64,000 nucleotides of DNA from Candidatus Aenigmatarchaeota archaeon (GTDB lineage: Archaea > Aenigmatarchaeota > Aenigmatarchaeia > GW2011-AR5): NCBI GenBank assembly GCA_016187335.1, contig JACPJW010000001.1, positions 512,001 to 576,000 of the forward strand, written 5' to 3'. The number at the start of each line of letters is the position of its first letter. The first letter of the stretch is position 1. The position numbers and the translations under genes are program-made. Shown here piece after piece: positions 1 to 64,000 of this stretch. The notes under the pieces are model-generated. The model worked only from the letters and a program-made list of their open reading frames with translations, did not search any database and was not told the origin of the DNA.

Positions 1-1
1 A

Positions 2-475
2 ATAAAGGAGATTACCATACCCGGGCATCCCCAGATATATTCATTCAGCAACGACTTGCGCGAGGTTCTGAAAGTCCCTGTCAGCGGCAAGGCTGACATG
101 CAGATTTTGTTTCTGCAAAGCAGTTCAATAGACATAGTTTTCAACGGGACAAGCACGCAAGACAACGCTTACTTCAGGGTGGTTCTCATAGATATGATAA
201 CGAAGATGCAGGCATATGCTTCAAATGAAGGGAAGCAGCTGACGTTCAGGTCGTATTATTTTGTTGACAGCAAATGGTACAATTCCACGAACGGGGAAAT
301 AGAAAAGCCTGGGCTGGGCACAGCCATCTGGCTCAAGGGTCCCGAAACAGGGGCCGAGGAAACCTCTGTAAGAGCTGATGAAAGCATAATCACGGTGCAG
401 GGCACTTCTTACAAGAACCTTACGCTTGCAGGCGACCGTCTCGTTCTTGTTGTTTTTGGGATAGACAGAATATGA
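2..475 (+). CDS. Hypothetical protein, 5' end truncated by the window
   Basis: Frame is open from base 2 (IKEITIPGHPQ...) through the 56..475 ORF; no recognisable family. Confidence 0.7.
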   Translation: MKEITIPGHPQIYSFSNDLREVLKVPVSGKADMQILFLQSSSIDIVFNGTSTQDNAYFRVVLIDMITKMQAYASNEGKQLTFRSYYFVDSKWYNSTNGEIEKPGLGTAIWLKGPETGAEETSVRADESIITVQGTSYKNLTLAGDRLVLVVFGIDRI

Positions 476-1857
476 TTAAAGGAAAAAGGACGATGGAATT
501 AAGAAACATAAGCACGAAGAACGAAAAGCGCTCTGCATTGGAAATTATTTACGAGAATAAATTCATTGCGGCAATTTTTCTTTTCAGCACCCTGTTCTTT
601 TTGTGGCAGCATTCCACGGGATTTTCATGGGATTTTTCTGCTTACATTCTTAACGCAAAGTATCTGGCTGGTTCGGGTTTTTATTATGAATGGGCAAGGC
701 AGCCTTTGCCTTCGTTGCTGATGCTGCCGTTTTCATTTTTTGGCTGGCTCCTTGCGGAATATGCCTACATTATTTTTGTTTCTTTGCTCCATCTGTTTTC
801 TTCTCTGAAGTTCGCCGAAAAATTCGGCGTTGACAGGACTTTGTTTTATGTTTTTTCAATGAACGCTTACGTCCTTGTATTCGGGCAGAAGCTCGGCAGT
901 GAGCTGCTTTCCCTGGCGATGCTGCAGCTCTTCATGGCTTATATTTACGAAAAGAGGACGGGTATATTTGCAGCACTTTCTTTTCTTGCGCGATACAGCA
1001 ACCTTAATTTTCTGGTTTTCATTTTTCTTCAAAGAAATGCGAAGAAAATAATAATTTCCTTTTTCCTGGCCCTGTTTGTCATATCGCCGTGGCTTTATTT
1101 CAACTACGCAAGAACAGGAAATCCGCTGACAAGCGTCAGGGATTCATACCTGCTTAACATTGTTTTCAGGAACCTGGATAACTACGTAAATTCCTTCAGC
1201 CTTTTTGATTTGCTGCTTGCGCTGAACCTGCTGCTTCCTATCATGCTTTTTGGATTGCTTTCTGAAAGGGGCGAAAAATACCACGTTGTGCTCGCTTTTC
1301 TCGCGCTTTCGGTTATATCGTACTTTTTTATACCGTTCAAGGAAGAAAGATACCTGTTTCCGATAACGCTGCCGGCTGCCTTTTTTGCCGCAAAGGGAGC
1401 GGAGAATCTTGATAAGCGTAAAATTATGCTCGTGTTTATTATTTTTTCCCTGGCGCTTTTGTTCTTTCTGCTTCCATTAGCAAGGAACGAGCCGCCTTAT
1501 CTTTACCAGTCAGTAAAATCTGATTGCATGGCCCGGTCAAACGCATGGGTAGCGCTGAATTATTACGGCGTCCCGAGCGAGCCTTACCCTGAGCAGAAGG
1601 ATTTTGCCGCCGCGCTGGAAGAAGGCTACAGGATTATTCTGTTCAAGGGCACAAAATTTCCGGTTTACGTAAATAATGAGACGTTCCTTGGACAATTTCC
1701 CGTCATGGAAGAAAACGACGGGGTTGTCGTTTACGGCGATTCCGGCAGATGCAAGAAGCCGGCAAGGTATGAGATGCTGTTTTTTGACAGGATAAGAAAA
1801 AAGATTGAAGAAGGCGACGTTGTCTGCGATTTCTTCTCATGCCGCTATTTGAAGTAA
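472..1857 (+). CDS. Multi-pass membrane glycosyltransferase-like protein (GT-C fold, PMT/ArnT-like)
   Basis: About 10 TM helices, acidic first loop (WDFSAY), ARY..L and KEERYLFP motifs typical of GT-C proteins. Confidence 0.6.
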   Translation: MIKGKRTMELRNISTKNEKRSALEIIYENKFIAAIFLFSTLFFLWQHSTGFSWDFSAYILNAKYLAGSGFYYEWARQPLPSLLMLPFSFFGWLLAEYAYIIFVSLLHLFSSLKFAEKFGVDRTLFYVFSMNAYVLVFGQKLGSELLSLAMLQLFMAYIYEKRTGIFAALSFLARYSNLNFLVFIFLQRNAKKIIISFFLALFVISPWLYFNYARTGNPLTSVRDSYLLNIVFRNLDNYVNSFSLFDLLLALNLLLPIMLFGLLSERGEKYHVVLAFLALSVISYFFIPFKEERYLFPITLPAAFFAAKGAENLDKRKIMLVFIIFSLALLFFLLPLARNEPPYLYQSVKSDCMARSNAWVALNYYGVPSEPYPEQKDFAAALEEGYRIILFKGTKFPVYVNNETFLGQFPVMEENDGVVVYGDSGRCKKPARYEMLFFDRIRKKIEEGDVVCDFFSCRYLK

Positions 1858-1864
1858 GAATTTG

Positions 1865-2158
1865 TCAATATCCCAGTTCTCTCAAAATTTTTCCTGCAGC
1901 TTCATCAGACGTGAACCCATGTGAATTTTCAATCAGCCTGCCGTTTGACCCTTCATAAGTGATAGAAAAGCCATCATAGATTCGCTCTATGGTAACTTCT
2001 TCTTCAGGCTTCCCGTCCCTATTTCTCGTAAACGTAGTCCCCAGCCTGTTCTCTCTTCCCGGAACCCGTTTCTCAGCAAGTGAACTTCCAAGTTTCCCAG
2101 CGGCGTTTTTACCACCTTTCTCCAAAATCGTTTTGATTGAACTTTTTGAAAAGTTCAC
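1865..2158 (-). CDS. Hypothetical protein, start uncertain (GTG 2158 or TTG further in)
   Basis: Non-overlapping part of the 1865..2323 ORF; the first ~55 aa of the called ORF overlap the upstream gene and are probably spurious. Confidence 0.45.
   Translation of the reverse strand: MNFSKSSIKTILEKGGKNAAGKLGSSLAEKRVPGRENRLGTTFTRNRDGKPEEEVTIERIYDGFSITYEGSNGRLIENSHGFTSDEAAGKILRELGY
2130..2157 (-). repeat. Type A hairpin module
   Basis: Minus strand TGAACTTTT-C-AAAAAGTTCA followed by ATCAAAAC; matches copies at 10953, 13031 and 42897-42925. Confidence 0.8.
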
Positions 2159-2172
2159 CTGATTAATGGCAA

Positions 2173-2814
2173 TCAGCAGAGTCTTTCGTAACTGGAGCAC
2201 AATATCTGCTGGACTTTTTCCCTTGTCTGCAGGCCTTCGTATTTCGTTCCGTTTATTACTATGGCAGGCGTGGCGTTGACCTGGTAGTTTGCCATGAGAA
2301 GCCTTATGATAGGCTCCTCCCACTCCCTGTTGAAGGCAAATACGCTTATGCTTTCGTTTGAGCGGTAAACAAGGTAGTCAAGGACCCTTCCCTGTTCCCT
2401 CGATATTTCCGATTCATCAAAGAAAAATATGACGCGGGGGGTTGTTATGTTGCACTGCTCTTCCTGGACTTCCGAGAAGAACCAGTACCTCATCAGCGAT
2501 ATTACGTACTGTTTCTGCAGCGTTTTCGCTTCTTCCTTGGGGATGTCGCCGATGTCAAATTTCCTCCCCAGATCGACCTTTCTTTTTATGACGTCCGGCA
2601 GCCTGTAGCCTATGTAGTCGCAGGCATTCGTGTTTTTTATCAGCGACAATTCCAGTTCAAGGCTCTGGAAATCAAGGAGGTCATTCTGCAAAGTCCTCTG
2701 TATTTCCTCTGTTCTTGAGGCTGTTATTTTTGAGCCTATGAAAAGCCCCGAGACGAAAACCAGCGAAGTTATCAGGAACGCAATAAGGTATTTCTTATCC
2801 ATGTTAAAAATCAC
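2173..2814 (-). CDS. N-terminally anchored protein with C-terminal thioredoxin-like fold, no CxxC
   Basis: TM helix at N-terminus; C-terminal YQVNATPAIVINGTKYEG resembles the cis-Pro region of thioredoxin folds. Confidence 0.5.
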   Translation of the reverse strand: MIFNMDKKYLIAFLITSLVFVSGLFIGSKITASRTEEIQRTLQNDLLDFQSLELELSLIKNTNACDYIGYRLPDVIKRKVDLGRKFDIGDIPKEEAKTLQKQYVISLMRYWFFSEVQEEQCNITTPRVIFFFDESEISREQGRVLDYLVYRSNESISVFAFNREWEEPIIRLLMANYQVNATPAIVINGTKYEGLQTREKVQQILCSSYERLC

Positions 2815-2832
2815 TCCATGATTTTTACACCT

Positions 2833-2851
2833 CAGAAACCTTCGGTTTCTG
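2833..2851. repeat. Single type C-like hairpin
   Basis: CAGAAACC-TTC-GGTTTCTG; covarying twin CAGAAAGC-TGC-GCTTTCTG at 32750-32768. Confidence 0.65.
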
Positions 2852-2907
2852 CAGGTATCAGCACCACATCATATTACAGTTAATTTAGGCAGTCCGATAC
2901 CTCCATC

Positions 2908-4107
2908 TTACCACTTCTTTTTTGTTCTCAGCATCTCCTGCGTGAAAGCCGCTATCCAGAGGAAAAGGTTTATGAAAGGGTAAACAATCATGTAGAGGGC
3001 GTATTCAAAGGGGCTTATTTTTTCCTTTATCTGACGCTCGCTGACTTTCAGTATGAGAAGGAACGTTGCAAACAGCGTCACAACGAAAAATGTGAAGGGA
3101 TTTATAAAATTGAAACTGGCCGTGCCGAAAAAATACAGGAAGTCGTAGCCGACAAGCTTTATATCAATGATATTTTTAGCCAAGGCAAGCAGGAAATCGT
3201 AGATTCCGAGCACGAGAAACGGGCTTGTGACAGCCAGAAGTATGTACTGTATGGGGAGTATGAAAATCCCAAGGTCACCATGCTTTTTTGAGAAGAACAT
3301 GTGCGAATATTTTTTTGTGTTGTAAATGTGCCCGCGATACCATCGCATGCGCTGGTCAAAAAGGTCGTGCATTGTTTTTGGCACCACGGTATAGGCGTAA
3401 TCCTCTGCCGTATTTTCTATCCTGTAGCCGTTGTCTTTCAGGCGAAGCCCTATCTCAAGGTCCTCCGTCAGGTTGTCCTCGTCAAAGCCCCCCAGTTTCT
3501 TCACTATTTCCGTTTTATAAAGCGCAAATCCCGGGGTGTAATACAATGAATTCAAAAAGCTCATCAGCTTTCGCGTGAAGGAAGCTATCATATACTCAAT
3601 TTTCTGGATTCTTTCCACAAAGTTGCGGGGTTCCACAGGCTTTATGACTGCTATGACAGCCGCGGCATCACTGGAAAAATAAGCCATCATGTTTCTCAAT
3701 GCGTTTTTTGACAGGGACGTGTCGGCATCAATAAAACCGAAGAATTTGCTGTTCACTGTTGAAAGGCCGGTATTGAGCGCGGCTGCCTTCCCCCGGTTTT
3801 CCTTTCTTATGTACCTTATGAAAGAATATTTTCTTGACAGTCTTTTGCCTGCTTCAGCTGTACTGTCCGTAGAGCCGTCGTCCACGATTATTATTTTCAG
3901 GCCCGGATAGTCCTGGCCTATCAGGGATTCCACGCAGTTTTCCAGATGATGCTCTTCGTTGTGGGCAGGTATGATCACTGACAATGAAGGCAGTTTTTTT
4001 AGGGATTTTCTTTTCGTTTCCTTGTTTCCAAGGAAAACCAGAAGCCAGAAAACCGACACGAAAAGCGACACGTAAACTGTTGTGTAGAAAAGTATGTCGT
4101 CAATCAT
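2908..4107 (-). CDS. Processive family 2 glycosyltransferase (PgaC/cellulose synthase-like)
   Basis: IPAHNEE, VDDGSTD, DADT, TED and QRMRW (QxxRW) motifs plus C-terminal TM helices. Confidence 0.9.
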   Translation of the reverse strand: MIDDILFYTTVYVSLFVSVFWLLVFLGNKETKRKSLKKLPSLSVIIPAHNEEHHLENCVESLIGQDYPGLKIIIVDDGSTDSTAEAGKRLSRKYSFIRYIRKENRGKAAALNTGLSTVNSKFFGFIDADTSLSKNALRNMMAYFSSDAAAVIAVIKPVEPRNFVERIQKIEYMIASFTRKLMSFLNSLYYTPGFALYKTEIVKKLGGFDEDNLTEDLEIGLRLKDNGYRIENTAEDYAYTVVPKTMHDLFDQRMRWYRGHIYNTKKYSHMFFSKKHGDLGIFILPIQYILLAVTSPFLVLGIYDFLLALAKNIIDIKLVGYDFLYFFGTASFNFINPFTFFVVTLFATFLLILKVSERQIKEKISPFEYALYMIVYPFINLFLWIAAFTQEMLRTKKKW

Positions 4108-5085
4108 CTAGCGGACCTCTTTCTTTGTGACTTCTCTTAAAACGACGGTAGCGTAGCTGCCTGGCGGCAGGGTAAAGTTTAGCAACGCTTTGTTGCCATT
4201 AATCGTATATTTTAAATAAGTTTTAATAAATGCCTTTCTTTCGCCGCCGGAGCACGACAGCCTGAGCTTGCTGACCATGAAATCCTTCGGGCTGATTTTT
4301 TCCCTTTTCATTATTTCGGAGGACTTTCCAGGCTTCTTTGTATTGCAGCCAATCAGCGGTATGAAGCCGCTGAAGTACTTCCCTTTCCTCACATAGCCAG
4401 CCAGCGTTTCATTGAAAATCCACGACTGGTAGGCGTTTACAAAGAACTTTAGGATTTCTTTTTTAACGTGGAATATTTCCTTGTAGTCTTTGCCATAAGA
4501 CTTGTTTATCAATTGCAAAGCTTTGTCAAACTTTCTTTTGACGATAAGCCGCCCTATGGCATGGTTATTGCCGCCGGCTCCGAAACGCTGCGGCCCGAAA
4601 TAATTAGGAAAGCCCCTTTTGTTTATTTCTGCAATGACTTTTTGCAATTTCTTTGCATTACATCCGTGCAGGGTTATTATAAATTCGTTGCCGATAAGGT
4701 TTCCTTTTGACAGCATTTTGTCGGAGGTTCCCGCCTTAACCAGTTCAATGCCGTTTTCTTTGAAGTCGCTCCCCCCTTCCATTGTTATGTGCTGTTCCGT
4801 TACGGCTTTCTTGTCTTTGAGGCCGGCAAAGCCTATTTTGCCTGCGCCGAACCTTTTCCTCAGCAATGCCAGGGCTTCGTGCGTCGTCATGTTCCTTTTT
4901 CTCAGCAGGAAAAGGTCGTACTTTCCTTCTTTCCTGCTGACACCGCCTGCCGTCCTGTACTTTGCAAAGTACTTCCTGTGGATGGTTTCCTTTACAATAA
5001 AATCTTCGGGCGATTTTATTTTTCCACCCGTTCCTGCTGACCTCGTCCAGTAAGGAAGCATGAGAATACTTCGGGCGCAGTTCAT
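4108..5085 (-). CDS. truD: tRNA pseudouridine(13) synthase TruD (start probably ATG 5061)
   Basis: FAGLKDKKAVTEQ catalytic motif, PNYFGPQRFG, F.LPPGSYAT. Confidence 0.92.
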   Translation of the reverse strand: MNCARSILMLPYWTRSAGTGGKIKSPEDFIVKETIHRKYFAKYRTAGGVSRKEGKYDLFLLRKRNMTTHEALALLRKRFGAGKIGFAGLKDKKAVTEQHITMEGGSDFKENGIELVKAGTSDKMLSKGNLIGNEFIITLHGCNAKKLQKVIAEINKRGFPNYFGPQRFGAGGNNHAIGRLIVKRKFDKALQLINKSYGKDYKEIFHVKKEILKFFVNAYQSWIFNETLAGYVRKGKYFSGFIPLIGCNTKKPGKSSEIMKREKISPKDFMVSKLRLSCSGGERKAFIKTYLKYTINGNKALLNFTLPPGSYATVVLREVTKKEVR

Positions 5086-5426
5086 TTAAGCAGCGGCAGC
5101 GAGCCCGTGACCCTGTTTATTACGCCGTCTTCGTGCGGGCCGATGCCCAGAGCGGTTATCGTTCCGGGCTTCGTTTCCGTAAGGCCCGCATCAGAAATTA
5201 GTGCATGAGGTATCCTGAGATGCTCGCATTTTTCCTTCAGCAGCAGCAGCTCTTTAAGGTCTTTTGCCTTTAGTATGACTTTCTTTTCTCCTTCTTTGTT
5301 CCATAATCCGATTATCTTTTTGTCGGAGCGCTTGTACGCCTCCAGCGATGCGTGGGCGCATTGCGCGGCTGTTTTTCCTTTGCTCAGCTTCAGGTCAGCT
5401 CTTACAACAATAACCTGCTTGTACAT
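5082..5426 (-). CDS. pth2: Peptidyl-tRNA hydrolase Pth2
   Basis: KQVIVVRADLKLSKGKTAAQCAHA, DAGLTE..PGT.T.LGIGP. Confidence 0.96.
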   Translation of the reverse strand: MYKQVIVVRADLKLSKGKTAAQCAHASLEAYKRSDKKIIGLWNKEGEKKVILKAKDLKELLLLKEKCEHLRIPHALISDAGLTETKPGTITALGIGPHEDGVINRVTGSLPLLK

Positions 5427-5451
5427 GGCTAATTAATGTATAAGCTGGTTT

Positions 5452-6039
5452 TTAGCTTTTGGCTGCCGCGGCCAGAATCCTCTGGACAGCTGATATGTTC
5501 GTCAGAACAGCGAGGAGAATGATTGCGTACGACAAATAAAGCGTGCTGAAATGCGCGGCCACTATGCCGGCAAACAGCAGAATAAGCCGCTCGGCCCTCT
5601 CAAGAAAACCTCCCTTTATTTCAGCAATTTCTTTCTCCTTTGCCGCGGCCTTCGCGTAAGTAGTCATCATGCTTCCGAAAAAGTAAATGAACAGCCAGAA
5701 ATATGAAGGAAAAAGCAAGCCCGGGATGTTTACGAACAGGAGCCCGATGATAATTATTCCTTCAACGTACCTGTCAATGATTGTATCCAGGTAAGCTCCC
5801 AGTTTTGTGACGTTGCCCGTGACCCGCGCCACGCTTCCGTCAATAAGGTCTATGAACGATGCGATAATGAAAAATGCCGCTGAAAGAAGGAACTGTTCCC
5901 TGACTAGGAAATAAAGCGCCGCAAAGGTCGGCAGCAGCGTGAGCAAAGTCCACTGGTTCGGGCTCAATCCCAAACGGCTGAATATTATGCCGACCTTTAC
6001 GCTGAGTTTGTTGAACCTTTCCCTTTGTCTGTACAGCAT
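5452..6039 (-). CDS. CDP-alcohol phosphatidyltransferase, probable archaetidylinositol-phosphate synthase
   Basis: DxxDGxxAR...GxxxDxxxD signature; directly downstream of ino1. Confidence 0.88.
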   Translation of the reverse strand: MLYRQRERFNKLSVKVGIIFSRLGLSPNQWTLLTLLPTFAALYFLVREQFLLSAAFFIIASFIDLIDGSVARVTGNVTKLGAYLDTIIDRYVEGIIIIGLLFVNIPGLLFPSYFWLFIYFFGSMMTTYAKAAAKEKEIAEIKGGFLERAERLILLFAGIVAAHFSTLYLSYAIILLAVLTNISAVQRILAAAAKS

Positions 6040-6111
6040 ATAACATGCTCCTTTTGATTCTTCAATGCACAGGAAGCGTGTAACGAATCCATGTCCATTG
6101 AATCTCGAGAA

Positions 6112-7212
6112 TTACCTTTCCCTTGAACCCTTGATGAATTCTTCCACCATTATGCGCGCCACGTCGTCAGGAAACTGCTGCGGCGGGCTTTTCATTGTGT
6201 AGGCAGAAATGGAATGCAGCGGCCCGCTTATGCCGCGGTCCAAAGCAATCTTGCAGCATCTTACGGCGTCTATAGCGGAGCCGGCTGAATTCGGCGAATC
6301 CTCAACAAGCAGTCTTAGTTCCAGTTCTACGGGCACCCCGCCGAATTTGCTGCCTTCTATCCTGAGGAAGCATATCTTCCTGTCGTTAAGCCAGGGAACG
6401 TAGTCGCTGGGGCCGATGTGTATGTTTTCTTGAGCAAGCTTATGCGGAAGAATAGATTGCACTGCCTGCGTCTTGCTTATCTTTTTTGAAGCAAGCCTGT
6501 CGCGGGCGAGCATGTTGAGAAAATCCGTGTTCCCGCCCACGTTCAGCTGGTACATCCTTTCTATCTTGACGCCCCTGTCTGCAAAAAGCTTGGCGAGCGT
6601 GCGATGAACGATTGTGGCTCCCACCTGTGATTTTATGTCGTCCCCTATAACAGGCAGCTTTGCGTCGGAGAATTTTTTCTGCCATTCGGGGCTTGACGCA
6701 ATGAAGACAGGCATGCAGTTGACCAGGGCAGTCTTGGCTTCCAGGCATGCATTGGCATAGTATTTCGCAGCCTCCTCGCTCCCCACGGGCAGGTAATTTA
6801 TCAGCATGTCAGCCTTTTTTTCCTTCAACACATCCGCCACGTCAGCGGCCGCTTCCATGCCGACTTTGAACGTGCTGCTTTCCGGGTAGTCCTTCATATG
6901 CGAAGCAACGCCGTCAAGAACAGGAGCCTTCATTACTTCTACGCTGAGGTTCGGCACGTCGCGCTGGAAAACATAGGTGCAGTTGGGCTTTGCAAATATC
7001 GCTTCACTGAGGTCTTTTCCTACCTTCCGCGCATCTATGTCAAACGCGGCAACAGGTTCTATGTCAGAAATCCTGTACCCTCCAAGGACATTGTGCATGA
7101 GCCCGGGCACGGCATCGTCATTGCTCGCTATGTCCTTGTAGTAAAATATGCCCTGGACAAGCGATGACGCGCAGTTCCCGACGCCTGCAATAGCGATCCT
7201 TATTTTCGGCAT
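6112..7212 (-). CDS. ino1: myo-inositol-1-phosphate synthase
   Basis: [41 protein letters not shown] motifs. Confidence 0.96.
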
Positions 7213-7216
7213 AGTG

Positions 7217-7260
7217 TATTTTACGTATGTAAAATATATATACTTTACATTGGTAAAATA
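7217..7260. promoter_or_regulatory. Two 20-bp palindromic operators in the ino1/padR divergent promoter
   Basis: TATTTTAC-GTAT-GTAAAATA (7217-7236) and TACTTTAC-ATTG-GTAAAATA (7241-7260). Confidence 0.65.
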
Positions 7261-7288
7261 TTAAAACCGCTGCGCTGAATGATTAATA

Positions 7289-7651
7289 ATGACAAGGCAC
7301 GGAAAGAGCACCGGAAAGGGATTTTACGGTCCTGATGCTTCCGACACGCCTGAAATGCGGCGCCTGAAGAGAATGCTTACCACGGAATCCCTGTGGCTTT
7401 GGATATTAATTTTGCTGTCAAGGAAACCGAGGCATGCTTACGTTCTAAGAAACGAAATAAGAGATGAATTCGGGTTCATGCCGGGCAACGTGACATGCTA
7501 TAAAGTTCTTTATTTTCTCAAAAGAGGAAACTACGTAGGCATTAAAGAAGAAGGGAGAAAGAAAATATATTACATAACAGAAAAAGGCAGGAAAGAGCTG
7601 TCAAAAGCAAAGAAATTTCTGGAAGAAACTTCCGAAGAATTATTTGACTGA
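7289..7651 (+). CDS. PadR-family winged-helix transcriptional regulator
   Basis: ILILLSRKPRHAY..., Y..L..L...GY, RKKIYYITEKGRKEL. Confidence 0.88.
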   Translation: MTRHGKSTGKGFYGPDASDTPEMRRLKRMLTTESLWLWILILLSRKPRHAYVLRNEIRDEFGFMPGNVTCYKVLYFLKRGNYVGIKEEGRKKIYYITEKGRKELSKAKKFLEETSEELFD

Positions 7652-7665
7652 ATAAGAGGATTATA

Positions 7666-8154
7666 ATGGTATTCGGGATATCGGCGCTTGTGAGCCTTGT
7701 AAACGCATACGGATATCCCGCCATATTCGTTGTCGGCTTTCTGAGCAGCTTCACGTTGTTCATCCCTTCGCCGGCTTTTTTTGTCGTCTTCCTTTTTGGC
7801 GCCACGCTCAACCCTGTTGCCCTGGGCGTTATTGCAGGCGCTGGAGCGGCGCTGGGTGAAACGACGGGATATATAGCCGGTTACGGCATCAGCAAACTGG
7901 CGAAAAATCAGAGGAAAAAGCTGGCTGAAATACGGAAGCTGATCCACAAATACAGCCCCGAAGTTGTCATATTCCTTTTTGCCGCCACGCCGCTGCCCTT
8001 TGATTTTGTCGGCATATTCTGCGGCACGATAAATTTTGACAGGAAGAAGTTTTTTGTTGCCACGCTCCTTGGAAAGATTGTCAAATTCATTTTCATTGCT
8101 TATGCCGGCTTCTACGGGCTTCACTGGGTCCTGAACTACGCCGGGCCTGACTAA
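7666..8154 (+). CDS. DedA/VTT (SNARE-associated) membrane protein
   Basis: FTLFIPSP, GAALGETTGY.AG, FAATPLPFD..GI..G, LLGKIVK. Confidence 0.85.
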   Translation: MVFGISALVSLVNAYGYPAIFVVGFLSSFTLFIPSPAFFVVFLFGATLNPVALGVIAGAGAALGETTGYIAGYGISKLAKNQRKKLAEIRKLIHKYSPEVVIFLFAATPLPFDFVGIFCGTINFDRKKFFVATLLGKIVKFIFIAYAGFYGLHWVLNYAGPD

Positions 8155-8226
8155 TTATCCTCTTCTTTTCTCAGCTTCGTCTATCGATTATTCTTTCAAT
8201 CGATACATTCCTTTTCTGTTTATGAT

Positions 8227-8304
8227 AATATTTTTCTTTCCGTTAACGCTTTCTAATATTTTCTTTTCCGCGAACGCTTTTCTTTTCAAAAGAAAAGGGT
8301 TCTA
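8227..8304 (-). repeat. Type B hairpin module starting at the carS stop codon, with a tandem duplicate of its right arm
   Basis: TAGAAC-C-CTTTTCT-loop-AGAAAAG-C-GTTC-GCGGAAAA, then a second AAAGCGTTAACGGAAAGAAAAATATTA. Confidence 0.8.
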
Positions 8305-8817
8305 CCACGGGTGCTTTTTCAGCTTCAGTATGTAGGCTACGTTGTTGGTTGCCCAATGCACGACAGGCGTCATGATAAAGAGGAGAATAATCATGCTTAT
8401 TTCAGGCCTGTAAGCCGGCGAAGAAATAATCAAAGCCGCTATAAGGAATGTAAGCTGGTCAAACAGCGGAAAGTGCTGTCCCCTGGGTATCCCGAATCTC
8501 CTTTTTATGAAAGACCCCCCCACATCCCCGATAAGTGCGCCTGCGCTTAATAACAGAACCAGAGTTAAATTCAGTTTCACGAGATTAAGGTTTGCCGGCA
8601 GGTAATCCTGTGCGTATATCTGCGCCAGTCCGAACAAGGTCCCTATCGCGATGCCGCCGAACGTGCCTTCCCACGTCTTTCCGTCGCCCAAAAGCCTGTT
8701 TTTGCCCAGCCTCCTGCCGAAGTCCAGCGGCCTCTTGCCCTTGAGGAGAACCGGCGAGGCATTGGCTATGTAGGCAGGAGCTATGAACCACAAGGACTGC
8801 AAAATAAGCGAGAACAT
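8302..8817 (-). CDS. carS: CDP-archaeol synthase CarS (DUF46)
   Basis: PAYIANASPV, PLDFG, LGDGKTWEG, GD..GSFIKRR..I.RG, DQL.F, LKLKKHPW. Confidence 0.93.
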   Translation of the reverse strand: MFSLILQSLWFIAPAYIANASPVLLKGKRPLDFGRRLGKNRLLGDGKTWEGTFGGIAIGTLFGLAQIYAQDYLPANLNLVKLNLTLVLLLSAGALIGDVGGSFIKRRFGIPRGQHFPLFDQLTFLIAALIISSPAYRPEISMIILLFIMTPVVHWATNNVAYILKLKKHPW

Positions 8818-8869
8818 TTGTTAAACTATATCCGATGTTATTAAAATGCTTTGCCCGAAAGGAATAACC

Positions 8870-10057
8870 ATGAGAATAGCGATGTTCACAGATTCTTACA
8901 GTCCCCAGATAAACGGCCTTGTGACGTCTATAGATGCTTTTTTGAAGCAATTGAGGAAAAAAGGGCATGACGTCCACGTCTTCGCGCCGCGCGTGCCCGG
9001 TTACCATGATAAGGACAGGAGAATACACCGCTCCGCTTCCTTCGAGTTCGCGCCGTACAAGGAGTACAGGATAGCCGTGCCCGCCGCCATAAAGGGCAGT
9101 TTCGATATCGTCCATGTCCACAGCCCGTTTTCCATGGGGTTTTCCGGCATTGCTTATGCAAGAAAAAACAGAATCCCGGTTATCGGGACGTTTCATACGC
9201 TGTTCCCTGAATACGGGCATTATCTCATAAAATCAGAGAAGCTGCTGCGCCTTTTCAGGGGCGCCTACAGAAAAATAAGCTGGTCGTACCTGCGGTGGTT
9301 CTACAGCAAATGCGATTACATCACCGTGCCTTCCGGGCATGTAAAGAAACAGATGATAAAGCACGGGATAAAAAGGCCTGTATACGTCATTCCAACGGGC
9401 ATAGAAGTGAAAAGCCTGGGGAAAGGCAGGAAATCGCTGCGCAGGAAGCACGGCTTTGCCGGCGAGAAAATAATACTGCACGTAGGGCGTCTGACTAGGG
9501 AAAAAAACATCCTTTTCATCTTGCGCTCGCTGGAAAAACTGCTCAGAAAAGAAAACGCCGTCTTTGTCATCACTTCAGACGGGCCTTACAGGAGTGAGCT
9601 GGAAAGAGAAGCAGTGAAGCTGGGGCTGCAGAAGAAAGTGAAGTTCACGGGTTATGTGGACAGCGAACGCCTTGGGGAATTGTACGCCATAGCCGATGTT
9701 TTTGTCATCGCGTCAAAAACGGAGACGCAGGGCATAGTCCTTATAGAAGCCGTTGCGAATAAGCTGCCGATAGTCGCGCTGAACGCCCCGGTTACAGGCG
9801 ATTTCCTGAAAGAAAACGAATACGGAATTGTCGCCAACAGCAAAAATTTCGCCGGCAGGGTCTCCGCTGTCCTGAAAAGCGGAAGGAAAGCAGAGGAAAG
9901 CGTCAAGAACGCCCCTGTTGTGCTGGAAAAATACAGCGCTGAAAGCTGCGCTGATGAGATGCTGAAGTTATACGAAAAAGCAGCCGGAAAAATGACCTCT
10001 TCAGCGGTTAATCATAGTCGGGATAGCCCTGCTTCAGTGCGCCGCCCTTCAGCATGA
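8870..10057 (+). CDS. Family 4 (GT-B) glycosyltransferase
   Basis: MRIAMFTDSYSPQINGLVTS, HVHSPF, GRLTREKN, ETQGIVLIEA. Confidence 0.92.
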   Translation: MRIAMFTDSYSPQINGLVTSIDAFLKQLRKKGHDVHVFAPRVPGYHDKDRRIHRSASFEFAPYKEYRIAVPAAIKGSFDIVHVHSPFSMGFSGIAYARKNRIPVIGTFHTLFPEYGHYLIKSEKLLRLFRGAYRKISWSYLRWFYSKCDYITVPSGHVKKQMIKHGIKRPVYVIPTGIEVKSLGKGRKSLRRKHGFAGEKIILHVGRLTREKNILFILRSLEKLLRKENAVFVITSDGPYRSELEREAVKLGLQKKVKFTGYVDSERLGELYAIADVFVIASKTETQGIVLIEAVANKLPIVALNAPVTGDFLKENEYGIVANSKNFAGRVSAVLKSGRKAEESVKNAPVVLEKYSAESCADEMLKLYEKAAGKMTSSAVNHSRDSPASVRRPSA

Positions 10058-10718
10058 AAGCGGCCGAGGCTTTTATGTAGAAACTTACAATGCCCAGCCA
10101 TCCCATCTTTCCTATTCTTCTTGAAGAGGTGCGCACCTTTATGTCGTGGAAAAAGACGAAGCGCCTGTGCTTGTGCATCCTTTTCGCCAGCTCGTGGTCC
10201 TCGTTTGTTTTGAGAGCGGGATTGAAGCCGCCTACGGCGTGGAAGTGCTCTTTCCTGTAAATGAAGCAGCTGCCGGCTGTCATCGGCATCCCTGCTTTTG
10301 TCAGAAGGCGCGGTATGTAATTTATCCAGTCATAGATTTTTCTTGTGTACGGCCCGCCGTCGTAGCATTCCAGGACGCATACGCCGCCGCCAATGTCCCT
10401 GCTGGAAAATTTTTTCTCTATCTTGTCCAGAAAGTTTTTGTCAAAGCGCACATCGGCATCGGCAAAGATAAGTATGCCGCCTTGTGCGCATTCCGCTCCG
10501 GTGTTGCGGGCAAGGCCGATGCCTTTCCTTGGTTCCTGGACAAGCAATCCGTGCTTTTCAGCTATCCTGTGAGTTCCGTCTTTGCTCAGGGTGTCAACAA
10601 CTATTATTTCGTAATCGCTGCGCCGCTGGTTCTTTATGGATTTTATACATTCCTCTAAATAGCTCTCTTCGTTCCGCGTAGGGATGATGAACGAAAATTT
10701 CGGTTTCATGTTTTTCAT
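10008..10718 (-). CDS. Family 2 glycosyltransferase (true start 10718 or 10709; the called extension runs through the tRNA)
   Basis: IIPTRNEE, VVDTLSKDGT, ARNTGA, FADAD, NED motifs. Confidence 0.9.
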   Translation of the reverse strand: MKNMKPKFSFIIPTRNEESYLEECIKSIKNQRRSDYEIIVVDTLSKDGTHRIAEKHGLLVQEPRKGIGLARNTGAECAQGGILIFADADVRFDKNFLDKIEKKFSSRDIGGGVCVLECYDGGPYTRKIYDWINYIPRLLTKAGMPMTAGSCFIYRKEHFHAVGGFNPALKTNEDHELAKRMHKHRRFVFFHDIKVRTSSRRIGKMGWLGIVSFYIKASAAFMLKGGALKQGYPDYD

Positions 10719-10720
10719 AG

Positions 10721-10887
10721 TGCCCCCAGCGGGATTCGAACCCACGTCACGAGCTTGTTGCTTTTCCGTAGACGCTTTTGCGAAAGCAAAAGGGTCTCCG
10801 CAAGCTCGCATTCTCTTCGGATAAATTGTTATCCGAGACCTCGGAAATCTCTGATTTCCGCAGATGTCCAGGCTAAACTATAGGGGC
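10721..10887 (-). tRNA. tRNA-Arg(GCG) with two insertions: D-loop (~10815-10865, 51 nt) and canonical 37/38 intron (10756-10797, 42 nt); CCA not encoded
   Basis: Removing both inserts gives GCCCCTA TA GTTT AGCCTGGACA GAAT G CGAGC TTGCGGA GCTCG TGAC GTGGG TTCGAAT CCCGC TGGGGGC A, a complete cloverleaf. The 37/38 intron has central helix TTGC/GCAA with 3-nt bulges GGA and CAA. Confidence 0.92.
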
Positions 10888-10952
10888 AAAATTTAATATT
10901 TAATGCATCTCAAAACAACCTTTTAAATCATTTATGTGCAATTAGCGTAGTG

Positions 10953-10981
10953 GAAACTTTTCAGAAAAGTTTCATCAAAAC
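10953..10981 (+). repeat. Type A hairpin module nested in an ATTTATGT/ACATAAAT stem
   Basis: GAAACTTTT-CAG-AAAAGTTTC-ATCAAAAC. Confidence 0.8.
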
Positions 10982-11002
10982 GACATAAATGAGGTTATGA
11001 TT

Positions 11003-11161
11003 ATGAAGTGCATATCGTGCCACAAGAATCTTTTGTCTGAAGACGATTTCACGAAATTCAGCTGCCCATCGTGCGGCGGCGAAGAAATCTTAAGGTGCGC
11101 AAACTGCCGCGTGAAAGGCGTCCTGTATCAATGCACAAAGTGCGACTTTGAGGGGCCTTAG
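11003..11161 (+). CDS. Small zinc-ribbon protein (DUF1610/HVO_2753 family), 52 aa, below ORF-track cutoff
   Basis: MKCISC...FSCPSCG...RCANCR...YQCTKCDFEGP; four CxxC motifs; conserved position upstream of EF-1beta. Confidence 0.92.
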   Translation: MKCISCHKNLLSEDDFTKFSCPSCGGEEILRCANCRVKGVLYQCTKCDFEGP

Positions 11162-11191
11162 AAAAGCAGAAAGCCTTGGCAGATGATAATC

Positions 11192-11464
11192 ATGGGAAAC
11201 GTAGCTGTCACATTGAAGATAATGCCCGAATCGCCTGAGGTTGACATGGCTGGGCTCAGGAAAAAGATAGAACAGCTGTTTGAGGAGTTCCACGAGGCAA
11301 AGCTTCAGCAAATCAGCGAAATGCCCATAGGCTTCGGGCTGGCGGCGCTGCAGGTTTTGCTCGTTCTGCCGGACACGGCAGGCGGATCTGACGCTATAGA
11401 AAAGGCGATATCAGCAATAGAAGGCGTCGCTTCAGTTGAAAGCGAAGGCGTTACGCTTATCTAG
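11192..11464 (+). CDS. ef1b: Translation elongation factor 1-beta
   Basis: MGNVAVTLKIMPESPEVD...PIGFGLAAL. Confidence 0.95.
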   Translation: MGNVAVTLKIMPESPEVDMAGLRKKIEQLFEEFHEAKLQQISEMPIGFGLAALQVLLVLPDTAGGSDAIEKAISAIEGVASVESEGVTLI

Positions 11465-11512
11465 TTCACTGAATCTACTTTAAATTATTATTGAGCATAT
11501 TATCCCTTATTC

Positions 11513-11953
11513 ATGAGATATGACTTTACTCTGGATGATGGAGAAACCGTCAGCGTTGATACAAGAGAATTAAGTTACGGAGCAATTTGGAATGCGCTGC
11601 GGCTGAAAGGCAGGGAAAGAGAAGCAGCAAACAGAGTTATTGATTTGTACAATAGGGAGCCGCCGCGCCATCAAGCAGACCATTATAGGACTAGGATGGA
11701 GATAGAAAGAGCCGCGCAAAACAATAAGCTTGTAAGGAAATTGATTCATTGCAGAATTCTTGAGCTTCATTTCAAGTGGTGGCGACATCTGGTTACAAGA
11801 AGAGAAGAAAGAGGCGGAATTAGAATTGGTCCGGGACATGCAAGGCATCTCCAGGCACCGTACAGGTTGGATGTTTGGAAACTTCACACACTGGATCCGG
11901 ACTACGAACCTGAATACGAGGAATCTGAGCACGAGCCTGCACATACATACTAA
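11513..11953 (+). CDS. Orphan hypothetical protein (AT-richer than flanks)
   Basis: 146-aa ORF filling the ef1b-fen gap; no family recognised. Confidence 0.65.
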   Translation: MRYDFTLDDGETVSVDTRELSYGAIWNALRLKGREREAANRVIDLYNREPPRHQADHYRTRMEIERAAQNNKLVRKLIHCRILELHFKWWRHLVTRREERGGIRIGPGHARHLQAPYRLDVWKLHTLDPDYEPEYEESEHEPAHTY

Positions 11954-12007
11954 GCATTATAAATCTTCTTCTGCAATTTTATTGTAGTTTTCCGCTCTGG
12001 TGAAAAG

Positions 12008-13024
12008 ATGGGAATACAGATGACAAGCCTCGTCGAGGGCGAGGAAGCAACTATAGAGCAGTTCTTTGACAAGAAAATAGCCGTGGACGCTTACAACTGG
12101 ATTTACCAGTTTCTGAGCATTATCAGGCAGCCCGACGGCGAGCCCCTGAAGGACAGCAGGGGCAGGATTACTTCCCATCTGTCCGGACTGTTTTACAGGA
12201 CGATGAAGCTGATGGAAGCCGGCATAAAGCCCATATACGTTTTTGACGGCAAGCCTCCTGAGTTTAAGCGGGCTACGGCAGACCAGCGCCGTGACGTGCG
12301 GGCGGAAGCAGCGCGCGAATGGGAAGAGGCGCTGAAAAGAAAGGATTACGAGGCGGCGAGAAAATACGCGCAGCGCGCTGTCACCATAACCGGCGAAATC
12401 GTGGAGCAGTCAAAACGGCTTCTGGAGGCGATGGGCCTGCCGGCAGTGCAGGCGCCCAGCGAGGGGGAAGCTCTGTGCTCGCTTATGTGCAGGCGCAGCG
12501 ATGTGTACGCCGTCGCGACGCAGGACTACGATTCCCTGCTGTTCGGCGCAACTCGCCTTGTCCGCAACCTGTCAATTACAGGAAAGAAAAAGCGCGGCTC
12601 GGAATACATAACAATAAACCCGGAAATGCTCGTCCTGAATAAGGTGCTGGAGCAGTTGGAAATCACACAGGACCAGCTTATATTATTAGGCATCCTTATT
12701 GGCACGGACTACAACCCGGGCGGCGTTCCCGGCTACGGACCGAAAAAAGCACTGGAGCTTGTCAGGGAAAAGAAAACGCTGCATGCCGTGAAGGAAAGCG
12801 TCATCTGGGATTTTGACGTCGACATGGAGGATATCTTCGCTTTTTTCAAGAAGCCAGAGGATGCTGACTACGACATAACCTTCGGCAAACTCAGCGAGGA
12901 AAAAATCGTAAAGATGCTCTGCGACGAGCACGACTTCAGCGAGGAAAGAATCGTAAACGCCTTGAAGAAGTACAAAGAATCAAAAGGCGAAGGCCAGCGC
13001 TCGCTGGGCGGTTGGGTGAAATAG
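12008..13024 (+). CDS. fen: Flap endonuclease 1
   Basis: AVDAYNWIYQFLSIIRQPDG, APSEGEA, QDYDSLLFGA, GTDYNPGG, C-terminal PIP box QRSLGGW. Confidence 0.97.
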   Translation: MGIQMTSLVEGEEATIEQFFDKKIAVDAYNWIYQFLSIIRQPDGEPLKDSRGRITSHLSGLFYRTMKLMEAGIKPIYVFDGKPPEFKRATADQRRDVRAEAAREWEEALKRKDYEAARKYAQRAVTITGEIVEQSKRLLEAMGLPAVQAPSEGEALCSLMCRRSDVYAVATQDYDSLLFGATRLVRNLSITGKKKRGSEYITINPEMLVLNKVLEQLEITQDQLILLGILIGTDYNPGGVPGYGPKKALELVREKKTLHAVKESVIWDFDVDMEDIFAFFKKPEDADYDITFGKLSEEKIVKMLCDEHDFSEERIVNALKKYKESKGEGQRSLGGWVK

Positions 13025-13140
13025 ACCCTTTCAAACTTTTAGAAAAAGTTTGATTAAAACGGAAAGAGAAAGCGTCTGCGGAAATCTGCAAAGAGCAAAG
13101 CTCTTTGAGATGCCAGGAAGCTTTGCTTTCTGAGCAAGAA
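13022..13140 (+). repeat. Composite element: type A module inside a type B stem, followed by a type C double hairpin
   Basis: TAGAC-C-CTTTC[AAACTTTTAGAAAAAGTTTGATTAAAAC GGAAAGA]GAAAG-C-GTCTG-CGGAAA, then CAAAGAGC-AAA-GCTCTTTG AGATGC CAGGAAGC-TTT-GCTTTCTG. Confidence 0.85.
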
Positions 13141-13170
13141 GCATATTAAAAATTTAGAAATTTGCGAGAA

Positions 13171-13503
13171 TCAGACCGGGCAGCCGCATCCTCTCAGGCA
13201 GGCATCTTGCAATTCAGCGCCTGTAACGCCAGGGTATTTTTGCCCGCATATAACATCTAACCTTGTTGTTTCTCCGGGAGCTTTGTAATCCTTGACCTCT
13301 ACGTCATCTATCTTGGTTCTATCGCAGCTGTAAGCGCTCCTCAATGTCTGGCAGCCTTTTCCATAAGCCTGCTCCATCTGGATTGTTCCTGCGCCTGCGC
13401 CGAACTGGCTGCTGAACAAAGCCGCCGCCACAACAAGAACGAGCACGGCTATGGCCACGATGACTATGACATTGATAGGAAGTTCCAGCCCTTTTGAAGC
13501 CAT
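13171..13503 (-). CDS. Pilin-like protein with class III signal peptide
   Basis: MASKG|LELPINVIVIVAIAVLVLVV; Cys-rich C-terminus ending CGC. Confidence 0.8.
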   Translation of the reverse strand: MASKGLELPINVIVIVAIAVLVLVVAAALFSSQFGAGAGTIQMEQAYGKGCQTLRSAYSCDRTKIDDVEVKDYKAPGETTRLDVICGQKYPGVTGAELQDACLRGCGCPV

Positions 13504-13578
13504 GAAATCACTCTAATCTTAATTGCGTGAGGCTGTATATAAAGTTTGGTCGTCTGACGGGAAAGAAAAGTGGCATAA

Positions 13579-13905
13579 TTATTTATTTTCCGCCTTCGGC
13601 AAGGGCTGCGGGCAGAAAAGGCTGCAGCAGGTCTGGACGCACTCTTTGCCTCCCTGGGTTTTGCATTTTTCATAGTTAAGCTTGGTGCATAGCCTGACAA
13701 GCTCGGTTTCAGCGCCTTTGGTGCATTCTATGTCGTTGTTCACGTGCTTGATGCACAGGTCCCTCTGCTTGTTGAGGTCGTCGATGCTGCTTTCCGCCGG
13801 CCGGAAATTGGCATTGAAAAAGTAAAGAAGCACTGTCAGCACAAGAACTGATAGCGTAAGGACAACAATCGTTTCCAGGGTCAGCGAAACGCCTTTCCTT
13901 CGCAT
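13579..13905 (-). CDS. Pilin-like protein with class III signal peptide
   Basis: MRRKG|VSLTLETIVVLTLSVLVL; Cys-rich. Confidence 0.78.
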   Translation of the reverse strand: MRRKGVSLTLETIVVLTLSVLVLTVLLYFFNANFRPAESSIDDLNKQRDLCIKHVNNDIECTKGAETELVRLCTKLNYEKCKTQGGKECVQTCCSLFCPQPLPKAENK

Positions 13906-14028
13906 GATTATTATTTTGGTTTCCGATATATAAACAAAATCCACCATCTAAAAAATCACAAAACTCATAAATGCGGCAGAATCGGGCTTGCCTTTACTTT
14001 AACTTCTGCTTTGAGATTTATTGCTTGC

Positions 14029-15960
14029 TCATTCAGGCTCCGAGGTTTTTTCGCCGCAGACGTAATCGCCGATTTTTTCTCCTAAAGGCATTTTTCTCGC
14101 TGCGCCGCTCAGGGACGCGCCGCCCGCTCTGCACACGCTTTCATCCATTCCCGGAATATCAGCATTTCCGCACGTGTAAAGGCATCCCTGGTAGCATACA
14201 AGGTCCGCGGTGCTGCCTTTGTCCCAGTGGTAGAACCTGTACTGCAGGACGCGCACGGCGTTGCTGACGCCTTCCGTATAAGCTGGATGCACCCTCGTGC
14301 AGTCTATCGCAGGCAGATAATCTTCAGCGTTGAATTCCAGCGTGAACGGCCTTCTTAAAAATTCTTTTTTCGCTTCGTCAAAATAGTAATAGTTCCCGCC
14401 GGAGAAGGCCGCAATTGCCGAAGGCGGCTTGACATTCGGGGAGCCTGTGGTAGGTTCTGAAGAGCATGTTTTTTGCGTTGATGCGCCGCAGTCGTCCGTA
14501 TAGAGAACGCATGGGTTCACCGTGCCTTTGTCTATGGCATCGCTTGCATCACGCATCTCAAAATGAAGGTGCGGTCCCGTTCCTTCCCCGGTGCTCCCGG
14601 TCTTCGCTATTTCTTCGCCGGCAGTTACTTTTTCTTTTCTTTTGAATACCAAGTCGTTGTTTATGCTGCTCAGGTGCATGTACCACGTATAATAAGTCTC
14701 TCCGCCGAAGTCATGCCTTATCCTCATGCATACGCCGCCGCCTCCGCATGCATTGGGATTTATGTTGACGAAATCCACGGTGCCGTCAGCCGCGGCGTAT
14801 ACAGGTTCGCCCGTGTTCGCGCCTATGTCAATGCCGCCGTGAAAGTCCTGATTCCCGTTAAGTGTCCTGGTGCCAAAGCAGCTTGTAATCGCGTGGCTTT
14901 TTGTCGGCCATTTGAGAAATCCGGAGCTTGCAGAACCGCCTTCTGTTATCTTCACGTTCGCGTCGTAGTGCAGGTAAAGGCCTGCTCCTGCCGGCAGGAC
15001 GCCGCTTTCCGTCGGGACAATCAATTCCGGCCTTGTCCTGTAGTTCACGTTGATGACGGCTTTCTCAAGGTTGCCGGGATTTCTCAGCAGCAGTATATCG
15101 AGCAGCCCGTCCTTGTTGCTGTTGGTGAATTTTTTCAGATAATCGTCAGCGCTTTGTGTTGCTGCAATTCCAACGAAACGCGGAGCCCAGTCGTCCTGAT
15201 ACCTGAATTCATGCCTGTAAAGCTCGTTGCTGCCTGAGGACAGCTTCTCCGTGAAGCTGACGGAAAGTCCCAGAAGCAGTTTGGTTATCGCCTCCGCTGA
15301 AAGCCGCATCCTCTTGAATTCCGTTTCAACGAGGAACTTGTTTTCCAGCGGCCCGTAGGTGCACACAGCATTTTCGCAGCTGCCGGCGGATACGATGACG
15401 TCATGTTTCATCAGACCTTCAATGCCCTTGTCCGTTGCGGTTATTTTTGGATTCACGTTCTTTATTTCAATCGTCAGGCCGTTTGCCTCAAATTTTCGGA
15501 AATTTCCAAGCGAAATCATCTTTGCTTTCAGATAGCTGCTAAGCTGTTCATCATCCGGAATGCACGTCATCGGGTTGCCGCTGCCGTACAAACCCTTGGG
15601 CAAAAGTGATTCGTACAATTCCTGGCCTGACGACGCTGCAGTGCTTTTTTCTATTGCAGCATCCGTCTGCAGCCAGTACTTCTCCTTGAACCCTGCGGGC
15701 CTTCCGCCCTGAAGCCCGCAGCCTATCGCTTCGTCGCCTGTCTGGAAAACGCTTTGTATGGTTGAGACGGTCCAGGTGTTTCTCAGTGATTTCTGCAGAA
15801 GCGTGAACGTGTCGGATGTTTTTATTATCTGCAAAGAATCAAGGACCATTTTTTCCTGGCGCGCGCTGCCTGCTATTGCGTCCTCGTTCACTACAAACGT
15901 TAGAACAAGGACTATTCCGGTCATTATAATCAGCCCGTAAGTCATTGCAGCGCCTTTCAC
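14029..15960 (-). CDS. Large pilin-like protein containing an M23 (LytM/lysostaphin-type) metallopeptidase domain
   Basis: MKG|AAM + hydrophobic helix. M23 domain ~14500-14910: WP....ITSCFG, HGGID, VYAAADGTV, YMHL, TGSTGEGTGPHLHFE. Confidence 0.9.
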   Translation of the reverse strand: MKGAAMTYGLIIMTGIVLVLTFVVNEDAIAGSARQEKMVLDSLQIIKTSDTFTLLQKSLRNTWTVSTIQSVFQTGDEAIGCGLQGGRPAGFKEKYWLQTDAAIEKSTAASSGQELYESLLPKGLYGSGNPMTCIPDDEQLSSYLKAKMISLGNFRKFEANGLTIEIKNVNPKITATDKGIEGLMKHDVIVSAGSCENAVCTYGPLENKFLVETEFKRMRLSAEAITKLLLGLSVSFTEKLSSGSNELYRHEFRYQDDWAPRFVGIAATQSADDYLKKFTNSNKDGLLDILLLRNPGNLEKAVINVNYRTRPELIVPTESGVLPAGAGLYLHYDANVKITEGGSASSGFLKWPTKSHAITSCFGTRTLNGNQDFHGGIDIGANTGEPVYAAADGTVDFVNINPNACGGGGVCMRIRHDFGGETYYTWYMHLSSINNDLVFKRKEKVTAGEEIAKTGSTGEGTGPHLHFEMRDASDAIDKGTVNPCVLYTDDCGASTQKTCSSEPTTGSPNVKPPSAIAAFSGGNYYYFDEAKKEFLRRPFTLEFNAEDYLPAIDCTRVHPAYTEGVSNAVRVLQYRFYHWDKGSTADLVCYQGCLYTCGNADIPGMDESVCRAGGASLSGAARKMPLGEKIGDYVCGEKTSEPE

Positions 15961-17294
15961 TATTTGTCACCAACAGTCACTATGATTTTAGGAACATCTT
16001 TCGCTGTTTTCTCGCCGAAATTGCATTCCTCGCCTGTCGGTTCAATCGGCGGCGAGGTTTTTACCTTTCTCAAATCAGCTGTCACGCAGCACTGGTATGT
16101 GTTGCCTCTGGAAGCAGGGCAGTCTTTTGATATCTCGTGGTCTTTCACGCCGATAGATTCGCACTTCTGCACGTCAAGGCAGAATCCGCTCTTGCCTGTG
16201 GTTGTCGTGCATTTTATTGTCTGCGTCACGCAGCACAGATTTGCCGCGTCATTGCAAAAGCCGCGCGCAAGTTCGCCGCTGCACAAAGATTGCTTTGTTT
16301 TGGGGTCAGTGATTTTAGGGTCAACGCAGTAAAAAACCGGCGCGCCTTCCTTTGTTCTGTAAAGCAGCGGCACTTCAGCGGAGACAAGCGCTCCCAGTTC
16401 GGCAATGCCGACTTTGTCAGCAGGCGCGCAGCATGTTGTCGCGTCAAATGAAAAGGTTTTCCCGCCGCCCGGCAAGGGCACATTAACAACAGGCAGTTTT
16501 TCCGGCACGGTAATCCTTTTGCCCTTGCATTCGTTGGAGCCTTGCGGTATTTCTATCCTTCCTTCGCTGCAGAAATAATCGCACACACCAAGATCATTCG
16601 CGCCGCATCTTGCGACTGAAGGCTTGTCCGGCGGCGGGTTGTTGTAATCGCCGTTTTCTTTCACATCTTCCTTGCAGCACGCGGTGTTCAGATTGACAAG
16701 GCTTTTTTTCGTGTCAAGGAAATTGAACAAAGGGCATTTGCCTTCTGCTGAAATTTCAATTCTTCCGACGCCGCAGGGCGCTGCCGGCGTGGGATTGTTT
16801 ATCGGGTCAAGCTGCGGCGTTGAGCAGAATCCCTCGTCTTTCGCGCCGCATCGCCTTCCGTTCTTGTCAAGCTCGTATGTTACGGCTTCCCCGGAAATTA
16901 TTTTTACATTGTAATATTCTAAAGGCAGACCACTCAGATAATTCCTTATCGCGTAGTCAAGCTTGTCCCTGTCGCTTGCAGGCATTTTTCCTGTAATTGC
17001 TGACTGCAAAGCTATTTCAGCAATTGTCCGCTCGTCAGGCTTCAGCAGCATCATGATGTGCGCAATGGAATAAGGGTCCTTTGAAAGAAGGATAATTTCA
17101 TAGCTCCGCGACGACCTCGGGTCCGCGCCTGCTATCGCAAGGATAGTTTTCATGACAAGGGTTAATATGATCATAATGATTCCTATGAAAACAATAAGCA
17201 GTACGCCGACAGGCTCTATCTGCCCCTTGAAGGATTTCCGGATTTTCCCTGTTTTGTTTTTCCCTGATTTATAGTGATTTTTCATAAACATCAC
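15960..17294 (-). CDS. Class III signal peptide protein with Cys-rich repeats
   Basis: FKG|QIEPVGVLLIVFIG; repeated CG...G.C...C..GRIEI....C...CC units. Confidence 0.75.
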   Translation of the reverse strand: MMFMKNHYKSGKNKTGKIRKSFKGQIEPVGVLLIVFIGIIMIILTLVMKTILAIAGADPRSSRSYEIILLSKDPYSIAHIMMLLKPDERTIAEIALQSAITGKMPASDRDKLDYAIRNYLSGLPLEYYNVKIISGEAVTYELDKNGRRCGAKDEGFCSTPQLDPINNPTPAAPCGVGRIEISAEGKCPLFNFLDTKKSLVNLNTACCKEDVKENGDYNNPPPDKPSVARCGANDLGVCDYFCSEGRIEIPQGSNECKGKRITVPEKLPVVNVPLPGGGKTFSFDATTCCAPADKVGIAELGALVSAEVPLLYRTKEGAPVFYCVDPKITDPKTKQSLCSGELARGFCNDAANLCCVTQTIKCTTTTGKSGFCLDVQKCESIGVKDHEISKDCPASRGNTYQCCVTADLRKVKTSPPIEPTGEECNFGEKTAKDVPKIIVTVGDK

Positions 17295-17300
17295 GAAATT

Positions 17301-18185
17301 TTAGCCGGCACTGCCCGATGTTCCCGGCGGGGCTTCGTTCTTTTCTATGCATAATAACACCGAGCCGACTTCATCGCTCACACCTGCTATCGCATCTTTG
17401 ACTAGGTTCCCACACTCCGCATTTGCTCCGGGCTTTATGGGATAAGCAGCCAGAATTAATTCCTTTTCACTCTTGTCAAGGCCGCCGGAAAAGGAATAAG
17501 AAACAGGCACGCCCTTGTAAAACCTGCATTCGCTGAAAGGCAGGCTCGGATGCTTTAAGCACAGCATATTATTGCCGTTGTCGTAAGTTAGGACGAAGTA
17601 GCACGTAACAGATTTTTCCGGCTGGGGGTCGCCGGATAAATATGCATCCGACCGCGGGGTTTTGCAGTTTAACTTTTCTATTTTTTTCAAAACCTGCGCC
17701 CTTTCAACGATGCACTGGACATCGCTCAGCGTGTCTTCATAAATCCTCAGGGTGAGCCTTGCAGGCTTCTCGTCAACGCTCACCGGAAATGTGGCTGTGT
17801 ATTCGTAGAGAAATCCAAGCCCGAGCCTGTTTATCGCACCTCTGAGCAGGGTTGTTTTTGGCTTGAATCCAAAACTCCATTCTTTGCCGTCGCTTTCTAT
17901 TTCCGCGCCATAGGCAAGGCTGCAGTGACGGACGAAAGGCTCTTCCAATTTCCCGTTGACATTGTCCAGCTCTGCTGACGAGAAAACAGACTTTGAAGCT
18001 GTCAGCGGCGATACGAAAAGGTTTTCAGATATTTCCACCGCAGCTCTGGGCGCCTGTTTTGAATATATGGTGGGCTCAAACGGGAACATAAGGAAAAACA
18101 CAATGGCTATTATCGCTATTTCGAATATCACGAAAATTACCCAGAAGAACGTGTTTATCTGCAATGATACTTCTTCTTCTGCCAT
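17301..18185 (-). CDS. Minor pilin-like membrane-anchored protein without a basic leader
   Basis: N-terminal hydrophobic helix, several Cys, operonic with pilin-like genes. Confidence 0.6.
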   Translation of the reverse strand: MAEEEVSLQINTFFWVIFVIFEIAIIAIVFFLMFPFEPTIYSKQAPRAAVEISENLFVSPLTASKSVFSSAELDNVNGKLEEPFVRHCSLAYGAEIESDGKEWSFGFKPKTTLLRGAINRLGLGFLYEYTATFPVSVDEKPARLTLRIYEDTLSDVQCIVERAQVLKKIEKLNCKTPRSDAYLSGDPQPEKSVTCYFVLTYDNGNNMLCLKHPSLPFSECRFYKGVPVSYSFSGGLDKSEKELILAAYPIKPGANAECGNLVKDAIAGVSDEVGSVLLCIEKNEAPPGTSGSAG

Positions 18186-18186
18186 A

Positions 18187-18681
18187 CTATCCCCTTATAC
18201 AGTCGTTGACCGGCTCAAAAATGTTTATTGCGCTTTTGGTTTTGACAAAGCAAAATGTCTTCCTCATGTTTTCTGAACATTCAAAATTTATTTTTTTTAT
18301 TTTCATACCTGTCTGCAAAATGTCCGATTTGTACTGCCGGCCCTCAGATTCGTACAAAACGTACATCTGGTTTATTTCTATCCTGCACTTTCCCTGCACT
18401 GTGCGGAACATGGCGTGTGTTGTCTCCGGAGCGGATTGCAGGATGTTTATTATGCTTGCGAGCTGCTCCGCCTGCGTGAATGAAGCCCTTTCCACAGCGA
18501 TTTTTGTCGCATTTTTCCACATGCTGAACCCGAAAAAGAAAAGAAGCAGGACGATTACCAGGAAAGGCACAAAGCCGTATTCCTGGCCTTTCCTGCGGCA
18601 AAATTTTTTTTCCCCTGCGTGGTTTTTCTTTTTAATCAGAAACACAAAATCCCCTTTTAGTTTTAGCCGGGCCATTTCCAT
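18187..18681 (-). CDS. Pilin-like protein with class III signal peptide (start probably GTG 18645)
   Basis: RRKG|QEYGFVPFLVIVLLLFFF. Confidence 0.72.
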   Translation of the reverse strand: MEMARLKLKGDFVFLIKKKNHAGEKKFCRRKGQEYGFVPFLVIVLLLFFFGFSMWKNATKIAVERASFTQAEQLASIINILQSAPETTHAMFRTVQGKCRIEINQMYVLYESEGRQYKSDILQTGMKIKKINFECSENMRKTFCFVKTKSAINIFEPVNDCIRG

Positions 18682-20276
18682 TCAAAGCCTAATATTTCTT
18701 TCACTGAAGACGGGCTGAAAGGCGTTTTCGTTATGGGCTTTACATGTATTGTGTTCTTGTCAAGGAATTCCGTGTTGTCAACAACGACTGTCAGGTCAAG
18801 CTCCCATGAAATGTCATTATAGAACCAGGACCTCCACTGCTCCCTGTAGGCGTTTTTCGTCCAGCAAAAGCCTTCCGGAGGGTCTTGTATCGTTATCTGC
18901 AGGCATTTCCCTGTCGGCGCATCATCCGGTTTTACGTCGTTTTTTCCGGCAGGGCCGAGGCCTTCAACGCACTGGTAATGCGTGCCAACCTCCTGAACCT
19001 TTTTTCCGCTATCGTCAACGAAAACGTTGTATATCGGGTATTTGAGCCAGCGCTCGCATTTGTCGGGGCCCGAGCCTTTGAGCGCGCTGCAGTCTTTTTT
19101 TTCTATCAGTATCGTTTTGTCAATATTGCATGGAGATGCAATATAGAAATCCGATGTCTTCACGCCTGCAAATGCGGTGACTATAAGGCCTGAAAATTCG
19201 CGCAGGCCCCTGTAAGCTATATTGGTTACCGCCGCTCCGAATATAGCATCTATAAAAGGTATTTTTCCCAAATATTTGAAAATGAATTTCAGAAATCCCG
19301 CGCTCTTGAGGACAACTTTTCCTACAATTGTTTTTTCAAGAACCGTCCCAAGGGCAGCTATTCCGCCTGCTTTTACAATAGCCACACCAACTGCTGCAGT
19401 ACCCGCTGTTGTAGCGACAAGAAATCCGGCTGTCTGAAGTTTTCTTGCGTCAGAAGCGACATAATTCAGGTGCACGTACTGTATGTCACCGCACGCGGAG
19501 CTCAGCGGTATGCGCGTTACGGCTTCCGGTGTTTTCAGGCAGAGCGACCTCACGCCGCACGGCCTGTATTTAATGAAAGACTTCTGCTCATTGCTCATGC
19601 TCAGGTCAAGGCGGAAAACATCCGGCTGGCCTAATGGGTTATGATAAATCCATTCCCCCGCGTTACCTTTCTTGTACTCAACCTTGCCTATGGTCGGCAG
19701 GACCGGCTTTGCCTCCGATGTCGGCATGATGTTGACGTAATCGCTGAGCATTATGTTCGGAATCACGACAGATATTTTTTCCCTTTGAAGCTGTAGTTTT
19801 CCTTCGGCAATACTTTTCAGGACAGTTTCGTACCTGCTGTTCTGCCCTGCGTAAAGCTGCCTTTCAAAATTGGTTGCGTCCTTCAGGCCCTCTGAATCGG
19901 CGGTAAACGGTGCGAAGACCCTATGGCCGATAGAATTGCCCTGGTAAACCTCCCATCCCAGGCCTTCGCCTATAGGGAACGCCTCGTAGTAAAGAAGGAA
20001 ATCAGGGTCGCCAAGACCTTTTATCCTGTAAGCTGCTAGGGCATTTACAACAATTATTTTCGCAGGCCTTACCTGCGGGAATGAAAATCCCTCAAGCTCA
20101 GCCCTCTCTTTTATGCAAGCCTCGTGAATTTTTGAGCGCAGCAGCTCCGTGTTCAGCCTTGCGACCTGTTCGTTGGAAGGTATGGTTGACAGGAAGTAAA
20201 GAAAAGCGCCTGCCATTATGGCTATCAGAATCATCTGCATTACAAGATATACCGGTTCTGAAAACCCCTTTGTCAT
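18663..20276 (-). CDS. Large class III signal peptide protein with an internal Gly/Ala-rich hydrophobic segment
   Basis: MTKG|FSEPVYLVMQMILIAIM; internal TAGFLVATTAGTAAVGVAIVKAGGIAALG...FSGLIVTAFAGV. Confidence 0.72.
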   Translation of the reverse strand: MTKGFSEPVYLVMQMILIAIMAGAFLYFLSTIPSNEQVARLNTELLRSKIHEACIKERAELEGFSFPQVRPAKIIVVNALAAYRIKGLGDPDFLLYYEAFPIGEGLGWEVYQGNSIGHRVFAPFTADSEGLKDATNFERQLYAGQNSRYETVLKSIAEGKLQLQREKISVVIPNIMLSDYVNIMPTSEAKPVLPTIGKVEYKKGNAGEWIYHNPLGQPDVFRLDLSMSNEQKSFIKYRPCGVRSLCLKTPEAVTRIPLSSACGDIQYVHLNYVASDARKLQTAGFLVATTAGTAAVGVAIVKAGGIAALGTVLEKTIVGKVVLKSAGFLKFIFKYLGKIPFIDAIFGAAVTNIAYRGLREFSGLIVTAFAGVKTSDFYIASPCNIDKTILIEKKDCSALKGSGPDKCERWLKYPIYNVFVDDSGKKVQEVGTHYQCVEGLGPAGKNDVKPDDAPTGKCLQITIQDPPEGFCWTKNAYREQWRSWFYNDISWELDLTVVVDNTEFLDKNTIHVKPITKTPFSPSSVKEILGFEWKWPG

Positions 20277-20294
20277 TTTCCGCCCTCTTGGATT

Positions 20295-20435
20295 TTACCT
20301 GTTCGGGAAAACAAGATTCAGCATGCTGTCTATGCCTGTCTTGAAAGTCGGGACAGCCTTCCCCAGAATCAAAATCGTGGCAAGCAATATTACCAGAAAT
20401 ATTATTATGCTGACTACGACGTGCTCAAGGCGCAT
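20295..20435 (-). CDS. 46-aa single-helix membrane micro-protein (not in ORF track)
   Basis: MRLEHVVVSIIIFLVILLATILILGKAVPTFKTGIDSMLNLVFPNR. Confidence 0.7.
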   Translation of the reverse strand: MRLEHVVVSIIIFLVILLATILILGKAVPTFKTGIDSMLNLVFPNR

Positions 20436-20521
20436 GATTACATATCCGTCCAGCGATTAAAATAGTTTCTGGAATTGCTGTAAAAATAATCTTTATTACT
20501 TGCAGAAAAGAAAGATTCATC

Positions 20522-20671
20522 ATGGGCATTATTGAACGCCCGATGGACTATTTTCTTGGGATAGCACTTATGGCTCTTGTCCTCGGCGTGGGGTTCTTTT
20601 TCCTGCTTTCCAACAAGGATACGGTAATCAGGATAATATCAATAATTTCCGGCTCCCTGGGGTTCGGGTAG
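20522..20671 (+). CDS. 49-aa single-helix membrane micro-protein (not in ORF track)
   Basis: MGIIERPMDYFLGIALMALVLGVGFFFLLSNKDTVIRIISIISGSLGFG. Confidence 0.65.
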   Translation: MGIIERPMDYFLGIALMALVLGVGFFFLLSNKDTVIRIISIISGSLGFG

Positions 20672-20686
20672 TCATGCAGAATCAGT

Positions 20687-21298
20687 TCAGCCGCTGCATT
20701 TCATGACCCTGCCTGTCATGAAAAACGACCTCATTATGATCCAGCCGCAGGAATCCGTGAACTCTTTAAGCGTCACTCCTTTCTTCGCAAGCGCATCGCA
20801 GCCTTTGTCGGGGTTTATGAACCCGAAAACGAATGTTTCCTCGTCTTTCAGGCCTATGGAATTGAGGTCCTCTTCCTTTGCCGGGGGCGCAGTGAACCTT
20901 CTTGATGTTATAGTCTTTGTATTCGTATCCGGGGATATCTCAATAGTATATTCTCCTGTTTCCTGATTGCCGCCTATGTAGCCGGCAACAACAACTCCCT
21001 TCATCAGGAAAAACATGTTCGCCTTCACCTTTTCTTTGTATTCAAACCCTACGTTGTCAAGAATGATTTTCTTCTCGTCGGAGCAGACCTTAACCTTTTT
21101 TGCAAGGTCTTCAGGCCTGTCGGTGATTTGTATTTCCTTGTCAACGCCTGCAAATTTTATGTTTTTTGCCGTGTTGCTTGAAGTCAGCAGGACGTGGTAA
21201 ATTATCAGCAGGACAATTACCATTACTATTACTTTCAAAGCGTAATCAAAGGCGACCATGATATTAACTGTGCTTTCTGTATAATAAGTTTTCCTCAA
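20687..21298 (-). CDS. Membrane-anchored pilin-cluster protein
   Basis: Hydrophobic helix ALKVIVMVIVLLIIYHVLL near the N-terminus; stop overlaps neighbour. Confidence 0.65.
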   Translation of the reverse strand: MRKTYYTESTVNIMVAFDYALKVIVMVIVLLIIYHVLLTSSNTAKNIKFAGVDKEIQITDRPEDLAKKVKVCSDEKKIILDNVGFEYKEKVKANMFFLMKGVVVAGYIGGNQETGEYTIEISPDTNTKTITSRRFTAPPAKEEDLNSIGLKDEETFVFGFINPDKGCDALAKKGVTLKEFTDSCGWIIMRSFFMTGRVMKCSG

Positions 21299-22299
21299 AT
21301 CCCGCTTTCAGCGCTTTCTATGCAATCGTCCGCTGAATAATCCCCAGGCTTTACCTCTATGAACATCGGGCCGTAAAAATCGGTTTTATCTGGTATGAAA
21401 TTGCAGTCGTAAGCGTCGGAAACCTTGCCGCAGAAGCCGATGACAAATTTTTCCTTCAGCCGGGGGTCAATTTCCTTTTTCTCCGGAGCGAACAGGGGCT
21501 GGAGCTTTTCGGAAGTGTCTATAAGAAATACAGGCTTCGCTTTTGAGCACACATCCTTGTTCCTGAATTCCAGCAGCTTCATTGTCAGCGAGGAACCGCA
21601 CACGCTGACGGATTTATCGCACAATTTCTTGTCATCACCTTCACATTCCGTGAACTTTAATATTTTCCTTTCCGGGACAGAGGCCCCGTAGCACTGGACC
21701 TGCGCTGCTACTGTGCATTTTGCATCTGAAGCCGGAATACCCGCAAGAATTTCCGCCACGGTAATGCTTCCCACAAGTGACTGGTCTATTATTGAAATGT
21801 CGTAATCGTTTATCACAATCCTCTGGTCCTTGAGAAGATAGCCGTGATAAATTTTATCGTCTTTGAATATTGTCGGCGGCTCCGTGGAAGTTATTGTGTA
21901 TTCAATGCCTTCTTCTGCATTGAACGTTTTGTCGTCGCCTGATTTCAGGACGAGCGAGGATTTTTTCAAGTCCAGCGATTTTTTATCCTTGTAGCTCAGG
22001 ACAGGCATCACTGTGATTTCCCTGTGCGGATTCCTGTCGTCCCTGAACTTCACGCCAAGGTCTTTTATGGTGACTTCGTATTTGTAAATTCCGCCGCTTT
22101 TTGTGCATGTTATCGTTGCATCGGATTTCAGCGTCGCCGTTATTAGCTCGTTTATTTTCTGTATTTCAGGTTTCTGCTTTTCCAGAACAGACGCGAATTC
22201 CTTTGACTCTTTTGTTCCGACAACCGCAACAAGAATGATTACCGACAGGCTGACGACGGCAACTGTCATGCCGAGGCCTGCCCTCATGCCTATGTCCAT
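21295..22299 (-). CDS. Pilin-like protein, probable class III signal peptide
   Basis: MRAG|LGMTVAVVSLSVIILVAVV; paired Cys in the C-terminal half. Confidence 0.65.
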   Translation of the reverse strand: MDIGMRAGLGMTVAVVSLSVIILVAVVGTKESKEFASVLEKQKPEIQKINELITATLKSDATITCTKSGGIYKYEVTIKDLGVKFRDDRNPHREITVMPVLSYKDKKSLDLKKSSLVLKSGDDKTFNAEEGIEYTITSTEPPTIFKDDKIYHGYLLKDQRIVINDYDISIIDQSLVGSITVAEILAGIPASDAKCTVAAQVQCYGASVPERKILKFTECEGDDKKLCDKSVSVCGSSLTMKLLEFRNKDVCSKAKPVFLIDTSEKLQPLFAPEKKEIDPRLKEKFVIGFCGKVSDAYDCNFIPDKTDFYGPMFIEVKPGDYSADDCIESAESGI

Positions 22300-22303
22300 A
22301 GTA

Positions 22304-22474
22304 TCACGCCGCCACAGGGCCGCCGCTTGTGTACCTTATAGCTTCGTTTATTGCAGTCACTATAAATTTTCCGAACCCCGGCAAAAGGTTAGTGTTCAGA
22401 AGCGCGATAGCAACAAGGCCGAATGCAAGGGCTACCAACAGAGCAGTCATAAGGTCAAAGCCGGAATCGCTCAT
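22304..22474 (-). CDS. 56-aa membrane micro-protein (not in ORF track)
   Basis: GGTGA SD then MSDSGFDLMTALLVALAFGLVAIALLNTNLLPGFGKFIVTAINEAIRYTSGGPVAA. Confidence 0.75.
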   Translation of the reverse strand: MSDSGFDLMTALLVALAFGLVAIALLNTNLLPGFGKFIVTAINEAIRYTSGGPVAA

Positions 22475-22478
22475 AAAC

Positions 22479-22619
22479 TCACCCGAAGACAGGCTTGAGT
22501 GCGGGTATTATGTCAAAGACGCCTTCCTTTTGGCTGGCAAAAATCAAAATTACAATCACAGCGGCGACAATAGTAAGTATCTGCCATATATACTGCATTA
22601 TAAGCCGCTTTTGTAGCAT
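22479..22619 (-). CDS. 46-aa membrane micro-protein (not in ORF track)
   Basis: MLQKRLIMQYIWQILTIVAAVIVILIFASQKEGVFDIIPALKPVFG; its stop overlaps the SD of the next gene. Confidence 0.7.
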   Translation of the reverse strand: MLQKRLIMQYIWQILTIVAAVIVILIFASQKEGVFDIIPALKPVFG

Positions 22620-22656
22620 ATTTCCTATATTGCTCCGGTATTTATAATAAATTCCG

Positions 22657-24609
22657 CTACCCGGTTATCACCACGAGCGGCGCGAATATCTGCAGCGTCA
22701 CGAAAAGCGATATCACGAAAACCAGGAACGATACCCACATGATATGGCCGCGGTTGTAGTCACGCCCAATGGGGTCCTGGCCGCTTTCTATGCCGTTTAT
22801 GAATGACGAAAGTATGAAGGACGTTTCCAGCAGGTATATGCCTACGATGAGGATGAACTCAAAAGGCGTTATATTTATCTGGCTGAACTGGCTGAGCAGG
22901 TTGGGCCCGAGCGTTGGCGATATGCCCTGAAGCCTGGTCTGCAGCTGGTTCAGTATCTGGATTATAATCATCGCCATCGTGACAATGACGCCGGAAATGA
23001 ACGGCGAGAGGAAGTACGCCTGGAATTTCAATGAGCTCACTGTCTCGTTGAAGGATTCCCGGACCTCTTCCTGCGTCTGGTGTATTCCCTTGAGGTAAGC
23101 AGAAATAGAAAGCATCGCCGCGGAAACCGTCTGCACGCCCCTTTTTGCTGACTCAACCGCGACGCGCATGACTGTTTTTATCATCTTGGAAGGATAGTAG
23201 CGCGTCGCGCCGTATTCCTTGTCGAAGAACGAATCGGAAAATGTCATGCCGAGGTTTTTCATGTTCTTCAGCGCATGGATGAACAGCTGCTTTATCGTGA
23301 GGTTCTCCATTTTCTTTACTGACCGCTCCAGGGACACTTCCAAAGGAACTCCCACGGATATATGGTTTCCTATCTGGAACAAAGCTTCAGAGAATTCCTG
23401 CTCTATTGCCCTGGTCTCGTTCCTTATTTTTATGCGGATTTTTGAAAGAAGTATGTAGTAGACAGCGAACCCAAGGAAAAGCCCGCCAAGGAGCAGAACG
23501 GGCGAGAGGACGCTTGCCGTGCCCTCGACAACGTACACGGCAAAGCCAAGGTAGCTGATGACAAAGACAACCAGCAGCGCCACGGGCCACGCAGGGAAAT
23601 AATTGTTGCCATGAAGGCGGAACTTGCCTTTAGGCGGGGCCTCGGGGTTCTCGGAAATGTCTATCTTGCTGAACGTTGCGGGTCTTGTTTCAAGTATGCT
23701 GTTTATCACGAAAATAAGGATTAGCGGCAGTATTATGTCGTAGCCTATGAAAAGAAATATAGACTTGACGCCGAGGAATATGGATATTATCGGGAAAAGC
23801 ACGAGTCCGAGGATAGGCAGGATAATGCCCAGGGCATGGACAACCATCACGGGCATCTTCAGATTCTGGTTGAAGTGGCGCGCGTTCTCCCTGTTGCCGT
23901 TCAGTATGACGTTGATGGCCTCGTCAAGCATTATCAGCCTTCTCTCGCCCGGCTGCTCTAGGGAAGCTATCAGTATTTCCAGGGATTCAACGAATTCCCT
24001 GTTGTTCTCCCACTTCTTGGCGTAGTCAAGCAGCGCGTCCTGTATGTTGAGGTAGTTTCCGATTTCTACGTCCCATAGCAGCTTTCTTATTTCGTAAGAA
24101 AGGCTGCCGGTAAGGTTTTCAGAGGCGAATTTCACAGCGCCCTCAAGGTTGGGCGTGTTTCTCATGTGCATGGACATGTAAAGGATGAACGAAACGATTT
24201 CGGAGCCTGCGTCGATTTCGTATACCTTTTTCAGGTGGAATGGATAGTTGTACAGGTAGTAAACCAGGAGCATCGTCAGAAAAAGGATTATCATGCCGAT
24301 GCCGAAAGACAGCCCGTGGTACCCAGCAATATCAAGCCCGAAAACATTGACAGTGAGCAGCGCCAGCACGATAACAGAAACAAACAGCCCGATGCCCATG
24401 GGCATTGACGAAACGTCGTCCGGCGTCACCTTGAGATGGGAAAAATCAATGGCCTTTTGCAGTTTTTCGCGCGTTTTCTTGTCCGGAGAAATTTTCAGCG
24501 TTTTGCCGAAAAACCTGCATATCTTCTCGTAGAAAGTCCGCGGCAATGACGCTATTCTTTCTTCCTCGCGGAATATCCTGTACTGCCGCGACACGGGAAT
24601 GTCAGGCAT
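22657..24609 (-). CDS. Type II secretion system F-family / TadC (ArlJ-like) membrane platform protein
   Basis: Two T2SSF-like repeats (PNLEGA..FAS; GNHISVGVPLEVSL) with multiple TM helices. Confidence 0.82.
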   Translation of the reverse strand: MPDIPVSRQYRIFREEERIASLPRTFYEKICRFFGKTLKISPDKKTREKLQKAIDFSHLKVTPDDVSSMPMGIGLFVSVIVLALLTVNVFGLDIAGYHGLSFGIGMIILFLTMLLVYYLYNYPFHLKKVYEIDAGSEIVSFILYMSMHMRNTPNLEGAVKFASENLTGSLSYEIRKLLWDVEIGNYLNIQDALLDYAKKWENNREFVESLEILIASLEQPGERRLIMLDEAINVILNGNRENARHFNQNLKMPVMVVHALGIILPILGLVLFPIISIFLGVKSIFLFIGYDIILPLILIFVINSILETRPATFSKIDISENPEAPPKGKFRLHGNNYFPAWPVALLVVFVISYLGFAVYVVEGTASVLSPVLLLGGLFLGFAVYYILLSKIRIKIRNETRAIEQEFSEALFQIGNHISVGVPLEVSLERSVKKMENLTIKQLFIHALKNMKNLGMTFSDSFFDKEYGATRYYPSKMIKTVMRVAVESAKRGVQTVSAAMLSISAYLKGIHQTQEEVRESFNETVSSLKFQAYFLSPFISGVIVTMAMIIIQILNQLQTRLQGISPTLGPNLLSQFSQINITPFEFILIVGIYLLETSFILSSFINGIESGQDPIGRDYNRGHIMWVSFLVFVISLFVTLQIFAPLVVITG

Positions 24610-24684
24610 GATTATAATTGTTAAGGGCTATTAAAATAAAACGGAAGAAAGTAATTTTTTAACGTTTCACATGTTCAGTATTTC

Positions 24685-25275
24685 ATGAAAATCATCCTCG
24701 CGACGGCATCGCCTTACCGCAAGCGCGCGTTCGCCGCGCTTGGAATTCCTTTCACGGCCGAAGGAAGCGGTGTCGAAGAAGACTTTGAAGGCAGGCCCGG
24801 GAACCCCGAAGAGCTTGTTCTTGTCCTGGCAAAGAAAAAGGCAGAAGCTGTTGCCAAAAATCACAGGGAAGGGATAGTCATAGGTTTTGATTCCGTCGGC
24901 TTGTTCGAAGGAGCGGTTCTCGAAAAGCCGGAATCTGAAGAGGAGCTTTTTGAGCGTCTGAAAGACCTTTCAGGAAAAAGCCACGAGTTCATAACAGGCG
25001 TCCACATGATAAACGTTTCTTCGGGCAGATTTTTGTCAAAGGCCGTGAAGACAAAGGCTTTCTTCAGGGTTCTGAAAGACGAAGAAATAAAAAAATACAT
25101 CAGCGAAGACCCTGACTACGGCACCTTTGCCGTTGGCTACGACCCGTGGAACCACATAAGCTCCAGCTTCGCTGAGCGCATTGAAGGCAGCTATCACAAT
25201 CTCATAAGCGGGGTGCCGTTGGAAGCGATAGTGGAAATGCTTTATGAAATGGGATTCAGGTTAACCAAGAATTAA
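24685..25275 (+). CDS. maf: Maf-family nucleoside triphosphate pyrophosphatase
   Basis: IILATASPYRK, KKAEAV, IVIGFDSV, LEKP, IEGSYHNLISGVP. Confidence 0.88.
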   Translation: MKIILATASPYRKRAFAALGIPFTAEGSGVEEDFEGRPGNPEELVLVLAKKKAEAVAKNHREGIVIGFDSVGLFEGAVLEKPESEEELFERLKDLSGKSHEFITGVHMINVSSGRFLSKAVKTKAFFRVLKDEEIKKYISEDPDYGTFAVGYDPWNHISSSFAERIEGSYHNLISGVPLEAIVEMLYEMGFRLTKN

Positions 25276-25652
25276 AGATGGGGCAAATAAGGGAGGTCCA
25301 TAATTGCCCTGTTAGATTCACATAAAGAGTCGAATCTGTCTAGGAACCCGCGATTTTCAGCTACCACTCGGGCAGTCTGCCTGTCGCACCAATTAGATAA
25401 TGTTTTATAAAAAACTCTTTCATCGTAGCCATGTTCTATAACAGACTCTTCCAAACGCCTTTTTAATTTGAACTGCTTTCGAATCACGTATAATGAATAA
25501 GCACATCCAGCAAGAATAACAGTAGCGCTAATTAAATTTCTGTATTGAAGAGAAGCAGCAAGGGCGCCTGCACTGAGGAGGAAAAAAGTCTCTCCTACAG
25601 GTGCTGCCCTGTAAAAATCTATTACGCCTTTGATTCTCACTCGTTCAAGCAT
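25272..25652 (-). CDS. Orphan 2-TM membrane protein (AT-rich)
   Basis: 126-aa ORF with two hydrophobic helices. Confidence 0.6.
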   Translation of the reverse strand: MLERVRIKGVIDFYRAAPVGETFFLLSAGALAASLQYRNLISATVILAGCAYSLYVIRKQFKLKRRLEESVIEHGYDERVFYKTLSNWCDRQTARVVAENRGFLDRFDSLCESNRAIMDLPYLPHL

Positions 25653-25681
25653 GATTCATTAAAACAGATAAGTTATTTAAA

Positions 25682-27901
25682 TCAAAACCTGTTCTTGAGC
25701 CAGCCCTGCCATTTCTCATAAATCAGAGCGCTGTCCAGTTCGCCTGTTTCCTCTTTTACTTCGCTGCTGATTATGTGGAACATTGAGTTGCTCTCGATGA
25801 CCGTAGGCGCTTCCAGGACCTCAGGGCCTTTTGCTTTTGAATAATCCGTGAGCGTCTTCAGTATGTTCGCGCGCAGCTGGATGTTGCTCCAGATGGAGTC
25901 CCAGTTTCCTTTCCACTCGCGGACGCGCGACGCTATGTCATTTAGAACAACGCTTTCGCCTGTCAGCAGCGTTGATGTGGGCTTCAGCACATCGTCTTTG
26001 GCAGAATACTCCAGCAGGTTGACGAATCCTCCTTCATCCGCAGGGTCGCTTTTCCAGTGCTTTCTCACTTCCGTAAGCTCAACAACCCTGCGGAACGCGT
26101 GCAGGCCGTCGGGCGACCTCAGCATGTTGGCAATGACGATGAGGTCAGTCGCCTTGAAGCTTGTAGGCGGCACGCCCAGGTCGTTAACAACCCTGTCGAA
26201 GACGCCGTAGGCGGATTCGCCATGGATAGTGCCGGCAACTACGTTTGCCAAAGCGCCGATTCTCATTGCTTCGTATAATGCCAGCGCTTCGCGCGAGCGG
26301 ACCTCGCCGACGATGAGCGCGGAATCGCCCAAGCGCAGCGCGGTACGCAGCGCTTCTTCTGCCGGCAATTCCGTTTCCACGCGCGTGATGACAGAACGGG
26401 ATTTCAGCCGCTCGATATTGTATTCAAGTGCGCGCATCTGCTCAACAGGGAGCTCCAAGGTGTCTTCAACCGTGACAATCCTGATCTTCGGCATTATCTG
26501 GACCATGCATGCGCCCAGAAAACTGCTTTTTCCGCTGCTGCGCGTGCCTGCAATCAGCATCGTCCTCGCGCCGTCAATCAGGAACCACAAAAGTCCCGCG
26601 GAGAAAGGGTCAATCATCTTGTTTTGAATGAATAATGGAAATGTCCACGGCTTGTCCCTGTGGCGTCGCAGCGCGAAGCCCAGGCCGTCAGGCGACAGCG
26701 AACGCGTTATAGCCGCGACCCTTGCGCGTCCGCCCGGTACGCTGAGTTCCGTGTCAAGAACGGGATTCGCCTCGTCCAAAGGCCGTCCGGAAAGCAGGCG
26801 GAAGCGCGTTGCCCATGACTCGGCGTCCTCCATGCTGGGAACGATGTTCGTCTCGCACTCCTCGTAAACGCCGTGAAAAACATATATGGGCGAATAGCCC
26901 ACGGGCGAATTCACGGAAATGTCCTGGATGTTCTCGTCCTCAAGGATAAGCTCTATGGTCCCCAATCCCGCCGTGTACCTTGTCAGTATGTCGGCAAGTT
27001 CCTGCAGCCTTTTTTCGGAAATTTCTATTTTATTTACCTTTGACAGATCGCGGAGCATGTCCAGCCCTATCCTGAATAAATTCTCTCTCAGCCTGTGGGG
27101 ATCCTGCAGTTCAACCTCTCTCGGCTCGTGCCTGCCTATGTATCGCCGTGCATTGTCCAGCAATGTATACTCTTCCTCGGCCAGTCGGAATTCCGGCGGA
27201 ATGAGATGGTAAAGTTTGCGCGTTTTTCCATGCATCTGGTATATCTCGACAATGCTGTCGCCGACAGCATAGCGCTCAACCAGTTCGGCGTCAGCAGGCG
27301 GCAGCGTCATGTAGTGCGTATACATGAAGTTCGGCCGCACGGTGGGGTGGAAAAACTTTCTGTACAATGAGCGGTTCTTGTGTTCCGCTAAGTGCGGCTT
27401 CGCTTTCTGGATCAGCAGGCAGCTGTCCAGCAGTTTCTCTATGGGAAGCAGTGCGCTGTTAAGGTAGTGCTGCAGGCAGCTGCGCTTCAGGTCGTCGTAT
27501 TCCCGCTGCGCCCTCACGCTTGTGTGCCTGATCTCCCTCAGCAGTTGCTTGTAGGCTTCTATGGGGTCGTAGCGCATCTCGGCAACAAATTTCTGCAGGA
27601 ACTCGTAGCGCGGCGCCGCGTCGTCCTCGCACCCCCGTATGACGACGTTCTTGATGCTTATTACTTCCTTCATGGTGCGTTCCAGCGCCAGGGCAATTTC
27701 CAGCAGCATCTTGGATTCGCTGAAGTCGTATTCATGCTCCCGCGTGTCCGCAAGAACAATCCTGACTGATTTTTTTATCTCCATGAGCTTGTCTATTGTC
27801 GCGGCCATCCATACCGGATAGTCCTCTATGCTGGCGCCGTAAACGCTCTTCAGGACGTTCATCCTTATGCGCTGGTTCTCCTCGTCATATTCATACGCCA
27901 T
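25682..27901 (-). CDS. Type II/IV secretion system ATPase (TadA/CpaF/ArlI-like) with long N-terminal extension
   Basis: Walker A AGTRSSGKS, TVEDTLEL, ALRLGDSALIVGEVR, GTIHG. Confidence 0.93.
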   Translation of the reverse strand: MAYEYDEENQRIRMNVLKSVYGASIEDYPVWMAATIDKLMEIKKSVRIVLADTREHEYDFSESKMLLEIALALERTMKEVISIKNVVIRGCEDDAAPRYEFLQKFVAEMRYDPIEAYKQLLREIRHTSVRAQREYDDLKRSCLQHYLNSALLPIEKLLDSCLLIQKAKPHLAEHKNRSLYRKFFHPTVRPNFMYTHYMTLPPADAELVERYAVGDSIVEIYQMHGKTRKLYHLIPPEFRLAEEEYTLLDNARRYIGRHEPREVELQDPHRLRENLFRIGLDMLRDLSKVNKIEISEKRLQELADILTRYTAGLGTIELILEDENIQDISVNSPVGYSPIYVFHGVYEECETNIVPSMEDAESWATRFRLLSGRPLDEANPVLDTELSVPGGRARVAAITRSLSPDGLGFALRRHRDKPWTFPLFIQNKMIDPFSAGLLWFLIDGARTMLIAGTRSSGKSSFLGACMVQIMPKIRIVTVEDTLELPVEQMRALEYNIERLKSRSVITRVETELPAEEALRTALRLGDSALIVGEVRSREALALYEAMRIGALANVVAGTIHGESAYGVFDRVVNDLGVPPTSFKATDLIVIANMLRSPDGLHAFRRVVELTEVRKHWKSDPADEGGFVNLLEYSAKDDVLKPTSTLLTGESVVLNDIASRVREWKGNWDSIWSNIQLRANILKTLTDYSKAKGPEVLEAPTVIESNSMFHIISSEVKEETGELDSALIYEKWQGWLKNRF

Positions 27902-27995
27902 ATGCTATAATTCTGGCCTTCGCACTATAAATTTTTCCTTCTTGGCATTAACCTTAATATACAGGGCAAAACAACAATAATTCGTAGGAGATATT

Positions 27996-28361
27996 ATGCC
28001 CAAAGAAGACATCACGCGCGTCTATTCCATCCTGCAGGAACTGGTCAGGCGCAGCACCGAGATGAACACAAGGATGCGCATGCTTGAGCAGCGCCTTGAC
28101 GGCGTCGAGTCGCGTCTGGCGTCCGTGGAGTCATCAACCATGGAAAGGACAAAGAAAACAAATACGAAGTACGTGGAGATAGATGTAACTCTAAGAAATT
28201 TAAACGACGAGATACTAAGAATAAAAAACAACCTCGAGAAAATCAACCGGCAGGTAGGCAAGTTTGCGCGCAAAAGGGATGTCCGCGAGATTGAAAAGAT
28301 GATGGAGCTCCTCGGTCCTTCCAGGTATAAGCTGCCCGTTGAGGAAGAGGTTGAAAGCTGA
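27996..28361 (+). CDS. Coiled-coil hypothetical protein
   Basis: Heptad-rich 121-aa ORF divergent from the ATPase. Confidence 0.7.
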   Translation: MPKEDITRVYSILQELVRRSTEMNTRMRMLEQRLDGVESRLASVESSTMERTKKTNTKYVEIDVTLRNLNDEILRIKNNLEKINRQVGKFARKRDVREIEKMMELLGPSRYKLPVEEEVES

Positions 28362-28556
28362 ATTCCAATGCGGAAACCAGCGCTATATATAAATATAGTG
28401 AATGACATAATATTTCATACAAAATTGATGTCATTCACATATAGCACTGACAAACTATTATGTATAATAACTTTTGTCAGATGCTATAGCAGGAAAATCA
28501 AATAAGTTAAGGCAGAATATTGTCCCTGACATTCCGCTTTGGTACGAGTTGATAAA

Positions 28557-29219
28557 ATGCTGTTTTTCGGAAAAAAGAAGCAGGAAGAAAAGCTTATCCC
28601 GCCCGCAGAAGTGGAGCGGATGGCAAAAATGGGCCTGAGCGACAAGGACATAATCAAGTACCTGAAGGCGCAGGGCTATTCCTATCCGGAAATTGAGAAA
28701 GCCATGATGGCTGCAGTCAAGAAAGGGGCGACGGAAGAGCCGCAGCAATCGCAATTGCAGGCGCCTGTCCAGAAAGAAGCGGCAAAGGCGCCCGACCTGC
28801 CCGACCTGCCCGAGATAAGCAGCGAGCCCACTTTTGAAGAGGAGCTTGGCATGGGCGCCGAGCCCGAGATGGACATCAACCCGGAAGTCATTGTCGAGGA
28901 GCTCGTTGAAGGCGTTGTGAATGAGAAATGGCAGAAATTCGAGGAAAGGATGAACCGCACAGAAGACGAGCTGAACAAGCTTCACGCGGATTTGCAGCAG
29001 TCCCTGAGCAGGCTGGAATCCATAAAGCACGAGCCCCACGGCAAGGAAAGCGATGCCAAAATTCAGGAGTTGTCCGAGCAATTAGAAGAATTACAGGCGC
29101 GCGTCGGCGGCCTTGAAAAGGCCTTCAAGCAGTTCCTGCCCGCGCTGACGAAGAACATAGAATCGCTGTCGAACATGATTCACGAGATGAAGGAAAAGCG
29201 CGGCGTTGTGGAAGCTTGA
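28557..29219 (+). CDS. Protein with N-terminal helical domain, acidic linker and C-terminal coiled coil
   Basis: PPAEVERM...GLSDKDII.YL..QGY, then long heptad repeats. Confidence 0.72.
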   Translation: MLFFGKKKQEEKLIPPAEVERMAKMGLSDKDIIKYLKAQGYSYPEIEKAMMAAVKKGATEEPQQSQLQAPVQKEAAKAPDLPDLPEISSEPTFEEELGMGAEPEMDINPEVIVEELVEGVVNEKWQKFEERMNRTEDELNKLHADLQQSLSRLESIKHEPHGKESDAKIQELSEQLEELQARVGGLEKAFKQFLPALTKNIESLSNMIHEMKEKRGVVEA

Positions 29220-29256
29220 CCAAAAAATGAGACGTAGTTTTTAGCGGGTTTTTGAT

Positions 29257-29475
29257 ATGATGAAATTGAACAAGGAAACAACGCTTGCGTCAACGCTGTT
29301 TTTCCTGGGCGTTTCGGCATTGAGCCTTTTCCTGCTTTCCGTTTACCAGAGCCTGACGTTTCCTTTCGGCAACGAAACCGTCACGGGATTCCTCTCCGTG
29401 CTTTACATAGCATCCACGCTGCTGACTGGCGTGTTTTCACTGCTCGCTTTCTGGCATCATGTCAAGAGGAAGTAA
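29257..29475 (+). CDS. Small 2-TM membrane protein
   Basis: 72 aa, two hydrophobic helices. Confidence 0.65.
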   Translation: MMKLNKETTLASTLFFLGVSALSLFLLSVYQSLTFPFGNETVTGFLSVLYIASTLLTGVFSLLAFWHHVKRK

Positions 29476-29478
29476 GCC

Positions 29479-30372
29479 CTATTTTTTCACGCACAGTTCA
29501 TTGCTGTTTTCTTTATTCTCTGGTTTGCAATCAAGGTTGCACGCGTCTTCTTTGCAGGCTCGCTCGTTCATGAAGACAAACCATTCAGGGTTGTAGATAT
29601 TGTAGTAGTCTCCGCAACTTTTTACGTTGGAGCAAGGGACGCACTTTCCAAGCTCAGGAACGACATAGTATGCAATGCCTATTCCTGCAAGAACGACAAT
29701 TATTGCAGGACCTAACCTTTCTTCTCCCAATTGCTTCGATATGTAGCCTGATGATGCAAGCACTGCAAACTGAGGAAATCCGTTAAAGCCCAGAAAGTAG
29801 CATTTGTCCGGGGATTCCCTGTTTGACTGCTCACAGTTTTTTCTTGTTGTCAGGAAAGACGCGCACGTAACGGGTTCTTTAGGAGTGAAAGGTTTTGACT
29901 GGCTCTGTGCAGCAGCCCCTGTTATCATGTCGCTGACGTCGCTGTAAGCAACAAGGTCGTTTTCAACCGCATACTGGGCTGTCAGCATGTTGGACTTTGC
30001 AACCAGCGGCTCGCCCAGTTCTTCTGAAGCGACCGCCCCCAAATCTTCTCCCGCTTCGCATTTATCTGCAATGTAGTTTTCCCAAAGGCCTGTTTTTTCG
30101 TTTACACCGCCGCAGACCCTTACCGGGTTTTGTGCTGTGTAGCAGATGCAGTAAGGAACAGAAATCCCTCTGTACACAGCGTCTGTGCAGCTCTCTGAAG
30201 TAAGCATGTAGACTTCATTGTCGTACGCTCCTCTGTCGCATATGCCGTTTTCGTAGCCTATCAGGTTACATTCGCCCGTGCACGAGGCATCGGCTTCCTC
30301 CAGAAGAGCAGCAAATGAAACAGAAGAAAGGATGATTGTAGAAGCCAGAAAAAGAGCGAGGAATTTGCGCAT
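29479..30372 (-). CDS. Secreted/surface Cys-rich protein
   Basis: Signal peptide MRKFLALFLASTIILSSVSFA, many Cys, internal TM-like segment. Confidence 0.7.
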   Translation of the reverse strand: MRKFLALFLASTIILSSVSFAALLEEADASCTGECNLIGYENGICDRGAYDNEVYMLTSESCTDAVYRGISVPYCICYTAQNPVRVCGGVNEKTGLWENYIADKCEAGEDLGAVASEELGEPLVAKSNMLTAQYAVENDLVAYSDVSDMITGAAAQSQSKPFTPKEPVTCASFLTTRKNCEQSNRESPDKCYFLGFNGFPQFAVLASSGYISKQLGEERLGPAIIVVLAGIGIAYYVVPELGKCVPCSNVKSCGDYYNIYNPEWFVFMNERACKEDACNLDCKPENKENSNELCVKK

Positions 30373-30407
30373 GAGTATAATTGCCGCGTCAAATATAAAT
30401 TATAATT

Positions 30408-30878
30408 TCATCCCTTCATCAAAAAGGTTATAGAAGCGCCGATGATGAGGATTACAAGGACAATGCTCCATGTGACGTCAGTGACGCGGATGCCGAAAGC
30501 CGTCCCGGCCGCGACGAAAAACACTATGATGCCCACAGCTACCAAGGCGTACTTCACGCCCCCGCCGCTCATCATCTTGGATACATCACCGCCTGTCATC
30601 GCCAGAAAAAGTATGATTACAAGAAGCCCTGCCAGGACAACCGTGCCGAAGCCGAAAAGCGTTGTGAAGAAGATTGCTATTGCCGGGCCGCCGAACCCGA
30701 CAATGAAGAATGCCAGCACAAGCGATATGGAGCCGATTATTTTCTTGTCCTCACCGAGGACTTTCGTTTTCAGCAGCGCCGCGAAGGTTACGGCAAGAAT
30801 GAACAGGAACGGCAGGAAAAAGCCGAAGAAGCCCATGGCTTCCAGGTTCGTGACAAGGATTTCAAACGGGTTCGCCAT
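30408..30878 (-). CDS. Polytopic membrane protein, paralog 1 of a tandem family
   Basis: FFLPFLFILAVTFAALLKTKVLG..K...SISLVLAFF motif. Confidence 0.78.
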   Translation of the reverse strand: MANPFEILVTNLEAMGFFGFFLPFLFILAVTFAALLKTKVLGEDKKIIGSISLVLAFFIVGFGGPAIAIFFTTLFGFGTVVLAGLLVIILFLAMTGGDVSKMMSGGGVKYALVAVGIIVFFVAAGTAFGIRVTDVTWSIVLVILIIGASITFLMKG

Positions 30879-30956
30879 GATTACCAGTTATTCTTTATCT
30901 GTCGTCCATGCTTAAATTGTTTTGCGGTAACGCACCAAAAATTTCCAAGAAAGAAA

Positions 30957-31469
30957 TTATCCGCCGGCTGCTTTTGGCGCCGGTTTTTCGCCCTCGTCCT
31001 TCCCGCTCATCACGAAGTGCGCCGCTACGAGGACGATGACAACGGCGAAAATCAGGGTTGCCGTGTCGCCGCTGAGCGTGATGCCGAGGAACCCGCCGCC
31101 GGCTGAAGCAAGGAACAGGACAACGGCTATGATTACAACAACAGCTAATGCCCATTCATTCTTGGCCCAGTAGTCTGTTATGTTTCTGCCCAGCATCGCG
31201 CCAAAGAGCAGGACAACTAAAATTCCCGCCAGGAAAACGGATGTCCCGCCGAACAGGTTGATGAAGAAAGCCGCGAGCTGCGGCCCGCCGACAGCAGTAA
31301 CGAAGAATGCAATGACAAAAGCCAGGGCCGCAGATACCTTGTCGTTCTTCTTTTCCCCGAATATGTTTAATTTGATTAACAAGCCGTAAACTATGGCGAA
31401 CGTGAATATCCATGGAAGTATGAATCCGTAGAACTCGGGTCCTAACAACTGGGGAATCTCAACAGCCAC
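30957..31469 (-). CDS. Polytopic membrane protein, paralog 2
   Basis: FILPWIFTFAIVYGLLIKLNIFG...KVSAALAFVIAFF. Confidence 0.78.
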   Translation of the reverse strand: MAVEIPQLLGPEFYGFILPWIFTFAIVYGLLIKLNIFGEKKNDKVSAALAFVIAFFVTAVGGPQLAAFFINLFGGTSVFLAGILVVLLFGAMLGRNITDYWAKNEWALAVVVIIAVVLFLASAGGGFLGITLSGDTATLIFAVVIVLVAAHFVMSGKDEGEKPAPKAAGG

Positions 31470-31602
31470 TTGTAATCACTTGTTATTTTATTGTTGCACT
31501 GGTTTTTATACGTTAGCATGCTTTGTTTTTCAGTCAGGGCAATTACAGCAGAATCACTGCGGACAGGGAGCGAAGCCCGTTAATCCGTCTTGATAGTATC
31601 TG

Positions 31603-32064
31603 CTATTTTGCGGGCTGCTGGTAAGCTACAATAAATACGAGGAGGGCAACCGCAATCCCCAGTATCCACAAAACGTTTGAGGAGCTCAGACCTTCCACTG
31701 GTATGTTTATCCTGTCCCAGAAAGCGCCTAGAAGTATGAGCCCTATGGCAAGCAAGGCAACAGGCGGGAACGCGTCAAAGTGCTCGCCTTCTTTCTTCGG
31801 CTTGAAGACTTCCTTCACAAAAACGAGGAAAAACAATATAACAAGCGGTATCACGAGTATCGGCAGTATGTTAAAAAGCCCTGTCCGGAAAGGCTCAAAG
31901 GACGCGGCGAAAATCCCGAAGACTAAAGCTATTGCCGCGTTGACGTTCTTAGGGAAGCCGAACATCTTTGCGTAAGAAAGAAGCCCGAAGACAATGGCGA
32001 ACACGAAAAGGAACGCGCCCAGGAACGGCAACAGGGCGGGGTCAACAGCAAATTCTACGGCCAT
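31603..32064 (-). CDS. Polytopic membrane protein, paralog 3
   Basis: FLFVFAIVFGLLSYAKMFGFPKNVNAAIALVFGIF. Confidence 0.75.
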   Translation of the reverse strand: MAVEFAVDPALLPFLGAFLFVFAIVFGLLSYAKMFGFPKNVNAAIALVFGIFAASFEPFRTGLFNILPILVIPLVILFFLVFVKEVFKPKKEGEHFDAFPPVALLAIGLILLGAFWDRINIPVEGLSSSNVLWILGIAVALLVFIVAYQQPAK

Positions 32065-32076
32065 TTTATCACGGTT

Positions 32077-32712
32077 TTAAAATCCCGGCAGGCGGCTTCC
32101 TCTTTGCCATTTTCTCATGACATTCAGCTGGGTTTCTATCTCATGCATCTCAGCCTTCAGCGTTGCGCGCTGTTGCCTCAGCTCTGATAATCTCGTCTCC
32201 ATCTTGCCTTTTTCTGCATGTCCGATTTCATCGTCAACAGCTCTCATCATCGCATTTATCCTGTCCTTTTCAATCAAAAGGTCCCGCCTGGGCATGTTTT
32301 CATAATGTGCAAGGCCGGCAGCGCCGGGAGCGCCGCCGCCCGGAGCAGCTGCAGTCCCGCCGCTTCTCCTGCCTGTAAAGTGCTCTATGAAGAAATACAG
32401 CAGGCCCATTATGAATATCAAAAAGAGGAAATAAGGTCCTGCTATCAAGGCGAAGTTCCTGTAGTAGCCGCCGGCTATGATGAACAAATACATGCCGATG
32501 CCAAGAAGAAGCCTTAGCCGGGCAAATATGCCTTCCGGCGGAAATAACCTGCCTACAGTTATGTAGATAACGACTATGATGAAAATGCTCGGAACGATAA
32601 GGAACATTATCAAGTCGTTTATTATGTTTCCCGTGAACGGCGAGCCAGGGTATTCTGTAAATTGCAATATATCCCGGAACAGCATGCCGCCGATGTCGTC
32701 TTCAAATGCCAT
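32077..32712 (-). CDS. Membrane protein with C-terminal coiled coil, divergent paralog 4
   Basis: Three TM helices, Gly/Ala linker, coiled coil. Confidence 0.65.
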   Translation of the reverse strand: MAFEDDIGGMLFRDILQFTEYPGSPFTGNIINDLIMFLIVPSIFIIVVIYITVGRLFPPEGIFARLRLLLGIGMYLFIIAGGYYRNFALIAGPYFLFLIFIMGLLYFFIEHFTGRRSGGTAAAPGGGAPGAAGLAHYENMPRRDLLIEKDRINAMMRAVDDEIGHAEKGKMETRLSELRQQRATLKAEMHEIETQLNVMRKWQRGSRLPGF

Positions 32713-32749
32713 GAGTAAATATTACAGCTTTGTTTAATAAAAAGGTTTT

Positions 32750-32768
32750 CAGAAAGCTGCGCTTTCTG
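32750..32768. repeat. Single type C-like hairpin
   Basis: CAGAAAGC-TGC-GCTTTCTG just past the stop of 32774..33709. Confidence 0.6.
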
Positions 32769-32773
32769 CAGAA

Positions 32774-33709
32774 CTAGTTCATGTCAGGATTGAACTGATT
32801 CATTTTCCATGGATTCATGACAGCAACGCCTTGTTCGAGTTCTCTTGGTATTCTGTAGTCCTCTTTTTCCAATTTAACGAGCTCTGCAAGCGGTATCAGG
32901 TATTCGGGATTTCCGGTATGAAGTGCACGATATCCTAAAAGCATTTTTCCACCCGCATTCGCACCTACTTCTGTTTTTGCCCCTCTTTTAACATCAAGCT
33001 CTGAGTGTCCGCCACCTTCGTGTGCAATTACAGCGGCTGCTATGTAGGGTTTCAATTCTTTGTCAAACAATACTGTGTTTTTTACTCTTTCTCCTTTTCT
33101 AACCTTGACATTGACGCCTGAAATTCTGAAGCCATCATGGCCCGGCTTTTCTCCGAGCCCTTCAGTGAAGTATGAATTGTCAACAGGATAAACTTCTATG
33201 CCTTCTCCTCTTAGAACGCCGCACAAGTCTTCAAGCAATGCCCTGCCGCCGTCGTTTTTGCCGTGTTCTCTGTAAAGCTTTTCTCTGTATTCTTTCCCAC
33301 CCCTTTCTGTTTGTTCCAGTATTGAATAGTAACTCTGTCTTACATCGTGGTCGTCAAACCTAGGCTTGTAGCCCTCGGATAATATATAGTTAAGCATATT
33401 CTGAGCTTCCGGATTGTATGTTTCCATCAGGTGCGTAACCATTTTCCCAGGCGGCGGCTTTATCTTTTCAGGCTCTGCTTTCTCACGGTGCCTTTCTGTC
33501 ATTCTTTTGTTGTACTCTGCTTCGCTTATAGTAACGCCTAATCTCGCGCGGTCCAGCGTATCGTAGAACCAGTGTACCAGTCCTGTGGGCAGAGGAACTT
33601 TACCTGGCAGCCCCTTTTCATGTCTTTCTTTTGTGACGTATGGATATTCACTCCAAGGATTAATTCCTAAAACCTGTCCAAATGCTGGTTTTATGTCTGA
33701 GAAAGCCAT
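32774..33709 (-). CDS. Hypothetical protein with HExxxH zincin-like motif
   Basis: AAVIAHEGGGH...KTEVGAN. Confidence 0.55.
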   Translation of the reverse strand: MAFSDIKPAFGQVLGINPWSEYPYVTKERHEKGLPGKVPLPTGLVHWFYDTLDRARLGVTISEAEYNKRMTERHREKAEPEKIKPPPGKMVTHLMETYNPEAQNMLNYILSEGYKPRFDDHDVRQSYYSILEQTERGGKEYREKLYREHGKNDGGRALLEDLCGVLRGEGIEVYPVDNSYFTEGLGEKPGHDGFRISGVNVKVRKGERVKNTVLFDKELKPYIAAAVIAHEGGGHSELDVKRGAKTEVGANAGGKMLLGYRALHTGNPEYLIPLAELVKLEKEDYRIPRELEQGVAVMNPWKMNQFNPDMN

Positions 33710-33790
33710 AATATCACTACATACTTATACTACAAGGTAGTATATAAAGATTTCGCTACCTGAAAGTAGTGATATTTTGAACCAAGCTTG

Positions 33791-34399
33791 CTAATTAAGC
33801 CGTCTTTGGCGGAATACATCATTGTCGTGCAAGTGGTTGTAAGCCTCAGCCATTCTGGGCGGTATGCCAGGCAAGTTGTCCCTTCCGCCTATTAGAGGTA
33901 TGAAAGCTTTCGGCCCGTTATAACTGAATGCCCCGCCGTCTTCTATGTTGAAGAAGCCTATTGGCGCATAATTTCCACTGTCTACCAGCTTGAAGCCGTA
34001 TGAGGTAGGCCTGACTTTTACATTTATCATCTCATTATCTCCGCCCCCCTGCGCCCGCGCAGTCCGGAAGGCGTGGACATTCCTTGTCGTCACGTTGCGC
34101 CAGAAATCCACCATATCGTAGGCGGTCTTGTCGTCAACCTTGTAAAGAAGATGAGCAGGAAACTGCGAAGGGGCAAAATCGCCGAAGCTGCTTTGTATCC
34201 TGCCTACAGCGCCTAGAAGATAACTTCTGTAGTCCGATAAACTAGCGCCGTCATGGCCTTTCGGAGTCATGTACCCCGGTAGTATTCTTTGCATAGCCAT
34301 ATGGGCGTAGCGGTCAATGCTGTCGCCATCCGAGCCGAATCTCATGCTGCCGGAGCCTGAATTCATTGTTGCACTTGACGAACAAAACGGGCATGCCAT
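33791..34399 (-). CDS. Hypothetical protein with N-terminal CPFC
   Basis: SD-like GGTAGTGA precedes ATG 34399 (MACPFC). Confidence 0.6.
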   Translation of the reverse strand: MACPFCSSSATMNSGSGSMRFGSDGDSIDRYAHMAMQRILPGYMTPKGHDGASLSDYRSYLLGAVGRIQSSFGDFAPSQFPAHLLYKVDDKTAYDMVDFWRNVTTRNVHAFRTARAQGGGDNEMINVKVRPTSYGFKLVDSGNYAPIGFFNIEDGGAFSYNGPKAFIPLIGGRDNLPGIPPRMAEAYNHLHDNDVFRQRRLN

Positions 34400-34458
34400 A
34401 TCTATCACTACCAAGAATTTTTTCAAAATTCTTTCTAGACCATCTTATTTTCCTCCGG

Positions 34459-34638
34459 TCATACAAGCAGGGCGTCCTTGACTCTTTCAATTATGTCCTG
34501 CTTGACGACCTTGGGGATTTCGAGGCGCTTGTAGAATTTGCCGCCGATGACGTGGCTGAACTCCTCGTAATAGTTGCCTTTCTCGTCCACTACAAAGATG
34601 CGGCCGTAGTCATCTTCTATCCTTCTGATGGGCTTCAT
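34459..34638 (-). CDS. 59-aa small protein (not in ORF track)
   Basis: GAGGTG SD then MKPIRRIEDDYGRIFVVDEKGNYYEEFSHVIGGKFYKRLEIPKVVKQDIIERVKDALLV; host-like codon usage. Confidence 0.75.
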   Translation of the reverse strand: MKPIRRIEDDYGRIFVVDEKGNYYEEFSHVIGGKFYKRLEIPKVVKQDIIERVKDALLV

Positions 34639-34656
34639 TTTCTACACCTCGTCCTC

Positions 34657-34742
34657 TTGATGAGCAATTGTGCTCCGCTTGTGGGCATGCGCGCATATAG
34701 CGCGTCGGAACATGGTTCCGTTCGCCCACGGAGCGCTCTCAA
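34657..34742 (-). ncRNA. Putative structured RNA leader (three-way junction) upstream of the 59-aa gene
   Basis: GCTCC-GTGGGC/GCCCAC-GGAGC helix enclosing CGGAAC-CAT-GTTCCG and CGCGC-TATAT-GCGCG. Confidence 0.45.
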
Positions 34743-34914
34743 TTTGACACGGCCATATTTTAATGATTTCTCGCCCGCAGAAGATAGGTTGGCTATGCTT
34801 GGAAGCAGAAAATACAACCAGAAAGCATAGTAAGAGTAAGAGAACTTTTAAGAGAAACTTACTTCTTAGAAATAAGTAAGAAATTATAAAAGGGAGTAAA
34901 CTAAATGAATTTGG

Positions 34915-35139
34915 GTGGTTGCCGTGGAAGAAGTGAAAATATCAAGCAAAGGTCAGATAGTGATTCCAAAATATATCCGGGATGCTTTAGGGGTGAAAGA
35001 AGGATCTGTTTTGCTTGTCAACCTGCTTGAGAACCGGCTGATAATAATACCAAAACCCGAAGACCCTGTCCGGGGCCTGGAAAGGGCGGGCGGTGAGATG
35101 GGAATGAAAAACATCCGCCGCGAAATAAAGGGAGAGTGA
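34915..35139 (+). CDS. vapB: AbrB/MazE-type antitoxin (VapB)
   Basis: VKISSKGQIVIPKYIRDALGVKEG; 4-nt overlap with PIN gene. Confidence 0.88.
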   Translation: MVAVEEVKISSKGQIVIPKYIRDALGVKEGSVLLVNLLENRLIIIPKPEDPVRGLERAGGEMGMKNIRREIKGE

Positions 35140-35549
35140 GTGCGTTCATGCCTGGAAAAGCCTATTTCGACACCTTCGTTTTCATGGACCTGCTTGCCGG
35201 CGGGGAATATGCTGAAAAGGCCAAAAAGTATTTGCAGGAAAAAGGCGTCGTTTCGTCAATACTGCTGACGGAAATCGGCTTCCACGTATCCCGCAGGAAG
35301 CGGAGCCGGGCTGACGAAATTCTTTTTTACATCCAGTCGCTGCCGAACATCGAGGTTGTCCCTGTCACAACAGAGGTCGCCATGCTTGCGGGAAAGCTGC
35401 GCGCGAAGTACAGGAAGAAGATAAAGAAGCAGCTCACCTATTTTGACAGCATCCATCTGGCGACAGCAATCAATCAGAAATGCACCCGGTTTATTACGGG
35501 CGACAGGGGATTTGAGGAAATCAAAGAAATCCCGGTGGAGGTTTATTGA
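35136..35549 (+). CDS. vapC: PIN-domain toxin (VapC)
   Basis: YFDTFVF, ILLTE, FDSIHLATA, ITGDRGF. Confidence 0.88.
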   Translation: MSAFMPGKAYFDTFVFMDLLAGGEYAEKAKKYLQEKGVVSSILLTEIGFHVSRRKRSRADEILFYIQSLPNIEVVPVTTEVAMLAGKLRAKYRKKIKKQLTYFDSIHLATAINQKCTRFITGDRGFEEIKEIPVEVY

Positions 35550-35786
35550 TTATTCAAAATCTTCCGGATAATAAATACTACCGGTTACTCGGACTTTCTC
35601 TATAGAAAATACTTGTGATGAAAAACTTGAAAAACGGCCTCTAGTATATGAATTACAACCTCCAGTATATGAATTTCCAGATGGAACAAAAACAGTCCTT
35701 CCTCTTATTTCTGCGCGAACTCCCCGACCGGATGCGCTGAAAAGAACGTTCCCGTTTAAGCAAATGATTATCCTTGTGGAGATTTA

Positions 35787-36476
35787 CTAACGAATTGGGT
35801 GAAGAATAGTACCCTCAATGTCGTAATTCCTCAGTGAAAATGTCCGTGTATGTGTAGATGAACTCTCTCCTCTTTTATTATACCATACAGTCGCGACTTC
35901 GCCCCTGACTTCTGCGCAAACACCACTCCCTGAACTGTTTATAACCTGTTGTCCTGTGTTGGTATCATAGACAGCTATGGTGCCCCATCGGTTTAGATCT
36001 CGGCTATTTGCTGCTATTTCTTCTCGCCTATGTCTTCTTTCTTCAAGTCCTGCCCTCAATCTTTCAGTAGTTCTCTCATATTCAGGATTCATTAGTTCCG
36101 CATCAGCAGCTGGATTTCTCCTGTTTTGAGGTTCACGAACAGAACTAACTTTAGAACCCAAACCGGACACGCCAAATAAAAATAATAAACTACCAAGAAA
36201 TGATACAAGCCCTGAACCACCCGATTCTTCGCTTGGCATATAATCTGCTTGACTAGGTTGCTGATACACAGGCGTTCCGGGTCGTTTTTGCACGTAGGAG
36301 TCTAGGTCAAATAAAGCGCGGTAAAGACGCCATGCCACGTCTGTGTTCCCTTTTCTGTATGCGCTTAAAATTGCTTCTTTCCTTCGGTCGAAATCTGCTC
36401 TTCCTAATCTGACCCTAAGCTCCTTGCTATGTATGTCCAGCCAATAGTCGAAATTAATCGCGGGAGAATTCGCCAT
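35787..36476 (-). CDS. Orphan protein with a central TM helix (AT-rich)
   Basis: 229-aa ORF. Confidence 0.6.
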   Translation of the reverse strand: MANSPAINFDYWLDIHSKELRVRLGRADFDRRKEAILSAYRKGNTDVAWRLYRALFDLDSYVQKRPGTPVYQQPSQADYMPSEESGGSGLVSFLGSLLFLFGVSGLGSKVSSVREPQNRRNPAADAELMNPEYERTTERLRAGLEERRHRREEIAANSRDLNRWGTIAVYDTNTGQQVINSSGSGVCAEVRGEVATVWYNKRGESSSTHTRTFSLRNYDIEGTILHPIR

Positions 36477-36563
36477 AATAATTAGAAAACAGAAACGTAT
36501 TTTAACGTATCGGTTTGAGTAGACGATATTGCCGTTGAGGTTTTACTGAGATAAAATCTAATT

Positions 36564-36962
36564 CTAAACAAATCCGGCGTGCACTGGTTGCTCAATCCTT
36601 TTGACTTGTGACATAAAGAAGTCCAGTCCTGCATAGCTCCTGTCTATCGAATTTCCGACTCTTCTGAGAGATTCATAAATTGCATGCATTGTTCCATAGT
36701 CAGGACGTAAGAATCTGTAACCGGAAATTTCGCCGCCTTCTCTTTCCATGTTTACAAAAATCCCTAAAGGATGCAATACAGGATAAACACTGTGAGAAGC
36801 GCAAACAACCATTTCTTCACGGAGAATTCCGTTTCCGTTAGTAACTTCTACCCTTATTATCAGGGTTTGAAAAGCACCAGCCCTCAAAGGAGATGAGTAA
36901 TTTTTACCATAAATAAGATTTCTCATTGACAACACCATAAATTTATAAATATTTACTACCAC
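36564..36962 (-). CDS. Orphan hypothetical protein (AT-rich; start uncertain)
   Basis: 132-aa ORF. Confidence 0.55.
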   Translation of the reverse strand: MVVNIYKFMVLSMRNLIYGKNYSSPLRAGAFQTLIIRVEVTNGNGILREEMVVCASHSVYPVLHPLGIFVNMEREGGEISGYRFLRPDYGTMHAIYESLRRVGNSIDRSYAGLDFFMSQVKRIEQPVHAGFV

Positions 36963-37101
36963 ATAGTAACTATTTAAGCATTTCTCTTGAGAGCATCGTT
37001 ATTAAACTACATTAAAATTCGTCTTGAAAAAGATTAAAATCGCGTGTGGTAACCATCCCACGGCTGAATTTCTTTTTATTTTCTGCCGCAAATGTTATGT
37101 C

Positions 37102-38460
37102 ATGGAAATTTCTTCTTACAGTAGCGAAATCCAAAAAGCCCTGACGAAAGCCGGCGCGCGCATAGGCGACAGAGTCAGGGTTGAAAAAACCGAAGATTTT
37201 TTTGAAGGCATGCTCATGCCAAAGTCGCAGGGCGCCGACAATACGCTAATCATAAAGCTGGACAACGGCTACAACGTCGGCGTGGCTTTTGATAAAGGGA
37301 CGCAGATCAAGAAAGTCGCTGTTAAGGAAAAAGAATCAAAAAAGCAGTTACACATTGGAAAGCAGAAAGAAGACAAAGGCAAGCCCACCGTTGCTATTCT
37401 CACGATGGGTGGAACGGTGGCTTCCCGCATAGATTACAAGACAGGCGCCGTAACACCCTTGGAAACGCCGGAAGAAATGCTCATAGCAGTTCCTGAATTG
37501 TCTGATATCGCCAATTTCAGGACGCGCGCCGTCTTTCAGATGCTTTCCGAAAACATAGAGCCGGAGCACTGGGTCGTGCTTTCAGAAAAGATAGCTGATG
37601 AAATAGAAACAGGCGTTGACGGCATCATCGTCACGCACGGCACTGACACGATGCACTACACATCAGCCGCGCTCTCACTGATGCTGCAAAACCTTCCGAT
37701 ACCTGTTCTGCTGGTCGGCTCGCAAAGAAGCAGCGACAGGGGCAGCAGCGATGCTTCATTCAATTTGATATGCGCCGCGCAGTTTATTGCAAAGTCAGAT
37801 TTTTCGGGCGTCGCGATATGCATGCACGGCTCGAGCAGCGACGATTTCTGCCACATCCACCAGGGAACCCACGTGAAGAAAACACATACGTCACGGCGCG
37901 ACGCTTTCAGGAGCATTGATGTCCCGCCTTATGCGAAGGTCTATCCTAACGGTACAGTAGAATTCCTGCGCACCGATTACCAGAAAAAGGACAAGTCAAG
38001 AAAACTGGATTTGGCCGCAAGATTCGACAGGCACGTTGCTTTGGTAAAAATGCATCCGGCTTTTGATTACAGGTTGCTTGATTTTCTTGAAAAAAACGGT
38101 TTCAGGGGAATTGTTCTGGAGGGAAGTGGTTTAGGCCACGCGCCTATTGAGGTTCTGGATGAATACACAAAGCACCACGCAGAATTGCTGAAAACGATAC
38201 ATCGCATGAGCAGGAGCGGCATAATAATCGCGATGACATCCCAGTGCACCTATGGCAAGGTTAATCTTAACGTTTATTCTCCGGGCCGCATCCTGCAGGA
38301 AGCCGGAGTAATTCCTGTTGCCATGACGCCTGAAACAGCCTTGGTGAAATTAGGCTGGTCGCTTGGCCACACGCGCGACAGCGAGAAAGCGAAAGGACTG
38401 CTGCTGAAAGACGTGGCCGGAGAAATCCTGGAGCGCATTGATTTTGAAGCTTTTGAATAA
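37102..38460 (+). CDS. gatD: Glutamyl-tRNA(Gln) amidotransferase subunit D
   Basis: IIKLDNGYNVG, GGTVASRIDYKTGAV, HGTDTMHYT, SQRSSDRGSSD, HTSRRDAF. Confidence 0.96.
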   Translation: MEISSYSSEIQKALTKAGARIGDRVRVEKTEDFFEGMLMPKSQGADNTLIIKLDNGYNVGVAFDKGTQIKKVAVKEKESKKQLHIGKQKEDKGKPTVAILTMGGTVASRIDYKTGAVTPLETPEEMLIAVPELSDIANFRTRAVFQMLSENIEPEHWVVLSEKIADEIETGVDGIIVTHGTDTMHYTSAALSLMLQNLPIPVLLVGSQRSSDRGSSDASFNLICAAQFIAKSDFSGVAICMHGSSSDDFCHIHQGTHVKKTHTSRRDAFRSIDVPPYAKVYPNGTVEFLRTDYQKKDKSRKLDLAARFDRHVALVKMHPAFDYRLLDFLEKNGFRGIVLEGSGLGHAPIEVLDEYTKHHAELLKTIHRMSRSGIIIAMTSQCTYGKVNLNVYSPGRILQEAGVIPVAMTPETALVKLGWSLGHTRDSEKAKGLLLKDVAGEILERIDFEAFE

Positions 38461-38526
38461 GAAAAAACGCCTTTGCTTTCTGCCTTAGCAATATAAGTTT
38501 TCAAAAACAACTCGTTGTTGATTGTT

Positions 38527-40332
38527 ATGCCCGATTATTCAAAGCTTGGTCTTCGGGTTGGCCTGGAAATCCACCAGCAGCTTGCGACAAAACACAAGCT
38601 TTTCTGCAAATGCCCGATAAAGAAAGAAGAGGAATTTCCCTTGGAAATCCGCAGGAAGCTGCGTGCGGTGCCTTCGGAGCTGGGAGAATACGACCCCGCT
38701 GCTTTGTACGAATACCTGCGCAACCGCACATTCGTTTACAAATGGAACCGGGAAAGCAGTTGCCTGATTGAACTGGACGAGCAGCCGCCGCTCTCTATAA
38801 ACGAAGAAGCCCTGCACCTCACGCTGCAGATATGCAAGCTGTTGAATTGTGAGGTCCTTGATGAATTGCATGTGATGAGAAAAACAGTCATTGATGGCTC
38901 GTCGGTGAGCGGCTTCCAGAGGACGGTTCTTGTCGGCATTGACGGCTATGTGGAAACATCTTTTGGGAAAATCGGAATATCCCGCATCTCTTTGGAAGAA
39001 GATTCTGCGCCCGTTGTTGCCCGCAGGGATGATGTTGTCGAATACCGCTTGGACCGCTTGGGCGTGCCCTTGGTGGAAATAGCGACAACGCCTGACATAC
39101 ACACGCCGGAGCAGGCGCGCGAGGTTGCCGAGAGCATCGGCAGCATTCTCAGAAGCACAAAAGTCATGCGCGGCATCGGCAGCATCAGGCAGGACATCAA
39201 CATATCAGTTGCGGGCGGAGCCCGAATAGAAGTGAAGGGATTCCAGGAGCTTGAGAAAATAGAAAAGCTTGTTGAGAACGAAGTAGAGCGGCAATTATCG
39301 CTGCTGGAAATAAAAAAGGAGTTGGAAAGGCGCGGCTTAAGAAAGCTGGAAAGCAAGCCTGTGGATGTTACAGCATTTTTTGCAAAGACAAGAAACAATT
39401 TTCTGCGAAGAATGCTCAACGAAGGCGCGCGCATTTTTGCCTTGGTCCTGCCGGCTTTCGCCGGCCTGCTTGCGAAGCAGTGCGGTGACCGCACCTTTGG
39501 AAAAGAGCTGTCCGCTTATGCCGAAGCTTACGGTTCTGGCATCATCCACAGCGACGAACAGCATGATGAGTTGGAAAACGAGTTTGTTCTTCTGAAAAAA
39601 CAGCTGAAATCAGACGAGCGCGATGTGATTTTGATTTCCGCTGGCAGAAATCCCGAGAAAGCACTGGCAGCCGTGGCAGAGCGCGCAAATTCATGCTTGC
39701 TTGGCGTTCCTGAAGAAACAAGGATTGCAGACGGCGCCGGGTCAAAATACACGCGGCCGCTGCCGGGCGCCGAGAGGATGTATCCGGAATCCGACATACC
39801 GGCGATAGCAGTGAGCAATGAACTGCTTGAGGCCATAAAAATACCAAAAACGCTGGCTGAAAAACAGCAGGAGCTTGAGAAGGAACTGCCCAAGGAAATT
39901 GCAGAGCAGCTTGTCCGCTCAAAATATTACGGGCTGTACGGAGAACTGAAAAATAAATTCAAAATAGATGCCGTGACAATTGCCTCCGTTTTTACAAACA
40001 CGCTGACGGACCTGAGAAGGCGCGGGCTTGACGTTGAAAAATTAAGCGGTGATGATTTTGAAAGAGTTTTCGCGCTCGTTGCTGACGGCAGGATTGCGAA
40101 GAAAAGCATTGCAGCGATTTTAGAGGAGCTTTGCAAGGGTGCTGTTTTGGAAAAAGCAGCCGAGAAATACTATCTTGTCACCGACAAATACCTGAAGGAA
40201 ATTATCCGTTCCGTCCTGAAAGAAAAGCCAAACCTCGCCGAAAGCGCATACATGGGCTTGATTATGCAGCGTGTCGCCGGCAGGGCCGAAGGCAGCAAGA
40301 TTGTGAAAATCCTGCGCGAGGAGATGAAATAA
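38527..40332 (+). CDS. gatE: Glutamyl-tRNA(Gln) amidotransferase subunit E
   Basis: GLEIHQQL, MRKTVIDGS..SGFQRT, LDRLGVPLVEIAT, RPLPGAERMYPESD. Confidence 0.96.
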   Translation: MPDYSKLGLRVGLEIHQQLATKHKLFCKCPIKKEEEFPLEIRRKLRAVPSELGEYDPAALYEYLRNRTFVYKWNRESSCLIELDEQPPLSINEEALHLTLQICKLLNCEVLDELHVMRKTVIDGSSVSGFQRTVLVGIDGYVETSFGKIGISRISLEEDSAPVVARRDDVVEYRLDRLGVPLVEIATTPDIHTPEQAREVAESIGSILRSTKVMRGIGSIRQDINISVAGGARIEVKGFQELEKIEKLVENEVERQLSLLEIKKELERRGLRKLESKPVDVTAFFAKTRNNFLRRMLNEGARIFALVLPAFAGLLAKQCGDRTFGKELSAYAEAYGSGIIHSDEQHDELENEFVLLKKQLKSDERDVILISAGRNPEKALAAVAERANSCLLGVPEETRIADGAGSKYTRPLPGAERMYPESDIPAIAVSNELLEAIKIPKTLAEKQQELEKELPKEIAEQLVRSKYYGLYGELKNKFKIDAVTIASVFTNTLTDLRRRGLDVEKLSGDDFERVFALVADGRIAKKSIAAILEELCKGAVLEKAAEKYYLVTDKYLKEIIRSVLKEKPNLAESAYMGLIMQRVAGRAEGSKIVKILREEMK

Positions 40333-40389
40333 TTACGCCCGCCTTACGCCGCTGTAACGTATAAATACCGCTTTTCACAAGGATTTAAT

Positions 40390-40779
40390 ATGGCGTTTTT
40401 CGGCATTGAGCTTACGGTGGCAGGCATCGTTACGCTGCTGCTGAAAGCAATTATCGCGTTCCTTGTCATAACGCTGGCCGACAAAATAATAGGGCACGAA
40501 TTCAACCCGGGCCACACGGCAATCATTGCTTTGCTTGCTCTTTTCGCGACGCCGATTGTGACGAGCCTTTTTGAGCAATATTATAGTGTCAGCATTCCTT
40601 TCCTCGGGCTGGCTGTGTCGCTGGTTGTCTGGGTCATCAGCGGCGAAATCCTGCTGGGAGAAGGAAACTGGGAAGAAAAGCTGAAGGTGATTGTCGTTGC
40701 CTATGTCGCGTTCACCCTGATTTCCTTCGGCCTTGAGGCGCCGCTGCAGAACTTCGTGACGACATACGTGGGCGGATAA
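40390..40779 (+). CDS. 4-TM membrane protein
   Basis: 129 aa, four hydrophobic helices. Confidence 0.7.
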   Translation: MAFFGIELTVAGIVTLLLKAIIAFLVITLADKIIGHEFNPGHTAIIALLALFATPIVTSLFEQYYSVSIPFLGLAVSLVVWVISGEILLGEGNWEEKLKVIVVAYVAFTLISFGLEAPLQNFVTTYVGG

Positions 40780-40781
40780 AC

Positions 40782-41162
40782 TTATTCTCCTGCTTTACCG
40801 TTCCTGTTGGCGTCAGGAACCTGCAATTTTGTCCCTGCAGGAAGAATAGTGTCTTGCGGCACTTGTGGCATGTCTATGCTTGGATTTAGTTCTCTTATCG
40901 CAGCTTCGTAAGCGAAAGGACTAGAGCCTTCGCCTTCTGCGAGTTTCCGGGAAATTTCGCTGATACTGGCATCCTGCGGAACCACATAAACCGAGGCAGG
41001 AGAACTAATTATTCTTCTGTATTCAGAAACATTGTCAACAGCGATTTTCCCGCCGGCAACAGTAGCAACAGCTGCAAGCATCCATACTGCTGCTTTTCTC
41101 AAGTTAATTCCTGCTCTTTTTCCGGTGATTGAATAATCGGGAACGCCTATTTCACTTGACAT
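40782..41162 (-). CDS. Membrane-anchored LysM-like domain protein
   Basis: TM helix, then YVVPQDASISEISRKL...AIRELNP...ILPAGTKLQVP, matching the LysM pattern. Confidence 0.62.
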   Translation of the reverse strand: MSSEIGVPDYSITGKRAGINLRKAAVWMLAAVATVAGGKIAVDNVSEYRRIISSPASVYVVPQDASISEISRKLAEGEGSSPFAYEAAIRELNPSIDMPQVPQDTILPAGTKLQVPDANRNGKAGE

Positions 41163-41214
41163 ATACCACTATACAGTAACACTTCTTTAAAAAGCTTTCG
41201 GTGGTAAGCAGGTT

Positions 41215-41598
41215 TCATGCCCGCGCCGGCTTGTAATCCAGTACAAGCCTTCTTGACCCTCTCATGATTTCGTTCGTTATCCCCCTTACTTCCGTTTCGT
41301 CCGCGGAAGGGTAAAGTATGTGGACGATCTCATGTATGCGGGTCTTCATCTTGTCGTAATAATCAAGCCCTTTCCTCAGCCATATCTTCGCCCTGTTTGT
41401 CATCCCGAGGACGATATGGTAAGGACCGTCGGGCATGTACCAGGGTTCTATTTCCTCTATGGGAATGAACCTGCCGTTGATCATGACGCCGCCCGGGACG
41501 TAATCAAAGTCCTTGAACTCCCGTCTTGCGTACTGCAGTAATTCATTGTTTTTTCCCGTTTCTCTCTGGTAAATTCTCAGGTCCCGCGGGTCTAGCAT
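41215..41598 (-). CDS. Small HExxH zincin-like protein
   Basis: TRIHEIVHILYP..DETEVR. Confidence 0.6.
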   Translation of the reverse strand: MLDPRDLRIYQRETGKNNELLQYARREFKDFDYVPGGVMINGRFIPIEEIEPWYMPDGPYHIVLGMTNRAKIWLRKGLDYYDKMKTRIHEIVHILYPSADETEVRGITNEIMRGSRRLVLDYKPARA

Positions 41599-41622
41599 AG
41601 AAATAATTGTGCCAAAGAACTT

Positions 41623-42309
41623 TTATGGCTTGTCTGCAAGCCCTGTTTCGTTTATCTGCAGGAAACCGCTGCGCGTCTTTTCGTCCCAGTGCCTTTCTGC
41701 TTCTTTCACAACGATTCTTTTTTTGTAAAGCGGGCAAATGAGCACCAGTGTATCCATTTCTCCGCCCTCCCCCATGACGTGGATGCCGTGCTTTCTGTTC
41801 AGCGCCACCAGTTCATCCACGCATTTTTCGTCTATGATCCTACCCAGCCATTTGTCATCCAGAGGCGGCGCAGCGACGGCTACAACCATGATGGTAAAGC
41901 CGTCCCTGAGCATGCCCCTCAGAACTTCTTCAGGATCCTTGCCCCAGAAAGGCGCGATGCTGGCTAATCCTAAATCAAAGCATATCGCATCTATGCGCGT
42001 TTTCTGGTAGTTGCTGGCGATAGCTCCTGTAGTGATGCCGTCTATATGCGGTTTCAGCGAGGCAAGAACGTTTTTTATGTCCTTTAGTTCTTCTTCCTTG
42101 ACACCTTTCGTTTTTCTTTTGACCAAAGGAAGCCCTATGTTTTCGGCTATCTTGTCGACTAAGTGTATGTTAGGTATGTGGAACATGTAGCTTTCAGGGT
42201 TCTCGGATTCCAAGGATACCAAGTATTTTATTTCATGTCCCTGATTCTTTGCAAGGTACATCGCATAGAGCGAGTCCTTGCCGCCGGATATGAGAGATGC
42301 TAGGCGCAT
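41623..42309 (-). CDS. dph6: Diphthine--ammonia ligase (PP-loop ATPase, Dph6/MJ0570 family)
   Basis: SLISGGKDSLYA, SYMFH, GAIASNYQK, GEGGEMDTLV. Confidence 0.9.
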   Translation of the reverse strand: MRLASLISGGKDSLYAMYLAKNQGHEIKYLVSLESENPESYMFHIPNIHLVDKIAENIGLPLVKRKTKGVKEEELKDIKNVLASLKPHIDGITTGAIASNYQKTRIDAICFDLGLASIAPFWGKDPEEVLRGMLRDGFTIMVVAVAAPPLDDKWLGRIIDEKCVDELVALNRKHGIHVMGEGGEMDTLVLICPLYKKRIVVKEAERHWDEKTRSGFLQINETGLADKP

Positions 42310-42344
42310 GTTAGAAATGAAGGAGAAAACTTTTTATGCGGGTT

Positions 42345-42743
42345 TCATTCCCCGGTAACCGTCACGACTACGCTTCTTTTCCTCGGCTCCACATCAAACT
42401 CCCATAAAATTATGCTCTGCCATGTCCCGAGAACTGCTTTGCCGTCGGCTATAGGAAACGTAACGTCGCTGCGCAGCATGGATGCGCGCAGGTGCGAGAA
42501 AGCATTGCTCGGGTGGTGGTAGATTTTATTTTCATCAATGAGCATGAACATCTTTTTGAAATCTTCCAGGAGCATCCTGTCCTTTTCGTTGAGAAGCAGC
42601 CCGGCGGTCGTAGCCGGCAGGAATACGTTGCATGTCCCCTCCCTGATGCGGCTTTTTGCTATAACCGACAGGACTTCCTTGGTTATATCAATGAAGCTGA
42701 TGCCTTCTTTGGTGCTGAATTCAAGAACACCTCGGTGAATCAT
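42345..42743 (-). CDS. yjbQ: YjbQ/UPF0047 family protein
   Basis: FIDIT, NAFSHLRASML, LGTWQSIILWEFD. Confidence 0.9.
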   Translation of the reverse strand: MIHRGVLEFSTKEGISFIDITKEVLSVIAKSRIREGTCNVFLPATTAGLLLNEKDRMLLEDFKKMFMLIDENKIYHHPSNAFSHLRASMLRSDVTFPIADGKAVLGTWQSIILWEFDVEPRKRSVVVTVTGE

Positions 42744-42763
42744 GCGTATCCTCTAAATAATAT

Positions 42764-42930
42764 TTTTGATGCAACTTTCTTTTGATCAAACTTTTCTGAA
42801 ATCTTCAGAGAACGAAGTTCTCTGAGATCCCGAAGAACTTTCGTTCTTTGAGGAAGTTTGAAAGTCGCTTTTCTTTCCGCAGGCGCTTTCTTCTGTTTTT
42901 GATAGAACTTTCTGAAAAGTTCTGGGACTA
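42764..42930 (-). repeat. Multiply nested hairpin element (A + B arm + A[A[C]])
   Basis: Minus strand AGAACTTTTCAGAAAGTTCT-ATCAAAAAC, AAAGCGCCTGCGGAAA, then GCGACTTTC[AAACTT{double hairpin}AAGTTTG-ATCAAAA]GAAAGTTGC-ATCAAAAAT. Confidence 0.85.
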
Positions 42931-42969
42931 TTTAAATACTATTTAAATAGTTTACGCCTTATTTAAATA
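42929..42969. promoter_or_regulatory. Three palindromic TATTTAAATA boxes upstream of tbp
   Basis: Copies at 42929-42938, 42940-42949 and 42960-42969. Confidence 0.55.
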
Positions 42970-42988
42970 CTCAGTCTGCTGGCTGTTT

Positions 42989-43546
42989 GTGGGTGTGATT
43001 TTTATCGCTGAGAAAATAAAAATAGAAAATGTCGTTGCTTCTACGGACATAAAAAAGATAATTTCCCTGGACAAGCTGCTGACTGTGCTGGAAGCAAGCG
43101 AATATGAACCGGAGCAGTTCCCGGGTCTTGTCTATCGCCTGGACGAGCCGCGCGTGGCAACACTGGTCTTCCGCAGCGGCAAAATCATATGCGTCGGCGC
43201 CCGGAGCACTTCCGACGCCAAAAGGGCATTGCAGAAAACAGTGCGCAACATAAAGAAAATCGGCATACGCGTGAACGAGAACGCGATAAAAGTAAAGATA
43301 GAAAATATAGTGGTTTCCGTCAACCTTGGCAAGGAGCTTAATCTGGACCAGCTGGCGTTCCGCCTGGAAGACAGCGAATATGAACCGGAGCAGTTCCCGG
43401 GGCTTGTTTATCGTATTTATGATCCTAAGGTCGCTTTCTTATTGTTTTCCTCAGGCCGCGTGGTATGCGCCGGAGCAAAATCGCTGGACGCAGTCAAGAA
43501 GGCAGTGAAGCGGCTGGAATCAAAGCTGAGAAGCTTGAACGTGTAA
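42989..43546 (+). CDS. tbp: TATA-box binding protein
   Basis: Two repeats IENVVAS...EYEPEQFPGLVYR...FRSGKIIC.GA. Confidence 0.97.
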   Translation: MGVIFIAEKIKIENVVASTDIKKIISLDKLLTVLEASEYEPEQFPGLVYRLDEPRVATLVFRSGKIICVGARSTSDAKRALQKTVRNIKKIGIRVNENAIKVKIENIVVSVNLGKELNLDQLAFRLEDSEYEPEQFPGLVYRIYDPKVAFLLFSSGRVVCAGAKSLDAVKKAVKRLESKLRSLNV

Positions 43547-43597
43547 GAAACAATTTTTTCTTGCAAGCTTTTTATCTTTTCAAACCAATAAAACAGT

Positions 43598-43912
43598 ATG
43601 AGCGATTCGTTCAGACATAATGGCAAGGTTCTTGGACATATTCATAGTTATACAGGAAACGGCACTAACCAGTTTGATTTGGTGATGGAAGGAATTGATG
43701 CATTAGAATATTTGTTTAGATTGGGAGAAAAAGAAATCCTACATATTGATGGCGGAATAGGCGAAGTACCTTACAGTTGGTTCAGAGAAAATATTCTGGG
43801 AAGAGCGCACAGAATATATCCTATCAGTCTGGGATACGTCAGGGACAGATTTGTCGGTCCAAGAGATGTTCCAATAAAAGACACAGAAACAGACTTTGCC
43901 ATTCCCGATTGA
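43598..43912 (+). CDS. Orphan hypothetical protein (AT-rich)
   Basis: 104-aa ORF between tbp and mcm. Confidence 0.6.
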   Translation: MSDSFRHNGKVLGHIHSYTGNGTNQFDLVMEGIDALEYLFRLGEKEILHIDGGIGEVPYSWFRENILGRAHRIYPISLGYVRDRFVGPRDVPIKDTETDFAIPD

Positions 43913-43980
43913 TTTTTCTCCACAGGAAACCTGCCATTAAAGGGGTTCCACCTTAAAAACATTCATGCTTTATTTCTATC

Positions 43981-46900
43981 ATGGACTACACGCAGCGCAT
44001 TGAAGAGTTCATCAGGGAGAAATACTACACTGAGCTGCTTACGGCTGTTAAGGAGGACGAGGCGCTCATAATTGATTTCGCCGAGCTGGACAGGTACGAG
44101 CCTGTTATTGCTGACCAGCTGCTGGAAGAGCCGGAGCAGCTGCTGAAGCAGTTCCACGAGGCTGTCAAGAACATAGAGGGCTCCCTGCTCAATGTAAGGA
44201 TAAGAAATCTGCCGGAGCGCCGCCAGATAAGGATAAGGAGCCTGCGCGCCAAGCACCTAGGCAGGCTGCTGATGATAGACACCATTATTAAATCCGCCAG
44301 CGAGGTGAAGCCGCAGGTCCAGGAAGCGATATTCCATTGCCCGGAATGCGGGACAAAGATACCTGTGCCGCAGGACAGCAACATTCTTGAAAAGCCTTAT
44401 CAGTGCGATTGCGGAAGGCGCGGCGACTTCGAGCTTGTTGCGAAGAAAATGATAGACATCCGCTGGCTCGGCGGCGTGGAGCCTTTTGAGCTCACGACAG
44501 GCGAGCGGCCGGGAGAAATTTCCGTTTTTCTCAAGGAAGACCTTACAACACCGAGGATGCAGAGAAAGACCGACCCCGGGAACCGCATAAAGGTTGTCGG
44601 GGTGCTCAAAGAGCTGCCGAAGCGCATCAGGGGGAAATTGAGCACGCGCATGGACATGTATCTGGAAGCCAACTACGTAGAGCCTTCTGAGATTGAATTC
44701 GAAGAGCTGGAAATAAGCGAACAGGACGAGCGCCTGATAAAAGAACTCGCTGCTGACCCCAACATCTATGAAAAATTAAAGGCGTCGGTTGCCCCCGGCA
44801 TCTACGGTTTCGACGAGATCAAGGAAGCGCTTGTCCTGCAGATGTTCGGCGGCAACAGGAAGGTTTTGCCCGACGGCATGATAATCCGCGGCAACATTCA
44901 TGTGCTTCTGACAGGCGATCCGGGAGTAGGAAAAACAGTCTTGCTGAAGCTTATTTCTTCAATAATGCCGCGGGGCCGTTACGTTTCCGGCAGCGGCGTA
45001 AGCGGAGCAGGGTTATGCACGACTTATGATACTCTGGTACAGTTGGAAAATGGAAGCATTATAAAAATCGGGGAGCTTGTTGAAAGATATAAAGACAAAA
45101 TGGAGCGAGTGGAAGAAGGAATTTACGCAGCGGAAGGCGGCAGTCTCAAGGTAATGGGACTGGAGCAGGATTCGCTGAAAATCAAGCCAATGAAAATCAC
45201 GCATTACTGGAAGCTGAAATCCCCCGAAAAGCTGCTGAGAATAAAGACAAGGTCTGGAAAGGAGATAAAAGTTACAAAAGACAATCCGATGCCTGTTATA
45301 AACAATGGACAGCTTATATGGGTAAAGGCATCGAACCTTGAGAAAGGGAATTATCTTGCTTGTCCTAGAATGTTGTCTTCACTTCCATCAAGTCCATCGC
45401 TACTAGAACAGATAGATGAGACAGCGAGACTAGTCAATTGCGGCGGTGCCGTTAATATTGTTCTTGACAAAATCCGTAAGGAGAAAACAATCAAGGAATT
45501 CATAACAGAAACAGGTGTTTCAAAGGGCGGCCTTTATTGGTTCTGGAAAACAGAGAATGCCGCTCCGACACTGCATACATTGAAAAAAATTACAGGCAAG
45601 TCCCAAATAAACTTGGAAGAAATACTGCCTGATGAGCTTATACTTACCCAGCACAGAGGGCACGAAATAAAAATTCCCCGCGATCTTAATGAGGAACTGA
45701 TGTACCTTTTCGGCTTGATCGCTGGGGATGGTGATATACAGGAAACAGACTACGGCGGCTATTCCTTAAGATTCCATTCAGCGGACAACGAACTCCTTGA
45801 AAAATTCTCTGATATTGCGAGAAACAAGCTTGCAATAGAGCCCGATTTTTACAAGCATCCGGAAAGGATTGCTTATTTGAGAATAAATTCCAAGATCTTA
45901 GGAAAAATTGCAGAGAATCTCGGGATGTGTTCAGGAGAAAAGTCAGGAAAAATTGAGGTTTCTTCTTATCTTTCATCGCTTCCAAACAACCTGGTATCAA
46001 GCTACCTGCAAGGCCTCTTTGATACTGACGGCTTTGCTTCCGAAAGAAAGGGCAGGGGATCCGAGTTTGTTGGATTTACAACATCCAGCAAGCGCTTTGC
46101 AACAGGAATTTCTATGCTACTTTTGCGGTTCGGCATAATATCAAAAATAAGAAGAAAAAAGCCTTCGGTTTCTGTAATAAAAGGAAGGGAAGTCGTATCA
46201 AAGGAAAAATATGAAATTGAAATAAAGGGACTGAAAAATCTCGTTAATTTCAGAGAATCTATAGGCTTTGGTTTGAGCAGGAAAAAAGAGAAGCTTGACA
46301 GAATTATACAAAAATTGCCGACAGAAAATACAAATATAGATTTGATCCCTTCTGCAGGCGAAGCAATTTACAGTGCAAGAACTTCTTTGGGAATGACAGC
46401 TGCAGACATTTACGGCTATAAAAATTATGCCTTTGAAAAGGAAAGAATAGCTCCTTCAAGAAACATGCTTGCAAAAATCGTTTCCAGGCTGAAAAGCAAG
46501 GGCGATAACAACTACGTCAAGACCCTTGAGAAACTTGCACTTTCCGATGTATTCTGGGATAAAGTTGAAGAAGTTGAGGAAGTAGATGGGGAGGAATTTG
46601 TTTATGATTTGACAGTGGAAGGAGAACACTCTTTTGTTGCAAATGGCATGATAATTCATAACACCGCAACTGTGGTCAAAAACGAGGCAATCGGCGGCTG
46701 GGTGCTTGAAGCCGGCGCGCTGATTTTGTGCAACAAAGGGCTGATTGCTATAGACGAGTTCGACAAGATGAACAGGGATGACCAGATAGCGATGCACGAA
46801 GCAACCTCGGCAGAGACGGTAAGCATCGCCAAGGCGAGCATTGTTGCCACCCTGCCTGCGCAGACCGCAGTGCTCGCCGGCGCAAATCCCAAGCTTGGGC

Positions 46901-47607
46901 GCTTTGTCATGGACATGCCTATCGCGCAGCAGCTCGACATACCGGAAACGCTGCTGTCCAGATTCGACCTGAAATTTGCATTGAAAGACAAGCCGGACCG
47001 GACGCAGGATGAAAAACTGGCGGAGCATATAATCATATCGCGCACAAGGCCGGAAATCATAGAGCCAATTGTGGACAGGAACCTTCTGAGAAAATACATC
47101 GCGTACGCCAAGCAGATAAACGATATAGAGCTTACGCCGGAATCCGCGGAAGTTCTGAAGAATTTTTATGTGGACATGAGGAACCAGTATGCCACGGGGG
47201 AGACATTCGTCGTCAGCATAACCCTTCGCCAGTATGAGGCGCTGATCCGGCTGGCGGAAGCATCGGCGAAAATACGGCTCAGCGGCAGGATAGAAATCCA
47301 GGACGCTGACAGGGCGATAAACCTGATGAAATATTCCCTTCAGCAATTAGGTTATGACGTCGAAACAGGCCGCTTTGATATTGACAAGCTGGAGAGCGGC
47401 ATGACCACGAGCCGCAGGAACAAGATTGTCATGATTCTCAATATCATAGAAAAGATGCAGATTGAGGAAGGGAAAGAAGTCGCCGTCGAGGACGTCAAGG
47501 CTGCTGCGGAGGAGCTGGGCCTCGGGAATATTGACGAAATAATCGACCACCTGAAACGCGATGGCTCTGTATTCGAGCCGCGCCCGGGTTTCATAAGGAA
47601 GATATAA
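43981..47607 (+). CDS. mcm: MCM replicative helicase with one intein
   Basis: Zn finger CPECG...CDCG, Walker A GDPGVGKT, IDEFDKM, SRFDL, LIRLAEASAK. Confidence 0.97.
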   Translation: MDYTQRIEEFIREKYYTELLTAVKEDEALIIDFAELDRYEPVIADQLLEEPEQLLKQFHEAVKNIEGSLLNVRIRNLPERRQIRIRSLRAKHLGRLLMIDTIIKSASEVKPQVQEAIFHCPECGTKIPVPQDSNILEKPYQCDCGRRGDFELVAKKMIDIRWLGGVEPFELTTGERPGEISVFLKEDLTTPRMQRKTDPGNRIKVVGVLKELPKRIRGKLSTRMDMYLEANYVEPSEIEFEELEISEQDERLIKELAADPNIYEKLKASVAPGIYGFDEIKEALVLQMFGGNRKVLPDGMIIRGNIHVLLTGDPGVGKTVLLKLISSIMPRGRYVSGSGVSGAGLCTTYDTLVQLENGSIIKIGELVERYKDKMERVEEGIYAAEGGSLKVMGLEQDSLKIKPMKITHYWKLKSPEKLLRIKTRSGKEIKVTKDNPMPVINNGQLIWVKASNLEKGNYLACPRMLSSLPSSPSLLEQIDETARLVNCGGAVNIVLDKIRKEKTIKEFITETGVSKGGLYWFWKTENAAPTLHTLKKITGKSQINLEEILPDELILTQHRGHEIKIPRDLNEELMYLFGLIAGDGDIQETDYGGYSLRFHSADNELLEKFSDIARNKLAIEPDFYKHPERIAYLRINSKILGKIAENLGMCSGEKSGKIEVSSYLSSLPNNLVSSYLQGLFDTDGFASERKGRGSEFVGFTTSSKRFATGISMLLLRFGIISKIRRKKPSVSVIKGREVVSKEKYEIEIKGLKNLVNFRESIGFGLSRKKEKLDRIIQKLPTENTNIDLIPSAGEAIYSARTSLGMTAADIYGYKNYAFEKERIAPSRNMLAKIVSRLKSKGDNNYVKTLEKLALSDVFWDKVEEVEEVDGEEFVYDLTVEGEHSFVANGMIIHNTATVVKNEAIGGWVLEAGALILCNKGLIAIDEFDKMNRDDQIAMHEATSAETVSIAKASIVATLPAQTAVLAGANPKLGRFVMDMPIAQQLDIPETLLSRFDLKFALKDKPDRTQDEKLAEHIIISRTRPEIIEPIVDRNLLRKYIAYAKQINDIELTPESAEVLKNFYVDMRNQYATGETFVVSITLRQYEALIRLAEASAKIRLSGRIEIQDADRAINLMKYSLQQLGYDVETGRFDIDKLESGMTTSRRNKIVMILNIIEKMQIEEGKEVAVEDVKAAAEELGLGNIDEIIDHLKRDGSVFEPRPGFIRKI
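45016..46662 (+). mobile_element. Intein with LAGLIDADG homing endonuclease (549 aa) in MCM
   Basis: Begins GL|CTTYDT, ends IIHN|TATVV; LFGLIAGDG and LQGLFDTDG motifs; AT-richer than the exteins. Confidence 0.95.
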
Positions 47608-47714
47608 ATTAAAACGGAAATGAATTTTCGGATACGTTTATAAAAATGAAGGTATGAAAAGAAAGAAGAAGGTTCACGTTTTAAAGAACTCAAATCCGGG
47701 ATTTCCGTTTTGAT
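47608..47714. repeat. 107-bp MITE-like element with 14-bp terminal inverted repeats
   Basis: ATTAAAACGGAAAT (47608-47621) / ATTTCCGTTTTGAT (47701-47714), one mismatch. Confidence 0.6.
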
Positions 47715-47728
47715 AAAAGGTGTTGTTC

Positions 47729-48463
47729 ATGGAGAAAAAGCGTCTTACCGCCGTGAAGGCAAGGATAAGCAGTATAACTTCAGGCAAGTACGTGGTCCGC
47801 GAGGGCTTCGAGCCCAATTACATCCTGTCAAAAAGAGGCGGGCTGCTGTCCAGGGTGCGCATAATGGCCACGGTTGTCGACAAGTTCGTTTCTGAGACAG
47901 GAAAGTTCGCTTCGCTGACTCTGGACGACGGAACGGACACGGTGAGGGCGAAGGTTTTCAACGCTTTGTCAATGCTGGACAACATTGCCGTGGGCGACAT
48001 TGTCGACGCTATCGGCAGGATACGCGAATACCAGGGCGAAATATACATTGCACCGGAAATTGTGACAAAGATTGACAACACGAACCACGAATTGCTGCGC
48101 GAGCTTGAATTGCGGATGCAGGACCGCGAGCATGAAAAGAAGCGTGAACTGATTTTAGAATACCAGAAGCAGTCTGCAGATGCTGAGGAGCTGAAAAAAT
48201 ACATGTTTGAGCGCTTCGGGATAGCTGCGGAAGAAACAGAAGCCGTGCTGCAGTCGGAAGAGAGCAAAGAGGAAAAGGTCATTGATGAGAAGTCAAAGAT
48301 ACTTGAGCTGATAACAACGATGGATACGGGACAGGGCTGCGACTACTCGGAGCTGCTCAATGCCTCGGGCATGAACGAGGAAATAATAGACAGCATTGTC
48401 AACGAGCTGCTTTCAGAAGGCATATGCTTTGAGCCGAAGCCCGGAAAGATAAAGAAGCTGTGA
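47729..48463 (+). CDS. OB-fold + winged-helix protein (RPA32/Rpa2-like)
   Basis: SRVRIMATVVDKF, TLDDGTDTVRAKVF, C-terminal LVNELLSEGICFEPKPGKIK. Confidence 0.8.
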   Translation: MEKKRLTAVKARISSITSGKYVVREGFEPNYILSKRGGLLSRVRIMATVVDKFVSETGKFASLTLDDGTDTVRAKVFNALSMLDNIAVGDIVDAIGRIREYQGEIYIAPEIVTKIDNTNHELLRELELRMQDREHEKKRELILEYQKQSADAEELKKYMFERFGIAAEETEAVLQSEESKEEKVIDEKSKILELITTMDTGQGCDYSELLNASGMNEEIIDSIVNELLSEGICFEPKPGKIKKL

Positions 48464-48505
48464 AATCTGAACTTTTCACCTATCTCCGAGATAACTCTGT
48501 TATTT

Positions 48506-49375
48506 TCACCTTCTTGTACTTGTTTTTACTTCCTTGTGCGTGAAAGAAAACGCGAGCAATCCAATGCCAAGAGCAGCGACTACGCCGCCGTACAGCATCA
48601 TTGTTCCGGTCAGCGACGAGACAATGTCCATTATGAACCCGGAAAATTCCGTCGCAGCGGAGCCGGCGACCATTTTTTCAACGGCGCTGTTGGTCAGGAG
48701 CGCAGCTATAATCACGGTAGCCCCGCTTATCAGCAGCGAAGAGCCGAGCCATTTCGACGCTGATTTCAGCGATTCTCTGGTAAGGAAGTACATGAGCGCC
48801 ATGCAAAGGAGCGAAATTATTGCAAGCACAATGGTAGCTGATCTGAACATGCTGACATATGCCCTTGCTTGGTCAACACTGTTCTTGTCCTTGAAAAACG
48901 TGTCCGCAAGATTGATTTTTTCCGGCAGCGTGACGTTCTTCTGCGCAAGTCCGGATTCGAGGAACTGTTCCGATGTCATGCCAGCAGGCCTGCAGTTGTC
49001 TTTCATCGGGTCTTGCCCGGGCACGCATATAGGATATTCGGAGATGCGCGAAGCCAGCAACGTCTTGACTAGTTTTGGATCTATTTCCAGCGTGAGATCC
49101 AGTTCATCCGTATCGGAGCGCATGTAAGCAAGGAGGTTTATGAGCATCCTGTCGATGTTTGATTTCATCTGCTCTTTGCTGAATAATTCCGGCGGGATGC
49201 CGGACTTGCCGAGCAGCTCCTGCATCATGTCGTAAATATCGTTTTTCTCCATTGCCTGCTGGTAAACGTCAGGATAAAGCATTGTGTTGGCGGCAAGCGC
49301 TGTTATCGCGAGCGGCAGTGAGACCGTCAGGATAACGGAAAGGAAAACAAGGGCGGCATTTCTTGCGATGCTCAT
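48506..49375 (-). CDS. Membrane protein with a large extracytoplasmic loop
   Basis: N-terminal TM, soluble domain, three C-terminal TM helices. Confidence 0.7.
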   Translation of the reverse strand: MSIARNAALVFLSVILTVSLPLAITALAANTMLYPDVYQQAMEKNDIYDMMQELLGKSGIPPELFSKEQMKSNIDRMLINLLAYMRSDTDELDLTLEIDPKLVKTLLASRISEYPICVPGQDPMKDNCRPAGMTSEQFLESGLAQKNVTLPEKINLADTFFKDKNSVDQARAYVSMFRSATIVLAIISLLCMALMYFLTRESLKSASKWLGSSLLISGATVIIAALLTNSAVEKMVAGSAATEFSGFIMDIVSSLTGTMMLYGGVVAALGIGLLAFSFTHKEVKTSTRR

Positions 49376-49405
49376 GGTAACTAATTGAAGGCGGCTAAAT
49401 AAATC

Positions 49406-49439
49406 TTTTATACAAGGAGAAGTATTCTCCGGTATAAAA
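49406..49439. repeat. Hairpin; uninterrupted version of the 56909-57025 element
   Basis: TTTTATACAAGGAGAAGTATTCTCCGGTATAAAA. Confidence 0.7.
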
Positions 49440-49494
49440 TCAATTACAATTGATTTTTATATGTTTTGGTTGCTTAGATAACATAGGTGTTTTT

Positions 49495-49671
49495 ATGGGG
49501 ATTTTGTCCGATGCCAGAGGAATAATCAGGATGTTCATAAGGCTGTCCCAGGAAGAATGGGACGAGCTCGACCACAAGCTGCTCAGGATCAGCGTTGCCG
49601 TTGTAAGCTTCGCGGTCGCGGCGCTGTTCTGGTTCTACGTTTTCCGGGCTTTTTCGCCGTTCAAGTTCTGA
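49495..49671 (+). CDS. 58-aa membrane protein
   Basis: AGGTG SD, MGILSDARG..., C-terminal TM helix. Confidence 0.65.
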   Translation: MGILSDARGIIRMFIRLSQEEWDELDHKLLRISVAVVSFAVAALFWFYVFRAFSPFKF

Positions 49672-49672
49672 T

Positions 49673-50047
49673 CTAGAGAGTGTCCTGAATAACTGAAGGA
49701 GCGGGGATCCGGGACATTGCTTCTGCAATTTCAGTTTGGCGCAATCTCCATCCGGCACCGAAGGCTCGTGCTGCTCTGGCAATCAAATAATTTACTCCGG
49801 TTGGAGTAGGAGCGCCCAAAAGGCGCTGAAGCTGGCTGTAAGCGTATCCTCGGCTTCTTGTGTATTCCGAGGGGTTAATCCAAACACCAGAAATAGGATA
49901 TTTATCAGCAGCAGTTTTTCCTGCATCACGAGCCTGAGTAATGAGTTCTCCGTAATCCAATGACTTTCTATATTCTGGATTGCCCCACCATTTATGCCAA
50001 ATATCTTCTAAAAAAGCAGTTCTCACTTCCATAAAAAGTTCGTTCAT
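49673..50047 (-). CDS. Orphan hypothetical protein (AT-rich)
   Basis: 124-aa ORF. Confidence 0.6.
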   Translation of the reverse strand: MNELFMEVRTAFLEDIWHKWWGNPEYRKSLDYGELITQARDAGKTAADKYPISGVWINPSEYTRSRGYAYSQLQRLLGAPTPTGVNYLIARAARAFGAGWRLRQTEIAEAMSRIPAPSVIQDTL

Positions 50048-50090
50048 ATTCTTTCAAGTTAAAGCTTCAATTTATTTAAGCCTATAGAAA

Positions 50091-50336
50091 TCAGCACTTC
50101 CACTCCACCAGTTCCAGCTTCTCCAGCATATCAAGGATAGCCCACGCCCATACCACGGCTTCGAAAGCCCTGACAAGGTCGCCTTTCTTTAGGAAGTATT
50201 CCGAATCAGAAATGTACGCTTCCATGTTCTTCAGGTGCTCTTTTGCTTTTTCATCCTTGGCAACAACGTTGTTTTTCTTTTCCTTTATCCGTGCAAGCCA
50301 TTTTTCCGTTTCCTCGCGCAGCTGCTGATCAATCAT
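50091..50336 (-). CDS. DUF357 family protein
   Basis: AYISDSEYFLKKGDLVRAFEAVVWAWAILD; usual neighbour of dph5. Confidence 0.85.
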   Translation of the reverse strand: MIDQQLREETEKWLARIKEKKNNVVAKDEKAKEHLKNMEAYISDSEYFLKKGDLVRAFEAVVWAWAILDMLEKLELVEWKC

Positions 50337-50923
50337 TTTCTCACCATCCTGCAGAAATAAGCCGTTTTCTCTTTCCTCATTTCCTCAAACCTGTCGTCCA
50401 TGAAGTCTTCTTTCACATCAACAACAAATGATTGCGAGAACGTTTCCATTATCTCATCTTTGCGCAGCTTTTGCGGGCCGATTACAGATTTTTCTCGCCA
50501 GCAGAAGCACTTCATGATGTAAAGTCCATTCTTTTTCATGACCCTTCGGAGCTCTCCAGCAAAGGCTTTCCTGTCTCCCGGGCTCACGTGATGGAAGCAT
50601 CCGCGGTCGTTGACAAAGCTGAATGAGGAATGCTTGAACGGCAATGCAAGAATATCACCCAAAACAAAACTTGCCTTGACACGATTTTTCTCGGCCTTTT
50701 CTTTAGCTTGTTTCAAAGCTGCGAGGGATATATCTATTCCAAAAGATGGAAATTCCCTTTTAGCAAGATAAGCGACGTCATTCCCCGTCCCGCAGCAAAT
50801 ATCGAGAAAACGCCCTTCCGGTATTTTTTCCAGCTGTTGCAGGTGCTGCGATACGCCTGTGTCCCACGGCGTATGGCCGTGCTTGTATGAAAGCTCCCAG
50901 TTTTCTCTGCTCATCATAACCAC
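50333..50923 (-). CDS. Class I SAM-dependent methyltransferase
   Basis: PWDTG, FLDICCGTG, GIDIS, DRGCFHH. Confidence 0.88.
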   Translation of the reverse strand: MVMMSRENWELSYKHGHTPWDTGVSQHLQQLEKIPEGRFLDICCGTGNDVAYLAKREFPSFGIDISLAALKQAKEKAEKNRVKASFVLGDILALPFKHSSFSFVNDRGCFHHVSPGDRKAFAGELRRVMKKNGLYIMKCFCWREKSVIGPQKLRKDEIMETFSQSFVVDVKEDFMDDRFEEMRKEKTAYFCRMVRK

Positions 50924-51639
50924 AACCCCAAAGCTTCTTCTTCCTTGAAATTCAGGGTGCCCGGAATGATTATGACCGCCGGCTTTTCTTCCATAAGCAA
51001 ATCGTCGGCATGCCCGTACCTGATTATCGGATTCTCGCTGCCTAACCTTGCCGCTGCGATTATTTTATCATCAAGCAAACCTTCCTTCCTTTTTTCTTCC
51101 ATGCTTTGCAAAAGTTCTACCCCTTCCTTAATCGTCATGCCGCCTTGTGCCGTGTCCAAGAGCACTAATGTGTGCAGACCTACTCTCTTGTTCTCAGTTA
51201 TAACGTCATAAGGCGATTCGGGGATGTAGTTTTTGTGCGGCTTCGCAAGCGTTGTTGTCCTGCCGAACTTGTACAATTGCAGTCCTGTTATGGCAATGGC
51301 CGTGTATATAGAAGAGGCGTGGATGACAATGCATTCTATCCACTGTTTTTTGCACTGGTAAAACAATTCAAAGTGCGTCGTTGCTGCGAGCGGGTCGCCG
51401 GGAATAAGCAGTGCGACATCTTTGTTTTTCGCTTCGTTAATCAGGAAATTGCTCTCCACTTTTTCCCTTTCAAGAACGGAAATCTTCTTGCCGATGGTTT
51501 TTTCAAGAGCAGCTGCACCGCCGTGCCATATTCCTGTATATTGCTCAAGGTAAACAGCGTCGCAGTTTTTCGCAGCGTCAACGCCTTTCAGAGAAATGTC
51601 CTTTTCATCCCATAAACCGATGCCGATAAGGTAAAGCAT
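50914..51639 (-). CDS. dph5: Diphthine synthase
   Basis: MLYLIGIGLWDEKDISLKG, GDPLAATTH, GLQLYKFGRTTT, GLHTLVLLD. Confidence 0.95.
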   Translation of the reverse strand: MLYLIGIGLWDEKDISLKGVDAAKNCDAVYLEQYTGIWHGGAAALEKTIGKKISVLEREKVESNFLINEAKNKDVALLIPGDPLAATTHFELFYQCKKQWIECIVIHASSIYTAIAITGLQLYKFGRTTTLAKPHKNYIPESPYDVITENKRVGLHTLVLLDTAQGGMTIKEGVELLQSMEEKRKEGLLDDKIIAAARLGSENPIIRYGHADDLLMEEKPAVIIIPGTLNFKEEEALGLWL

Positions 51640-51664
51640 AATGACCACTAAGCATGTTCAGAAA

Positions 51665-52462
51665 TCATGACATGAATTTTCTTCCCAGAACATTCTTTAT
51701 TATTTCCGCCGCGAGCCAGCCGCTTTTGCTTGTCAGGCGGTCGTCGGCTATTTCAACGATGTCCATAGAATCAGGGTTAATGTGTTTCAGGAATTCAAAG
51801 AATTCCTTAGGTTCCATTTTGCCTTCTGGAAAGCCGGTCTCAACGTAAGCGGGATTGAAAACATCCATGTCAACGGTAAGGTGTACAGGCCGCTCTATTT
51901 TCGCCTGTGATAACTGTTCCGGTGTTTTGACATCAAGAACGCTACCGGATTCGGCATTTTTTCTTTCCTCTTCCTCAAGAACCCGGACGCCTATCTGAAC
52001 CAGCTTTGCATTGCGCGATGCGTGGAACGCCCATGTGCCGTGGCTGAACTCGTTGCCCTTGTAATGGCTGAGCATGTCGCCGTGGCTGTCAAATTGTATT
52101 ATTGTCTTTGCTTTGAGTGCTTCCGCTATTGGCAGGGTTATGGAATGTTCGCCCCCGATGAAAACAGGAAAAACTTTGGCGTTTTGAATTTCTGCCACAG
52201 TGTCGCGGATGCGCTCGGCGGTTTTTTCGTAGCTGCCCTCAACAACATCCAGGTCTCCCAGATCACAGAACTTGTAATGGCTGAAAATATCCCTGCCGTT
52301 GTGGCTGCCGCTCATCAGCTTCAGGGCTTCCCTTACTATCACTGGCCCGAATCTTGCCGGCCTGGAAATGCTCGTTGACACGAAAGGAATGCCCAGAAAA
52401 ACGGCATCTGCTTCGGCCAGCGGATAATTATACTCAACAAAGGTGTTTGATGTGTAAAGCAT
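51665..52462 (-). CDS. speB: Agmatinase (arginase family)
   Basis: DLGD, GGEHSIT, DSHGD, DMD metal ligands. Confidence 0.8.
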   Translation of the reverse strand: MLYTSNTFVEYNYPLAEADAVFLGIPFVSTSISRPARFGPVIVREALKLMSGSHNGRDIFSHYKFCDLGDLDVVEGSYEKTAERIRDTVAEIQNAKVFPVFIGGEHSITLPIAEALKAKTIIQFDSHGDMLSHYKGNEFSHGTWAFHASRNAKLVQIGVRVLEEEERKNAESGSVLDVKTPEQLSQAKIERPVHLTVDMDVFNPAYVETGFPEGKMEPKEFFEFLKHINPDSMDIVEIADDRLTSKSGWLAAEIIKNVLGRKFMS

Positions 52463-52487
52463 TATCTTTCCTACGGAAACAATTCTT

Positions 52488-52745
52488 TTAAGGATTAGCC
52501 TTCATTTCTTTTTGCTTGCCTTCTTCCGACCTCTTGGAAAAATAAAATGGCAGCAGTATCAGTATGAGGACCCCGATGCCGATCAGGAAAAGGTTTCCTA
52601 CGCTGTCTATGGAATTGATAATACCCGGCGATATTCCTATGGCCGGAGCTGTAATGTAACCCTTCGCAAGAATTGTTACTATCTTCACGCCTGCGGCCAG
52701 GATTAGCAGGGATATTATGAGATTGGAAAGGTCTTTGGATTTCAT
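52488..52745 (-). CDS. Small 2-TM membrane protein
   Basis: MKSKDLSNLIISLLILAAG...; start chosen at ATG 52745. Confidence 0.6.
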   Translation of the reverse strand: MKSKDLSNLIISLLILAAGVKIVTILAKGYITAPAIGISPGIINSIDSVGNLFLIGIGVLILILLPFYFSKRSEEGKQKEMKANP

Positions 52746-52870
52746 GACTGATATTTTGTCGTCCTTGTTTAAAAGCATGATAAAAAACCAGACCGGAGGC
52801 GATAAAGAAATTAAAGCCAAGGGGAAAGTTCTGATTCATTGAATTGAACGCGAATCTACCTTCCATCTCG

Positions 52871-53536
52871 CTAATCCTCAAGGATGGATTTCTCGTATTT
52901 TTTAGTCAAAAGCTTTCTCATTTTCTTTGCCATTATTTTGCCGATGCCTTCCACCTGCTGCAGCTCTTCTTCTGTTGCTGTGAAAACCCTTTCCGGAGAG
53001 CCGAAATGCTTCAGCAGCCTTTTTGCAATGACACTGCTTACTTTCGGCAGCCCGCTTATGATGTATTCCTGCTGCTGGTTCGGAGAAAGGAACCTTCTTT
53101 TGTTGCGCAGCCTTATGCCGTTTCTCTTTTCATTCTGTTCGCGCTTTGCTATCGTGAAAAGCATCTCGGCGCTTTCCAGCTGCGACTTTGTCCAGAAAAC
53201 CGGCACGCCTAGGTCAACTGTTATGGATGCAAGCGCGCCGCGCACGGCATTAGGATGGATATTCCTGTTTTCCAGATCGATGTCGCCTTCTATGAGCAAT
53301 ATAGGCGTTTTGTACCTGTCCTTTAATTCTGTCAGCTGCGTGAACAGCCTGCCGTCAATCAGGCTTTGAAGAAAATCGCTGCCTGTCTTCCGCTCGCACG
53401 CCACATTCTTGCTTAAAACGTAATCCGCGGCATTGAGCTTTTTCTCCCGGACCTCGCAGCGGTTTTTCAGGATAGCAGTCACCTTCGTTTCCGCCTGGTG
53501 GTTGTCGGCGTATATCACAATTTTATTTTCTTTCAT
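52871..53536 (-). CDS. XPF/ERCC4 nuclease with HhH (C-terminal half of Hef)
   Basis: ADYVLS..VACERKTGSDF.QSLIDGRL, GLPKVSSVIAKRLL.HFGS, VEGIG. Confidence 0.92.
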   Translation of the reverse strand: MKENKIVIYADNHQAETKVTAILKNRCEVREKKLNAADYVLSKNVACERKTGSDFLQSLIDGRLFTQLTELKDRYKTPILLIEGDIDLENRNIHPNAVRGALASITVDLGVPVFWTKSQLESAEMLFTIAKREQNEKRNGIRLRNKRRFLSPNQQQEYIISGLPKVSSVIAKRLLKHFGSPERVFTATEEELQQVEGIGKIMAKKMRKLLTKKYEKSILED

Positions 53537-53540
53537 GGAA

Positions 53541-53969
53541 TCACTTCATAAAGTCTTTCAGGTTCTGCTTTGATATAAACTTATGGGCATTCTTCAGTAT
53601 GGTTTTTGAATTGTCAAAAGTGATGTGCTTCAGGGCATCTTCGAACAGAAGCCACTTGAATCCTTTATGCTCGTGTGATAACTTAACGTCACCGATTTCT
53701 GCCTTGGCAGCGTAGAAAACAACTTCCTTGCTTATTGTCTTTCCTTCATTCCTGTAGAAATAAGTTATCCTTTCCTTGAAGCTGGGAAGGATTTCTATGT
53801 CAAGGCCCGTCTCTTCCTTTGCTTCCCTTTTCACTGTTTCCTCGTCGTTCTCGCCTTTCTCCACGTGGCCCTTTACGAAATCCCAGTGGCCCGATTCGTA
53901 ATGCAGAAGCAGGTAAAGAATTTTTATTCCTTCTTTCCTGAATATCACAGCGCCGCGAGAACGTTCCAT
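53541..53969 (-). CDS. Nudix hydrolase (Ap4A hydrolase-like)
   Basis: GHWDFVKGHVEKGE...TVKREAKEETG, LSHEH. Confidence 0.92.
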   Translation of the reverse strand: MERSRGAVIFRKEGIKILYLLLHYESGHWDFVKGHVEKGENDEETVKREAKEETGLDIEILPSFKERITYFYRNEGKTISKEVVFYAAKAEIGDVKLSHEHKGFKWLLFEDALKHITFDNSKTILKNAHKFISKQNLKDFMK

Positions 53970-54029
53970 GAGGAAGAATTGGTGAGAAATGGTTAAATAT
54001 TATTTAGTATTCTATAAACATAGTTAGAT

Positions 54030-54944
54030 ATGAAAGGAATTTACCATCATTTACCAGACCCTAGAATAATAGAAGAAATAGCCGAGCTAAACAAAAATAA
54101 ATCAATTGAAAATCCAGATTTATTTTCTCCGAAATCAGATAGATATAAGATAGAAAGAGTGGTTCATAACACCTTGTTTGATTGGAATGATGAAAGAAAA
54201 CTATGGCTTGTCAAGAAGTCGGCTGGATTTGATGACATTGAAAATTATTTACATGCTTATGCAATACACAGAGCTAATAATCAGTTAAACGAAGCATGTA
54301 ATAAATTATGGCCATGCTTAGAATTCATAAATGCAATTTCTAAAAAGATATCACTTGAAACAAATTATCCAAGAATAGGATCGAAATTTCAAAGAGAATT
54401 CACAGCTGGAACTACGATTCCTAATTTATATTACTCTCATCTTTCGTCTCTTCTAGCTATTATGTCTACATTCGGATTTATTTCTATATATTTGAGACCA
54501 AATAGATTTTACAATTTAATAAGAACACCTGATGGTTGGAAATTATATGAACGTAAGAAATACATGAAAGAAATATGTTGTAAAAACACAAAAGGATGGC
54601 ATTATCAATTAATTGACTTATACGAATTTCTTATGAATAATTTAGAAGGTTTCCCACAAACTGACTTATCTAAATCAATACAATTATTAGATTACAGAAA
54701 TCAATCTCAGTATGATGTATTGGGAGGTGTTTCTGTAAGTGCTTCAATGGGATTTAACTTAGTTTTTCGTTATATGCCATTTATTTTCAATACATTGGCA
54801 ACTGCTTTTAGAATAATCAAAAAATCTCATTCTATAACAAATTATAGCGATTCGAGATTTGAAGAATTATGTGAAAAACTACCTCAATTATATGAGAACT
54901 ATTACAAAGAGTTTCCAAAGAATGATTATGATTTAGAAATTTAG
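54030..54944 (+). CDS. HEPN-like (UPF0332-type) protein, strongly AT-rich
   Basis: NLYYSHLSSLLAI, KGWH, YRNQSQYD follow the YY..H..R....Y pattern of HEPN domains. Confidence 0.5.
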   Translation: MKGIYHHLPDPRIIEEIAELNKNKSIENPDLFSPKSDRYKIERVVHNTLFDWNDERKLWLVKKSAGFDDIENYLHAYAIHRANNQLNEACNKLWPCLEFINAISKKISLETNYPRIGSKFQREFTAGTTIPNLYYSHLSSLLAIMSTFGFISIYLRPNRFYNLIRTPDGWKLYERKKYMKEICCKNTKGWHYQLIDLYEFLMNNLEGFPQTDLSKSIQLLDYRNQSQYDVLGGVSVSASMGFNLVFRYMPFIFNTLATAFRIIKKSHSITNYSDSRFEELCEKLPQLYENYYKEFPKNDYDLEI

Positions 54945-54950
54945 TTTCTG

Positions 54951-56480
54951 TTATTTCACGAAATCCTTCAGCGTTCCTTTCTTCTGCGTATGCTGCATCC
55001 CGTAAAGAATCCCGTGCATCTTCCTTTCCTTCTGGTGGCCGGACCAGTAATATGCCTCGTCCCTGCTGTCCTTTGTCATGAGCACGACAACCTTTCCCGG
55101 CTTCGTCCTTGCGGTGCGGCCGGCGCGCTGTATGCTTCTTACGGCCGACGGAATGGGCTCGTAGAAGACCACGGCAGATGTTTCTGCGATATCAAGCCCT
55201 TCCTCGCCTATCTGGGAAGCAATAAGAATGTTGTGGAATCCCATGCTGAATTCATTAAGAATCTGCAGCTGCTCTTTCTGGCTCATGCCTTTGCCTTTCT
55301 TCTTCGCCTGTCCGATGAACTCTACGGGGGCGGCTCCCTTTATATCTGATAAAGATTCTCTTATTCTTTCTATGGTATCGCGGAGCTGCGCAAATATTAT
55401 GATGCGCGCATCTTTGTCGTTAAGTTCTTCTGCAATGAAGCCGCGCAGCGCTGCAATCTTCGGATGCTCCTTGCCTTCGCTGAGCAGCTCATTAGTCAGG
55501 CGCATCGCGTTCCTGAAATCTGTGCTTGCCAGAAGCCTCTGCGACGCCTTGCTTTTTTCATTAAGCATCTTGTCGAAATACTTCTGCAGCGAATAGAGGC
55601 ACTGCGTTTCCAGCAGCATCAACGAATGGTCAGTCTTGATAACCTCGGCGATCACAGACATTGCCGCGTAGCCGAAGCCTGTTTTCCGCTTCGCCAGGTC
55701 GTTTTGCAGCTTCAGCAGATCCGACTTTGAAGGCCGCGGATAACTGATTATCTTCCATGAAAGCAGCTTGCTTATCCTTTCGCCGCGTATCCTCTCTAAA
55801 TAATTCCTTATCGTCTTCATTTCCGTTGGCAGCTCTACCTTTATCCAGTCCCTGCTCACCTGCTGCACATAAGGCTTTACGTCGCTGTCTTCCCTTGTGC
55901 GTATCTCAACGTTTTTTATGAACAGCCTGTTTTTTACCTCGTTTATCTTTTCCCTTCTTCCGCCCGGCGACGCTGTCAGCGCGAGGATTAAAGGACTTTT
56001 TGACTGCTCCACGTATTTCTTCGCAACAAAAGGGTAGGCGTAGTTGCCAACGGAGCGGTGCGCCTCGTCGAAGATGCATAGAATGAAGTCATCAAGCTTT
56101 ATGGAACGGTTCTTGAGGTCATTCTGTATCGTCTGGGGCGTCGAGAAAATTATGTCCGCGTCCCTGTAAAGGTAAACCCGGTTTTCAGGCATGTCCTCGC
56201 CGGTGATGACCTTCATTTTCAGGCCTGCCTTGAAATATTTTTCAAAATTCTTCTTGTGCTGGCTGACCAGTGGTCTTGTTGGGGCAAGGAAAAGAATTTT
56301 ACCGTTCCTGTCCTTGTCAAGCCTGTGCGCAGCAACGATTGCTGATATGTTTGTCTTGCCCAGGCCTGTGGGAAGCACGCATAGTGTGTTGCCGGTTAGA
56401 GCCGCTTTCGTTATTTTTTCCTGGTATTCGCGGTATTCTATTATACCTTCATTAAGCCAGGGGTTGGAGACAAAAGTCAT
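54951..56480 (-). CDS. hef: SF2 DEAH helicase, FANCM/Mph1-like (N-terminal half of Hef)
   Basis: LPTGLGKT, DEAHR..GNYAY, TASPG, IGEEGLDI, QRAGRTAR. Confidence 0.93.
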   Translation of the reverse strand: MTFVSNPWLNEGIIEYREYQEKITKAALTGNTLCVLPTGLGKTNISAIVAAHRLDKDRNGKILFLAPTRPLVSQHKKNFEKYFKAGLKMKVITGEDMPENRVYLYRDADIIFSTPQTIQNDLKNRSIKLDDFILCIFDEAHRSVGNYAYPFVAKKYVEQSKSPLILALTASPGGRREKINEVKNRLFIKNVEIRTREDSDVKPYVQQVSRDWIKVELPTEMKTIRNYLERIRGERISKLLSWKIISYPRPSKSDLLKLQNDLAKRKTGFGYAAMSVIAEVIKTDHSLMLLETQCLYSLQKYFDKMLNEKSKASQRLLASTDFRNAMRLTNELLSEGKEHPKIAALRGFIAEELNDKDARIIIFAQLRDTIERIRESLSDIKGAAPVEFIGQAKKKGKGMSQKEQLQILNEFSMGFHNILIASQIGEEGLDIAETSAVVFYEPIPSAVRSIQRAGRTARTKPGKVVVLMTKDSRDEAYYWSGHQKERKMHGILYGMQHTQKKGTLKDFVK

Positions 56481-56522
56481 AATGCACTATCAGTGAGAAT
56501 CAAATAAAAGCCTTCCATTCTG

Positions 56523-56813
56523 CTAAATTCCCATCATCGCTTTCAGTTCCTCCGAAGGCTGCCACGGAGGGTCAAATGTGAGGTCGACTTCCACAGCGGT
56601 CACGCCTTCAACGGCAGCGACCCTGGATTTCAGGTCGCTTATCAGTTCAGGCCCGTAAGGGCAGAAAGGGGTGGTTAATGTCATTTTTACGTAAACGCTG
56701 CCGTCTTTACGCAGCTGAAGGTCATAGATAAGACCTAAAGTCCATATATCTATTCCTATTTCCGGGTCAATGCATCCCTTTATCGCTTCTATGACCTGCT
56801 CTTTCTCGGGCAT
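56523..56813 (-). CDS. Metal-sulfur cluster assembly factor (DUF59/SufT)
   Basis: CIDPEIGIDIWTLGLIY, TLTTPFCP, FDPPW. Confidence 0.92.
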   Translation of the reverse strand: MPEKEQVIEAIKGCIDPEIGIDIWTLGLIYDLQLRKDGSVYVKMTLTTPFCPYGPELISDLKSRVAAVEGVTAVEVDLTFDPPWQPSEELKAMMGI

Positions 56814-56829
56814 GTTATCAATAATTGTT

Positions 56830-57095
56830 AGGACGGAAAGATATTAGAAAGTTTTTCGTTCTGAAACTCCGGCGGCAAAAACAGAACTTTCCATTTCCAG
56901 TTTACTTATTTATACAAGGAGAATACCACTGTTTTCAAACAGTGGTATTATAATAGTATTCTCCTGTACAATGAGAAGCTTTGCTTCTCATGTACGCATA
57001 AACCTTCGGTTTATGCTGTATAAAAGAATCCACTAATTGTATAGGTGGTATTTCACAGAAATACCACCATCTTTAGATGGTGGGTTCTTTTTATA
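56830..57095. repeat. Hairpin-dense intergenic region with nested inserts
   Basis: At least six hairpins, e.g. AATACCACTGTTT/AAACAGTGGTATT, GAGAAGC-TTT-GCTTCTC, GCATAAACC-TTC-GGTTTATGC, GGTGGTATTT-CACAG-AAATACCACC. Confidence 0.75.
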
Positions 57096-57117
57096 AGCCG
57101 TTTGACAAATTACAATT

Positions 57118-58473
57118 ATGCCCAGCATGGAAAAAATAAAATCCTCGGTTCTGGCAAAGATAAAGCCGGCAAAGGCAGAGGAGGAAAAAGTCCGCAGCTT
57201 TGTCACGCAGTTGATGAGGGTGGCGAAGACAATAAGCGGTCTTGACTGCGTTATCGTCGGCTCCATAGGCAAATCCACGTGGCTGCGCGGCGACCACGAC
57301 ATTGACTTGTTCATGATGTTTCCGAAGGACGTGCCCAGGAGCGATTTGGAGAAGAAAGGCCTGGAGTTCGGCAAAAGGATTATCAAGGAAATGAAAGGCC
57401 GCTTTGAAATAAAATATTCAGAGCACCCATACGTCCACGGATATGTAAAAGGCTTCATTATCGACGTTGTGCCCTGCTACAGAATAGTCAGGGGCGAGAA
57501 AATCATATCGGCCGTTGACCGCTCGCCGCTGCACCTTGAGCATATCCTCAGCAACCTGAAGCAGCATGATGACGTAAGGCTGCTGAAGCAGTTCTGCAAG
57601 GGCGCCGGGATTTACGGCTCTGACGTCGTGATGCAGGGCATTTCTGGCTATATCTGTGAATTGCTGGTTCTGAGGTACGGTTCCTTCGAAGCTACGCTGG
57701 GAGCCGCATCGGCATGGGAAGCAGGAATCGTCGTCTCGCTTGACAGCCGGATTCACGACAGAAAGCAGTTTTACAACCAGCCGCTGGTGCTTATAGACCC
57801 CATAGATTCCGGCAGGAACGTGGCTGCGAACCTGAGCCATGAGAATTTTGTCCGCTTCGTTCTGGCTGCAAAAAGATTTTTACAAAAGCCTTCCGAAATC
57901 TTTTTCTGGTATCAGGAACCGCATGCACTGTCAAAAAAGCAGCTGTCACTGCTCAAGGCAAGGGGCACTCATTTTGTTGCATTGCAGATGAAAAGGCCGG
58001 ATGTCGTTGACGACATACTTTACCCGCAGCTGCGCCGTTCCGTCAAGAGGATGGAAACGCTTCTGAAGCACAATGATTTCATTATGCTGCGGTCCTTTGA
58101 GCATGTCGGCAGGGAAATGTTCGTGGTTTTTGAGATGGTTTCAGGAACGCTGCCGAACGTCAAAAAGATGGTCGGCCCGCCGATGTTTTCCAGGAAGCAT
58201 TCCCGTGAATTTCTGGAAAAATACAAAAAAGCGGGTTATGGTCCTTACCTGGAAGGCGAATACTGGGTCATTGAGAAGAAGCGTGACTTTGTGACAGCTG
58301 AAGCGCTGCTGAAGCATTTCTGCAAGCAAAGAAATTTAGAAGCAGCGGGCATCCCTGACAACGTGGCGAAGGCGATGAAGAAATGCAGGGTTGTTGACGC
58401 ACTGGACGCCGCGAAGAAAAACAAGGGTCTTTCTTCTTTCCTTAACAGGAAGTATTTCGAAAGGCTGGGTTAA
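57118..58473 (+). CDS. cca: Archaeal class I CCA-adding enzyme
   Basis: GSIGKSTWLRGDHDIDLF, YSEHPYV, DVVPCY, AVDRSPLH, GISGYICELL. Confidence 0.95.
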   Translation: MPSMEKIKSSVLAKIKPAKAEEEKVRSFVTQLMRVAKTISGLDCVIVGSIGKSTWLRGDHDIDLFMMFPKDVPRSDLEKKGLEFGKRIIKEMKGRFEIKYSEHPYVHGYVKGFIIDVVPCYRIVRGEKIISAVDRSPLHLEHILSNLKQHDDVRLLKQFCKGAGIYGSDVVMQGISGYICELLVLRYGSFEATLGAASAWEAGIVVSLDSRIHDRKQFYNQPLVLIDPIDSGRNVAANLSHENFVRFVLAAKRFLQKPSEIFFWYQEPHALSKKQLSLLKARGTHFVALQMKRPDVVDDILYPQLRRSVKRMETLLKHNDFIMLRSFEHVGREMFVVFEMVSGTLPNVKKMVGPPMFSRKHSREFLEKYKKAGYGPYLEGEYWVIEKKRDFVTAEALLKHFCKQRNLEAAGIPDNVAKAMKKCRVVDALDAAKKNKGLSSFLNRKYFERLG

Positions 58474-58505
58474 AGAATTTTAAGAAGTTAAATAAAAGTA
58501 AATAA

Positions 58506-58805
58506 AGTGATAGTGATGCCCTCCCAATTTATAATGCGGATTCTGAAATCTCATTAGTCAGATTTTTCTATGGTAAGGTTTGTTCAAGGTATGATTTTAT
58601 TCTTGAGCATATTCGGAAGCATAAGATAAGCATAAGCCCTCTCGAATATCTCAAAATAGCGGATTATGCGGCTCACTATTGGTGGAATGGAGGAGTCAGA
58701 ACGGAAATTAATGGAAAGTGCTGGTTCGTCGTTTTTAGAGGTTCAATAGAGTATGATGGCAAAGAGTATTATATTGTGCGAAGTGTGCGCCGCACTCGAT
58801 GGTAA
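58506..58805 (+). pseudogene. AT-rich 99-codon open frame lacking an in-frame start; possible frameshifted orphan
   Basis: ATG at 58516 with a GTGA SD is out of frame with the long frame. Confidence 0.35.
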
Positions 58806-59141
58806 TTACTCAGCCGCGGCTTCCCTGTGAACCTTAGCCGATGTAGGGCATACAAGCAGCCAGTCGTCGCCGATTCCGGCAATATCGCCGTTCATCGCCA
58901 GGGCTGTTTTCTTTATCCTTTCAACCGCCCTTTTCAGTTCCTCCAGATCCTTGTCCCGCAGGTCCTTGATTTTCACAATCATTATGTAGCCCTCGCGGAG
59001 CTTTTTCTGGATTCTGTCAGAATCAGCGATGTTGCCGATGCGCTCTACCTGGACTATAATTTTCTTCTCGTCTTCCATCTCCGGCGATTGCTCCAGCTCG
59101 ACGTAATCCTCTTCGCCGCGGAACTTGTCGAATATTCCCAT
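58806..59141 (-). CDS. sepF: Cell division protein SepF
   Basis: KKLREGYIMIVKI..L...EELKRAVERIK.....MNGDIAGIGDDWLLVCP. Confidence 0.88.
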   Translation of the reverse strand: MGIFDKFRGEEDYVELEQSPEMEDEKKIIVQVERIGNIADSDRIQKKLREGYIMIVKIKDLRDKDLEELKRAVERIKKTALAMNGDIAGIGDDWLLVCPTSAKVHREAAAE

Positions 59142-59276
59142 GATGCCACCTTAATCAATGTGTATATAATCTCGCAGCCTGTATTTAAAATTTTTACGAG
59201 AAACAGCGCAAAGTATAAGTAATGGCTCCGTGATGGGAGGGTGATTTTGGCAGAACTAATTATTCATTTCTTGGAT

Positions 59277-59573
59277 TTAATCCGCCTTTTTCTTCAGGCT
59301 CTCGTTCATTATCTCCAGCATGGACACGATGTTCCATATATGCGTCCTTGTGTAAGTGGGGATGTTGGTGTCGTTGGAGACTTCGTCTAGAATGGATATG
59401 GCCGTATTGATTCTTACGTTGGGCTCCTGCTTCCCGTCGTTGAGGCTTTTCTTGGCTTCTGCAACCATGTTTCTTATGTTTCTCGGGACGCTCCTGTCGT
59501 TGTTTATCTCGTCGAGCAGCCTGTTTATCGGTTCCACGTCCATAATCATCGCCATCGTCGAAGCGTCTTTCAT
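59277..59573 (-). CDS. UPF0147 family protein
   Basis: DRSVPRNIR, AISILDEVSND.NIP.YTRTHIWNIVS.LE. Confidence 0.9.
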   Translation of the reverse strand: MKDASTMAMIMDVEPINRLLDEINNDRSVPRNIRNMVAEAKKSLNDGKQEPNVRINTAISILDEVSNDTNIPTYTRTHIWNIVSMLEIMNESLKKKAD

Positions 59574-59662
59574 GATTTTTCCGGTTGATTTTTATTCTTC
59601 AGAACTTGATTACCACGATATTTTTTAAACTTAGTCTCTGTTCAGATTCTCCGCCTTTGCAG

Positions 59663-59995
59663 TCATCCGCCCTGGTGCAGGGACTGGAATTTCTCCTGGC
59701 CCTCTTTCATCAGAGACTTCAGCCTGCTTTCCTGCTTTTCCAGAGACTTGATTTTCAGCTCCATTTCCTCTTTCTGCTCTTCCAGATCCTTCTTTACCTT
59801 TTCCTTGTCAGCCTTCACGAGAATGGGCCCCACGGACCTGTATATTTCTTCGCTGTCTTCCCTGCTTATTTCCTCCAGGGCCTTCTCAATCTCTTTTGTC
59901 TGTATGATAAGCGCCTGCTTCTGCATCATCACATTCTGCAGCTGCTGGTTCTGCATCTGCAGATGGCCTAAAAGCTCTTCGAGGTTTTCTGCCAT
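59663..59995 (-). CDS. pfdB: Prefoldin beta subunit
   Basis: QQLQNVMMQKQ, ALEEI, IYRSVGPILVK. Confidence 0.92.
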   Translation of the reverse strand: MAENLEELLGHLQMQNQQLQNVMMQKQALIIQTKEIEKALEEISREDSEEIYRSVGPILVKADKEKVKKDLEEQKEEMELKIKSLEKQESRLKSLMKEGQEKFQSLHQGG

Positions 59996-60108
59996 GTTAC
60001 CACTTTTATCAAATCATCAAACCGGAAGCGAATGTTAAAGTCCAGTTTCTTGGAATTAATTATATCATCACTTTTTCTTAATCCTGCTCTTCTTTACAAT
60101 CTTGTTTC

Positions 60109-60234
60109 TTACCGCGCCTTGACGCGCTTTTTGAAAACCGGCCGCGCTTTCACTATTATGCGGAACCCGCAGTAAGGGCATCTCACGCGGTCCTCCATCT
60201 CGAATTCTTTTCTGCACTTCATGCACACATACAT
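60109..60234 (-). CDS. rpo12: RNA polymerase subunit Rpo12 (RpoP), 41 aa, not in ORF track
   Basis: MYVCMKCRKEF...VRCPYCGFRIIVKARP...KRVKAR. Confidence 0.93.
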   Translation of the reverse strand: MYVCMKCRKEFEMEDRVRCPYCGFRIIVKARPVFKKRVKAR

Positions 60235-60245
60235 GAGCATCACCA

Positions 60246-60506
60246 TCAAACGATGAAAGCGAATCTGGGTTGTCGGTAAACTATCTGACCGCCATCGTCC
60301 TGCAGTTTGGCATAGATAACTCCTCTGTCAGGTTCGTAAGGTTTTCCTGTTAAAGCTTCCATAATTCCTTTTTGTAAACCTGTCCTTACCCCTTCATAAA
60401 TCGGGAATGCATTAATAGCATCTAGCCATGTCATAACCTTTGCATCTTTTCTTGGCATTTGTCCTTCGACGCCAAGAACCCACCCTAATTTTCTCATCTT
60501 GCTCAC
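60246..60506 (-). CDS. Orphan protein inserted between rpl37ae and rpo12
   Basis: 86 aa, AT-richer, overlaps both neighbours. Confidence 0.6.
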
Positions 60507-60685
60507 GCCTTGAATTCATAGCTTCCTGAAGCGAACTTCACGCCGCACTTCCTGCAGCGCCATATGCCTGCCGCAGCTCTTTTTACAGCAGTCCTCGAGC
60601 ACTTCGGGCACTTGTATCTTTTCTTGGCTTTCTGCTTCGCAGCGGCAGCAGCTTTCCTTATCCTTTTTCCGTATCCGACTGGCAC
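60503..60685 (-). CDS. rpl37ae: 50S ribosomal protein L37Ae (eL43), short N-terminus
   Basis: YG..IRK, YKCPKC...[22 protein letters not shown]. Confidence 0.92.
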
Positions 60686-60777
60686 AAAAACACCTTCATA
60701 TTTTTAGCAATAAGATTTCAATAGCAAACATTAAATACTGAGATAAAGCTTTTAAGTCTGGCTCCTTTACGGTAGCT

Positions 60778-61101
60778 GTGACGCAGGCAAGAAAAGTACA
60801 AAGTGTCAGGGATTTCATAGGATATTTAGGCAGGGCTGTCGGAATGCCGGTTTTTATTTACACACCTACTCATAATGGTGCAACAGCAGTTTTTCGCGAG
60901 AACTTGCCCATTTCAGGAATATTTGAAAGTTACCATGTCAGGACAGCGGATGAAGAAATCATAGGAAATTTGCTGATTATGGGTCCTGACGAAGATGGGA
61001 GAAGAAATATTTACTGCGTATTGGATTCTGCAAGGACTAGAAGGCATACCGAATTTGTCCACGGTATTTTGCTGCCCCAGAGGAAAGATGAACTTTTATA
61101 A
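60778..61101 (+). CDS. Orphan protein, paralog of 61142..61444
   Basis: FIGYLGRAVGMPVFIY...IIGNL...DGRRNI. Confidence 0.6.
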   Translation: MTQARKVQSVRDFIGYLGRAVGMPVFIYTPTHNGATAVFRENLPISGIFESYHVRTADEEIIGNLLIMGPDEDGRRNIYCVLDSARTRRHTEFVHGILLPQRKDELL

Positions 61102-61141
61102 ATGAAATAAGGCTTTTAAGTTTGCGTGGATTACACTTCTC

Positions 61142-61444
61142 ATGGACATTAGAGTAATAAATCCAGAAGTACGGAATCCAACGGAATTTTTGCCTTTCAT
61201 AGAAAGGTTAGTCGGGAAACCTGTTGCTATTTATCATCTGAACAAAGAACGGTATGGTGAAGAAGTTTCTCCGCAGGAACTATTGAATCTTCCTTCCCTT
61301 AGTAATGATTTTGGAGTGAGGGCTAGAGAAAAAAGCAAAGAAGTTTTAGGGAATTTGCGTTATGTAAAGCCGTCTGACGGCAGGAATGGTATTCTTCAGT
61401 ACAGAGGAAGATTTGGCGATATCGAAGCTGTCTGGCTTTCTTGA
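61142..61444 (+). CDS. Orphan protein, paralog of 60778..61101
   Basis: FLPFIERLVGKPVAIY...VLGNL...DGRNGI. Confidence 0.62.
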   Translation: MDIRVINPEVRNPTEFLPFIERLVGKPVAIYHLNKERYGEEVSPQELLNLPSLSNDFGVRAREKSKEVLGNLRYVKPSDGRNGILQYRGRFGDIEAVWLS

Positions 61445-61446
61445 CT

Positions 61447-63312
61447 TCACTTGAACCTGATAGTTTCCAGATTCTTCGGCGCCATGGTTTCCACCTTGAA
61501 TATCCTGTGCAGCGTTTTCGCAAGGTCAACGCAGTTCATGTTGTCGCCGTGGTTCGTCATTATCCTTTTCGGCCTTGCGCTGAGGTTGGACAGATAGGAC
61601 AACAGCTGCCTCTGGTCCGAGTGGCCGGATAAACCCTGCACGGTTGCTATTTCCATTTTCAGTTCAAGAGTTTTCCCGTTCTCCATCTGTATTTCGCGCC
61701 ATCCCTTCTGGATGCGCCGTCCCAGGGAGCCTTCTGCCTGGTAGCCCACGAACAGGAGGGTGTTCTTCGGGTCGCCGGCAAACTGCTGCAGGTACTCCAA
61801 AGCCGGCCCGCCCATCAGCATGCCCGAGGTTGCTATGACAACGCACGGCTCTTTCGTGTTGAATATCTCCTGCCTTTCCTTGGAAGAACCGATGCCGCGC
61901 AGCCGCGGGTCTATGAAAGGATTCTTTCCTTTGTGAAGGATTTTTGTCTGCATTGCGCGGGACATGAATTCCGGATAAGCTGTGTGGATCGCCGTCGCGT
62001 CCCACACCATGCCGTCCTGGTATATGGGCACGTCAATGTCCGTGTCAGCGAGGATTGCAACGACATCCTGCCCTCTTCCCACGGCAAAGCTGGGTATCAG
62101 GACCCTTCCGCCCCTCTCGATAGTTCTTTTCACCTCGTCAGCCAGGAACTGCTCCCCGTCCCTGTGGGAAGGCAGCGAATCCGAAGAGCCGCCGTAGGTG
62201 CTTTCTATTATCACAGCTTCAATTCTCTGGTAATCCGTCGATGCCCTTTCAAAAAGCTTTGTCGTCTCGTATTTTATGTCCGCAGTGTACAGCAAATTGA
62301 AAAGGCCCTCGCCGACGTGGATATGCACAGAGGAAGAGCCCATTAAATGACCGGCATTCTGCAGCGTTATTCTCATGTCCGGGGTTATGTCCGTCACTTC
62401 TCCGTATTCCAGCGGGACGCAGTGCTTCACCATGTCTTCTATGGCTTTTGAGGAATAAGGCGCTTTCTTATTCTCGCGCTGGCATATGCCGATGTAATCC
62501 AATTGCAGCAGGACAGAAAGGTCTCTTGTAGGACGGGTGCAGTACATCGGCCCTTTGTAGCCGTATTCGTACAGATATGGAACTAACCCGCAATGGTCGA
62601 GATGGGCGTGTGAAAGTATGACAGCGTCCAGGTCCTGTATGTGGAATTCCGGCGCGTCCAGATATGGGTACGGCTTTACGAAAGAAGAAACGGAAACGCC
62701 GCAATCCAGCAGGACCCTGCTCTCCGGCGTCTGCAATAACATGCAAGACCTGCCCACTTCGCGGAAAGATCCCAGGCACGTCAGCCGGACCCAGTCAACG
62801 TCGCCCCTTTCAGCGTATATCTTCTTTCCGATGTTGTTGAGGAATTTTTTCCTGTAGTCGACTTCCTCGTGAAGCATCTTCCTTACGCTTTTGACGAGAA
62901 CAGAATCTATAACGGGCGCCCTTTTTATGTCGGGAGTCCAGAAAGTTTTTTCCTTTATCGTGTTCAGCGTCTCGCCGTTCTTGCCTATTGCAAGCCCGGG
63001 CTTTTCTGCGTGTATGACAACCTTGGCGAATTCCGGCTCAAAATAAATGTCCTTTATTTCAGCTTCCTGAGGCACGGTTTTTCTTATGAATTCCTTGGTC
63101 TTTTCTTCTTCCACGAGTATTGAGGGGTCCGCCCTTACCTCTATCCTTTTCTTCACCCTGTTCACGATGCTTCTTATGAGCTCTGTGCACGTCCGGAAAA
63201 AATCCCTGTTCTTCGTGTAAAGGATTATTTCGCTGCCCTCGTAGACGGTGTCAGAAATCTCAGCTGATTTCGGTATGCTTTCCTTTATCTCTTCCATAAC
63301 GTCGCTGTTCAC
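61447..63312 (-). CDS. beta-CASP ribonuclease aCPSF1 (FttA) with KH domains
   Basis: KPGLAIGKNG, EVGRSC, LSHAHLDHCG, AGHLMGS, LSGHSD. Confidence 0.95.
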   Translation of the reverse strand: MNSDVMEEIKESIPKSAEISDTVYEGSEIILYTKNRDFFRTCTELIRSIVNRVKKRIEVRADPSILVEEEKTKEFIRKTVPQEAEIKDIYFEPEFAKVVIHAEKPGLAIGKNGETLNTIKEKTFWTPDIKRAPVIDSVLVKSVRKMLHEEVDYRKKFLNNIGKKIYAERGDVDWVRLTCLGSFREVGRSCMLLQTPESRVLLDCGVSVSSFVKPYPYLDAPEFHIQDLDAVILSHAHLDHCGLVPYLYEYGYKGPMYCTRPTRDLSVLLQLDYIGICQRENKKAPYSSKAIEDMVKHCVPLEYGEVTDITPDMRITLQNAGHLMGSSSVHIHVGEGLFNLLYTADIKYETTKLFERASTDYQRIEAVIIESTYGGSSDSLPSHRDGEQFLADEVKRTIERGGRVLIPSFAVGRGQDVVAILADTDIDVPIYQDGMVWDATAIHTAYPEFMSRAMQTKILHKGKNPFIDPRLRGIGSSKERQEIFNTKEPCVVIATSGMLMGGPALEYLQQFAGDPKNTLLFVGYQAEGSLGRRIQKGWREIQMENGKTLELKMEIATVQGLSGHSDQRQLLSYLSNLSARPKRIMTNHGDNMNCVDLAKTLHRIFKVETMAPKNLETIRFK

Positions 63313-63513
63313 TGTACCACCTGCTGGCTTGTCTTGTTAAAATTTCGGATTATTTTCTAATTAGATAGAGTTTTGCTAAAGCGTGTTTTGTGGACGCTTG
63401 AACAAATCTAAAGATTGAAGTTTTGGATCAATTGTTGTTGATTATTAAAAAATTATCAGGGATTTTCGGGTGAAATCTTTCAGGGCGGCAAAGTTAATTT
63501 CGCCACAAACCTC

Positions 63514-63601
63514 TTTTGATGCGCGAAGAACATATGTTCTTCGGCATTGCCAAAATGCCTTATGCATTTTGAGCAATTGAACTTTGGAGCAGCAAAGTTC
63601 A
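63514..63601 (-). repeat. Three-hairpin element beginning at the psmB stop codon and ending in ATCAAAA
   Basis: TGAACTTTG-CTGCTC-CAAAGTTCA, CAAAATGC-ATAAG-GCATTTTG, CGAAGAAC-ATAT-GTTCTTCG-CGC-ATCAAAA. Confidence 0.72.
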
Positions 63602-64000
63602 CTTCGCGATTTCCTTGACTTTCTCGGACTCGACGAACTTGAGGCCGTCCTTGTCAATGACGGCGACGTTGATTTCCCTGCCGCCGGAAAATATGTCGCG
63701 CTCCCTCGCCGCTCTTATTGAGCGTATTGCCAGTCGCACCCCTTCTTCGCGGCTCATGTTTTCCTTGTATCCTTCCTCAAGGACGCCGTAAGCGATAGGC
63801 GAGCCGCTGCCTGTTGATGTGTACTTGTCCTCTTCCACCCCGCCGACAGGGTCAATGCTGAACACATGGAAGCCTTCCTTGTCCGCGCCTCCGACTATCA
63901 GCATGGCCATGTAAGGGTAATAGCGCACGCTTTGCAGGACATTGGCCAGGAGCGTTGAAGCGGCTTTCACGGTTATGTCGTTGTTTCTCGTCAGCTTGTA
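63599..64000 (-). CDS. psmB: Proteasome beta subunit, 5' end outside the window
   Basis: VFSIDPVGG, TGSGSPIAYGVLE, A.ERDIFSGG; frame is open to the window edge. Confidence 0.93.
   Translation of the reverse strand, partial: YKLTRNNDITVKAASTLLANVLQSVRYYPYMAMLIVGGADKEGFHVFSIDPVGGVEEDKYTSTGSGSPIAYGVLEEGYKENMSREEGVRLAIRSIRAARERDIFSGGREINVAVIDKDGLKFVESEKVKEIAK

Follow-up and report, generated by a model that had tools for sequence, protein, structure and literature searches.

The 1.0-Mb genome of a groundwater archaeon of the Aenigmarchaeota (DPANN), 90.8% complete, carries about 200 small hairpin-plus-tail DNA modules of three recurring types, which lie between genes as well as inside tRNA and rRNA genes and are probably a family of small, non-autonomous, proliferating elements supplying the cargo of introns. 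The recurrence of the three types is confirmed, and the evidence supports the proposal of the initial annotation, made on one window (the whole stretch of 64,000 nucleotides analysed here), that a dispersed, stacking, non-autonomous family is common to tRNA introns and intergenic DNA. How archaeal tRNA introns arrive at non-canonical positions is an open question, and the modules are a rare handle on how such introns arise; in the lineage of the host, what fills the introns can be recognised as the small element multiplying between genes.

Module types, anatomy and distribution

A scan of the whole genome for more copies gave about 108 of type A, an 11-bp hairpin followed by an ATCAAAA tail, 44 full copies of type B, a hairpin with a fixed C-C mismatch and a CGGAAA tail, and about 35 loci of type C, a double hairpin; by chance, none would be expected. 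In the window, modules of the kinds described lie where the initial annotation had placed them, and the exact type A pattern matches four times against none in 100 shuffles, while type B tails give five true copies against 0.24 expected. The loci are as follows, in coordinates of the window.

2131-2157, minus: type A (hairpin and ATCAAAA tail), 15 nt past the stop of the gene 2173-2814 (minus) and sense to it; exact pattern match
8237-8252, minus: solo 3' half of type B (3' arm and CGGAAA tail, no 5' arm); tail match
8259-8303, minus: type B, starting at the TAG stop of the gene 8302-8817 (minus); tail CGGAAAAGAAAATATTA
10721-10887, minus: tRNA-Arg(GCG) gene with two introns, from hand splicing and ARAGORN; partial RF00005 match
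10756-10797, minus: intron at position 37/38 of this tRNA-Arg, one type B (C-C mismatch hairpin, tail ACGGAAAAG)
10815-10865, minus: D-loop intron of this tRNA-Arg, one type C (two hairpins), from hand splicing
10953-10980, plus: type A between divergent genes, in sense with the plus-strand gene that follows it; exact match
13022-13084, plus: type B directly after the stop of the gene 12008-13024, its loop holding a type A at 13032-13059
13077-13145, plus: type C double hairpin, joined to the B tail
42755-42930, minus: 175-nt stack of modules in the 5' region of the gene 42345-42743 (minus)
42764-42869, minus: outer type A holding an inner type A, which holds a type C at 42794-42856
42874-42889, minus: solo 3' half of type B within the 42755-42930 stack
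42896-42923, minus: type A within the same stack; exact match
63514-63601, minus: long-loop variant of type A, starting at the TGA stop of the gene 63599-64225 (minus)

The variant at 63514-63601 has two extra hairpins between its stem and its tail (ATCAAAAGAG) and is followed by a TGTGG Shine-Dalgarno-like end. Composites are also found repeatedly: the B-C arrangement of 13022-13145 recurs in the genome, with copies in other genera 83-95% identical, and the insertion of modules into each other's apical loops, as the initial annotation had noticed, is seen in a composite of C inside A that recurs at least six times genome-wide. Tandem arrays are head-to-tail direct repeats with a period of 27-30 nt and no spacers, and most copies are solitary.

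In the initial annotation structure was taken to be what is conserved. The basal pairs of type A are Watson-Crick in 107 and 104 of the 108 copies (shuffle means, 29 and 45), and those of type B in 39-42 of 44 (14-25 in shuffles), with loops ranging from 1 to more than 60 nt. Covariation is, however, restricted to two or three basal pairs in types A and B, and the AACTTTT/AAAAGTT core, the CCCTTT/AAAGCG core and the tails are conserved in sequence too; because core sequences are identical across genera and even domains, the statement is wrong in detail. The type A core does not vary over an order, being shared by 31 of 61 genomes. Exact type A copies number 73 in the host, 21 in a genome of the same genus (G001, 56% complete) and 0-7 in 59 other relatives, and the motif occurs also in other archaeal phyla, in some bacteria and in giant-virus and virophage contigs, in which at least 120 copies stand against 4 in the reversed control (at least 30-fold enrichment).

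No described family was matched, in agreement with the initial annotation: Rfam gave no family at gathering score in the window, none on bacterial or archaeal copies and nothing beyond a T-arm fragment in the tRNA region. In addition, a bacterial copy had no BLAST match in phage or plasmid collections, and the letters of the motif retrieved only unrelated primers from the full-text literature.

Introns of tRNA and rRNA genes

Modules of types A, B and C make up tRNA introns, and types A and B are also present in the 16S rRNA gene. The two introns of tRNA-Arg(gcg) correspond exactly to a C module and a B module; unspliced, the gene is missed by ARAGORN, and after both introns are spliced out by hand it is recognised as a canonical tRNA of 74 nt. 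Likewise, tRNA-Pro(cgg) is recognised as canonical (73 nt) after removal of its module-built introns; the hand splice of a tRNA-Ser is off by one base. In the 37/38 intron of tRNA-Arg, GCAA after the B tail pairs with exon TTGC as the central helix of a bulge-helix-bulge (BHB), and folding by hand gives a relaxed BHB motif with the tail looped out, while the T-loop intron of tRNA-Pro, also folded by hand, forms a perfect hBHBh' motif using a third arm. A and B modules are found in the D, anticodon and T loops of many tRNAs, with near-identical T-loop introns in three tRNAs each. The 16S gene spans 3276 nt against a model of 1478 positions, with about 1.8 kb of inserts. As for the type of splicing endonuclease, whose search the initial annotation had proposed, the genome holds one alpha-type EndA of 202 aa, closest to the alpha4 enzyme of M. 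jannaschii (1a79) and without a paralogue.

By a heuristic and incomplete list of tRNA spans, which contains a few false spans in coding DNA, 24 of the 44 B copies and 18 of the 108 A copies lie inside tRNA spans, 41 of these 42 in sense orientation, and about 80 of the 108 A copies lie outside. A third arm, scored by a pairing-run measure with a cut-off of 9 bp or more, is present in 9 of 16 intronic type A copies but in only 9 of 79 other A copies, and the mean third-arm pairing run of non-tRNA copies equals the shuffle mean. Most intergenic type A copies lack the third arm and are not whole introns.

Filled and empty sites, and placement along transcripts

The occurrence of filled and empty sites among relatives, put forward by the initial annotation as a check, is borne out. 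At 40 module clusters with both flanks collinear in G001, an A-like hairpin is kept in only 4, all of them tRNA loci, and about 30 of the 40 flank-alignable sites are shorter in G001 by roughly the length of a module; when copies of G001 are mapped the other way, 6 of 15 meet an empty site in the host. Empty sites in one relative do not always tell gain apart from loss. Within the window, the convergent gap at 13025-13170 is empty in five other genera, and the site of the 42755-42930 stack is empty in G001, where the flanking TATA boxes are conserved. Some orthologous empty gaps measure only 0-12 nt, and one module (cluster 111) is inserted upstream of a pre-existing T-rich hairpin. At clean filled/empty junctions no target-site duplication of constant length was found, only microhomology of 0-3 nt. 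Two congeneric species are set apart by filled and empty sites, and one tRNA intron at least, the type A intron of tRNA-Ser, occurs in the host but not in G001, so that intron birth becomes testable. Among sequencing runs, this DNA is listed only for groundwater DNA metagenomes. In four runs, contigs over window positions 1-20000 break at modules, where the depth is raised; the strain of the second study is essentially identical and therefore yields no information on alleles.

Nearly all copies are sense to local transcription (49 against about 6 in co-directional gaps). Type A starts within 3 nt of a stop codon in 25 of 80 copies, and modules begin 2-4 nt past tRNA discriminator bases and 2 nt past the 16S 3' end. 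Several copies lie less than 40 nt ahead of the next start codon, too close for a promoter to fit in between, which means that transcription runs through them, and an efficient terminator is ruled out for copies within operons. Type A was also rejected as a promoter: promoters in the genome have TTTAAAT at about -30 as their signal, and the positions of type A show no peak relative to start codons. A 53-nt variant between genes which abut in G001 (TGAATG) brings its own GGTGA Shine-Dalgarno, and one type A copy is an in-frame insert in a protein gene (cluster 13). This is how a genome of 1 Mb, with very little space between its genes, accommodates about 200 inserts: they are spliced out or directly follow stop codons, some with their own ribosome-binding site.

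Origin of the modules and comparison with known systems

The explanation that we consider rather likely is that of small, non-autonomous elements which proliferate and furnish introns with their cargo. Each module is a hairpin whose core is conserved and whose two or three basal pairs are free as long as they stay complementary, followed by a fixed, A-rich 3' tail. Within tRNA and rRNA genes, BHB introns would carry the modules as their cargo; the hairpin, or the 5' arm paired to the downstream third arm, would provide the outer helix of the bulge-helix-bulge, and cutting at the BHB by the single alpha-type endonuclease would let the insert leave the RNA and make it harmless. Outside RNA genes, they would build up where a transcribed insert is tolerated, namely right behind stop codons and in leaders, in the trailers of tRNAs and 16S rRNA, and in the apical loops of earlier modules, and some intergenic copies bring their own ribosome-binding site. 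The analysis shows that the copies belong to one family, lie in sense, covary, make up introns and nest, and that congeneric genomes have gained or lost them; the copies would have originated by copy-and-paste, insertions in tRNA genes would have founded new introns, and some copies may have been co-opted.

Against this reading, neither a Y1_Tnp, TnpB or RVT_1 gene nor RNase III was found in the 90.8% complete genome, and clean junctions show no target-site duplication. The sense bias and the adjacency to stop codons could reflect selection for a role in RNA, and the identity of the type A core across genera and domains suits a conserved function no less than mobility. The hairpin-plus-tail might be a 3'-end, processing or stability mark which arises wherever it is selected and punctuates polycistronic RNAs, trailers and introns, read by a conserved RNA-binding protein or nuclease as in the "hairpin rule" of Mimiviridae; starts just past tRNA discriminators and the 16S 3' end, a core conserved over an order and further, and the enrichment in giant-virus and virophage contigs also speak for it. 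Against it, most orthologous sites are empty in the congener and in other genera, some of them gaps of 0-12 nt that need no signal, the module of cluster 111 was placed before a hairpin already there, copies within operons cannot terminate efficiently, it is not obvious what a signal would gain from nesting or tandem arrays, and no RNase III domain was found in the host genome (90.8% complete), so that such a signal is a possible but rather unlikely explanation. The near-constant sense orientation (also within tRNA and rRNA genes), insertion points set by RNA structure (the D, anticodon and T loops of tRNAs, module apical loops, places just past a stop), spacerless tandem units which would fit rolling-circle copying of a small circle, and junctions without target-site duplication are what might be expected if introns excised by EndA and ligated or circularised by RtcB rejoined RNA loops or 3' ends and were fixed in DNA by RNA-templated synthesis or repair. 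This route is improbable, since no reverse transcriptase gene (RVT_1) was found in the host genome (90.8% complete), most intergenic copies lack the third arm, and the motif is present also in bacteria and eukaryotic giant viruses, which lack splicing of the EndA type; EndA is not known to catalyse the reversal. A wider version, in which the modules are RNA-borne mini-introns released by EndA, re-ligated into RNA loops or 3' ends and copied back to DNA, one family founding tRNA and rRNA introns and colonising mRNA spacers, with the hairpin-plus-ATCAAAA of archaea, bacteria and giant viruses as a cross-domain class, is likewise a speculation that we think has little chance of being right.

REPs are imperfect hairpins with a 5' GTAG/GGAG foot recognised by RAYT. 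The short imperfect palindromes of the host, abundant between genes and often behind them, resemble these, and on the GTAG, GGAG and ATAG starts of B copies the initial annotation based one of its candidate drivers, an HUH Y1 transposase. In this explanation such an enzyme would move archaeal REPs on single-stranded DNA via the foot. Some B copies do start with GTAG or ATAG, but no fixed foot was found before the core among the 44 full B copies compared; the bases preceding it are the covarying basal pairs, and those starts are intron-flanking bases or an upstream stop codon (TAG, TAA or TGA in 8-9 copies). Neither Y1_Tnp (PF01797) nor a TnpB gene was found in the host genome (90.8% complete), while six control genomes matched Y1_Tnp; the search for mobility enzymes covered Y1_Tnp, TnpB-type and RVT_1 only. 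As, moreover, tandems are direct instead of inverted REPIN pairs and orientation tracks transcription, the REP/RAYT explanation is largely refuted and very improbable. Hardly more credible is a DNA-level regulatory site, with the palindrome as a promoter element or the operator of a dimeric DNA-binding protein: some copies are located 13-50 nt ahead of a start codon and the core is a perfect inverted repeat, but the promoter signal is a different one, positions show no peak, the variable loops and compensatory basal pairs point to a folded strand, and copies are present inside tRNA and rRNA introns.

Proliferating elements, the reading preferred here, share features with several known systems. 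Like REPs, REPINs and BIMEs, the modules are short palindromes in tens to hundreds of copies, mostly behind genes, transcribed in operons and variable between relatives, but they are without RAYT or a conserved GTAG foot, form direct tandems and not inverted doublets, are sense-oriented and occur also as tRNA and rRNA introns. Like Rickettsia palindromic elements and MITEs, they are small, non-autonomous palindromic inserts tolerated in genes and RNA genes, but they are much shorter (about 30-60 nt), have no terminal inverted repeat and target-site duplication signature, and have no cognate transposase among Y1_Tnp, TnpB-type and RVT_1. They differ from CRISPR repeats because tandem modules abut without spacers and most are solitary. 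In Mimiviridae, hairpins behind genes are 3'-end signals (PMC4402537), and these AT-rich palindromes right after stop codons resemble the modules, whose type A motif is over-represented, as an exact match, in contigs of giant viruses and virophages; the viral hairpins are, however, cut by a viral RNase III, which the host genome lacks, and the copies in the archaeon have an orientation and a fixed tail, turn over fast and build introns. Finally, the transposed BHB tRNA introns of Thermoproteales are described, in the accounts of Fujishima et al. 2010 given in PMC3239211 and PMC4090602, as near-identical short introns that recur in several tRNAs of a genome and at differing positions, cut by the endonuclease at the BHB and gained recently. 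Related introns in different tRNAs and positions (D, anticodon and T loops) are common to both, but in the present host the family is genome-wide and lies for the most part outside RNA genes, this DPANN archaeon has one alpha-type EndA in place of an (alpha-beta)2 enzyme, and its modules are defined hairpin-plus-tail sub-units which nest and stack.

Architecture and copy number of the modules

The dispersed hairpin modules described in the initial annotation are present, and their extent is greater than was seen there. Type A is an AACTTTT/AAAAGTT hairpin followed by an ATCAAAA tail, type B a hairpin with a C-C mismatch and a CGGAAA tail, and type C a double hairpin. A loose search of the source genome for AACTTT..AAAGTT gave 121 matches, about 108 of which carry the ATCAAAA tail two bases past the stem, and the window holds four exact type A copies versus none in 100 shuffles. 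The two bases outside the type A core are free yet complementary, being Watson-Crick paired in 107 and 104 of 108 copies versus shuffle means of 29 and 45; four pair types are used at these basal positions and the next position outward is unpaired. A long-loop variant is characterized by the loop GCTGCTCC, the tail ATCAAAAGAG and then a Shine-Dalgarno-like end, TGTGGTGA. In addition, type A units form arrays, and a fourth recurrent module, missing from the initial list, often lies 3' of the A tail (C1 and C2 are the two contigs of the source genome):

C2:419562-419650, 76478-76523, 803329-803372 and C1:15075-15123: two or three type A units joined head to tail without spacers, repeating every 27-30 nt
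C2:81063, 260748, 350735, 716295, 815417, 176416 and others: GACCTTCTCAGAGGTC-type hairpin 3' of the A tail, with compensatory stem changes

Type B is represented in the genome by 44 full copies of the form N3-CCCTTT...AAAGCG-N3'-R-CGGAAA, in which the C-C mismatch is fixed (CCC opposite GCG) and the three basal pairs covary (Watson-Crick in 39-42 of 44 copies versus shuffle means of 14-25). Many tails continue as GAAAATATTA, and solo 3' halves consisting of the 3' arm and the tail are also present. One match to the B pattern is a false positive, falling within a candidate archaeal RNase P RNA (C2:205798-206071, minus strand; 48 bits, E 5e-13, under the Rfam gathering score). Type C occurs at about 35 loci (nhmmer profile) as two 8-9 bp hairpins joined by the linker AGAT(G/C)CC. 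At least six other genera have several copies in each genome that are 83-95% identical to the window type C, whereas identity of the flanking genes is only about 68%. Moreover, B-C composites recur in the source genome and in other genera, and C nested in the A loop recurs at least six times.

Modules as tRNA and rRNA introns

The source genome (1.01 Mb in two contigs, 47% G+C, 90.8% complete) is found in groundwater metagenomes only, and the nearest matches of its splicing endonuclease, EndA, are proteins named Candidatus Aenigmarchaeota, so the host is taken to be a DPANN archaeon. The genome encodes one EndA, a 202-aa alpha-type protein without a paralogue. Run without introns, ARAGORN recognizes just two clean tRNAs genome-wide, neither of them in the window; nearly all tRNA genes are therefore interrupted. 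Candidate tRNA genes range from 100 to 340 nt and contain as many as three introns, located in the D-loop, the anticodon loop and the T-loop. Heavy tRNA gene disruption in DPANN lineages has already been tied to the alpha4-type EndA with an L3 loop (PMC5829648).

The tRNA-Arg(GCG) gene (window 10721-10887, minus strand) becomes a canonical 74-nt tRNA after removal of two modules, whose splicing restores the tRNA:

Window 10815-10865, minus strand: C module, intron in the D-loop
Window 10756-10797, minus strand: B module, intron at position 37/38

Likewise, tRNA-Pro(CGG) is canonical once two A-based introns are removed. By hand folding, the 5' arm of the A hairpin in its T-loop intron pairs with a third arm, a segment 3' of the tail, and the whole gives a textbook hBHBh' structure made of the T-stem, two AAT bulges, TTCA/TGAA and an 11-bp outer helix. 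In B-type T-loop introns the third arm matches perfectly and the C-C mismatch stays in the proximal arm. In other introns, the outer helix is formed by the module's own hairpin, with the tail looped out. Among intronic A copies 9 of 16 have the third arm, versus only 9 of 79 among the remaining A copies. Judged by a heuristic and incomplete list of tRNA spans, 24 of 44 B and 18 of 108 A copies lie inside tRNA genes, 41 of these 42 in the tRNA sense, and a further ten A copies within 60 nt of tRNAs start 2-4 nt past the discriminator base.

The 16S rRNA gene (C2:239678-242953, minus strand; L261:1179-4454 in our label for the matched stretch) spans 3276 nt against a 1478-position Rfam model, which means about 1.8 kb of intervening sequence. 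The modules within it are as follows:

C2:239936: B module
C2:241954: B module
C2:242356: B module
C2:242582: A module

One of the B modules falls in the universal 515-530 region, and another A module lies two bases 3' of the 16S 3' end. As a separate observation, at C2:738991-739060 (minus strand), upstream of tRNA-Met(CAT), the first 16 nt of this tRNA, GCCGAAGTGGCTCAGT, are present in two copies with an A module between them, so that a leftover of 5' exon fragment plus module precedes the gene; this may be the trace left by an insertion or by recombination.

Turnover and distribution

Both flanks of every module cluster were mapped to 80 contigs (449 kb) of G001, a genome of the same genus that is 56% complete. 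Among 40 collinear clusters an A-like hairpin is present in G001 at only four, all of them tRNA loci, and at about 30 the G001 sequence is shorter by roughly one module length. A 53-nt A variant, which brings its own GGTGA upstream of the start codon, separates two genes whose ends touch as TGAATG in G001; a 77-nt A-plus-hairpin insert stands in place of an 8-nt spacer; and a 54-nt C module has 2 nt of microhomology and flanks 95% identical to G001. Between conserved TATA boxes, G001 lacks the 175-nt nested stack of window 42755-42930; it also lacks the A-type intron of tRNA-Ser, a gene that in G001 carries another small insert at a different place. Conversely, of the 15 G001 copies that were mapped, 6 have an empty site in the source genome. 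Furthermore, the 146-nt convergent gap at window 13025-13170 (B containing A, then C) measures 0-35 nt in five other genera. No constant target duplication was seen at the junctions in the filled/empty comparisons with G001. In metagenome contigs matched to window 1-20000, the modules coincide with breaks in the assembly and with raised depth.

Exact matches to the A pattern number 73 in the source genome, 21 in the 56%-complete G001 and 0-7 in each of 59 further genomes of the order, so that 31 of 61 are positive, and the reversed control gave none; 12 of 20 inspected copies in relatives are in tRNA introns. A prokaryote-wide scan with one genome per species found it in Methanosarcinales, ANME-1, Methanocellales, Micrarchaeota and Woese-, Pace-, Iain-, Nano- and Altiarchaeota, often in tRNA introns, and in Clostridia, Aminicenantes and Cloacimonadota 3' of a G+C-rich hairpin. 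The bacterial repeat families have the A unit directly 3' of that hairpin and read ...CCCGCA, then an A unit, then CTTT (stretches L088 and L095 of an Aminicenantes MAG; L062, L064, L091, L096 and others of Clostridia MAGs). One Aminicenantes genome has several hairpin-plus-tail copies per 8 kb, and the bacterial copies had no match in Rfam, phage or plasmid collections. In IMG/VR the pattern is present in at least 120 stretches versus four for the reversed hairpin control; the matches to the pattern include a virophage (L275, Sputnik-type capsid genes) and a giant virus (L283, poly(A) polymerase). The exact type A motif with its tail is frequent in giant-virus and virophage contigs of very high AT content (L262-L341), often several per contig and also in tandem arrays of 29-38 nt period. 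The viral and bacterial motif may reflect either homology or convergence.

Gene context and possible origins

Judged by our own gene predictions, co-directional gaps contain 49 A copies in sense and 12 in antisense, six of the latter in opposite-strand tRNAs. The sense stop codon lies within 3 nt of the conserved AAC in 25 of 80 non-tRNA A copies, where it often forms part of the stem. For about a dozen copies the next start is fewer than 40 nt downstream; transcription therefore runs through them within operons, which rules them out as efficient terminators. A role of the type A hairpin as promoter signal was discarded, because TTTAAAT, about 30 nt upstream of start codons, holds that role. 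An A-like unit also lies in frame within a 414-aa open reading frame (C2:18589-18620), where the same-genus genome is 21 nt shorter; it looks like an insert tolerated inside the protein.

The modules are probably best read as a non-autonomous, proliferating hairpin-plus-tail family. Introns of tRNA and rRNA genes take their cargo, and the outer helix of their BHB motif, from its members, which also settle at tolerated, transcribed positions. A serious rival, to which we nevertheless assign a clearly minor chance, is a conserved role as RNA signal, for which the sequence conservation across lineages and the strict orientation speak. Mimiviridae post-gene hairpins are 3'-end signals (PMC4402537), which together with the viral A copies keeps this conserved function alive; copies inside operons, as described, would not be efficient terminators.

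As for what moves such a proliferating family, the initial annotation proposed reverse splicing of excised BHB introns or an HUH Y1 transposase as for bacterial REPs. The latter is rejected: Y1_Tnp is missing from the 90.8%-complete genome, and the supposed REP foot (GTAG/GGAG/ATAG) of type B consists of the upstream gene's stop codon or of intron flanks, a stop codon lying 1-3 nt into the variable bases in eight copies. TnpB-type, RVT_1 and RNase III domains are missing from the genome as well, control genomes having matched in each search. Reverse splicing, by which excised introns would re-enter RNA, appears improbable. Finally, three consecutive TATTTAAATA boxes (window 42931-42975) stand upstream of the gene at 42989-43546, are conserved in G001 (L199) and agree with the genome-wide TTTAAAT promoter signal.

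Follow-up and report, generated by a model that had tools for sequence, protein, structure and literature searches.

Hairpin repeats shared with intergenic spacers interrupt a tRNA-Arg(GCG) gene of an Aenigmatarchaeota archaeon

Short structured non-coding modules that occur in many copies, and that are combined with and nested in one another, are known as REP/BIME, Correia and BOX/RUP elements and as archaeal MITEs. Modules of the REP and MITE type are mostly intergenic and often lie behind genes, sometimes provide stop codons and show copy numbers that are specific to lineages. For the tRNA genes of Thermoproteales, a review that summarizes Fujishima et al. 2010 describes multiple introns per gene, similar introns in unrelated tRNA genes and relaxed splice motifs, with intron gains that are recent, excision by the splicing endonuclease and a mechanism of transposition that is called unknown (PMC4090602). 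In Caldiarchaeum subterraneum, the presence or absence of tRNA introns among close relatives was ascribed to mobile DNA (PMC3293823), and a 2026 preprint still regards the route of archaeal intron arrival as open (10.64898/2026.10.13.758758). Literature searches on archaeal tRNA introns tied to intergenic repeats or MITEs gave no description of intron bodies shared with spacer hairpins.

Here, we analyzed a window of 64,000 nt (C2:512001-576000) from an assembly of 1.01 Mb in two contigs, with 47% GC and rated 91% complete. A tRNA-Arg(GCG) gene, all parts of which are readable, occupies 10887..10721 on the minus strand, a precursor region of 167 nt that is reduced to 74 nt without its two inserts. 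As read from the sequence, exon 1 (10865..10887) comprises the acceptor 5' strand, the D stem 5' strand and the D loop up to A21; exon 2 (10798..10813) the D stem 3' strand, position 26, the anticodon stem 5' strand and the loop up to G37; and exon 3 (10721..10755) A38, the anticodon stem 3' strand, the variable loop, the T arm, the acceptor 3' strand and A73, all on the minus strand. The acceptor stem is GCCCCTA/TGGGGGC followed by A73, the D stem GTTT/GAAT, the anticodon stem CGAGC/GCTCG with the loop TTGCGGA, and the T arm GTGGG-TTCGAAT-CCCGC. An insert of 51 nt assigned to a hairpin family named C separates exons 1 and 2 at position 21/22 (10814..10864, minus strand, with a 1-nt ambiguity), and an intron of 42 nt, recognized by motif match and BHB scan as the short form of a family named B, separates exons 2 and 3 at 37/38 (10756..10797, minus strand).

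In the raw 64-kb window, no tRNA was called by ARAGORN and none by Rfam at the gathering threshold; no Rfam family of any kind reached its gathering score in the window, and around the gene only chance-level matches were obtained. After removal of both inserts, ARAGORN called a tRNA-Arg(gcg) of 74 nt with a normal cloverleaf. An earlier sequence-only reading of this locus, which had proposed a tRNA-Arg(GCG) with two insertions, was thus right about an intact gene, although it had given the D-loop insert 47 nt by leaving out the leading TCTG; the limits provided by the empty site of a congener (G001) give 51 nt. Standard tools detected 0 tRNAs in the window and only about 20 in the whole genome.

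Several observations bear on whether the gene is needed. The commonest CGN codon is CGC, with 10.9 per 1000, and CGT adds 2.8, for a sum of 13.7 based on crude gene calls. BLAST with the locus found no second copy of the exons in the 91% complete assembly. We also applied a structure-aware scan for a YU-GCG/ACG-R anticodon arm, in which a 37/38 intron could take up as many as 260 nt, with an uninterrupted T arm behind it, a requirement that lets copies with a T-loop intron escape; the tRNA-Arg(GCG) described here was the only such combination of a GCG/ACG anticodon arm and a T arm in the genome. A second intact tRNA-Arg(GCG), the presence of which elsewhere had been proposed as a check, was therefore not detected by either approach. 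Moreover, a contig from an independent groundwater study of 2017 (X5 record 11) covers 10652-11111 with 0 differences and contains both inserts, the doubly interrupted allele being present in metagenomes of 2017 and 2020. No insert-free allele was seen among the DNA contigs compared, and among the runs listed as RNA none was found to contain this DNA. The codon use, the lack of a detected second copy and the 2017 contig together point to the doubly interrupted allele as the standing form of an apparently essential gene. With clean exons and common CGC codons, the tRNA is probably functional despite its two insertions, as had been suggested before.

The 37/38 intron is composed of AGACCCTTTTGC, a loop, GCAAAAGCGTCT, an A, CGGAAAA and then GCAA-CA. 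It forms a hairpin, AGAC-C-CTTTTGC paired with GCAAAAG-C-GTCT, that contains a C-C mismatch. In the BHB scan, the anticodon stem is extended to a helix h of 6 bp, the central helix H has 4 bp (TTGC/GCAA) and h' has 0; the 3' bulge is CA^A and the 5' bulge GG^A (the caret marks the junction). Between the hairpin and the central helix there is an 8-nt single-stranded tail, ACGGAAAA, which faces the 5' bulge. The BHB core that had been considered good (TTGC/GCAA, bulges GGA and CAA) is indeed good in its 3' half, but h' is missing next to H, and the intron is, in its predicted structure, of the relaxed hBH form. Sites of this type go with archaeal endonucleases of broad specificity (PMC4090602). 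The intron matches four other places of the genome with 80-83% identity over about 43 nt (C2:74731, 692066, 717639 and 884282), and the match at C2:717639 is a T-loop intron.

Family B, to which this intron belongs, has a unit that can be written as xyz-CCCTTT, a variable loop or nested hairpin, and AAAGCG-z'y'x'-N-CGGAAA. The motif AAGCG-N4-CGGAAA occurs 5 times exactly in the window and 9 times with at most one mismatch, against 2.5 expected, a count reached by 0 of 100 shuffles; in the genome there are 52 exact copies, and the family as a whole numbers about 40-50 copies. In 35 of 44 copies, the triplet xyz before CCCTTT perfectly complements the first three bases of N4. These triplets are of at least 11 kinds, and the C-C mismatch is always kept, so that the predicted stem base shows strong covariation. 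The fourth base of N4 usually equals z, which gives a CG-z'..z-CG frame.

Judged by eye, most family B copies lie in D loops, anticodon loops and T loops of tRNA genes. The 16S gene, with a span of 3.3 kb, has three copies and the 23S gene one. Seven others are oriented as an open frame and start on its stop, which is TAG in six cases (frames of 77-827 codons) and TGA in one. Closely similar copies occupy one common T-loop position in three tRNAs. In T-loop units, which are of a long form, a second perfect right arm follows the first and gives a textbook hBHBh' at 59/60, with h of 5, H of 4 and h' of 8, a structure shown by two T-loop family B introns. The free copies in spacers are without an exon-complementary closing sequence.

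Free copies are also present in the window itself. One lies at 8263..8302 on the minus strand, where its covarying stem base holds the TAG stop of the upstream ORF 8302..8817, and a motif match at 8237..8251 (minus strand) represents a partial second right arm with its tail, AAGCGTTAACGGAAA. Another, identified by motif, starts on the TAG stop of ORF 12008..13024 (13022..13084, plus strand) and carries an AACTTTT-type hairpin in its loop. A right arm with tail, AAGCGCCTGCGGAAA, was matched at 42874..42888 (minus strand), in the spacer that also contains 42795..42860. The resemblance of the 37/38 intron to 8264-8304 (minus) and 13022-13084 (plus), on which the sequence-only reading had relied, is real, given motif counts that none of the 100 shuffles reached. 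For the tail of family B, kink-turn, H/ACA, C/D-box and triple-helix readings were dropped since they did not fit the sequence. The word GAAAATATTA often lies 3' of the tail and was considered as a promoter; however, the enriched spacer words are of the TTTAAATA type, and two window copies lie between apparently convergent genes, which speaks against a promoter as the general explanation.

The D-loop insert consists of TCTG, a hairpin of 8 bp, AGGTC, a second hairpin of 8 bp and AGA, and both hairpins are stable in the predicted fold. No close copy of it was found in the genome by BLAST. We built a covariance model (R1) from an alignment (A1) of 12 family C copies from which the insert had been left out; the alignment has 21 consensus pairs, 9 of them with compensatory changes. 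The model has 82 matches in the genome when both strands are counted, corresponding to about 45 loci. It finds the insert in both orientations, with 37.1 bits (E = 2.2e-5 in a search of the genome) antisense to the tRNA and with 24.4 bits in the orientation assumed before. In pairwise comparisons with family C members, the insert scores at best 22 in one orientation and 21 in the other, and the maxima of the controls are 17 and 15 (300 controls of each kind). By structure and sequence the insert is unambiguously assigned to family C, with an orientation that is ambiguous because the module is quasi-palindromic.

The specific relationship proposed earlier, between the insert and 42802-42852 on the minus strand, is upheld at the level of the family by R1 but not as an alignment: in the orientation given, the pairwise score is 6, a value attained by 17% of hairpin-preserving controls, whereas the opposite orientation scores 11, reached by 0.1% of controls. 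That partner is a free double hairpin of family C at 42795..42860 (minus strand, 81.7 bits with R1), set inside an AACTTT...AAGTTT stem. A further free double hairpin follows directly after the family B copy at 13022, at 13078..13142 (C2:525078-525142), where R1 gives 46.3 bits (minus strand) and 39.0 bits (plus strand). Additional copies are found in the 23S intron, and several tRNA genes have copies within them or next to them. Modules nest in each other's loops, and both families also occur between genes, as had been claimed for the two inserts of the tRNA. In the comparison of contigs, metagenome assemblies were seen to end at the repeats.

The ortholog of the gene in the congener G001 has an uninterrupted D-loop site (...GCCTGGACAGAATGCGAGC... 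/ ...TAGTTTAGCCTGGACAGAATGCGAGCTTGCGG...). Filled and empty sites compare as GGACA[51 nt]GAAT and GGACAGAAT (GGACA^GAAT in G001), with at most one shared A, and the 32 nt around the site are identical in both genomes, with no difference in positions 8-23 of exon 1 or in exon 2. These identical flanks place exactly 51 nt, with a 1-nt ambiguity, between A21 and G22, and no target-site duplication is present when filled and empty sites are compared. Since the empty site belongs to a genome of the same genus, the D-loop insert is, by this comparison, a recent and precise gain in one direction.

The 37/38 position has a different history. In G001 it holds another module, an AACTTTT hairpin with an ATCAAAA tail, and the same ortholog is further interrupted in its T arm, by a canonical intron at 53/54, and near position 9, by a small insert. 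Two genomes from two other genera (G008 and G003) have the 37/38 intron only, of family B and without the D-loop insert, and their xyz is CAG/CTG instead of the AGA/TCT found here, a compensatory change in the stem. An intron at 37/38 is therefore present in four of four orthologs examined, family B being found in three genera and a different module in G001, which indicates that the position is old and its body replaceable, while other positions come and go. The exchange with intergenic repeats that had been postulated is too vague a term, since the D-loop insert is a one-way gain and the 37/38 position is old, with a body that differs among relatives. G001 also has an ortholog of the copy at the stop of ORF 8302..8817, in which xyz is unchanged (GAA/TTC) and the core nearly identical, between genes that are 71-78% identical. 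The G001 copy has an extra hairpin nested in its loop, and extra tail units of about 70 nt add to the difference between the two genomes at this place.

For the D-loop insert, an exhaustive scan and the fold gave no canonical or clearly relaxed BHB that fits the known limits, in agreement with the earlier failure to build a convincing one. The sole result of the scan was a 12-nt mini-motif inside hairpin 2, off the known limits, and two-step and nested models of excision were unworkable by hand. Excision of this insert is thus assumed, on the ground that the tRNA is needed while no BHB can be drawn. A second tRNA (C2:256575-256822, anticodon loop read as CTTACA) has a family C module at 21/22 too, arranged as ...GGTTA^TCTG, hairpin, AGATC, hairpin, CAGA^TGAC... 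and thus with the same TCTG...AGA ends. At the 3' limit, both tRNAs have AGA as a short linker, with the second hairpin on one side and the D-stem strand on the other, and a linker with a helix at each end is what an independent splice site needs (PMC4090602). In either tRNA, hairpin 2 deviates from the family consensus in its 3' strand, which there complements the exon before the 5' limit (TGGA/TCCG in tRNA-Arg, TGGT/ACCA in the second tRNA). These two cases suggest a departure from the consensus that serves to complement the exon.

The splicing endonuclease is represented by one ORF of 202 aa (EndA; C2:410505-411113, minus strand) with PF02778 in the N-terminal part and the catalytic PF01974. 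The ORF next to it was considered as a second subunit and rejected, as it has no similarity to EndA or to any solved structure. In DPANN archaea, alpha4-type EndAs with an extra loop go with many disrupted tRNAs (PMC5829648), and relaxed hBH and HBh' sites are known substrates (PMC4090602).

Of 41 relatives, 25 have family B, and in a sample of 201 genomes from across the phylum it is present in 77. When the genomes are counted family by family, it is present in 21 of 23 in f22, 1 of 42 in f18 and 0 of 12 in f14. The reversed pattern, used as control, gave 8 matches in all 201 genomes, compared with 35 forward matches in G000 alone. The core of the module (CCCTTT, AAAGCG, CGGAAA) is invariant across a whole class. 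Family C is likewise found in 25 of 41 relatives, in a pattern independent of that of family B; G004, for example, has 0 matches of B and 32 of C, and G033 has 25 of B and 0 of C. Both families have many dispersed non-coding copies with a conserved structured core (52 motifs of B, about 45 loci of C), as do MITE and REP elements. As potential mobilizers we considered TnpA and TnpB of IS200/IS605 and found neither in the 91% complete genome: the Y1 transposase domain (PF01797) gave only a fragment of 16.7 bits, below the cut-off, and TnpB (PF07282) no match. As no such transposase and no target-site duplication were found, MITE-like is used here for a behavior and not for a mechanism.

Taken together, we consider it reasonably likely that a working, single-copy tRNA-Arg(GCG) of a DPANN archaeon with a genome of about 1 Mb is interrupted by MITE-like repeats, which do no harm where they can be spliced or lie in spacers. 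The precursor would be transcribed with both inserts, the single endonuclease, putatively of alpha type, would cut relaxed bulge-helix sites and RtcB would join the exons. The modules themselves would be non-autonomous, MITE-like elements that survive only in harmless places, that is, in the spacer behind stop codons, in the loops of other modules and in tRNA or rRNA loops from which they can be spliced. In this way, a dispersed repeat could give rise to a new tRNA intron or take the place of an old one.

The main competitor holds that the modules are not selfish repeats but functional RNA or DNA elements, such as a signal for protein binding, 3'-end formation or processing; within introns they might scaffold the precursor for the endonuclease or yield abundant small or circular RNA. 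The invariant core, the conserved copy at the stop of ORF 8302..8817 and the gene-wise orientation of the stop-codon copies would be expected of such an element rather than of junk. In fact, the core is unchanged in the 77 of 201 genomes, against only 8 matches of the reversed control; the C-C mismatch and the CGGAAA tail are conserved; the fourth N4 base is usually identical with z, which sets a CG-z'..z-CG frame; the copy in the congener is near-identical while the flanking genes have diverged to 71-78%; and seven of seven stop-codon copies begin on the stop itself. Nevertheless, many near-complete relatives do without copies (no B in G004 or in G012, which is 97% complete; no C in G009 or G013), copy numbers range from 0 to at least 35, and B and C vary independently. 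Furthermore, the modules nest in each other, congeners differ at the same site, at 37/38 three genera have B and a fourth genome has another module, and no Rfam family matches. We regard a functional element as unlikely on balance and place it second; a non-autonomous repeat relying on some conserved host activity is ranked first, as no IS200/IS605 transposase was found. A bolder proposal is that the hairpin modules are an enzyme-less mobile element that spreads by the tRNA-splicing chemistry of the host. The excised and possibly circularized module RNA would re-enter exposed RNA loops, such as tRNA D, anticodon and T loops, rRNA loops and the loops of 3' UTR hairpins, and would be copied back into DNA. 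We think this quite improbable; if true, it would explain why insertion is confined to loops, why target duplications and a transposase are missing and why the host keeps an invariant core, and the modules would then be a mobile element of a new type, through which archaeal introns could be born directly.

The remaining alternatives concern the insert and the similarities as such. The D-loop insert might be kept in the RNA, the gene being either a recently disabled pseudogene or the source of a tRNA whose D loop is much larger than normal. In favor of this idea, no BHB, hBH or HBh' of correct geometry fits the limits, and the insert is young, as the congener does not have it. On the other hand, the exons are undecayed, with 32 nt around the site identical to the congener, the gene is the only detectable decoder of CGC/CGU (13.7 codons per 1000), and the allele was found in metagenomes of both 2017 and 2020. 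In addition, a second tRNA has the same module at the same site, and the 3' AGA linker of both tRNAs resembles a splice site between two short helices (PMC4090602), so that we take retention of the insert to be very improbable. That all these similarities reflect a chance resemblance of AT-rich hairpins seems next to impossible. Such an explanation can account for the earlier alignment to 42802-42852, matched by 17% of controls, but motif counts are far above shuffles and reversed-pattern controls, covariation of the stem base extends over at least 11 triplets, R1 finds the insert genome-wide at E = 2e-5 although it was built without it, and the scores of the insert to family members are above those of every control (300 of each kind).

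The interest of the locus lies in the combination found in one apparently essential tRNA gene, in which a dated and exactly bounded intron gain has the body of a dispersed spacer repeat. Compared across genomes, the empty D-loop site shows what is in all appearance a tRNA intron arising from a repeat. The same gene also shows the body of an old 37/38 intron replaced by different repeat modules in close relatives, and the modules of its introns recur in rRNA introns and on stop codons. These sequences provide concrete substrates for in vitro endonuclease assays, and the filled and empty sites a set for population and comparative work. There is also a lesson for annotation, since with standard tools 0 tRNAs were called in the window and about 20 genome-wide.

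Among described systems, the element of Caldiarchaeum subterraneum is 1.8 kb long and codes for a recombinase (PMC3293823), whereas the hairpin modules described here measure 42-51 nt and have no coding capacity. REP- and MITE-type elements differ in other respects: here, one dated insertion lacks a target-site duplication, no IS200/IS605-type transposase was found in the genome, copies in tRNA and rRNA genes are rendered harmless by predicted splicing, and the core is conserved throughout a class. A likeness is found in ultrasmall archaea, namely ARMAN-2, with its epsilon2 EndA (PMC3239211), and DPANN archaea with alpha4 enzymes that have the L3 loop (PMC5829648), in which many tRNAs are disrupted in D, anticodon and T loops and relaxed hBH-type sites occur, of which the 37/38 intron is an example here; a term search of PMC5829648 and the abstract of PMC3239211 gave no mention of intron bodies as dispersed repeats shared with spacers.

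The transposed introns of Thermoproteales share with the present case several introns per tRNA, recent gains and an excision that depends on the endonuclease, as is predicted here. Introns more than 70% alike occur in distinct tRNA genes in this genome too (80-83% for the Arg intron), but the modules are not intron-specific, the same ones being found in rRNA. Unlike in Thermoproteales, they also lie free in spacers or on stop codons, are part of 16S/23S rRNA genes and nest in one another. Finally, the host in our case is a DPANN archaeon with one EndA gene, putatively of alpha type, and the empty site of a congener delimits one gain.

The gene for tRNA-Arg(GCG) in a congener of the same genus (G001:C82:4540-4900) carries three interruptions, at sites that differ from those in the genome under study. 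A small insert lies near position 9, an A-type module, that is, an AACTTTT-type hairpin with an ATCAAAA tail, occupies 37/38, and a canonical intron of 53 nt interrupts 53/54. The body of this intron is a variant resembling family B, the repeats with the core motif AAGCG-N4-CGGAAA, with the tail ACCAAAAG in place of ACGGAAAAG.

The family-B copy that overlaps the carS stop is orthologous between the two genomes (window 8171-8302 versus positions 1989-2055 of locus L050 on G001:C82), with xyz = GAA/TTC in both. The copy of the congener has an additional 36-nt hairpin in its loop, which is also present at other sites of the genome under study (C2:132.8 kb and 821.4 kb), and about 70 nt of additional tail units follow the copy downstream in the latter genome. 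Tail units occur in tandem in a family-B intron of a D-loop (C1, around 26030-26161, minus strand), where GAATGCACGGAAAGAAAAA is repeated at least three times.

Genome-wide and in the relatives, the fourth position of N4 in the family-B core is usually occupied by z, which is complementary to the base at its first position, so that a CG-z'..z-CG frame results. In many cases the 8 bp of this frame form a perfect palindrome (CGTGCACG, CGTCGACG, CGTTAACG, CGCCGGCG), a symmetry that might hint at a dimeric partner that binds DNA. Two family-B copies were found within long open-frame calls (C2:578093-578122 and C2:205983-206022); they may be introns of protein genes or artefacts of crude gene calling.

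The words AAACTTT/AAAGTTT and TTTGATC are enriched 6-7x in non-coding DNA, including window 10953-10981 and many spacers. They are the signature of one more family of abundant hairpins, the third, with the structure NNAACTTTT-loop-AAAAGTTNN followed by an ATCAAAA tail, which likewise serves as intron bodies. Several double hairpins of family C have an identical AACTTTT-type hairpin half on either side (C2:8320-8385, with ATGAAACTTTTCTGATTCCGTTT on both sides, 411943-412009 and 236586-236652), an arrangement that looks like target duplication or repeated copying of a unit.

In the whole genome, Infernal and ARAGORN recovered only about 14-22 tRNA genes, most of them with long or multiple inserts, and the full tRNA set will require motif-free, manual annotation. 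At the module positions (window 8174-8360, 10792-10978 and 13036-13222), metagenome contigs broke or piled up in all four runs, with a word depth 3-9x that of the flanks. Therefore, tRNA genes and spacers will tend to be the breakpoints in assemblies of such organisms.

Modules are also carried by the rRNA genes, outside the window. The 23S gene (C2:208273-212555) spans 4.3 kb and contains a composite B+C insert at about C2:210365-210491. The 16S gene (C2:239678-242953) spans 3.3 kb and was recovered as two Rfam pieces separated by a gap of about 1.2 kb. Three family-B copies lie inside it, two of them at the 515 and 785-805 regions, which are universally conserved.

Follow-up and report, generated by a model that had tools for sequence, protein, structure and literature searches.

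Positions 13171–32712 of the window (the whole 64 000-nucleotide stretch of DNA analysed) hold a type IV filament (T4F) gene set in a groundwater DPANN archaeon of the Aenigmatarchaeota. The locus is a T4F machine with a strongly conserved core and not an archaellum; earlier work has already described the core cluster in related archaea, and the enzyme-carrying pilin-like subunits are the new part. All genes listed in the first-pass annotation are present, and its central claim, a type IV pilus-like envelope machine in a DPANN archaeon, is borne out by a PF00437 ATPase, a PF00482 platform protein and class III leaders. On balance we think it probable that the machine is of the cluster-2 DPANN kind, its core serving attachment, with wall cutting as an accessory load and protein p643 held near the filament. 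Host contact, a tip complex and any breaching of a partner are putative. The RNA runs searched included none with this sequence.

The motor is a 739-aa secretion ATPase of the FlaI/TadA/GspE family (25682..27901, minus strand, as are all genes of the locus below unless noted; PF00437, E 1.4e-16), and its gene adjoins in 19 of 20 relatives that of a single fused FlaJ/TadC-type platform of 650 aa and ~9 TM helices (22657..24609; PF00482, E 4.3e-6), both as first recognized. At each of the genome's two other T4F loci there are two platform genes. The ATPase is divergent, with an unannotated N-terminal region of ~290 aa (no Pfam match to residues 1–300), and its closest PDB entries are afGspE 2OAP (1e-31), then FlaI 4II7 and CpaF. 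An orthologue with 45–75% identity was found in 149 of the 151 sampled Aenigmatarchaeota genomes. The platform HMM matched other cluster-2 DPANN at E 1e-185 to 1e-245 and Methanosarcinales and Thermoplasmatota at about 1e-100 to 1e-125. In a tree that contains no Haloferax or Halobacterium ATPases, those of Aenigmatarchaeota, Nanohaloarchaeota and Woesearchaeota formed one uncharacterised clade (SH-aLRT 100), not the placement within a characterised adhesion-pilus clade that would have refuted the first-pass reading. A reduced archaellum serving motility, after the earlier annotation of FlaI/FlaJ/FlaG-like Aenigmarchaeota genes, would agree with the listing of FlaG, FlaI and FlaJ for a majority of Aenigmarchaeota MAGs by Li et al. 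2021 (PMC8407114) and with FlaI being the ATPase's top NCBIfam model. On that model, however, the ATPase reaches 141 bits where the cut-off is 550, less than the genome's two other ATPases (401 and 364 bits), and a PF01917 search of the whole 90.8%-complete genome found no archaellin, extending what had been claimed for the window; the two results contradict an archaellum, to which we give practically no credence.

The two coiled-coil proteins of the first-pass annotation are also confirmed, their genes being syntenic in 16–18 of 20 relatives. The gene for cc121 (27996..28361, plus strand), divergent from the ATPase gene, was found in 18 of the 20 and in Nanohaloarchaeota and Woesearchaeota loci (E 1e-20 to 1e-34). 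The cytoplasmic cc226 (28539..29219, plus strand, ATG start probably 28557), aligned across three phyla, comprises a small UBA-like N-terminal helical domain, a low-complexity linker and a coiled coil, with a conserved LEKAFK..LP motif. Four paralogous membrane proteins had been proposed: three 5-TM proteins (30408–30878, 30957–31469 and 31603–32064) are indeed paralogues (hhalign 96.7–99.9%), but the fourth, of 211 aa with three TM helices and a C-terminal coiled coil (32077..32712), does not group with them (hhalign ≤5%) and is kept within family and order only. Family searches assigned the 5-TM paralogues to no known family; they adjoin the coiled-coil genes in ~12 of 20 relatives. The Cys-rich surface protein once counted with the machine exists (29479..30372; 297 aa, 18 Cys, Sec-type signal, C-terminal TM helix) but has no Pfam family and no counterpart at this place in any of 20 relatives, making its membership doubtful; nor were the 72-aa protein, the 126-aa protein or Maf conserved at this place in the 20 relatives.

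The module of 5-TM, two coiled-coil, ATPase and platform genes recurs in Woesearchaeota and Nanohaloarchaeota, in the latter together with a pilin block; the coiled-coil pair and 5-TM paralogues were seen only in DPANN loci. Identity to the closest relative (G132) is 75% for the ATPase, 59% for the platform, 55% and 46% for the coiled-coil proteins, and 23–41% or undetectable for the pilin-like proteins, whose ordered block is kept within the family. Coiled-coil/CpaF/TadC loci have been described in cluster-2 DPANN, with Aenigmarchaeota among the carriers and the locus proteins detected in Ca. Nanohaloarchaeum antarcticus (Hamm et al. 2024, Nat Commun, PMC11291902). As in the loci described in that paper's main text, two coiled-coil genes here adjoin a long ATPase and a platform gene, and cc226 shows the same weak match to sigma-1 (6GAO, E 5e-4), one of its PDB matches, all generic coiled coils. 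Given the module shared with Nanohaloarchaeota and Woesearchaeota and the single ATPase clade, we take the core to be the locus described there. That main text likens the coiled-coil proteins to viral attachment proteins, whereas we read them as cytoplasmic base parts, since they have neither signal peptide nor TM helix and match PDB coiled coils generically; it is silent on the 5-TM paralogues, the ordered class III block of about ten genes and the murein hydrolase fusions. A 2026 census (PMC13705601) states that ordered T4F loci are rare in DPANN; the locus here, to the contrary, is ordered.

Downstream lie some ten N-terminally anchored, Cys-rich proteins, nine of them larger, and gene overlaps at 15960, 18663–18681 and 21295–21298 indicate a single operon. 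Leader inspection upheld nine pilin-like genes, seven with class III leaders: a (K/R)(G/A) site directly precedes the hydrophobic helix in p110, p122, p643, p444, p164, p537 and p334, and no such site accompanies the N-terminal TM helix of p294 and p203. A genome-wide leader scan, loose enough that many of its 114 candidates in 1.01 Mb are spurious, placed seven within the block's 9 kb; the candidates judged convincing concentrate at the genome's three T4F loci, a clustering not due to chance. The best-conserved small pilin-like protein and candidate major subunit is p110 (13171..13503; six conserved Cys, KG leader), with 30 homologues, every named one from Aenigmatarchaeota, and an invariant KG↓LELPIN followed by a hydrophobic helix. 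Its AF2 model (pLDDT 82.9) has a helix at 10–58 and a small head, and fold searches with the model gave no match above noise. The relationship of p122 (13579..13947; 8 Cys, leader RKG↓V) to p110 spans leader and helix (hhalign 98.5%). The block further contains p444 (15960..17294; leader FKG↓Q, 24 Cys), p294 (17301..18185; 8 Cys), p164 (18187..18681; leader RKG↓Q), p537 (18663..20276), p203 (20687..21298) and p334 (21295..22299; 10 Cys, leader MRA↓G), for which BLAST found no homologue in relatives. In p537 (leader MTKG↓F), alignment with four orthologues shows the conserved motifs GDP.F.LYYE.FP, IKY.PCG..SLCLKT, FCWT and W.WPG, together with a hydrophobic insert that is rich in Gly/Ala and varies.

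The four micro-proteins are likewise present as minus-strand single-TM micro-ORFs. Two, of 46 and 56 aa (22479–22619 and 22304–22474; weak DUF7697 match), are possible Flp/Epd-like minimal pilins, and MKG-led ORFs of 50–75 aa after the platform gene in relatives occupy the same place; the others, of 46 and 34 aa (20295–20435 and 20425–20529), are mechanical ORFs only and putative genes. The pilin-like proteins match no Pfam pilin family, Pilin_N matches being confined to another locus of the genome. The window lacks a recognisable prepilin peptidase, as first noted, but the genome does not: its only A24 enzyme lies outside the stretch (G000:C2:106742-107545).

Enzyme-bearing minor pilins had been described as many, which overstates the case: only ~10 of 72 large anchored proteins have any Pfam domain, and here just one enzyme-bearing protein occurs, p643 (14029..15960; 643 aa), although the idea holds phylum-wide. 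Its leader, (M/V)KG↓AAMTYG, is counted from a GTG start supported by orthologues and is followed by ~330 aa without known domain, an M23 domain (~340–480; PF01551, E 5e-25) and a Cys-rich tail. The M23 domain is intact, its HxxxD and HxH motifs aligning to the M23 structure 9GY1, and nearest to bacterial DD-endopeptidases (39–48% identity). Three genomes (G132, G040 and G125) have orthologues with KG leaders. M23 was found in 53 of the 151 sampled genomes, and in at least 12 genomes, drawn from four families, an M23 gene lies 3–17 kb from the ATPase orthologue; most of the 20 M23 genes examined have (K/R)(G/A)↓hydrophobic leaders and sit among similar genes. Two relatives encode other fusions, one with Amidase_3+YkuD+PKD and one with a C-type lectin, and Amidase_3 occurs in 4 of 151 genomes. 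No Mur ligase or PBP was found in this genome, which means that a wall cut by the enzyme would be foreign, and with M23 in only 53 genomes wall cutting is accessory and cannot be the machine's core function. M23 enzymes can also cut non-murein substrates, which counts against a murein target, and to our knowledge every cultivated DPANN has an archaeal host, which lacks murein, counting against a bacterial wall.

Judged from its sequence, p643 resembles the bacterial modular type IV pilins, such as PilB-vWA and PilC-lectin of Streptococcus sanguinis, whose architectures include peptidase modules (S74, M26) and lectins (Raynaud et al. 2021, PMC8179133): the grafted module, probably tip-exposed, comes after an anchoring helix with a class III leader. 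Unlike those, p643 has as its module a murein endopeptidase, the organism itself lacking murein, and its pilin part is predicted from the leader; the published survey used the bacterial pilin signature and mentions neither archaea nor M23. Other archaea without murein also have bacterial-type murein hydrolases, including M23, taken as aimed at bacteria, namely the secreted Woldo/Danwoldo of Halogranum (PMC12352652) and the lytic transglycosylases of 'vampiristic' Woesearchaeota (PMC9723730). Those enzymes have Sec, Tat or no signals and wall-binding domains and are not pilus-linked, whereas p643 has a pilin-type export/anchor signal and its gene lies within a T4F operon.

The locus could instead encode a device for secretion or for displaying proteins at the surface (bindosome or T2SS-like), with only a short pseudopilus or membrane-proximal scaffold, its KG-led proteins being surface enzymes and binders that scavenge muropeptides and debris, with no living partner. 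Most operon products are large and globular, unlike typical pilins, and the domains recognised are enzymes and binders (M23, Amidase_3, YkuD, lectin, PKD, C25). In archaea, moreover, binding proteins are known to carry class III leaders (Sivabalasarma and Albers 2026, PMC13705601). We nevertheless hold such a device unlikely, as the ATPase scores 54.8 bits on the BasE model (cut-off 1000), neither an ABC transporter nor a substrate-binding protein was found in the locus, and the small pilin family of p110, whose N-terminal helix is long, is well conserved. A competence-type pilus taking up DNA to feed a nucleotide-poor cell, suggested by analogy with CPR bacteria and Com pili alone, is very improbable: no ComEC-type channel was found in the genome, nor any DNA-binding module in domain searches of the operon.

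The architecture also agrees with published 'system 2' (Makarova clade 2), comprising the Haloferax volcanii PilB3-PilC3 adhesion pili and loci of Archaeoglobus and Aciduliprofundum (PMC4858521, PMC13705601), in the ATPase's extended N-terminus, the one platform gene, a mix of pilins that have class III motifs and pilins that lack them, additional membrane proteins and large adhesin-like proteins; afGspE of Archaeoglobus is the nearest solved ATPase. The multi-gene operon, many minor pilins and tiny headless pilins recall the Methanococcus maripaludis Epd pilus ('system 1'), which, unlike this locus, has two platform genes. An ordinary euryarchaeal system 2 pilus for surface attachment and biofilm, with the M23 protein an unrelated neighbour used, for example, in antibacterial competition, would also accord with relatives of the ATPase-platform pair (34–43% identical) in free-living Methanosarcinales, Thermoplasmatota and Hadarchaeota and with secreted archaeal murein hydrolases known to kill bacteria (PMC12352652). 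Host-dependent DPANN lineages were, however, the only ones in which the branch with coiled-coil genes turned up, and M23 genes with pilin-type leaders lie inside pilin operons in most of 20 loci; we consider an ordinary adhesion pilus quite unlikely.

In the favoured cluster-2 DPANN machine, the hexameric-type ATPase would work on the cytoplasmic face of the platform, and the soluble coiled-coil proteins and 5-TM paralogues would be lineage-specific base parts, probably docked in the membrane and on the extended N-terminal part of the ATPase. The lone A24 prepilin peptidase would cut the operon subunits after their (K/R)(G/A) motifs, and the fibre may be built from small disulfide-bonded proteins of the p110/p122 type or from the micro-proteins. 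The larger, fast-evolving Cys-rich proteins may be minor subunits or membrane-anchored surface proteins, on or beside the fibre, among which p643 would hold a putatively murein-cutting M23 domain on or next to the filament, acting on a bacterial wall at contact. Wall cutting would then be an accessory load in about a third of the phylum, and the core's most likely role is to attach the cell to partner cells or surfaces. The novelty lies in M23 proteins that have pilin-type leaders and occur within pilin blocks throughout the phylum Aenigmatarchaeota; these enzyme-carrying subunits suggest contact with bacteria.

The locus (window 13171–32712) proved to be real, and its anatomy was largely as the first-pass annotation had it, with the ATPase, the platform and an operon of leader-bearing proteins all confirmed by Pfam and by a leader scan. 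Groundwater metagenomes from two studies contain the window DNA, a look through RNA runs found none with it, and the studied genome (1.01 Mb in two contigs) is an estimated 90.8% complete. The names attached to close homologues of its proteins are Candidatus Aenigmatarchaeota or Aenigmarchaeota. Only the families T2SSE, T2SSF, M23 and Maf were recognised by Pfam in the locus. Along the minus strand, in order of transcription, lie genes for a 211-aa membrane protein, three 5-TM membrane proteins (153, 170 and 156 aa; 30408–32064), a Sec-type Cys-rich protein, the 739-aa ATPase (25682–27901), a 126-aa TM protein and the 650-aa platform (22657–24609), followed by two micro-ORFs, p334, p203, two further micro-ORFs, p537, p164, p294, p444, p643 (14029–15960), p122 and p110, the anchored proteins being named by their length in amino acids. 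Several genes of this operon overlap or abut, in keeping with a single transcript. On the plus strand, two coiled-coil genes (cc121 and cc226, divergent from the ATPase gene) and a 72-aa ORF are found between the genes for the Cys-rich protein and the ATPase, and Maf separates the gene of the 126-aa protein from that of the platform. Four membrane proteins had been annotated as paralogous; three are (hhalign 96.7–99.9%), and the 211-aa protein is not (5% or less). Directly upstream of the locus, genes of 311 and 211 aa (window 32774–34426) belong to no Pfam family and lack a counterpart at that place in 20 relatives.

The 739-aa protein is a VirB11/FlaI-type secretion ATPase (PF00437, 60.6 bits; cut-off 24.9), with 2OAP, 4II7 and CpaF as relatives in the PDB, afGspE of Archaeoglobus as the best solved relative, and intact nucleotide-binding boxes (Walker A, GTRSSGKS; an EDT.EL box; GEVR; TIHG). 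Its N-terminal 300 aa gave no meaningful Pfam match at E ≤ 5, leaving the first ~290 residues without a family, and a weak ESM Atlas lead to PilB3_N (0.81) in this region was not borne out by Pfam. The platform is of the FlaJ/TadC/PilC type (PF00482, 27.1 bits; cut-off 25.2) with about nine TM helices. A full-length orthologue of the ATPase, at 45–75% identity, is encoded in 149 of the 151 genomes sampled from the phylum, some with inteins. These LAGLIDADG inteins split the orthologues of many relatives (G015, G125, G022, G081 and others; P0005, P0036) near residue 480, giving proteins of ~1245–1800 aa; the ATPase of the studied genome is intein-free.

An archaellum was rejected as the identity of this machine. 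The absence of archaellin from the window, as annotated, extends to the whole assembled genome (no match to PF01917 in a 90.8%-complete genome; control archaea were detected), and the ATPase, the most divergent of the three pilus-type ATPases in the genome, scored only 141 bits on the ArlI-type FlaI equivalog NF058587 (NCBIfam; cut-off 550), where the others reached 401 and 364 bits. Pfam recognised neither ArlH, ArlF/G nor ArlCDE/X in the proteins of the locus. The listing of Aenigmarchaeota genes as archaellum parts (Li et al., 2021; PMC8407114) is contradicted by this FlaI-model score together with the lack of archaellin. The ATPase is not of the BasE type found in the bindosome (Bas), reaching 54.8 bits on the model NF053672 (cut-off 1000). 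A DNA-uptake pilus was rejected, there being no ComEC in the assembled genome. Among type IV filament (T4F) classes, the Epd-like system 1 has two separate platform genes, whereas the locus has a single 650-aa one. By description, system 2 (Makarova clade 2) combines an ATPase extended at its N-terminus with just one platform gene, additional membrane proteins, and pilins of which some have class III motifs and some do not, all of which the locus has. Sivabalasarma and Albers (2026; PMC13705601), whose description of system 2 matches the locus throughout, consider ordered T4F loci rare in DPANN and ambiguous in type, and Makarova et al. (2019) reported DPANN pilus islands with unrecognisable pilins.

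The two other T4F loci of the genome have platform gene pairs (301–325 aa) and are thus system 1-like. One (contig C2, ~70000–107600) encodes the genome's only A24 peptidase, ~15 Pilin_N-type pilins and a 1019-aa ATPase with an intein; the other (C2, ~419600–426200) encodes a 615-aa ATPase and four to five pilins. The annotation was correct that no prepilin peptidase is recognisable in the window, and the class III peptidase (A24, PF01478; 31.5 bits, cut-off 26.5) is encoded elsewhere, by the gene at C2 106742–107545, with the Pfam match at 106781–107086.

A (K/R)(G/A) site directly precedes a hydrophobic helix in seven of the nine larger operon proteins. The leader of p643 requires a GTG start, which is supported by orthologues with KG|(V/A)(G/A)TT leaders. 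A loose scan of the whole genome returned 114 leader candidates, the convincing ones forming three clusters, each adjoining T2SSE ATPase and T2SSF platform genes; on sequence grounds, the concentration of leaders at the locus is not by chance. The best-conserved subunit is p110 (30 homologues, every named one from Aenigmatarchaeota); neither the KG|LELPIN start nor a hydrophobic stretch varies in this family, and six cysteines are conserved. Its AF2 model (pLDDT 82.9) comprises a helix at residues 10–58 and a small head, so that the predicted structure has the general shape of a pilin, although fold searches returned only noise (Foldseek against the PDB, no match at E ≤ 0.001; VIA-align wide, best Z 4.6, from long helices). 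The leader and helix of p110 are shared by p122, and the fibre may consist mainly of these two proteins or, alternatively, of the headless micro-proteins. Pfam at E ≤ 5 gave no meaningful match for p537 and p110, NCBIfam none for the platform and the pilin-like proteins, and ESM Atlas, apart from the PilB3_N lead, only unnamed archaeal clusters. Pilin-type starts also occur outside the operon. An orphan gene of 125 aa (C2, 169845–170222), with an MRKG|MELPV start and six cysteines, resembles p110 and is remote from any machine genes, and a 2196-aa protein without a Pfam domain, encoded to the left of the window (C2, 503804–510394; L055, 3805–10392), begins with MRKG and a hydrophobic stretch and is a candidate giant class III surface protein ~15 kb from the locus.

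We compared ~25 kb around the ATPase orthologue in 20 relatives from across the phylum. The platform gene adjoins that of the ATPase in 19 of them, cc121 is at the locus in 18, cc226 in 16 and the 5-TM paralogues in about 12, and in most relatives 8–12 genes for MKG-led, Cys-rich proteins follow downstream of the platform. The coiled-coil genes, the 5-TM paralogues and the pilin blocks are therefore syntenic, and the 297-aa Cys-rich surface protein, counted as a machine part by the first-pass annotation, is not: like the 72-aa and 126-aa proteins and Maf, it has no counterpart at this place in the 20 relatives, and all four were rejected as parts of the system. Maf (plus strand) and the 126-aa protein (window 24685–25652) part the ATPase from the platform in the studied genome only, the two genes abutting or overlapping in 19 of 20 relatives. 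Within the family, three genomes (G132, G133 and G040) keep the order p537-p164-p294-p444-p643-p122-p110 with the FEN1 gene at its end. This flap endonuclease gene, on the opposite strand (window 12008–13024; 63–70% identity in those three genomes), marks the distal limit of the pilin block in the family. Two Aenigmatarchaeota (G129 and G148) and one Nanohaloarchaea genome (L127, 20032–20346) have an Alba-like gene close to where the pilin block ends distally. Identity within the family drops from 75% for the ATPase and 59% for the platform, through 55% and 46% for the coiled-coil proteins, to 23–41% for the pilin-like proteins, which indicates a conserved base and a fast-evolving outside. No BLAST-detectable counterpart of p334, p203 or the micro-ORFs was found in the relatives compared.

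Beyond the phylum, a protein search of 1.8 billion representatives found full-length relatives of the ATPase, including its N-terminal region, at 34–41% identity in Methanolobus, Methanosarcina and Thermoplasmatota. A scan of genome contigs (one genome per species) returned 80 loci, and profiles of the Aenigmatarchaeota proteins showed the platform adjoining the ATPase nearly everywhere. Strong matches to the coiled-coil pair and the 5-TM proteins were limited to Woesearchaeota, Nanohaloarchaeota, Aenigmatarchaeota and a few unplaced or doubtfully labelled archaeal contigs. An orthology test in Nanohaloarchaeota and Woesearchaeota gave profile matches to cc121, cc226, the 5-TM proteins and the platform on contigs L103, L125–L127, L130 and L136, and one complete Nanohaloarchaea genome has every element together (ATPase, platform, a pair each of 5-TM and coiled-coil genes, and ~10 RKG-led genes). 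In a maximum-likelihood ATPase tree, built without the characterised Haloferax PilB3 and Halobacterium Pil1 sequences, these lineages form one clade (32 rows, SH-aLRT 100), apart from an Iainarchaeota/Micrarchaeota group and a Hadarchaeota/Thermoplasmatota/Methanosarcinales group; the coiled-coil genes are absent from both outside groups, save two weak coiled-coil profile matches. The ATPases of two contigs, L101 (labelled Aenigmatarchaeota) and L069 (labelled Nanoarchaeia), branch inside Thermoplasmata and ANME-2 groups, which points to mis-binning or gene transfer.

Hamm et al. (2024; PMC11291902) report that cluster-2 DPANN, including Aenigmarchaeota, share two conserved loci in which coiled-coil proteins are encoded with CpaF and TadC. 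They detected several of the products in Ca. Nanohaloarchaeum antarcticus, the one organism with proteomic evidence, propose a role in host interaction and compare the coiled-coil proteins with sigma-1, by which reovirus attaches. By sequence comparison, the core of the present locus is this coiled-coil/CpaF/TadC locus. The cc226 profile did match reovirus sigma-1 (6GAO, E 5e-4), ranked among designed helical proteins, spike heptad repeats and GCN4, and neither coiled-coil protein has a signal peptide or TM helix; given these generic matches and the lack of export features, both are probably cytoplasmic parts of the base.

The operon protein p643 contains an M23 domain (murein DD-endopeptidase type) scoring 87.9 bits against a Pfam cut-off of 28.7. 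Its zinc-ligand motifs, HxxxD and HxH, appear as HGGID and HLHFE when aligned to the M23 structure 9GY1, and its closest relatives are bacterial DD-endopeptidases (39–48% identity), from which cleavage of peptidoglycan cross-bridges is predicted. An AF2 model built from eight sequences (pLDDT 39) gave no usable fold between leader and M23 domain. No Mur ligase or penicillin-binding transpeptidase was found in the assembled, 90.8%-complete genome, and action on a murein wall of the cell's own was therefore rejected. The genome encodes two more M23 proteins, one of 370 aa with a Tat-like leader (C2, 33340–34452) and one of 224 aa without a leader (C2, 120371–121045).

M23 was detected in 53 of the 151 sampled genomes and lies 3–17 kb from the ATPase orthologue in at least 12 genomes of four families. 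Most of 20 M23 genes inspected have a (K/R)(G/A)|hydrophobic leader and stand among like-led genes, even where the contig has no ATPase. In view of this placement, we consider improbable the reading of the locus as an ordinary adhesion pilus with the M23 protein as an unrelated antibacterial neighbour. In one relative, PKD, YkuD and Amidase_3 domains are combined in a leader-bearing protein of 1203 aa, and another relative has a C-type lectin fusion. When 72 large anchored proteins encoded at 21 loci were examined, M23 was recognised in five, PKD in two, and Amidase_3, YkuD, lectin, C25 and glycosyltransferase in one each; some 60 have no family. A rival reading, in which the machine displays such large proteins at the surface for scavenging, seems rather unlikely. 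Amidase_3 was rejected as a common partner, occurring in 4 of 151 genomes, and with M23 missing from two thirds of them, wall cutting appears to be an optional load. The conserved core more likely serves attachment than wall cutting.

Our tentative proposal, which we regard as possible and short of probable, is that a conserved pilus machine of Aenigmatarchaeota presents murein hydrolases on pilin anchors (M23, joined in some genomes by an amidase that has an L,D-transpeptidase fold), so that attaching to a bacterium and opening its wall locally would form one coupled act. In the preferred mechanism for the machine, which we regard as somewhat more likely than not, the leaders would be cut by the A24 peptidase and the small subunits polymerised by the ATPase and platform on a base of coiled-coil and 5-TM proteins; the large proteins would be carried on or beside the filament, and p643 would cleave bacterial murein upon contact. 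The function put forward by the first-pass annotation is partly supported; its tip complex for binding and breaching a partner's wall is hypothetical. The closest concept is that of the 'modular pilins' of bacteria, onto which adhesin or peptidase modules are grafted (Raynaud et al., 2021; PMC8179133); p643, a candidate for such a protein, has a leader and an M23 module. Bacteria-killing archaeal murein hydrolases (PMC12352652) and 'vampiristic' Woesearchaeota (PMC9723730) have been published, neither tied to pilin leaders or pilus loci, and our literature search found no paper uniting class III leaders, murein hydrolases and archaea.

The value of the finding is tempered by the earlier publication of the core locus (Hamm et al., 2024); what is new is the ordered pilin blocks with pilin-anchored murein hydrolases. 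The published coiled-coil/ATPase/platform locus now extends to the 5-TM paralogues and, in Aenigmatarchaeota and Nanohaloarchaeota, to a full subunit operon. Aenigmatarchaeota retain an ordered, near-universal T4F locus, in contrast to the scattered and ambiguous DPANN loci of the newest census (PMC13705601). DPANN account for much of archaeal diversity, and knowledge of their partners and of their mode of attachment comes largely from a few cultures. A pilin-anchored, bacterial-type M23 enzyme in a murein-free cell, if it sits on the filament and cuts bacterial sacculi, would offer a direct test of whether some DPANN live on bacteria, and, if the proposal is true, the partners or prey of some DPANN archaea would be bacterial, not archaeal.
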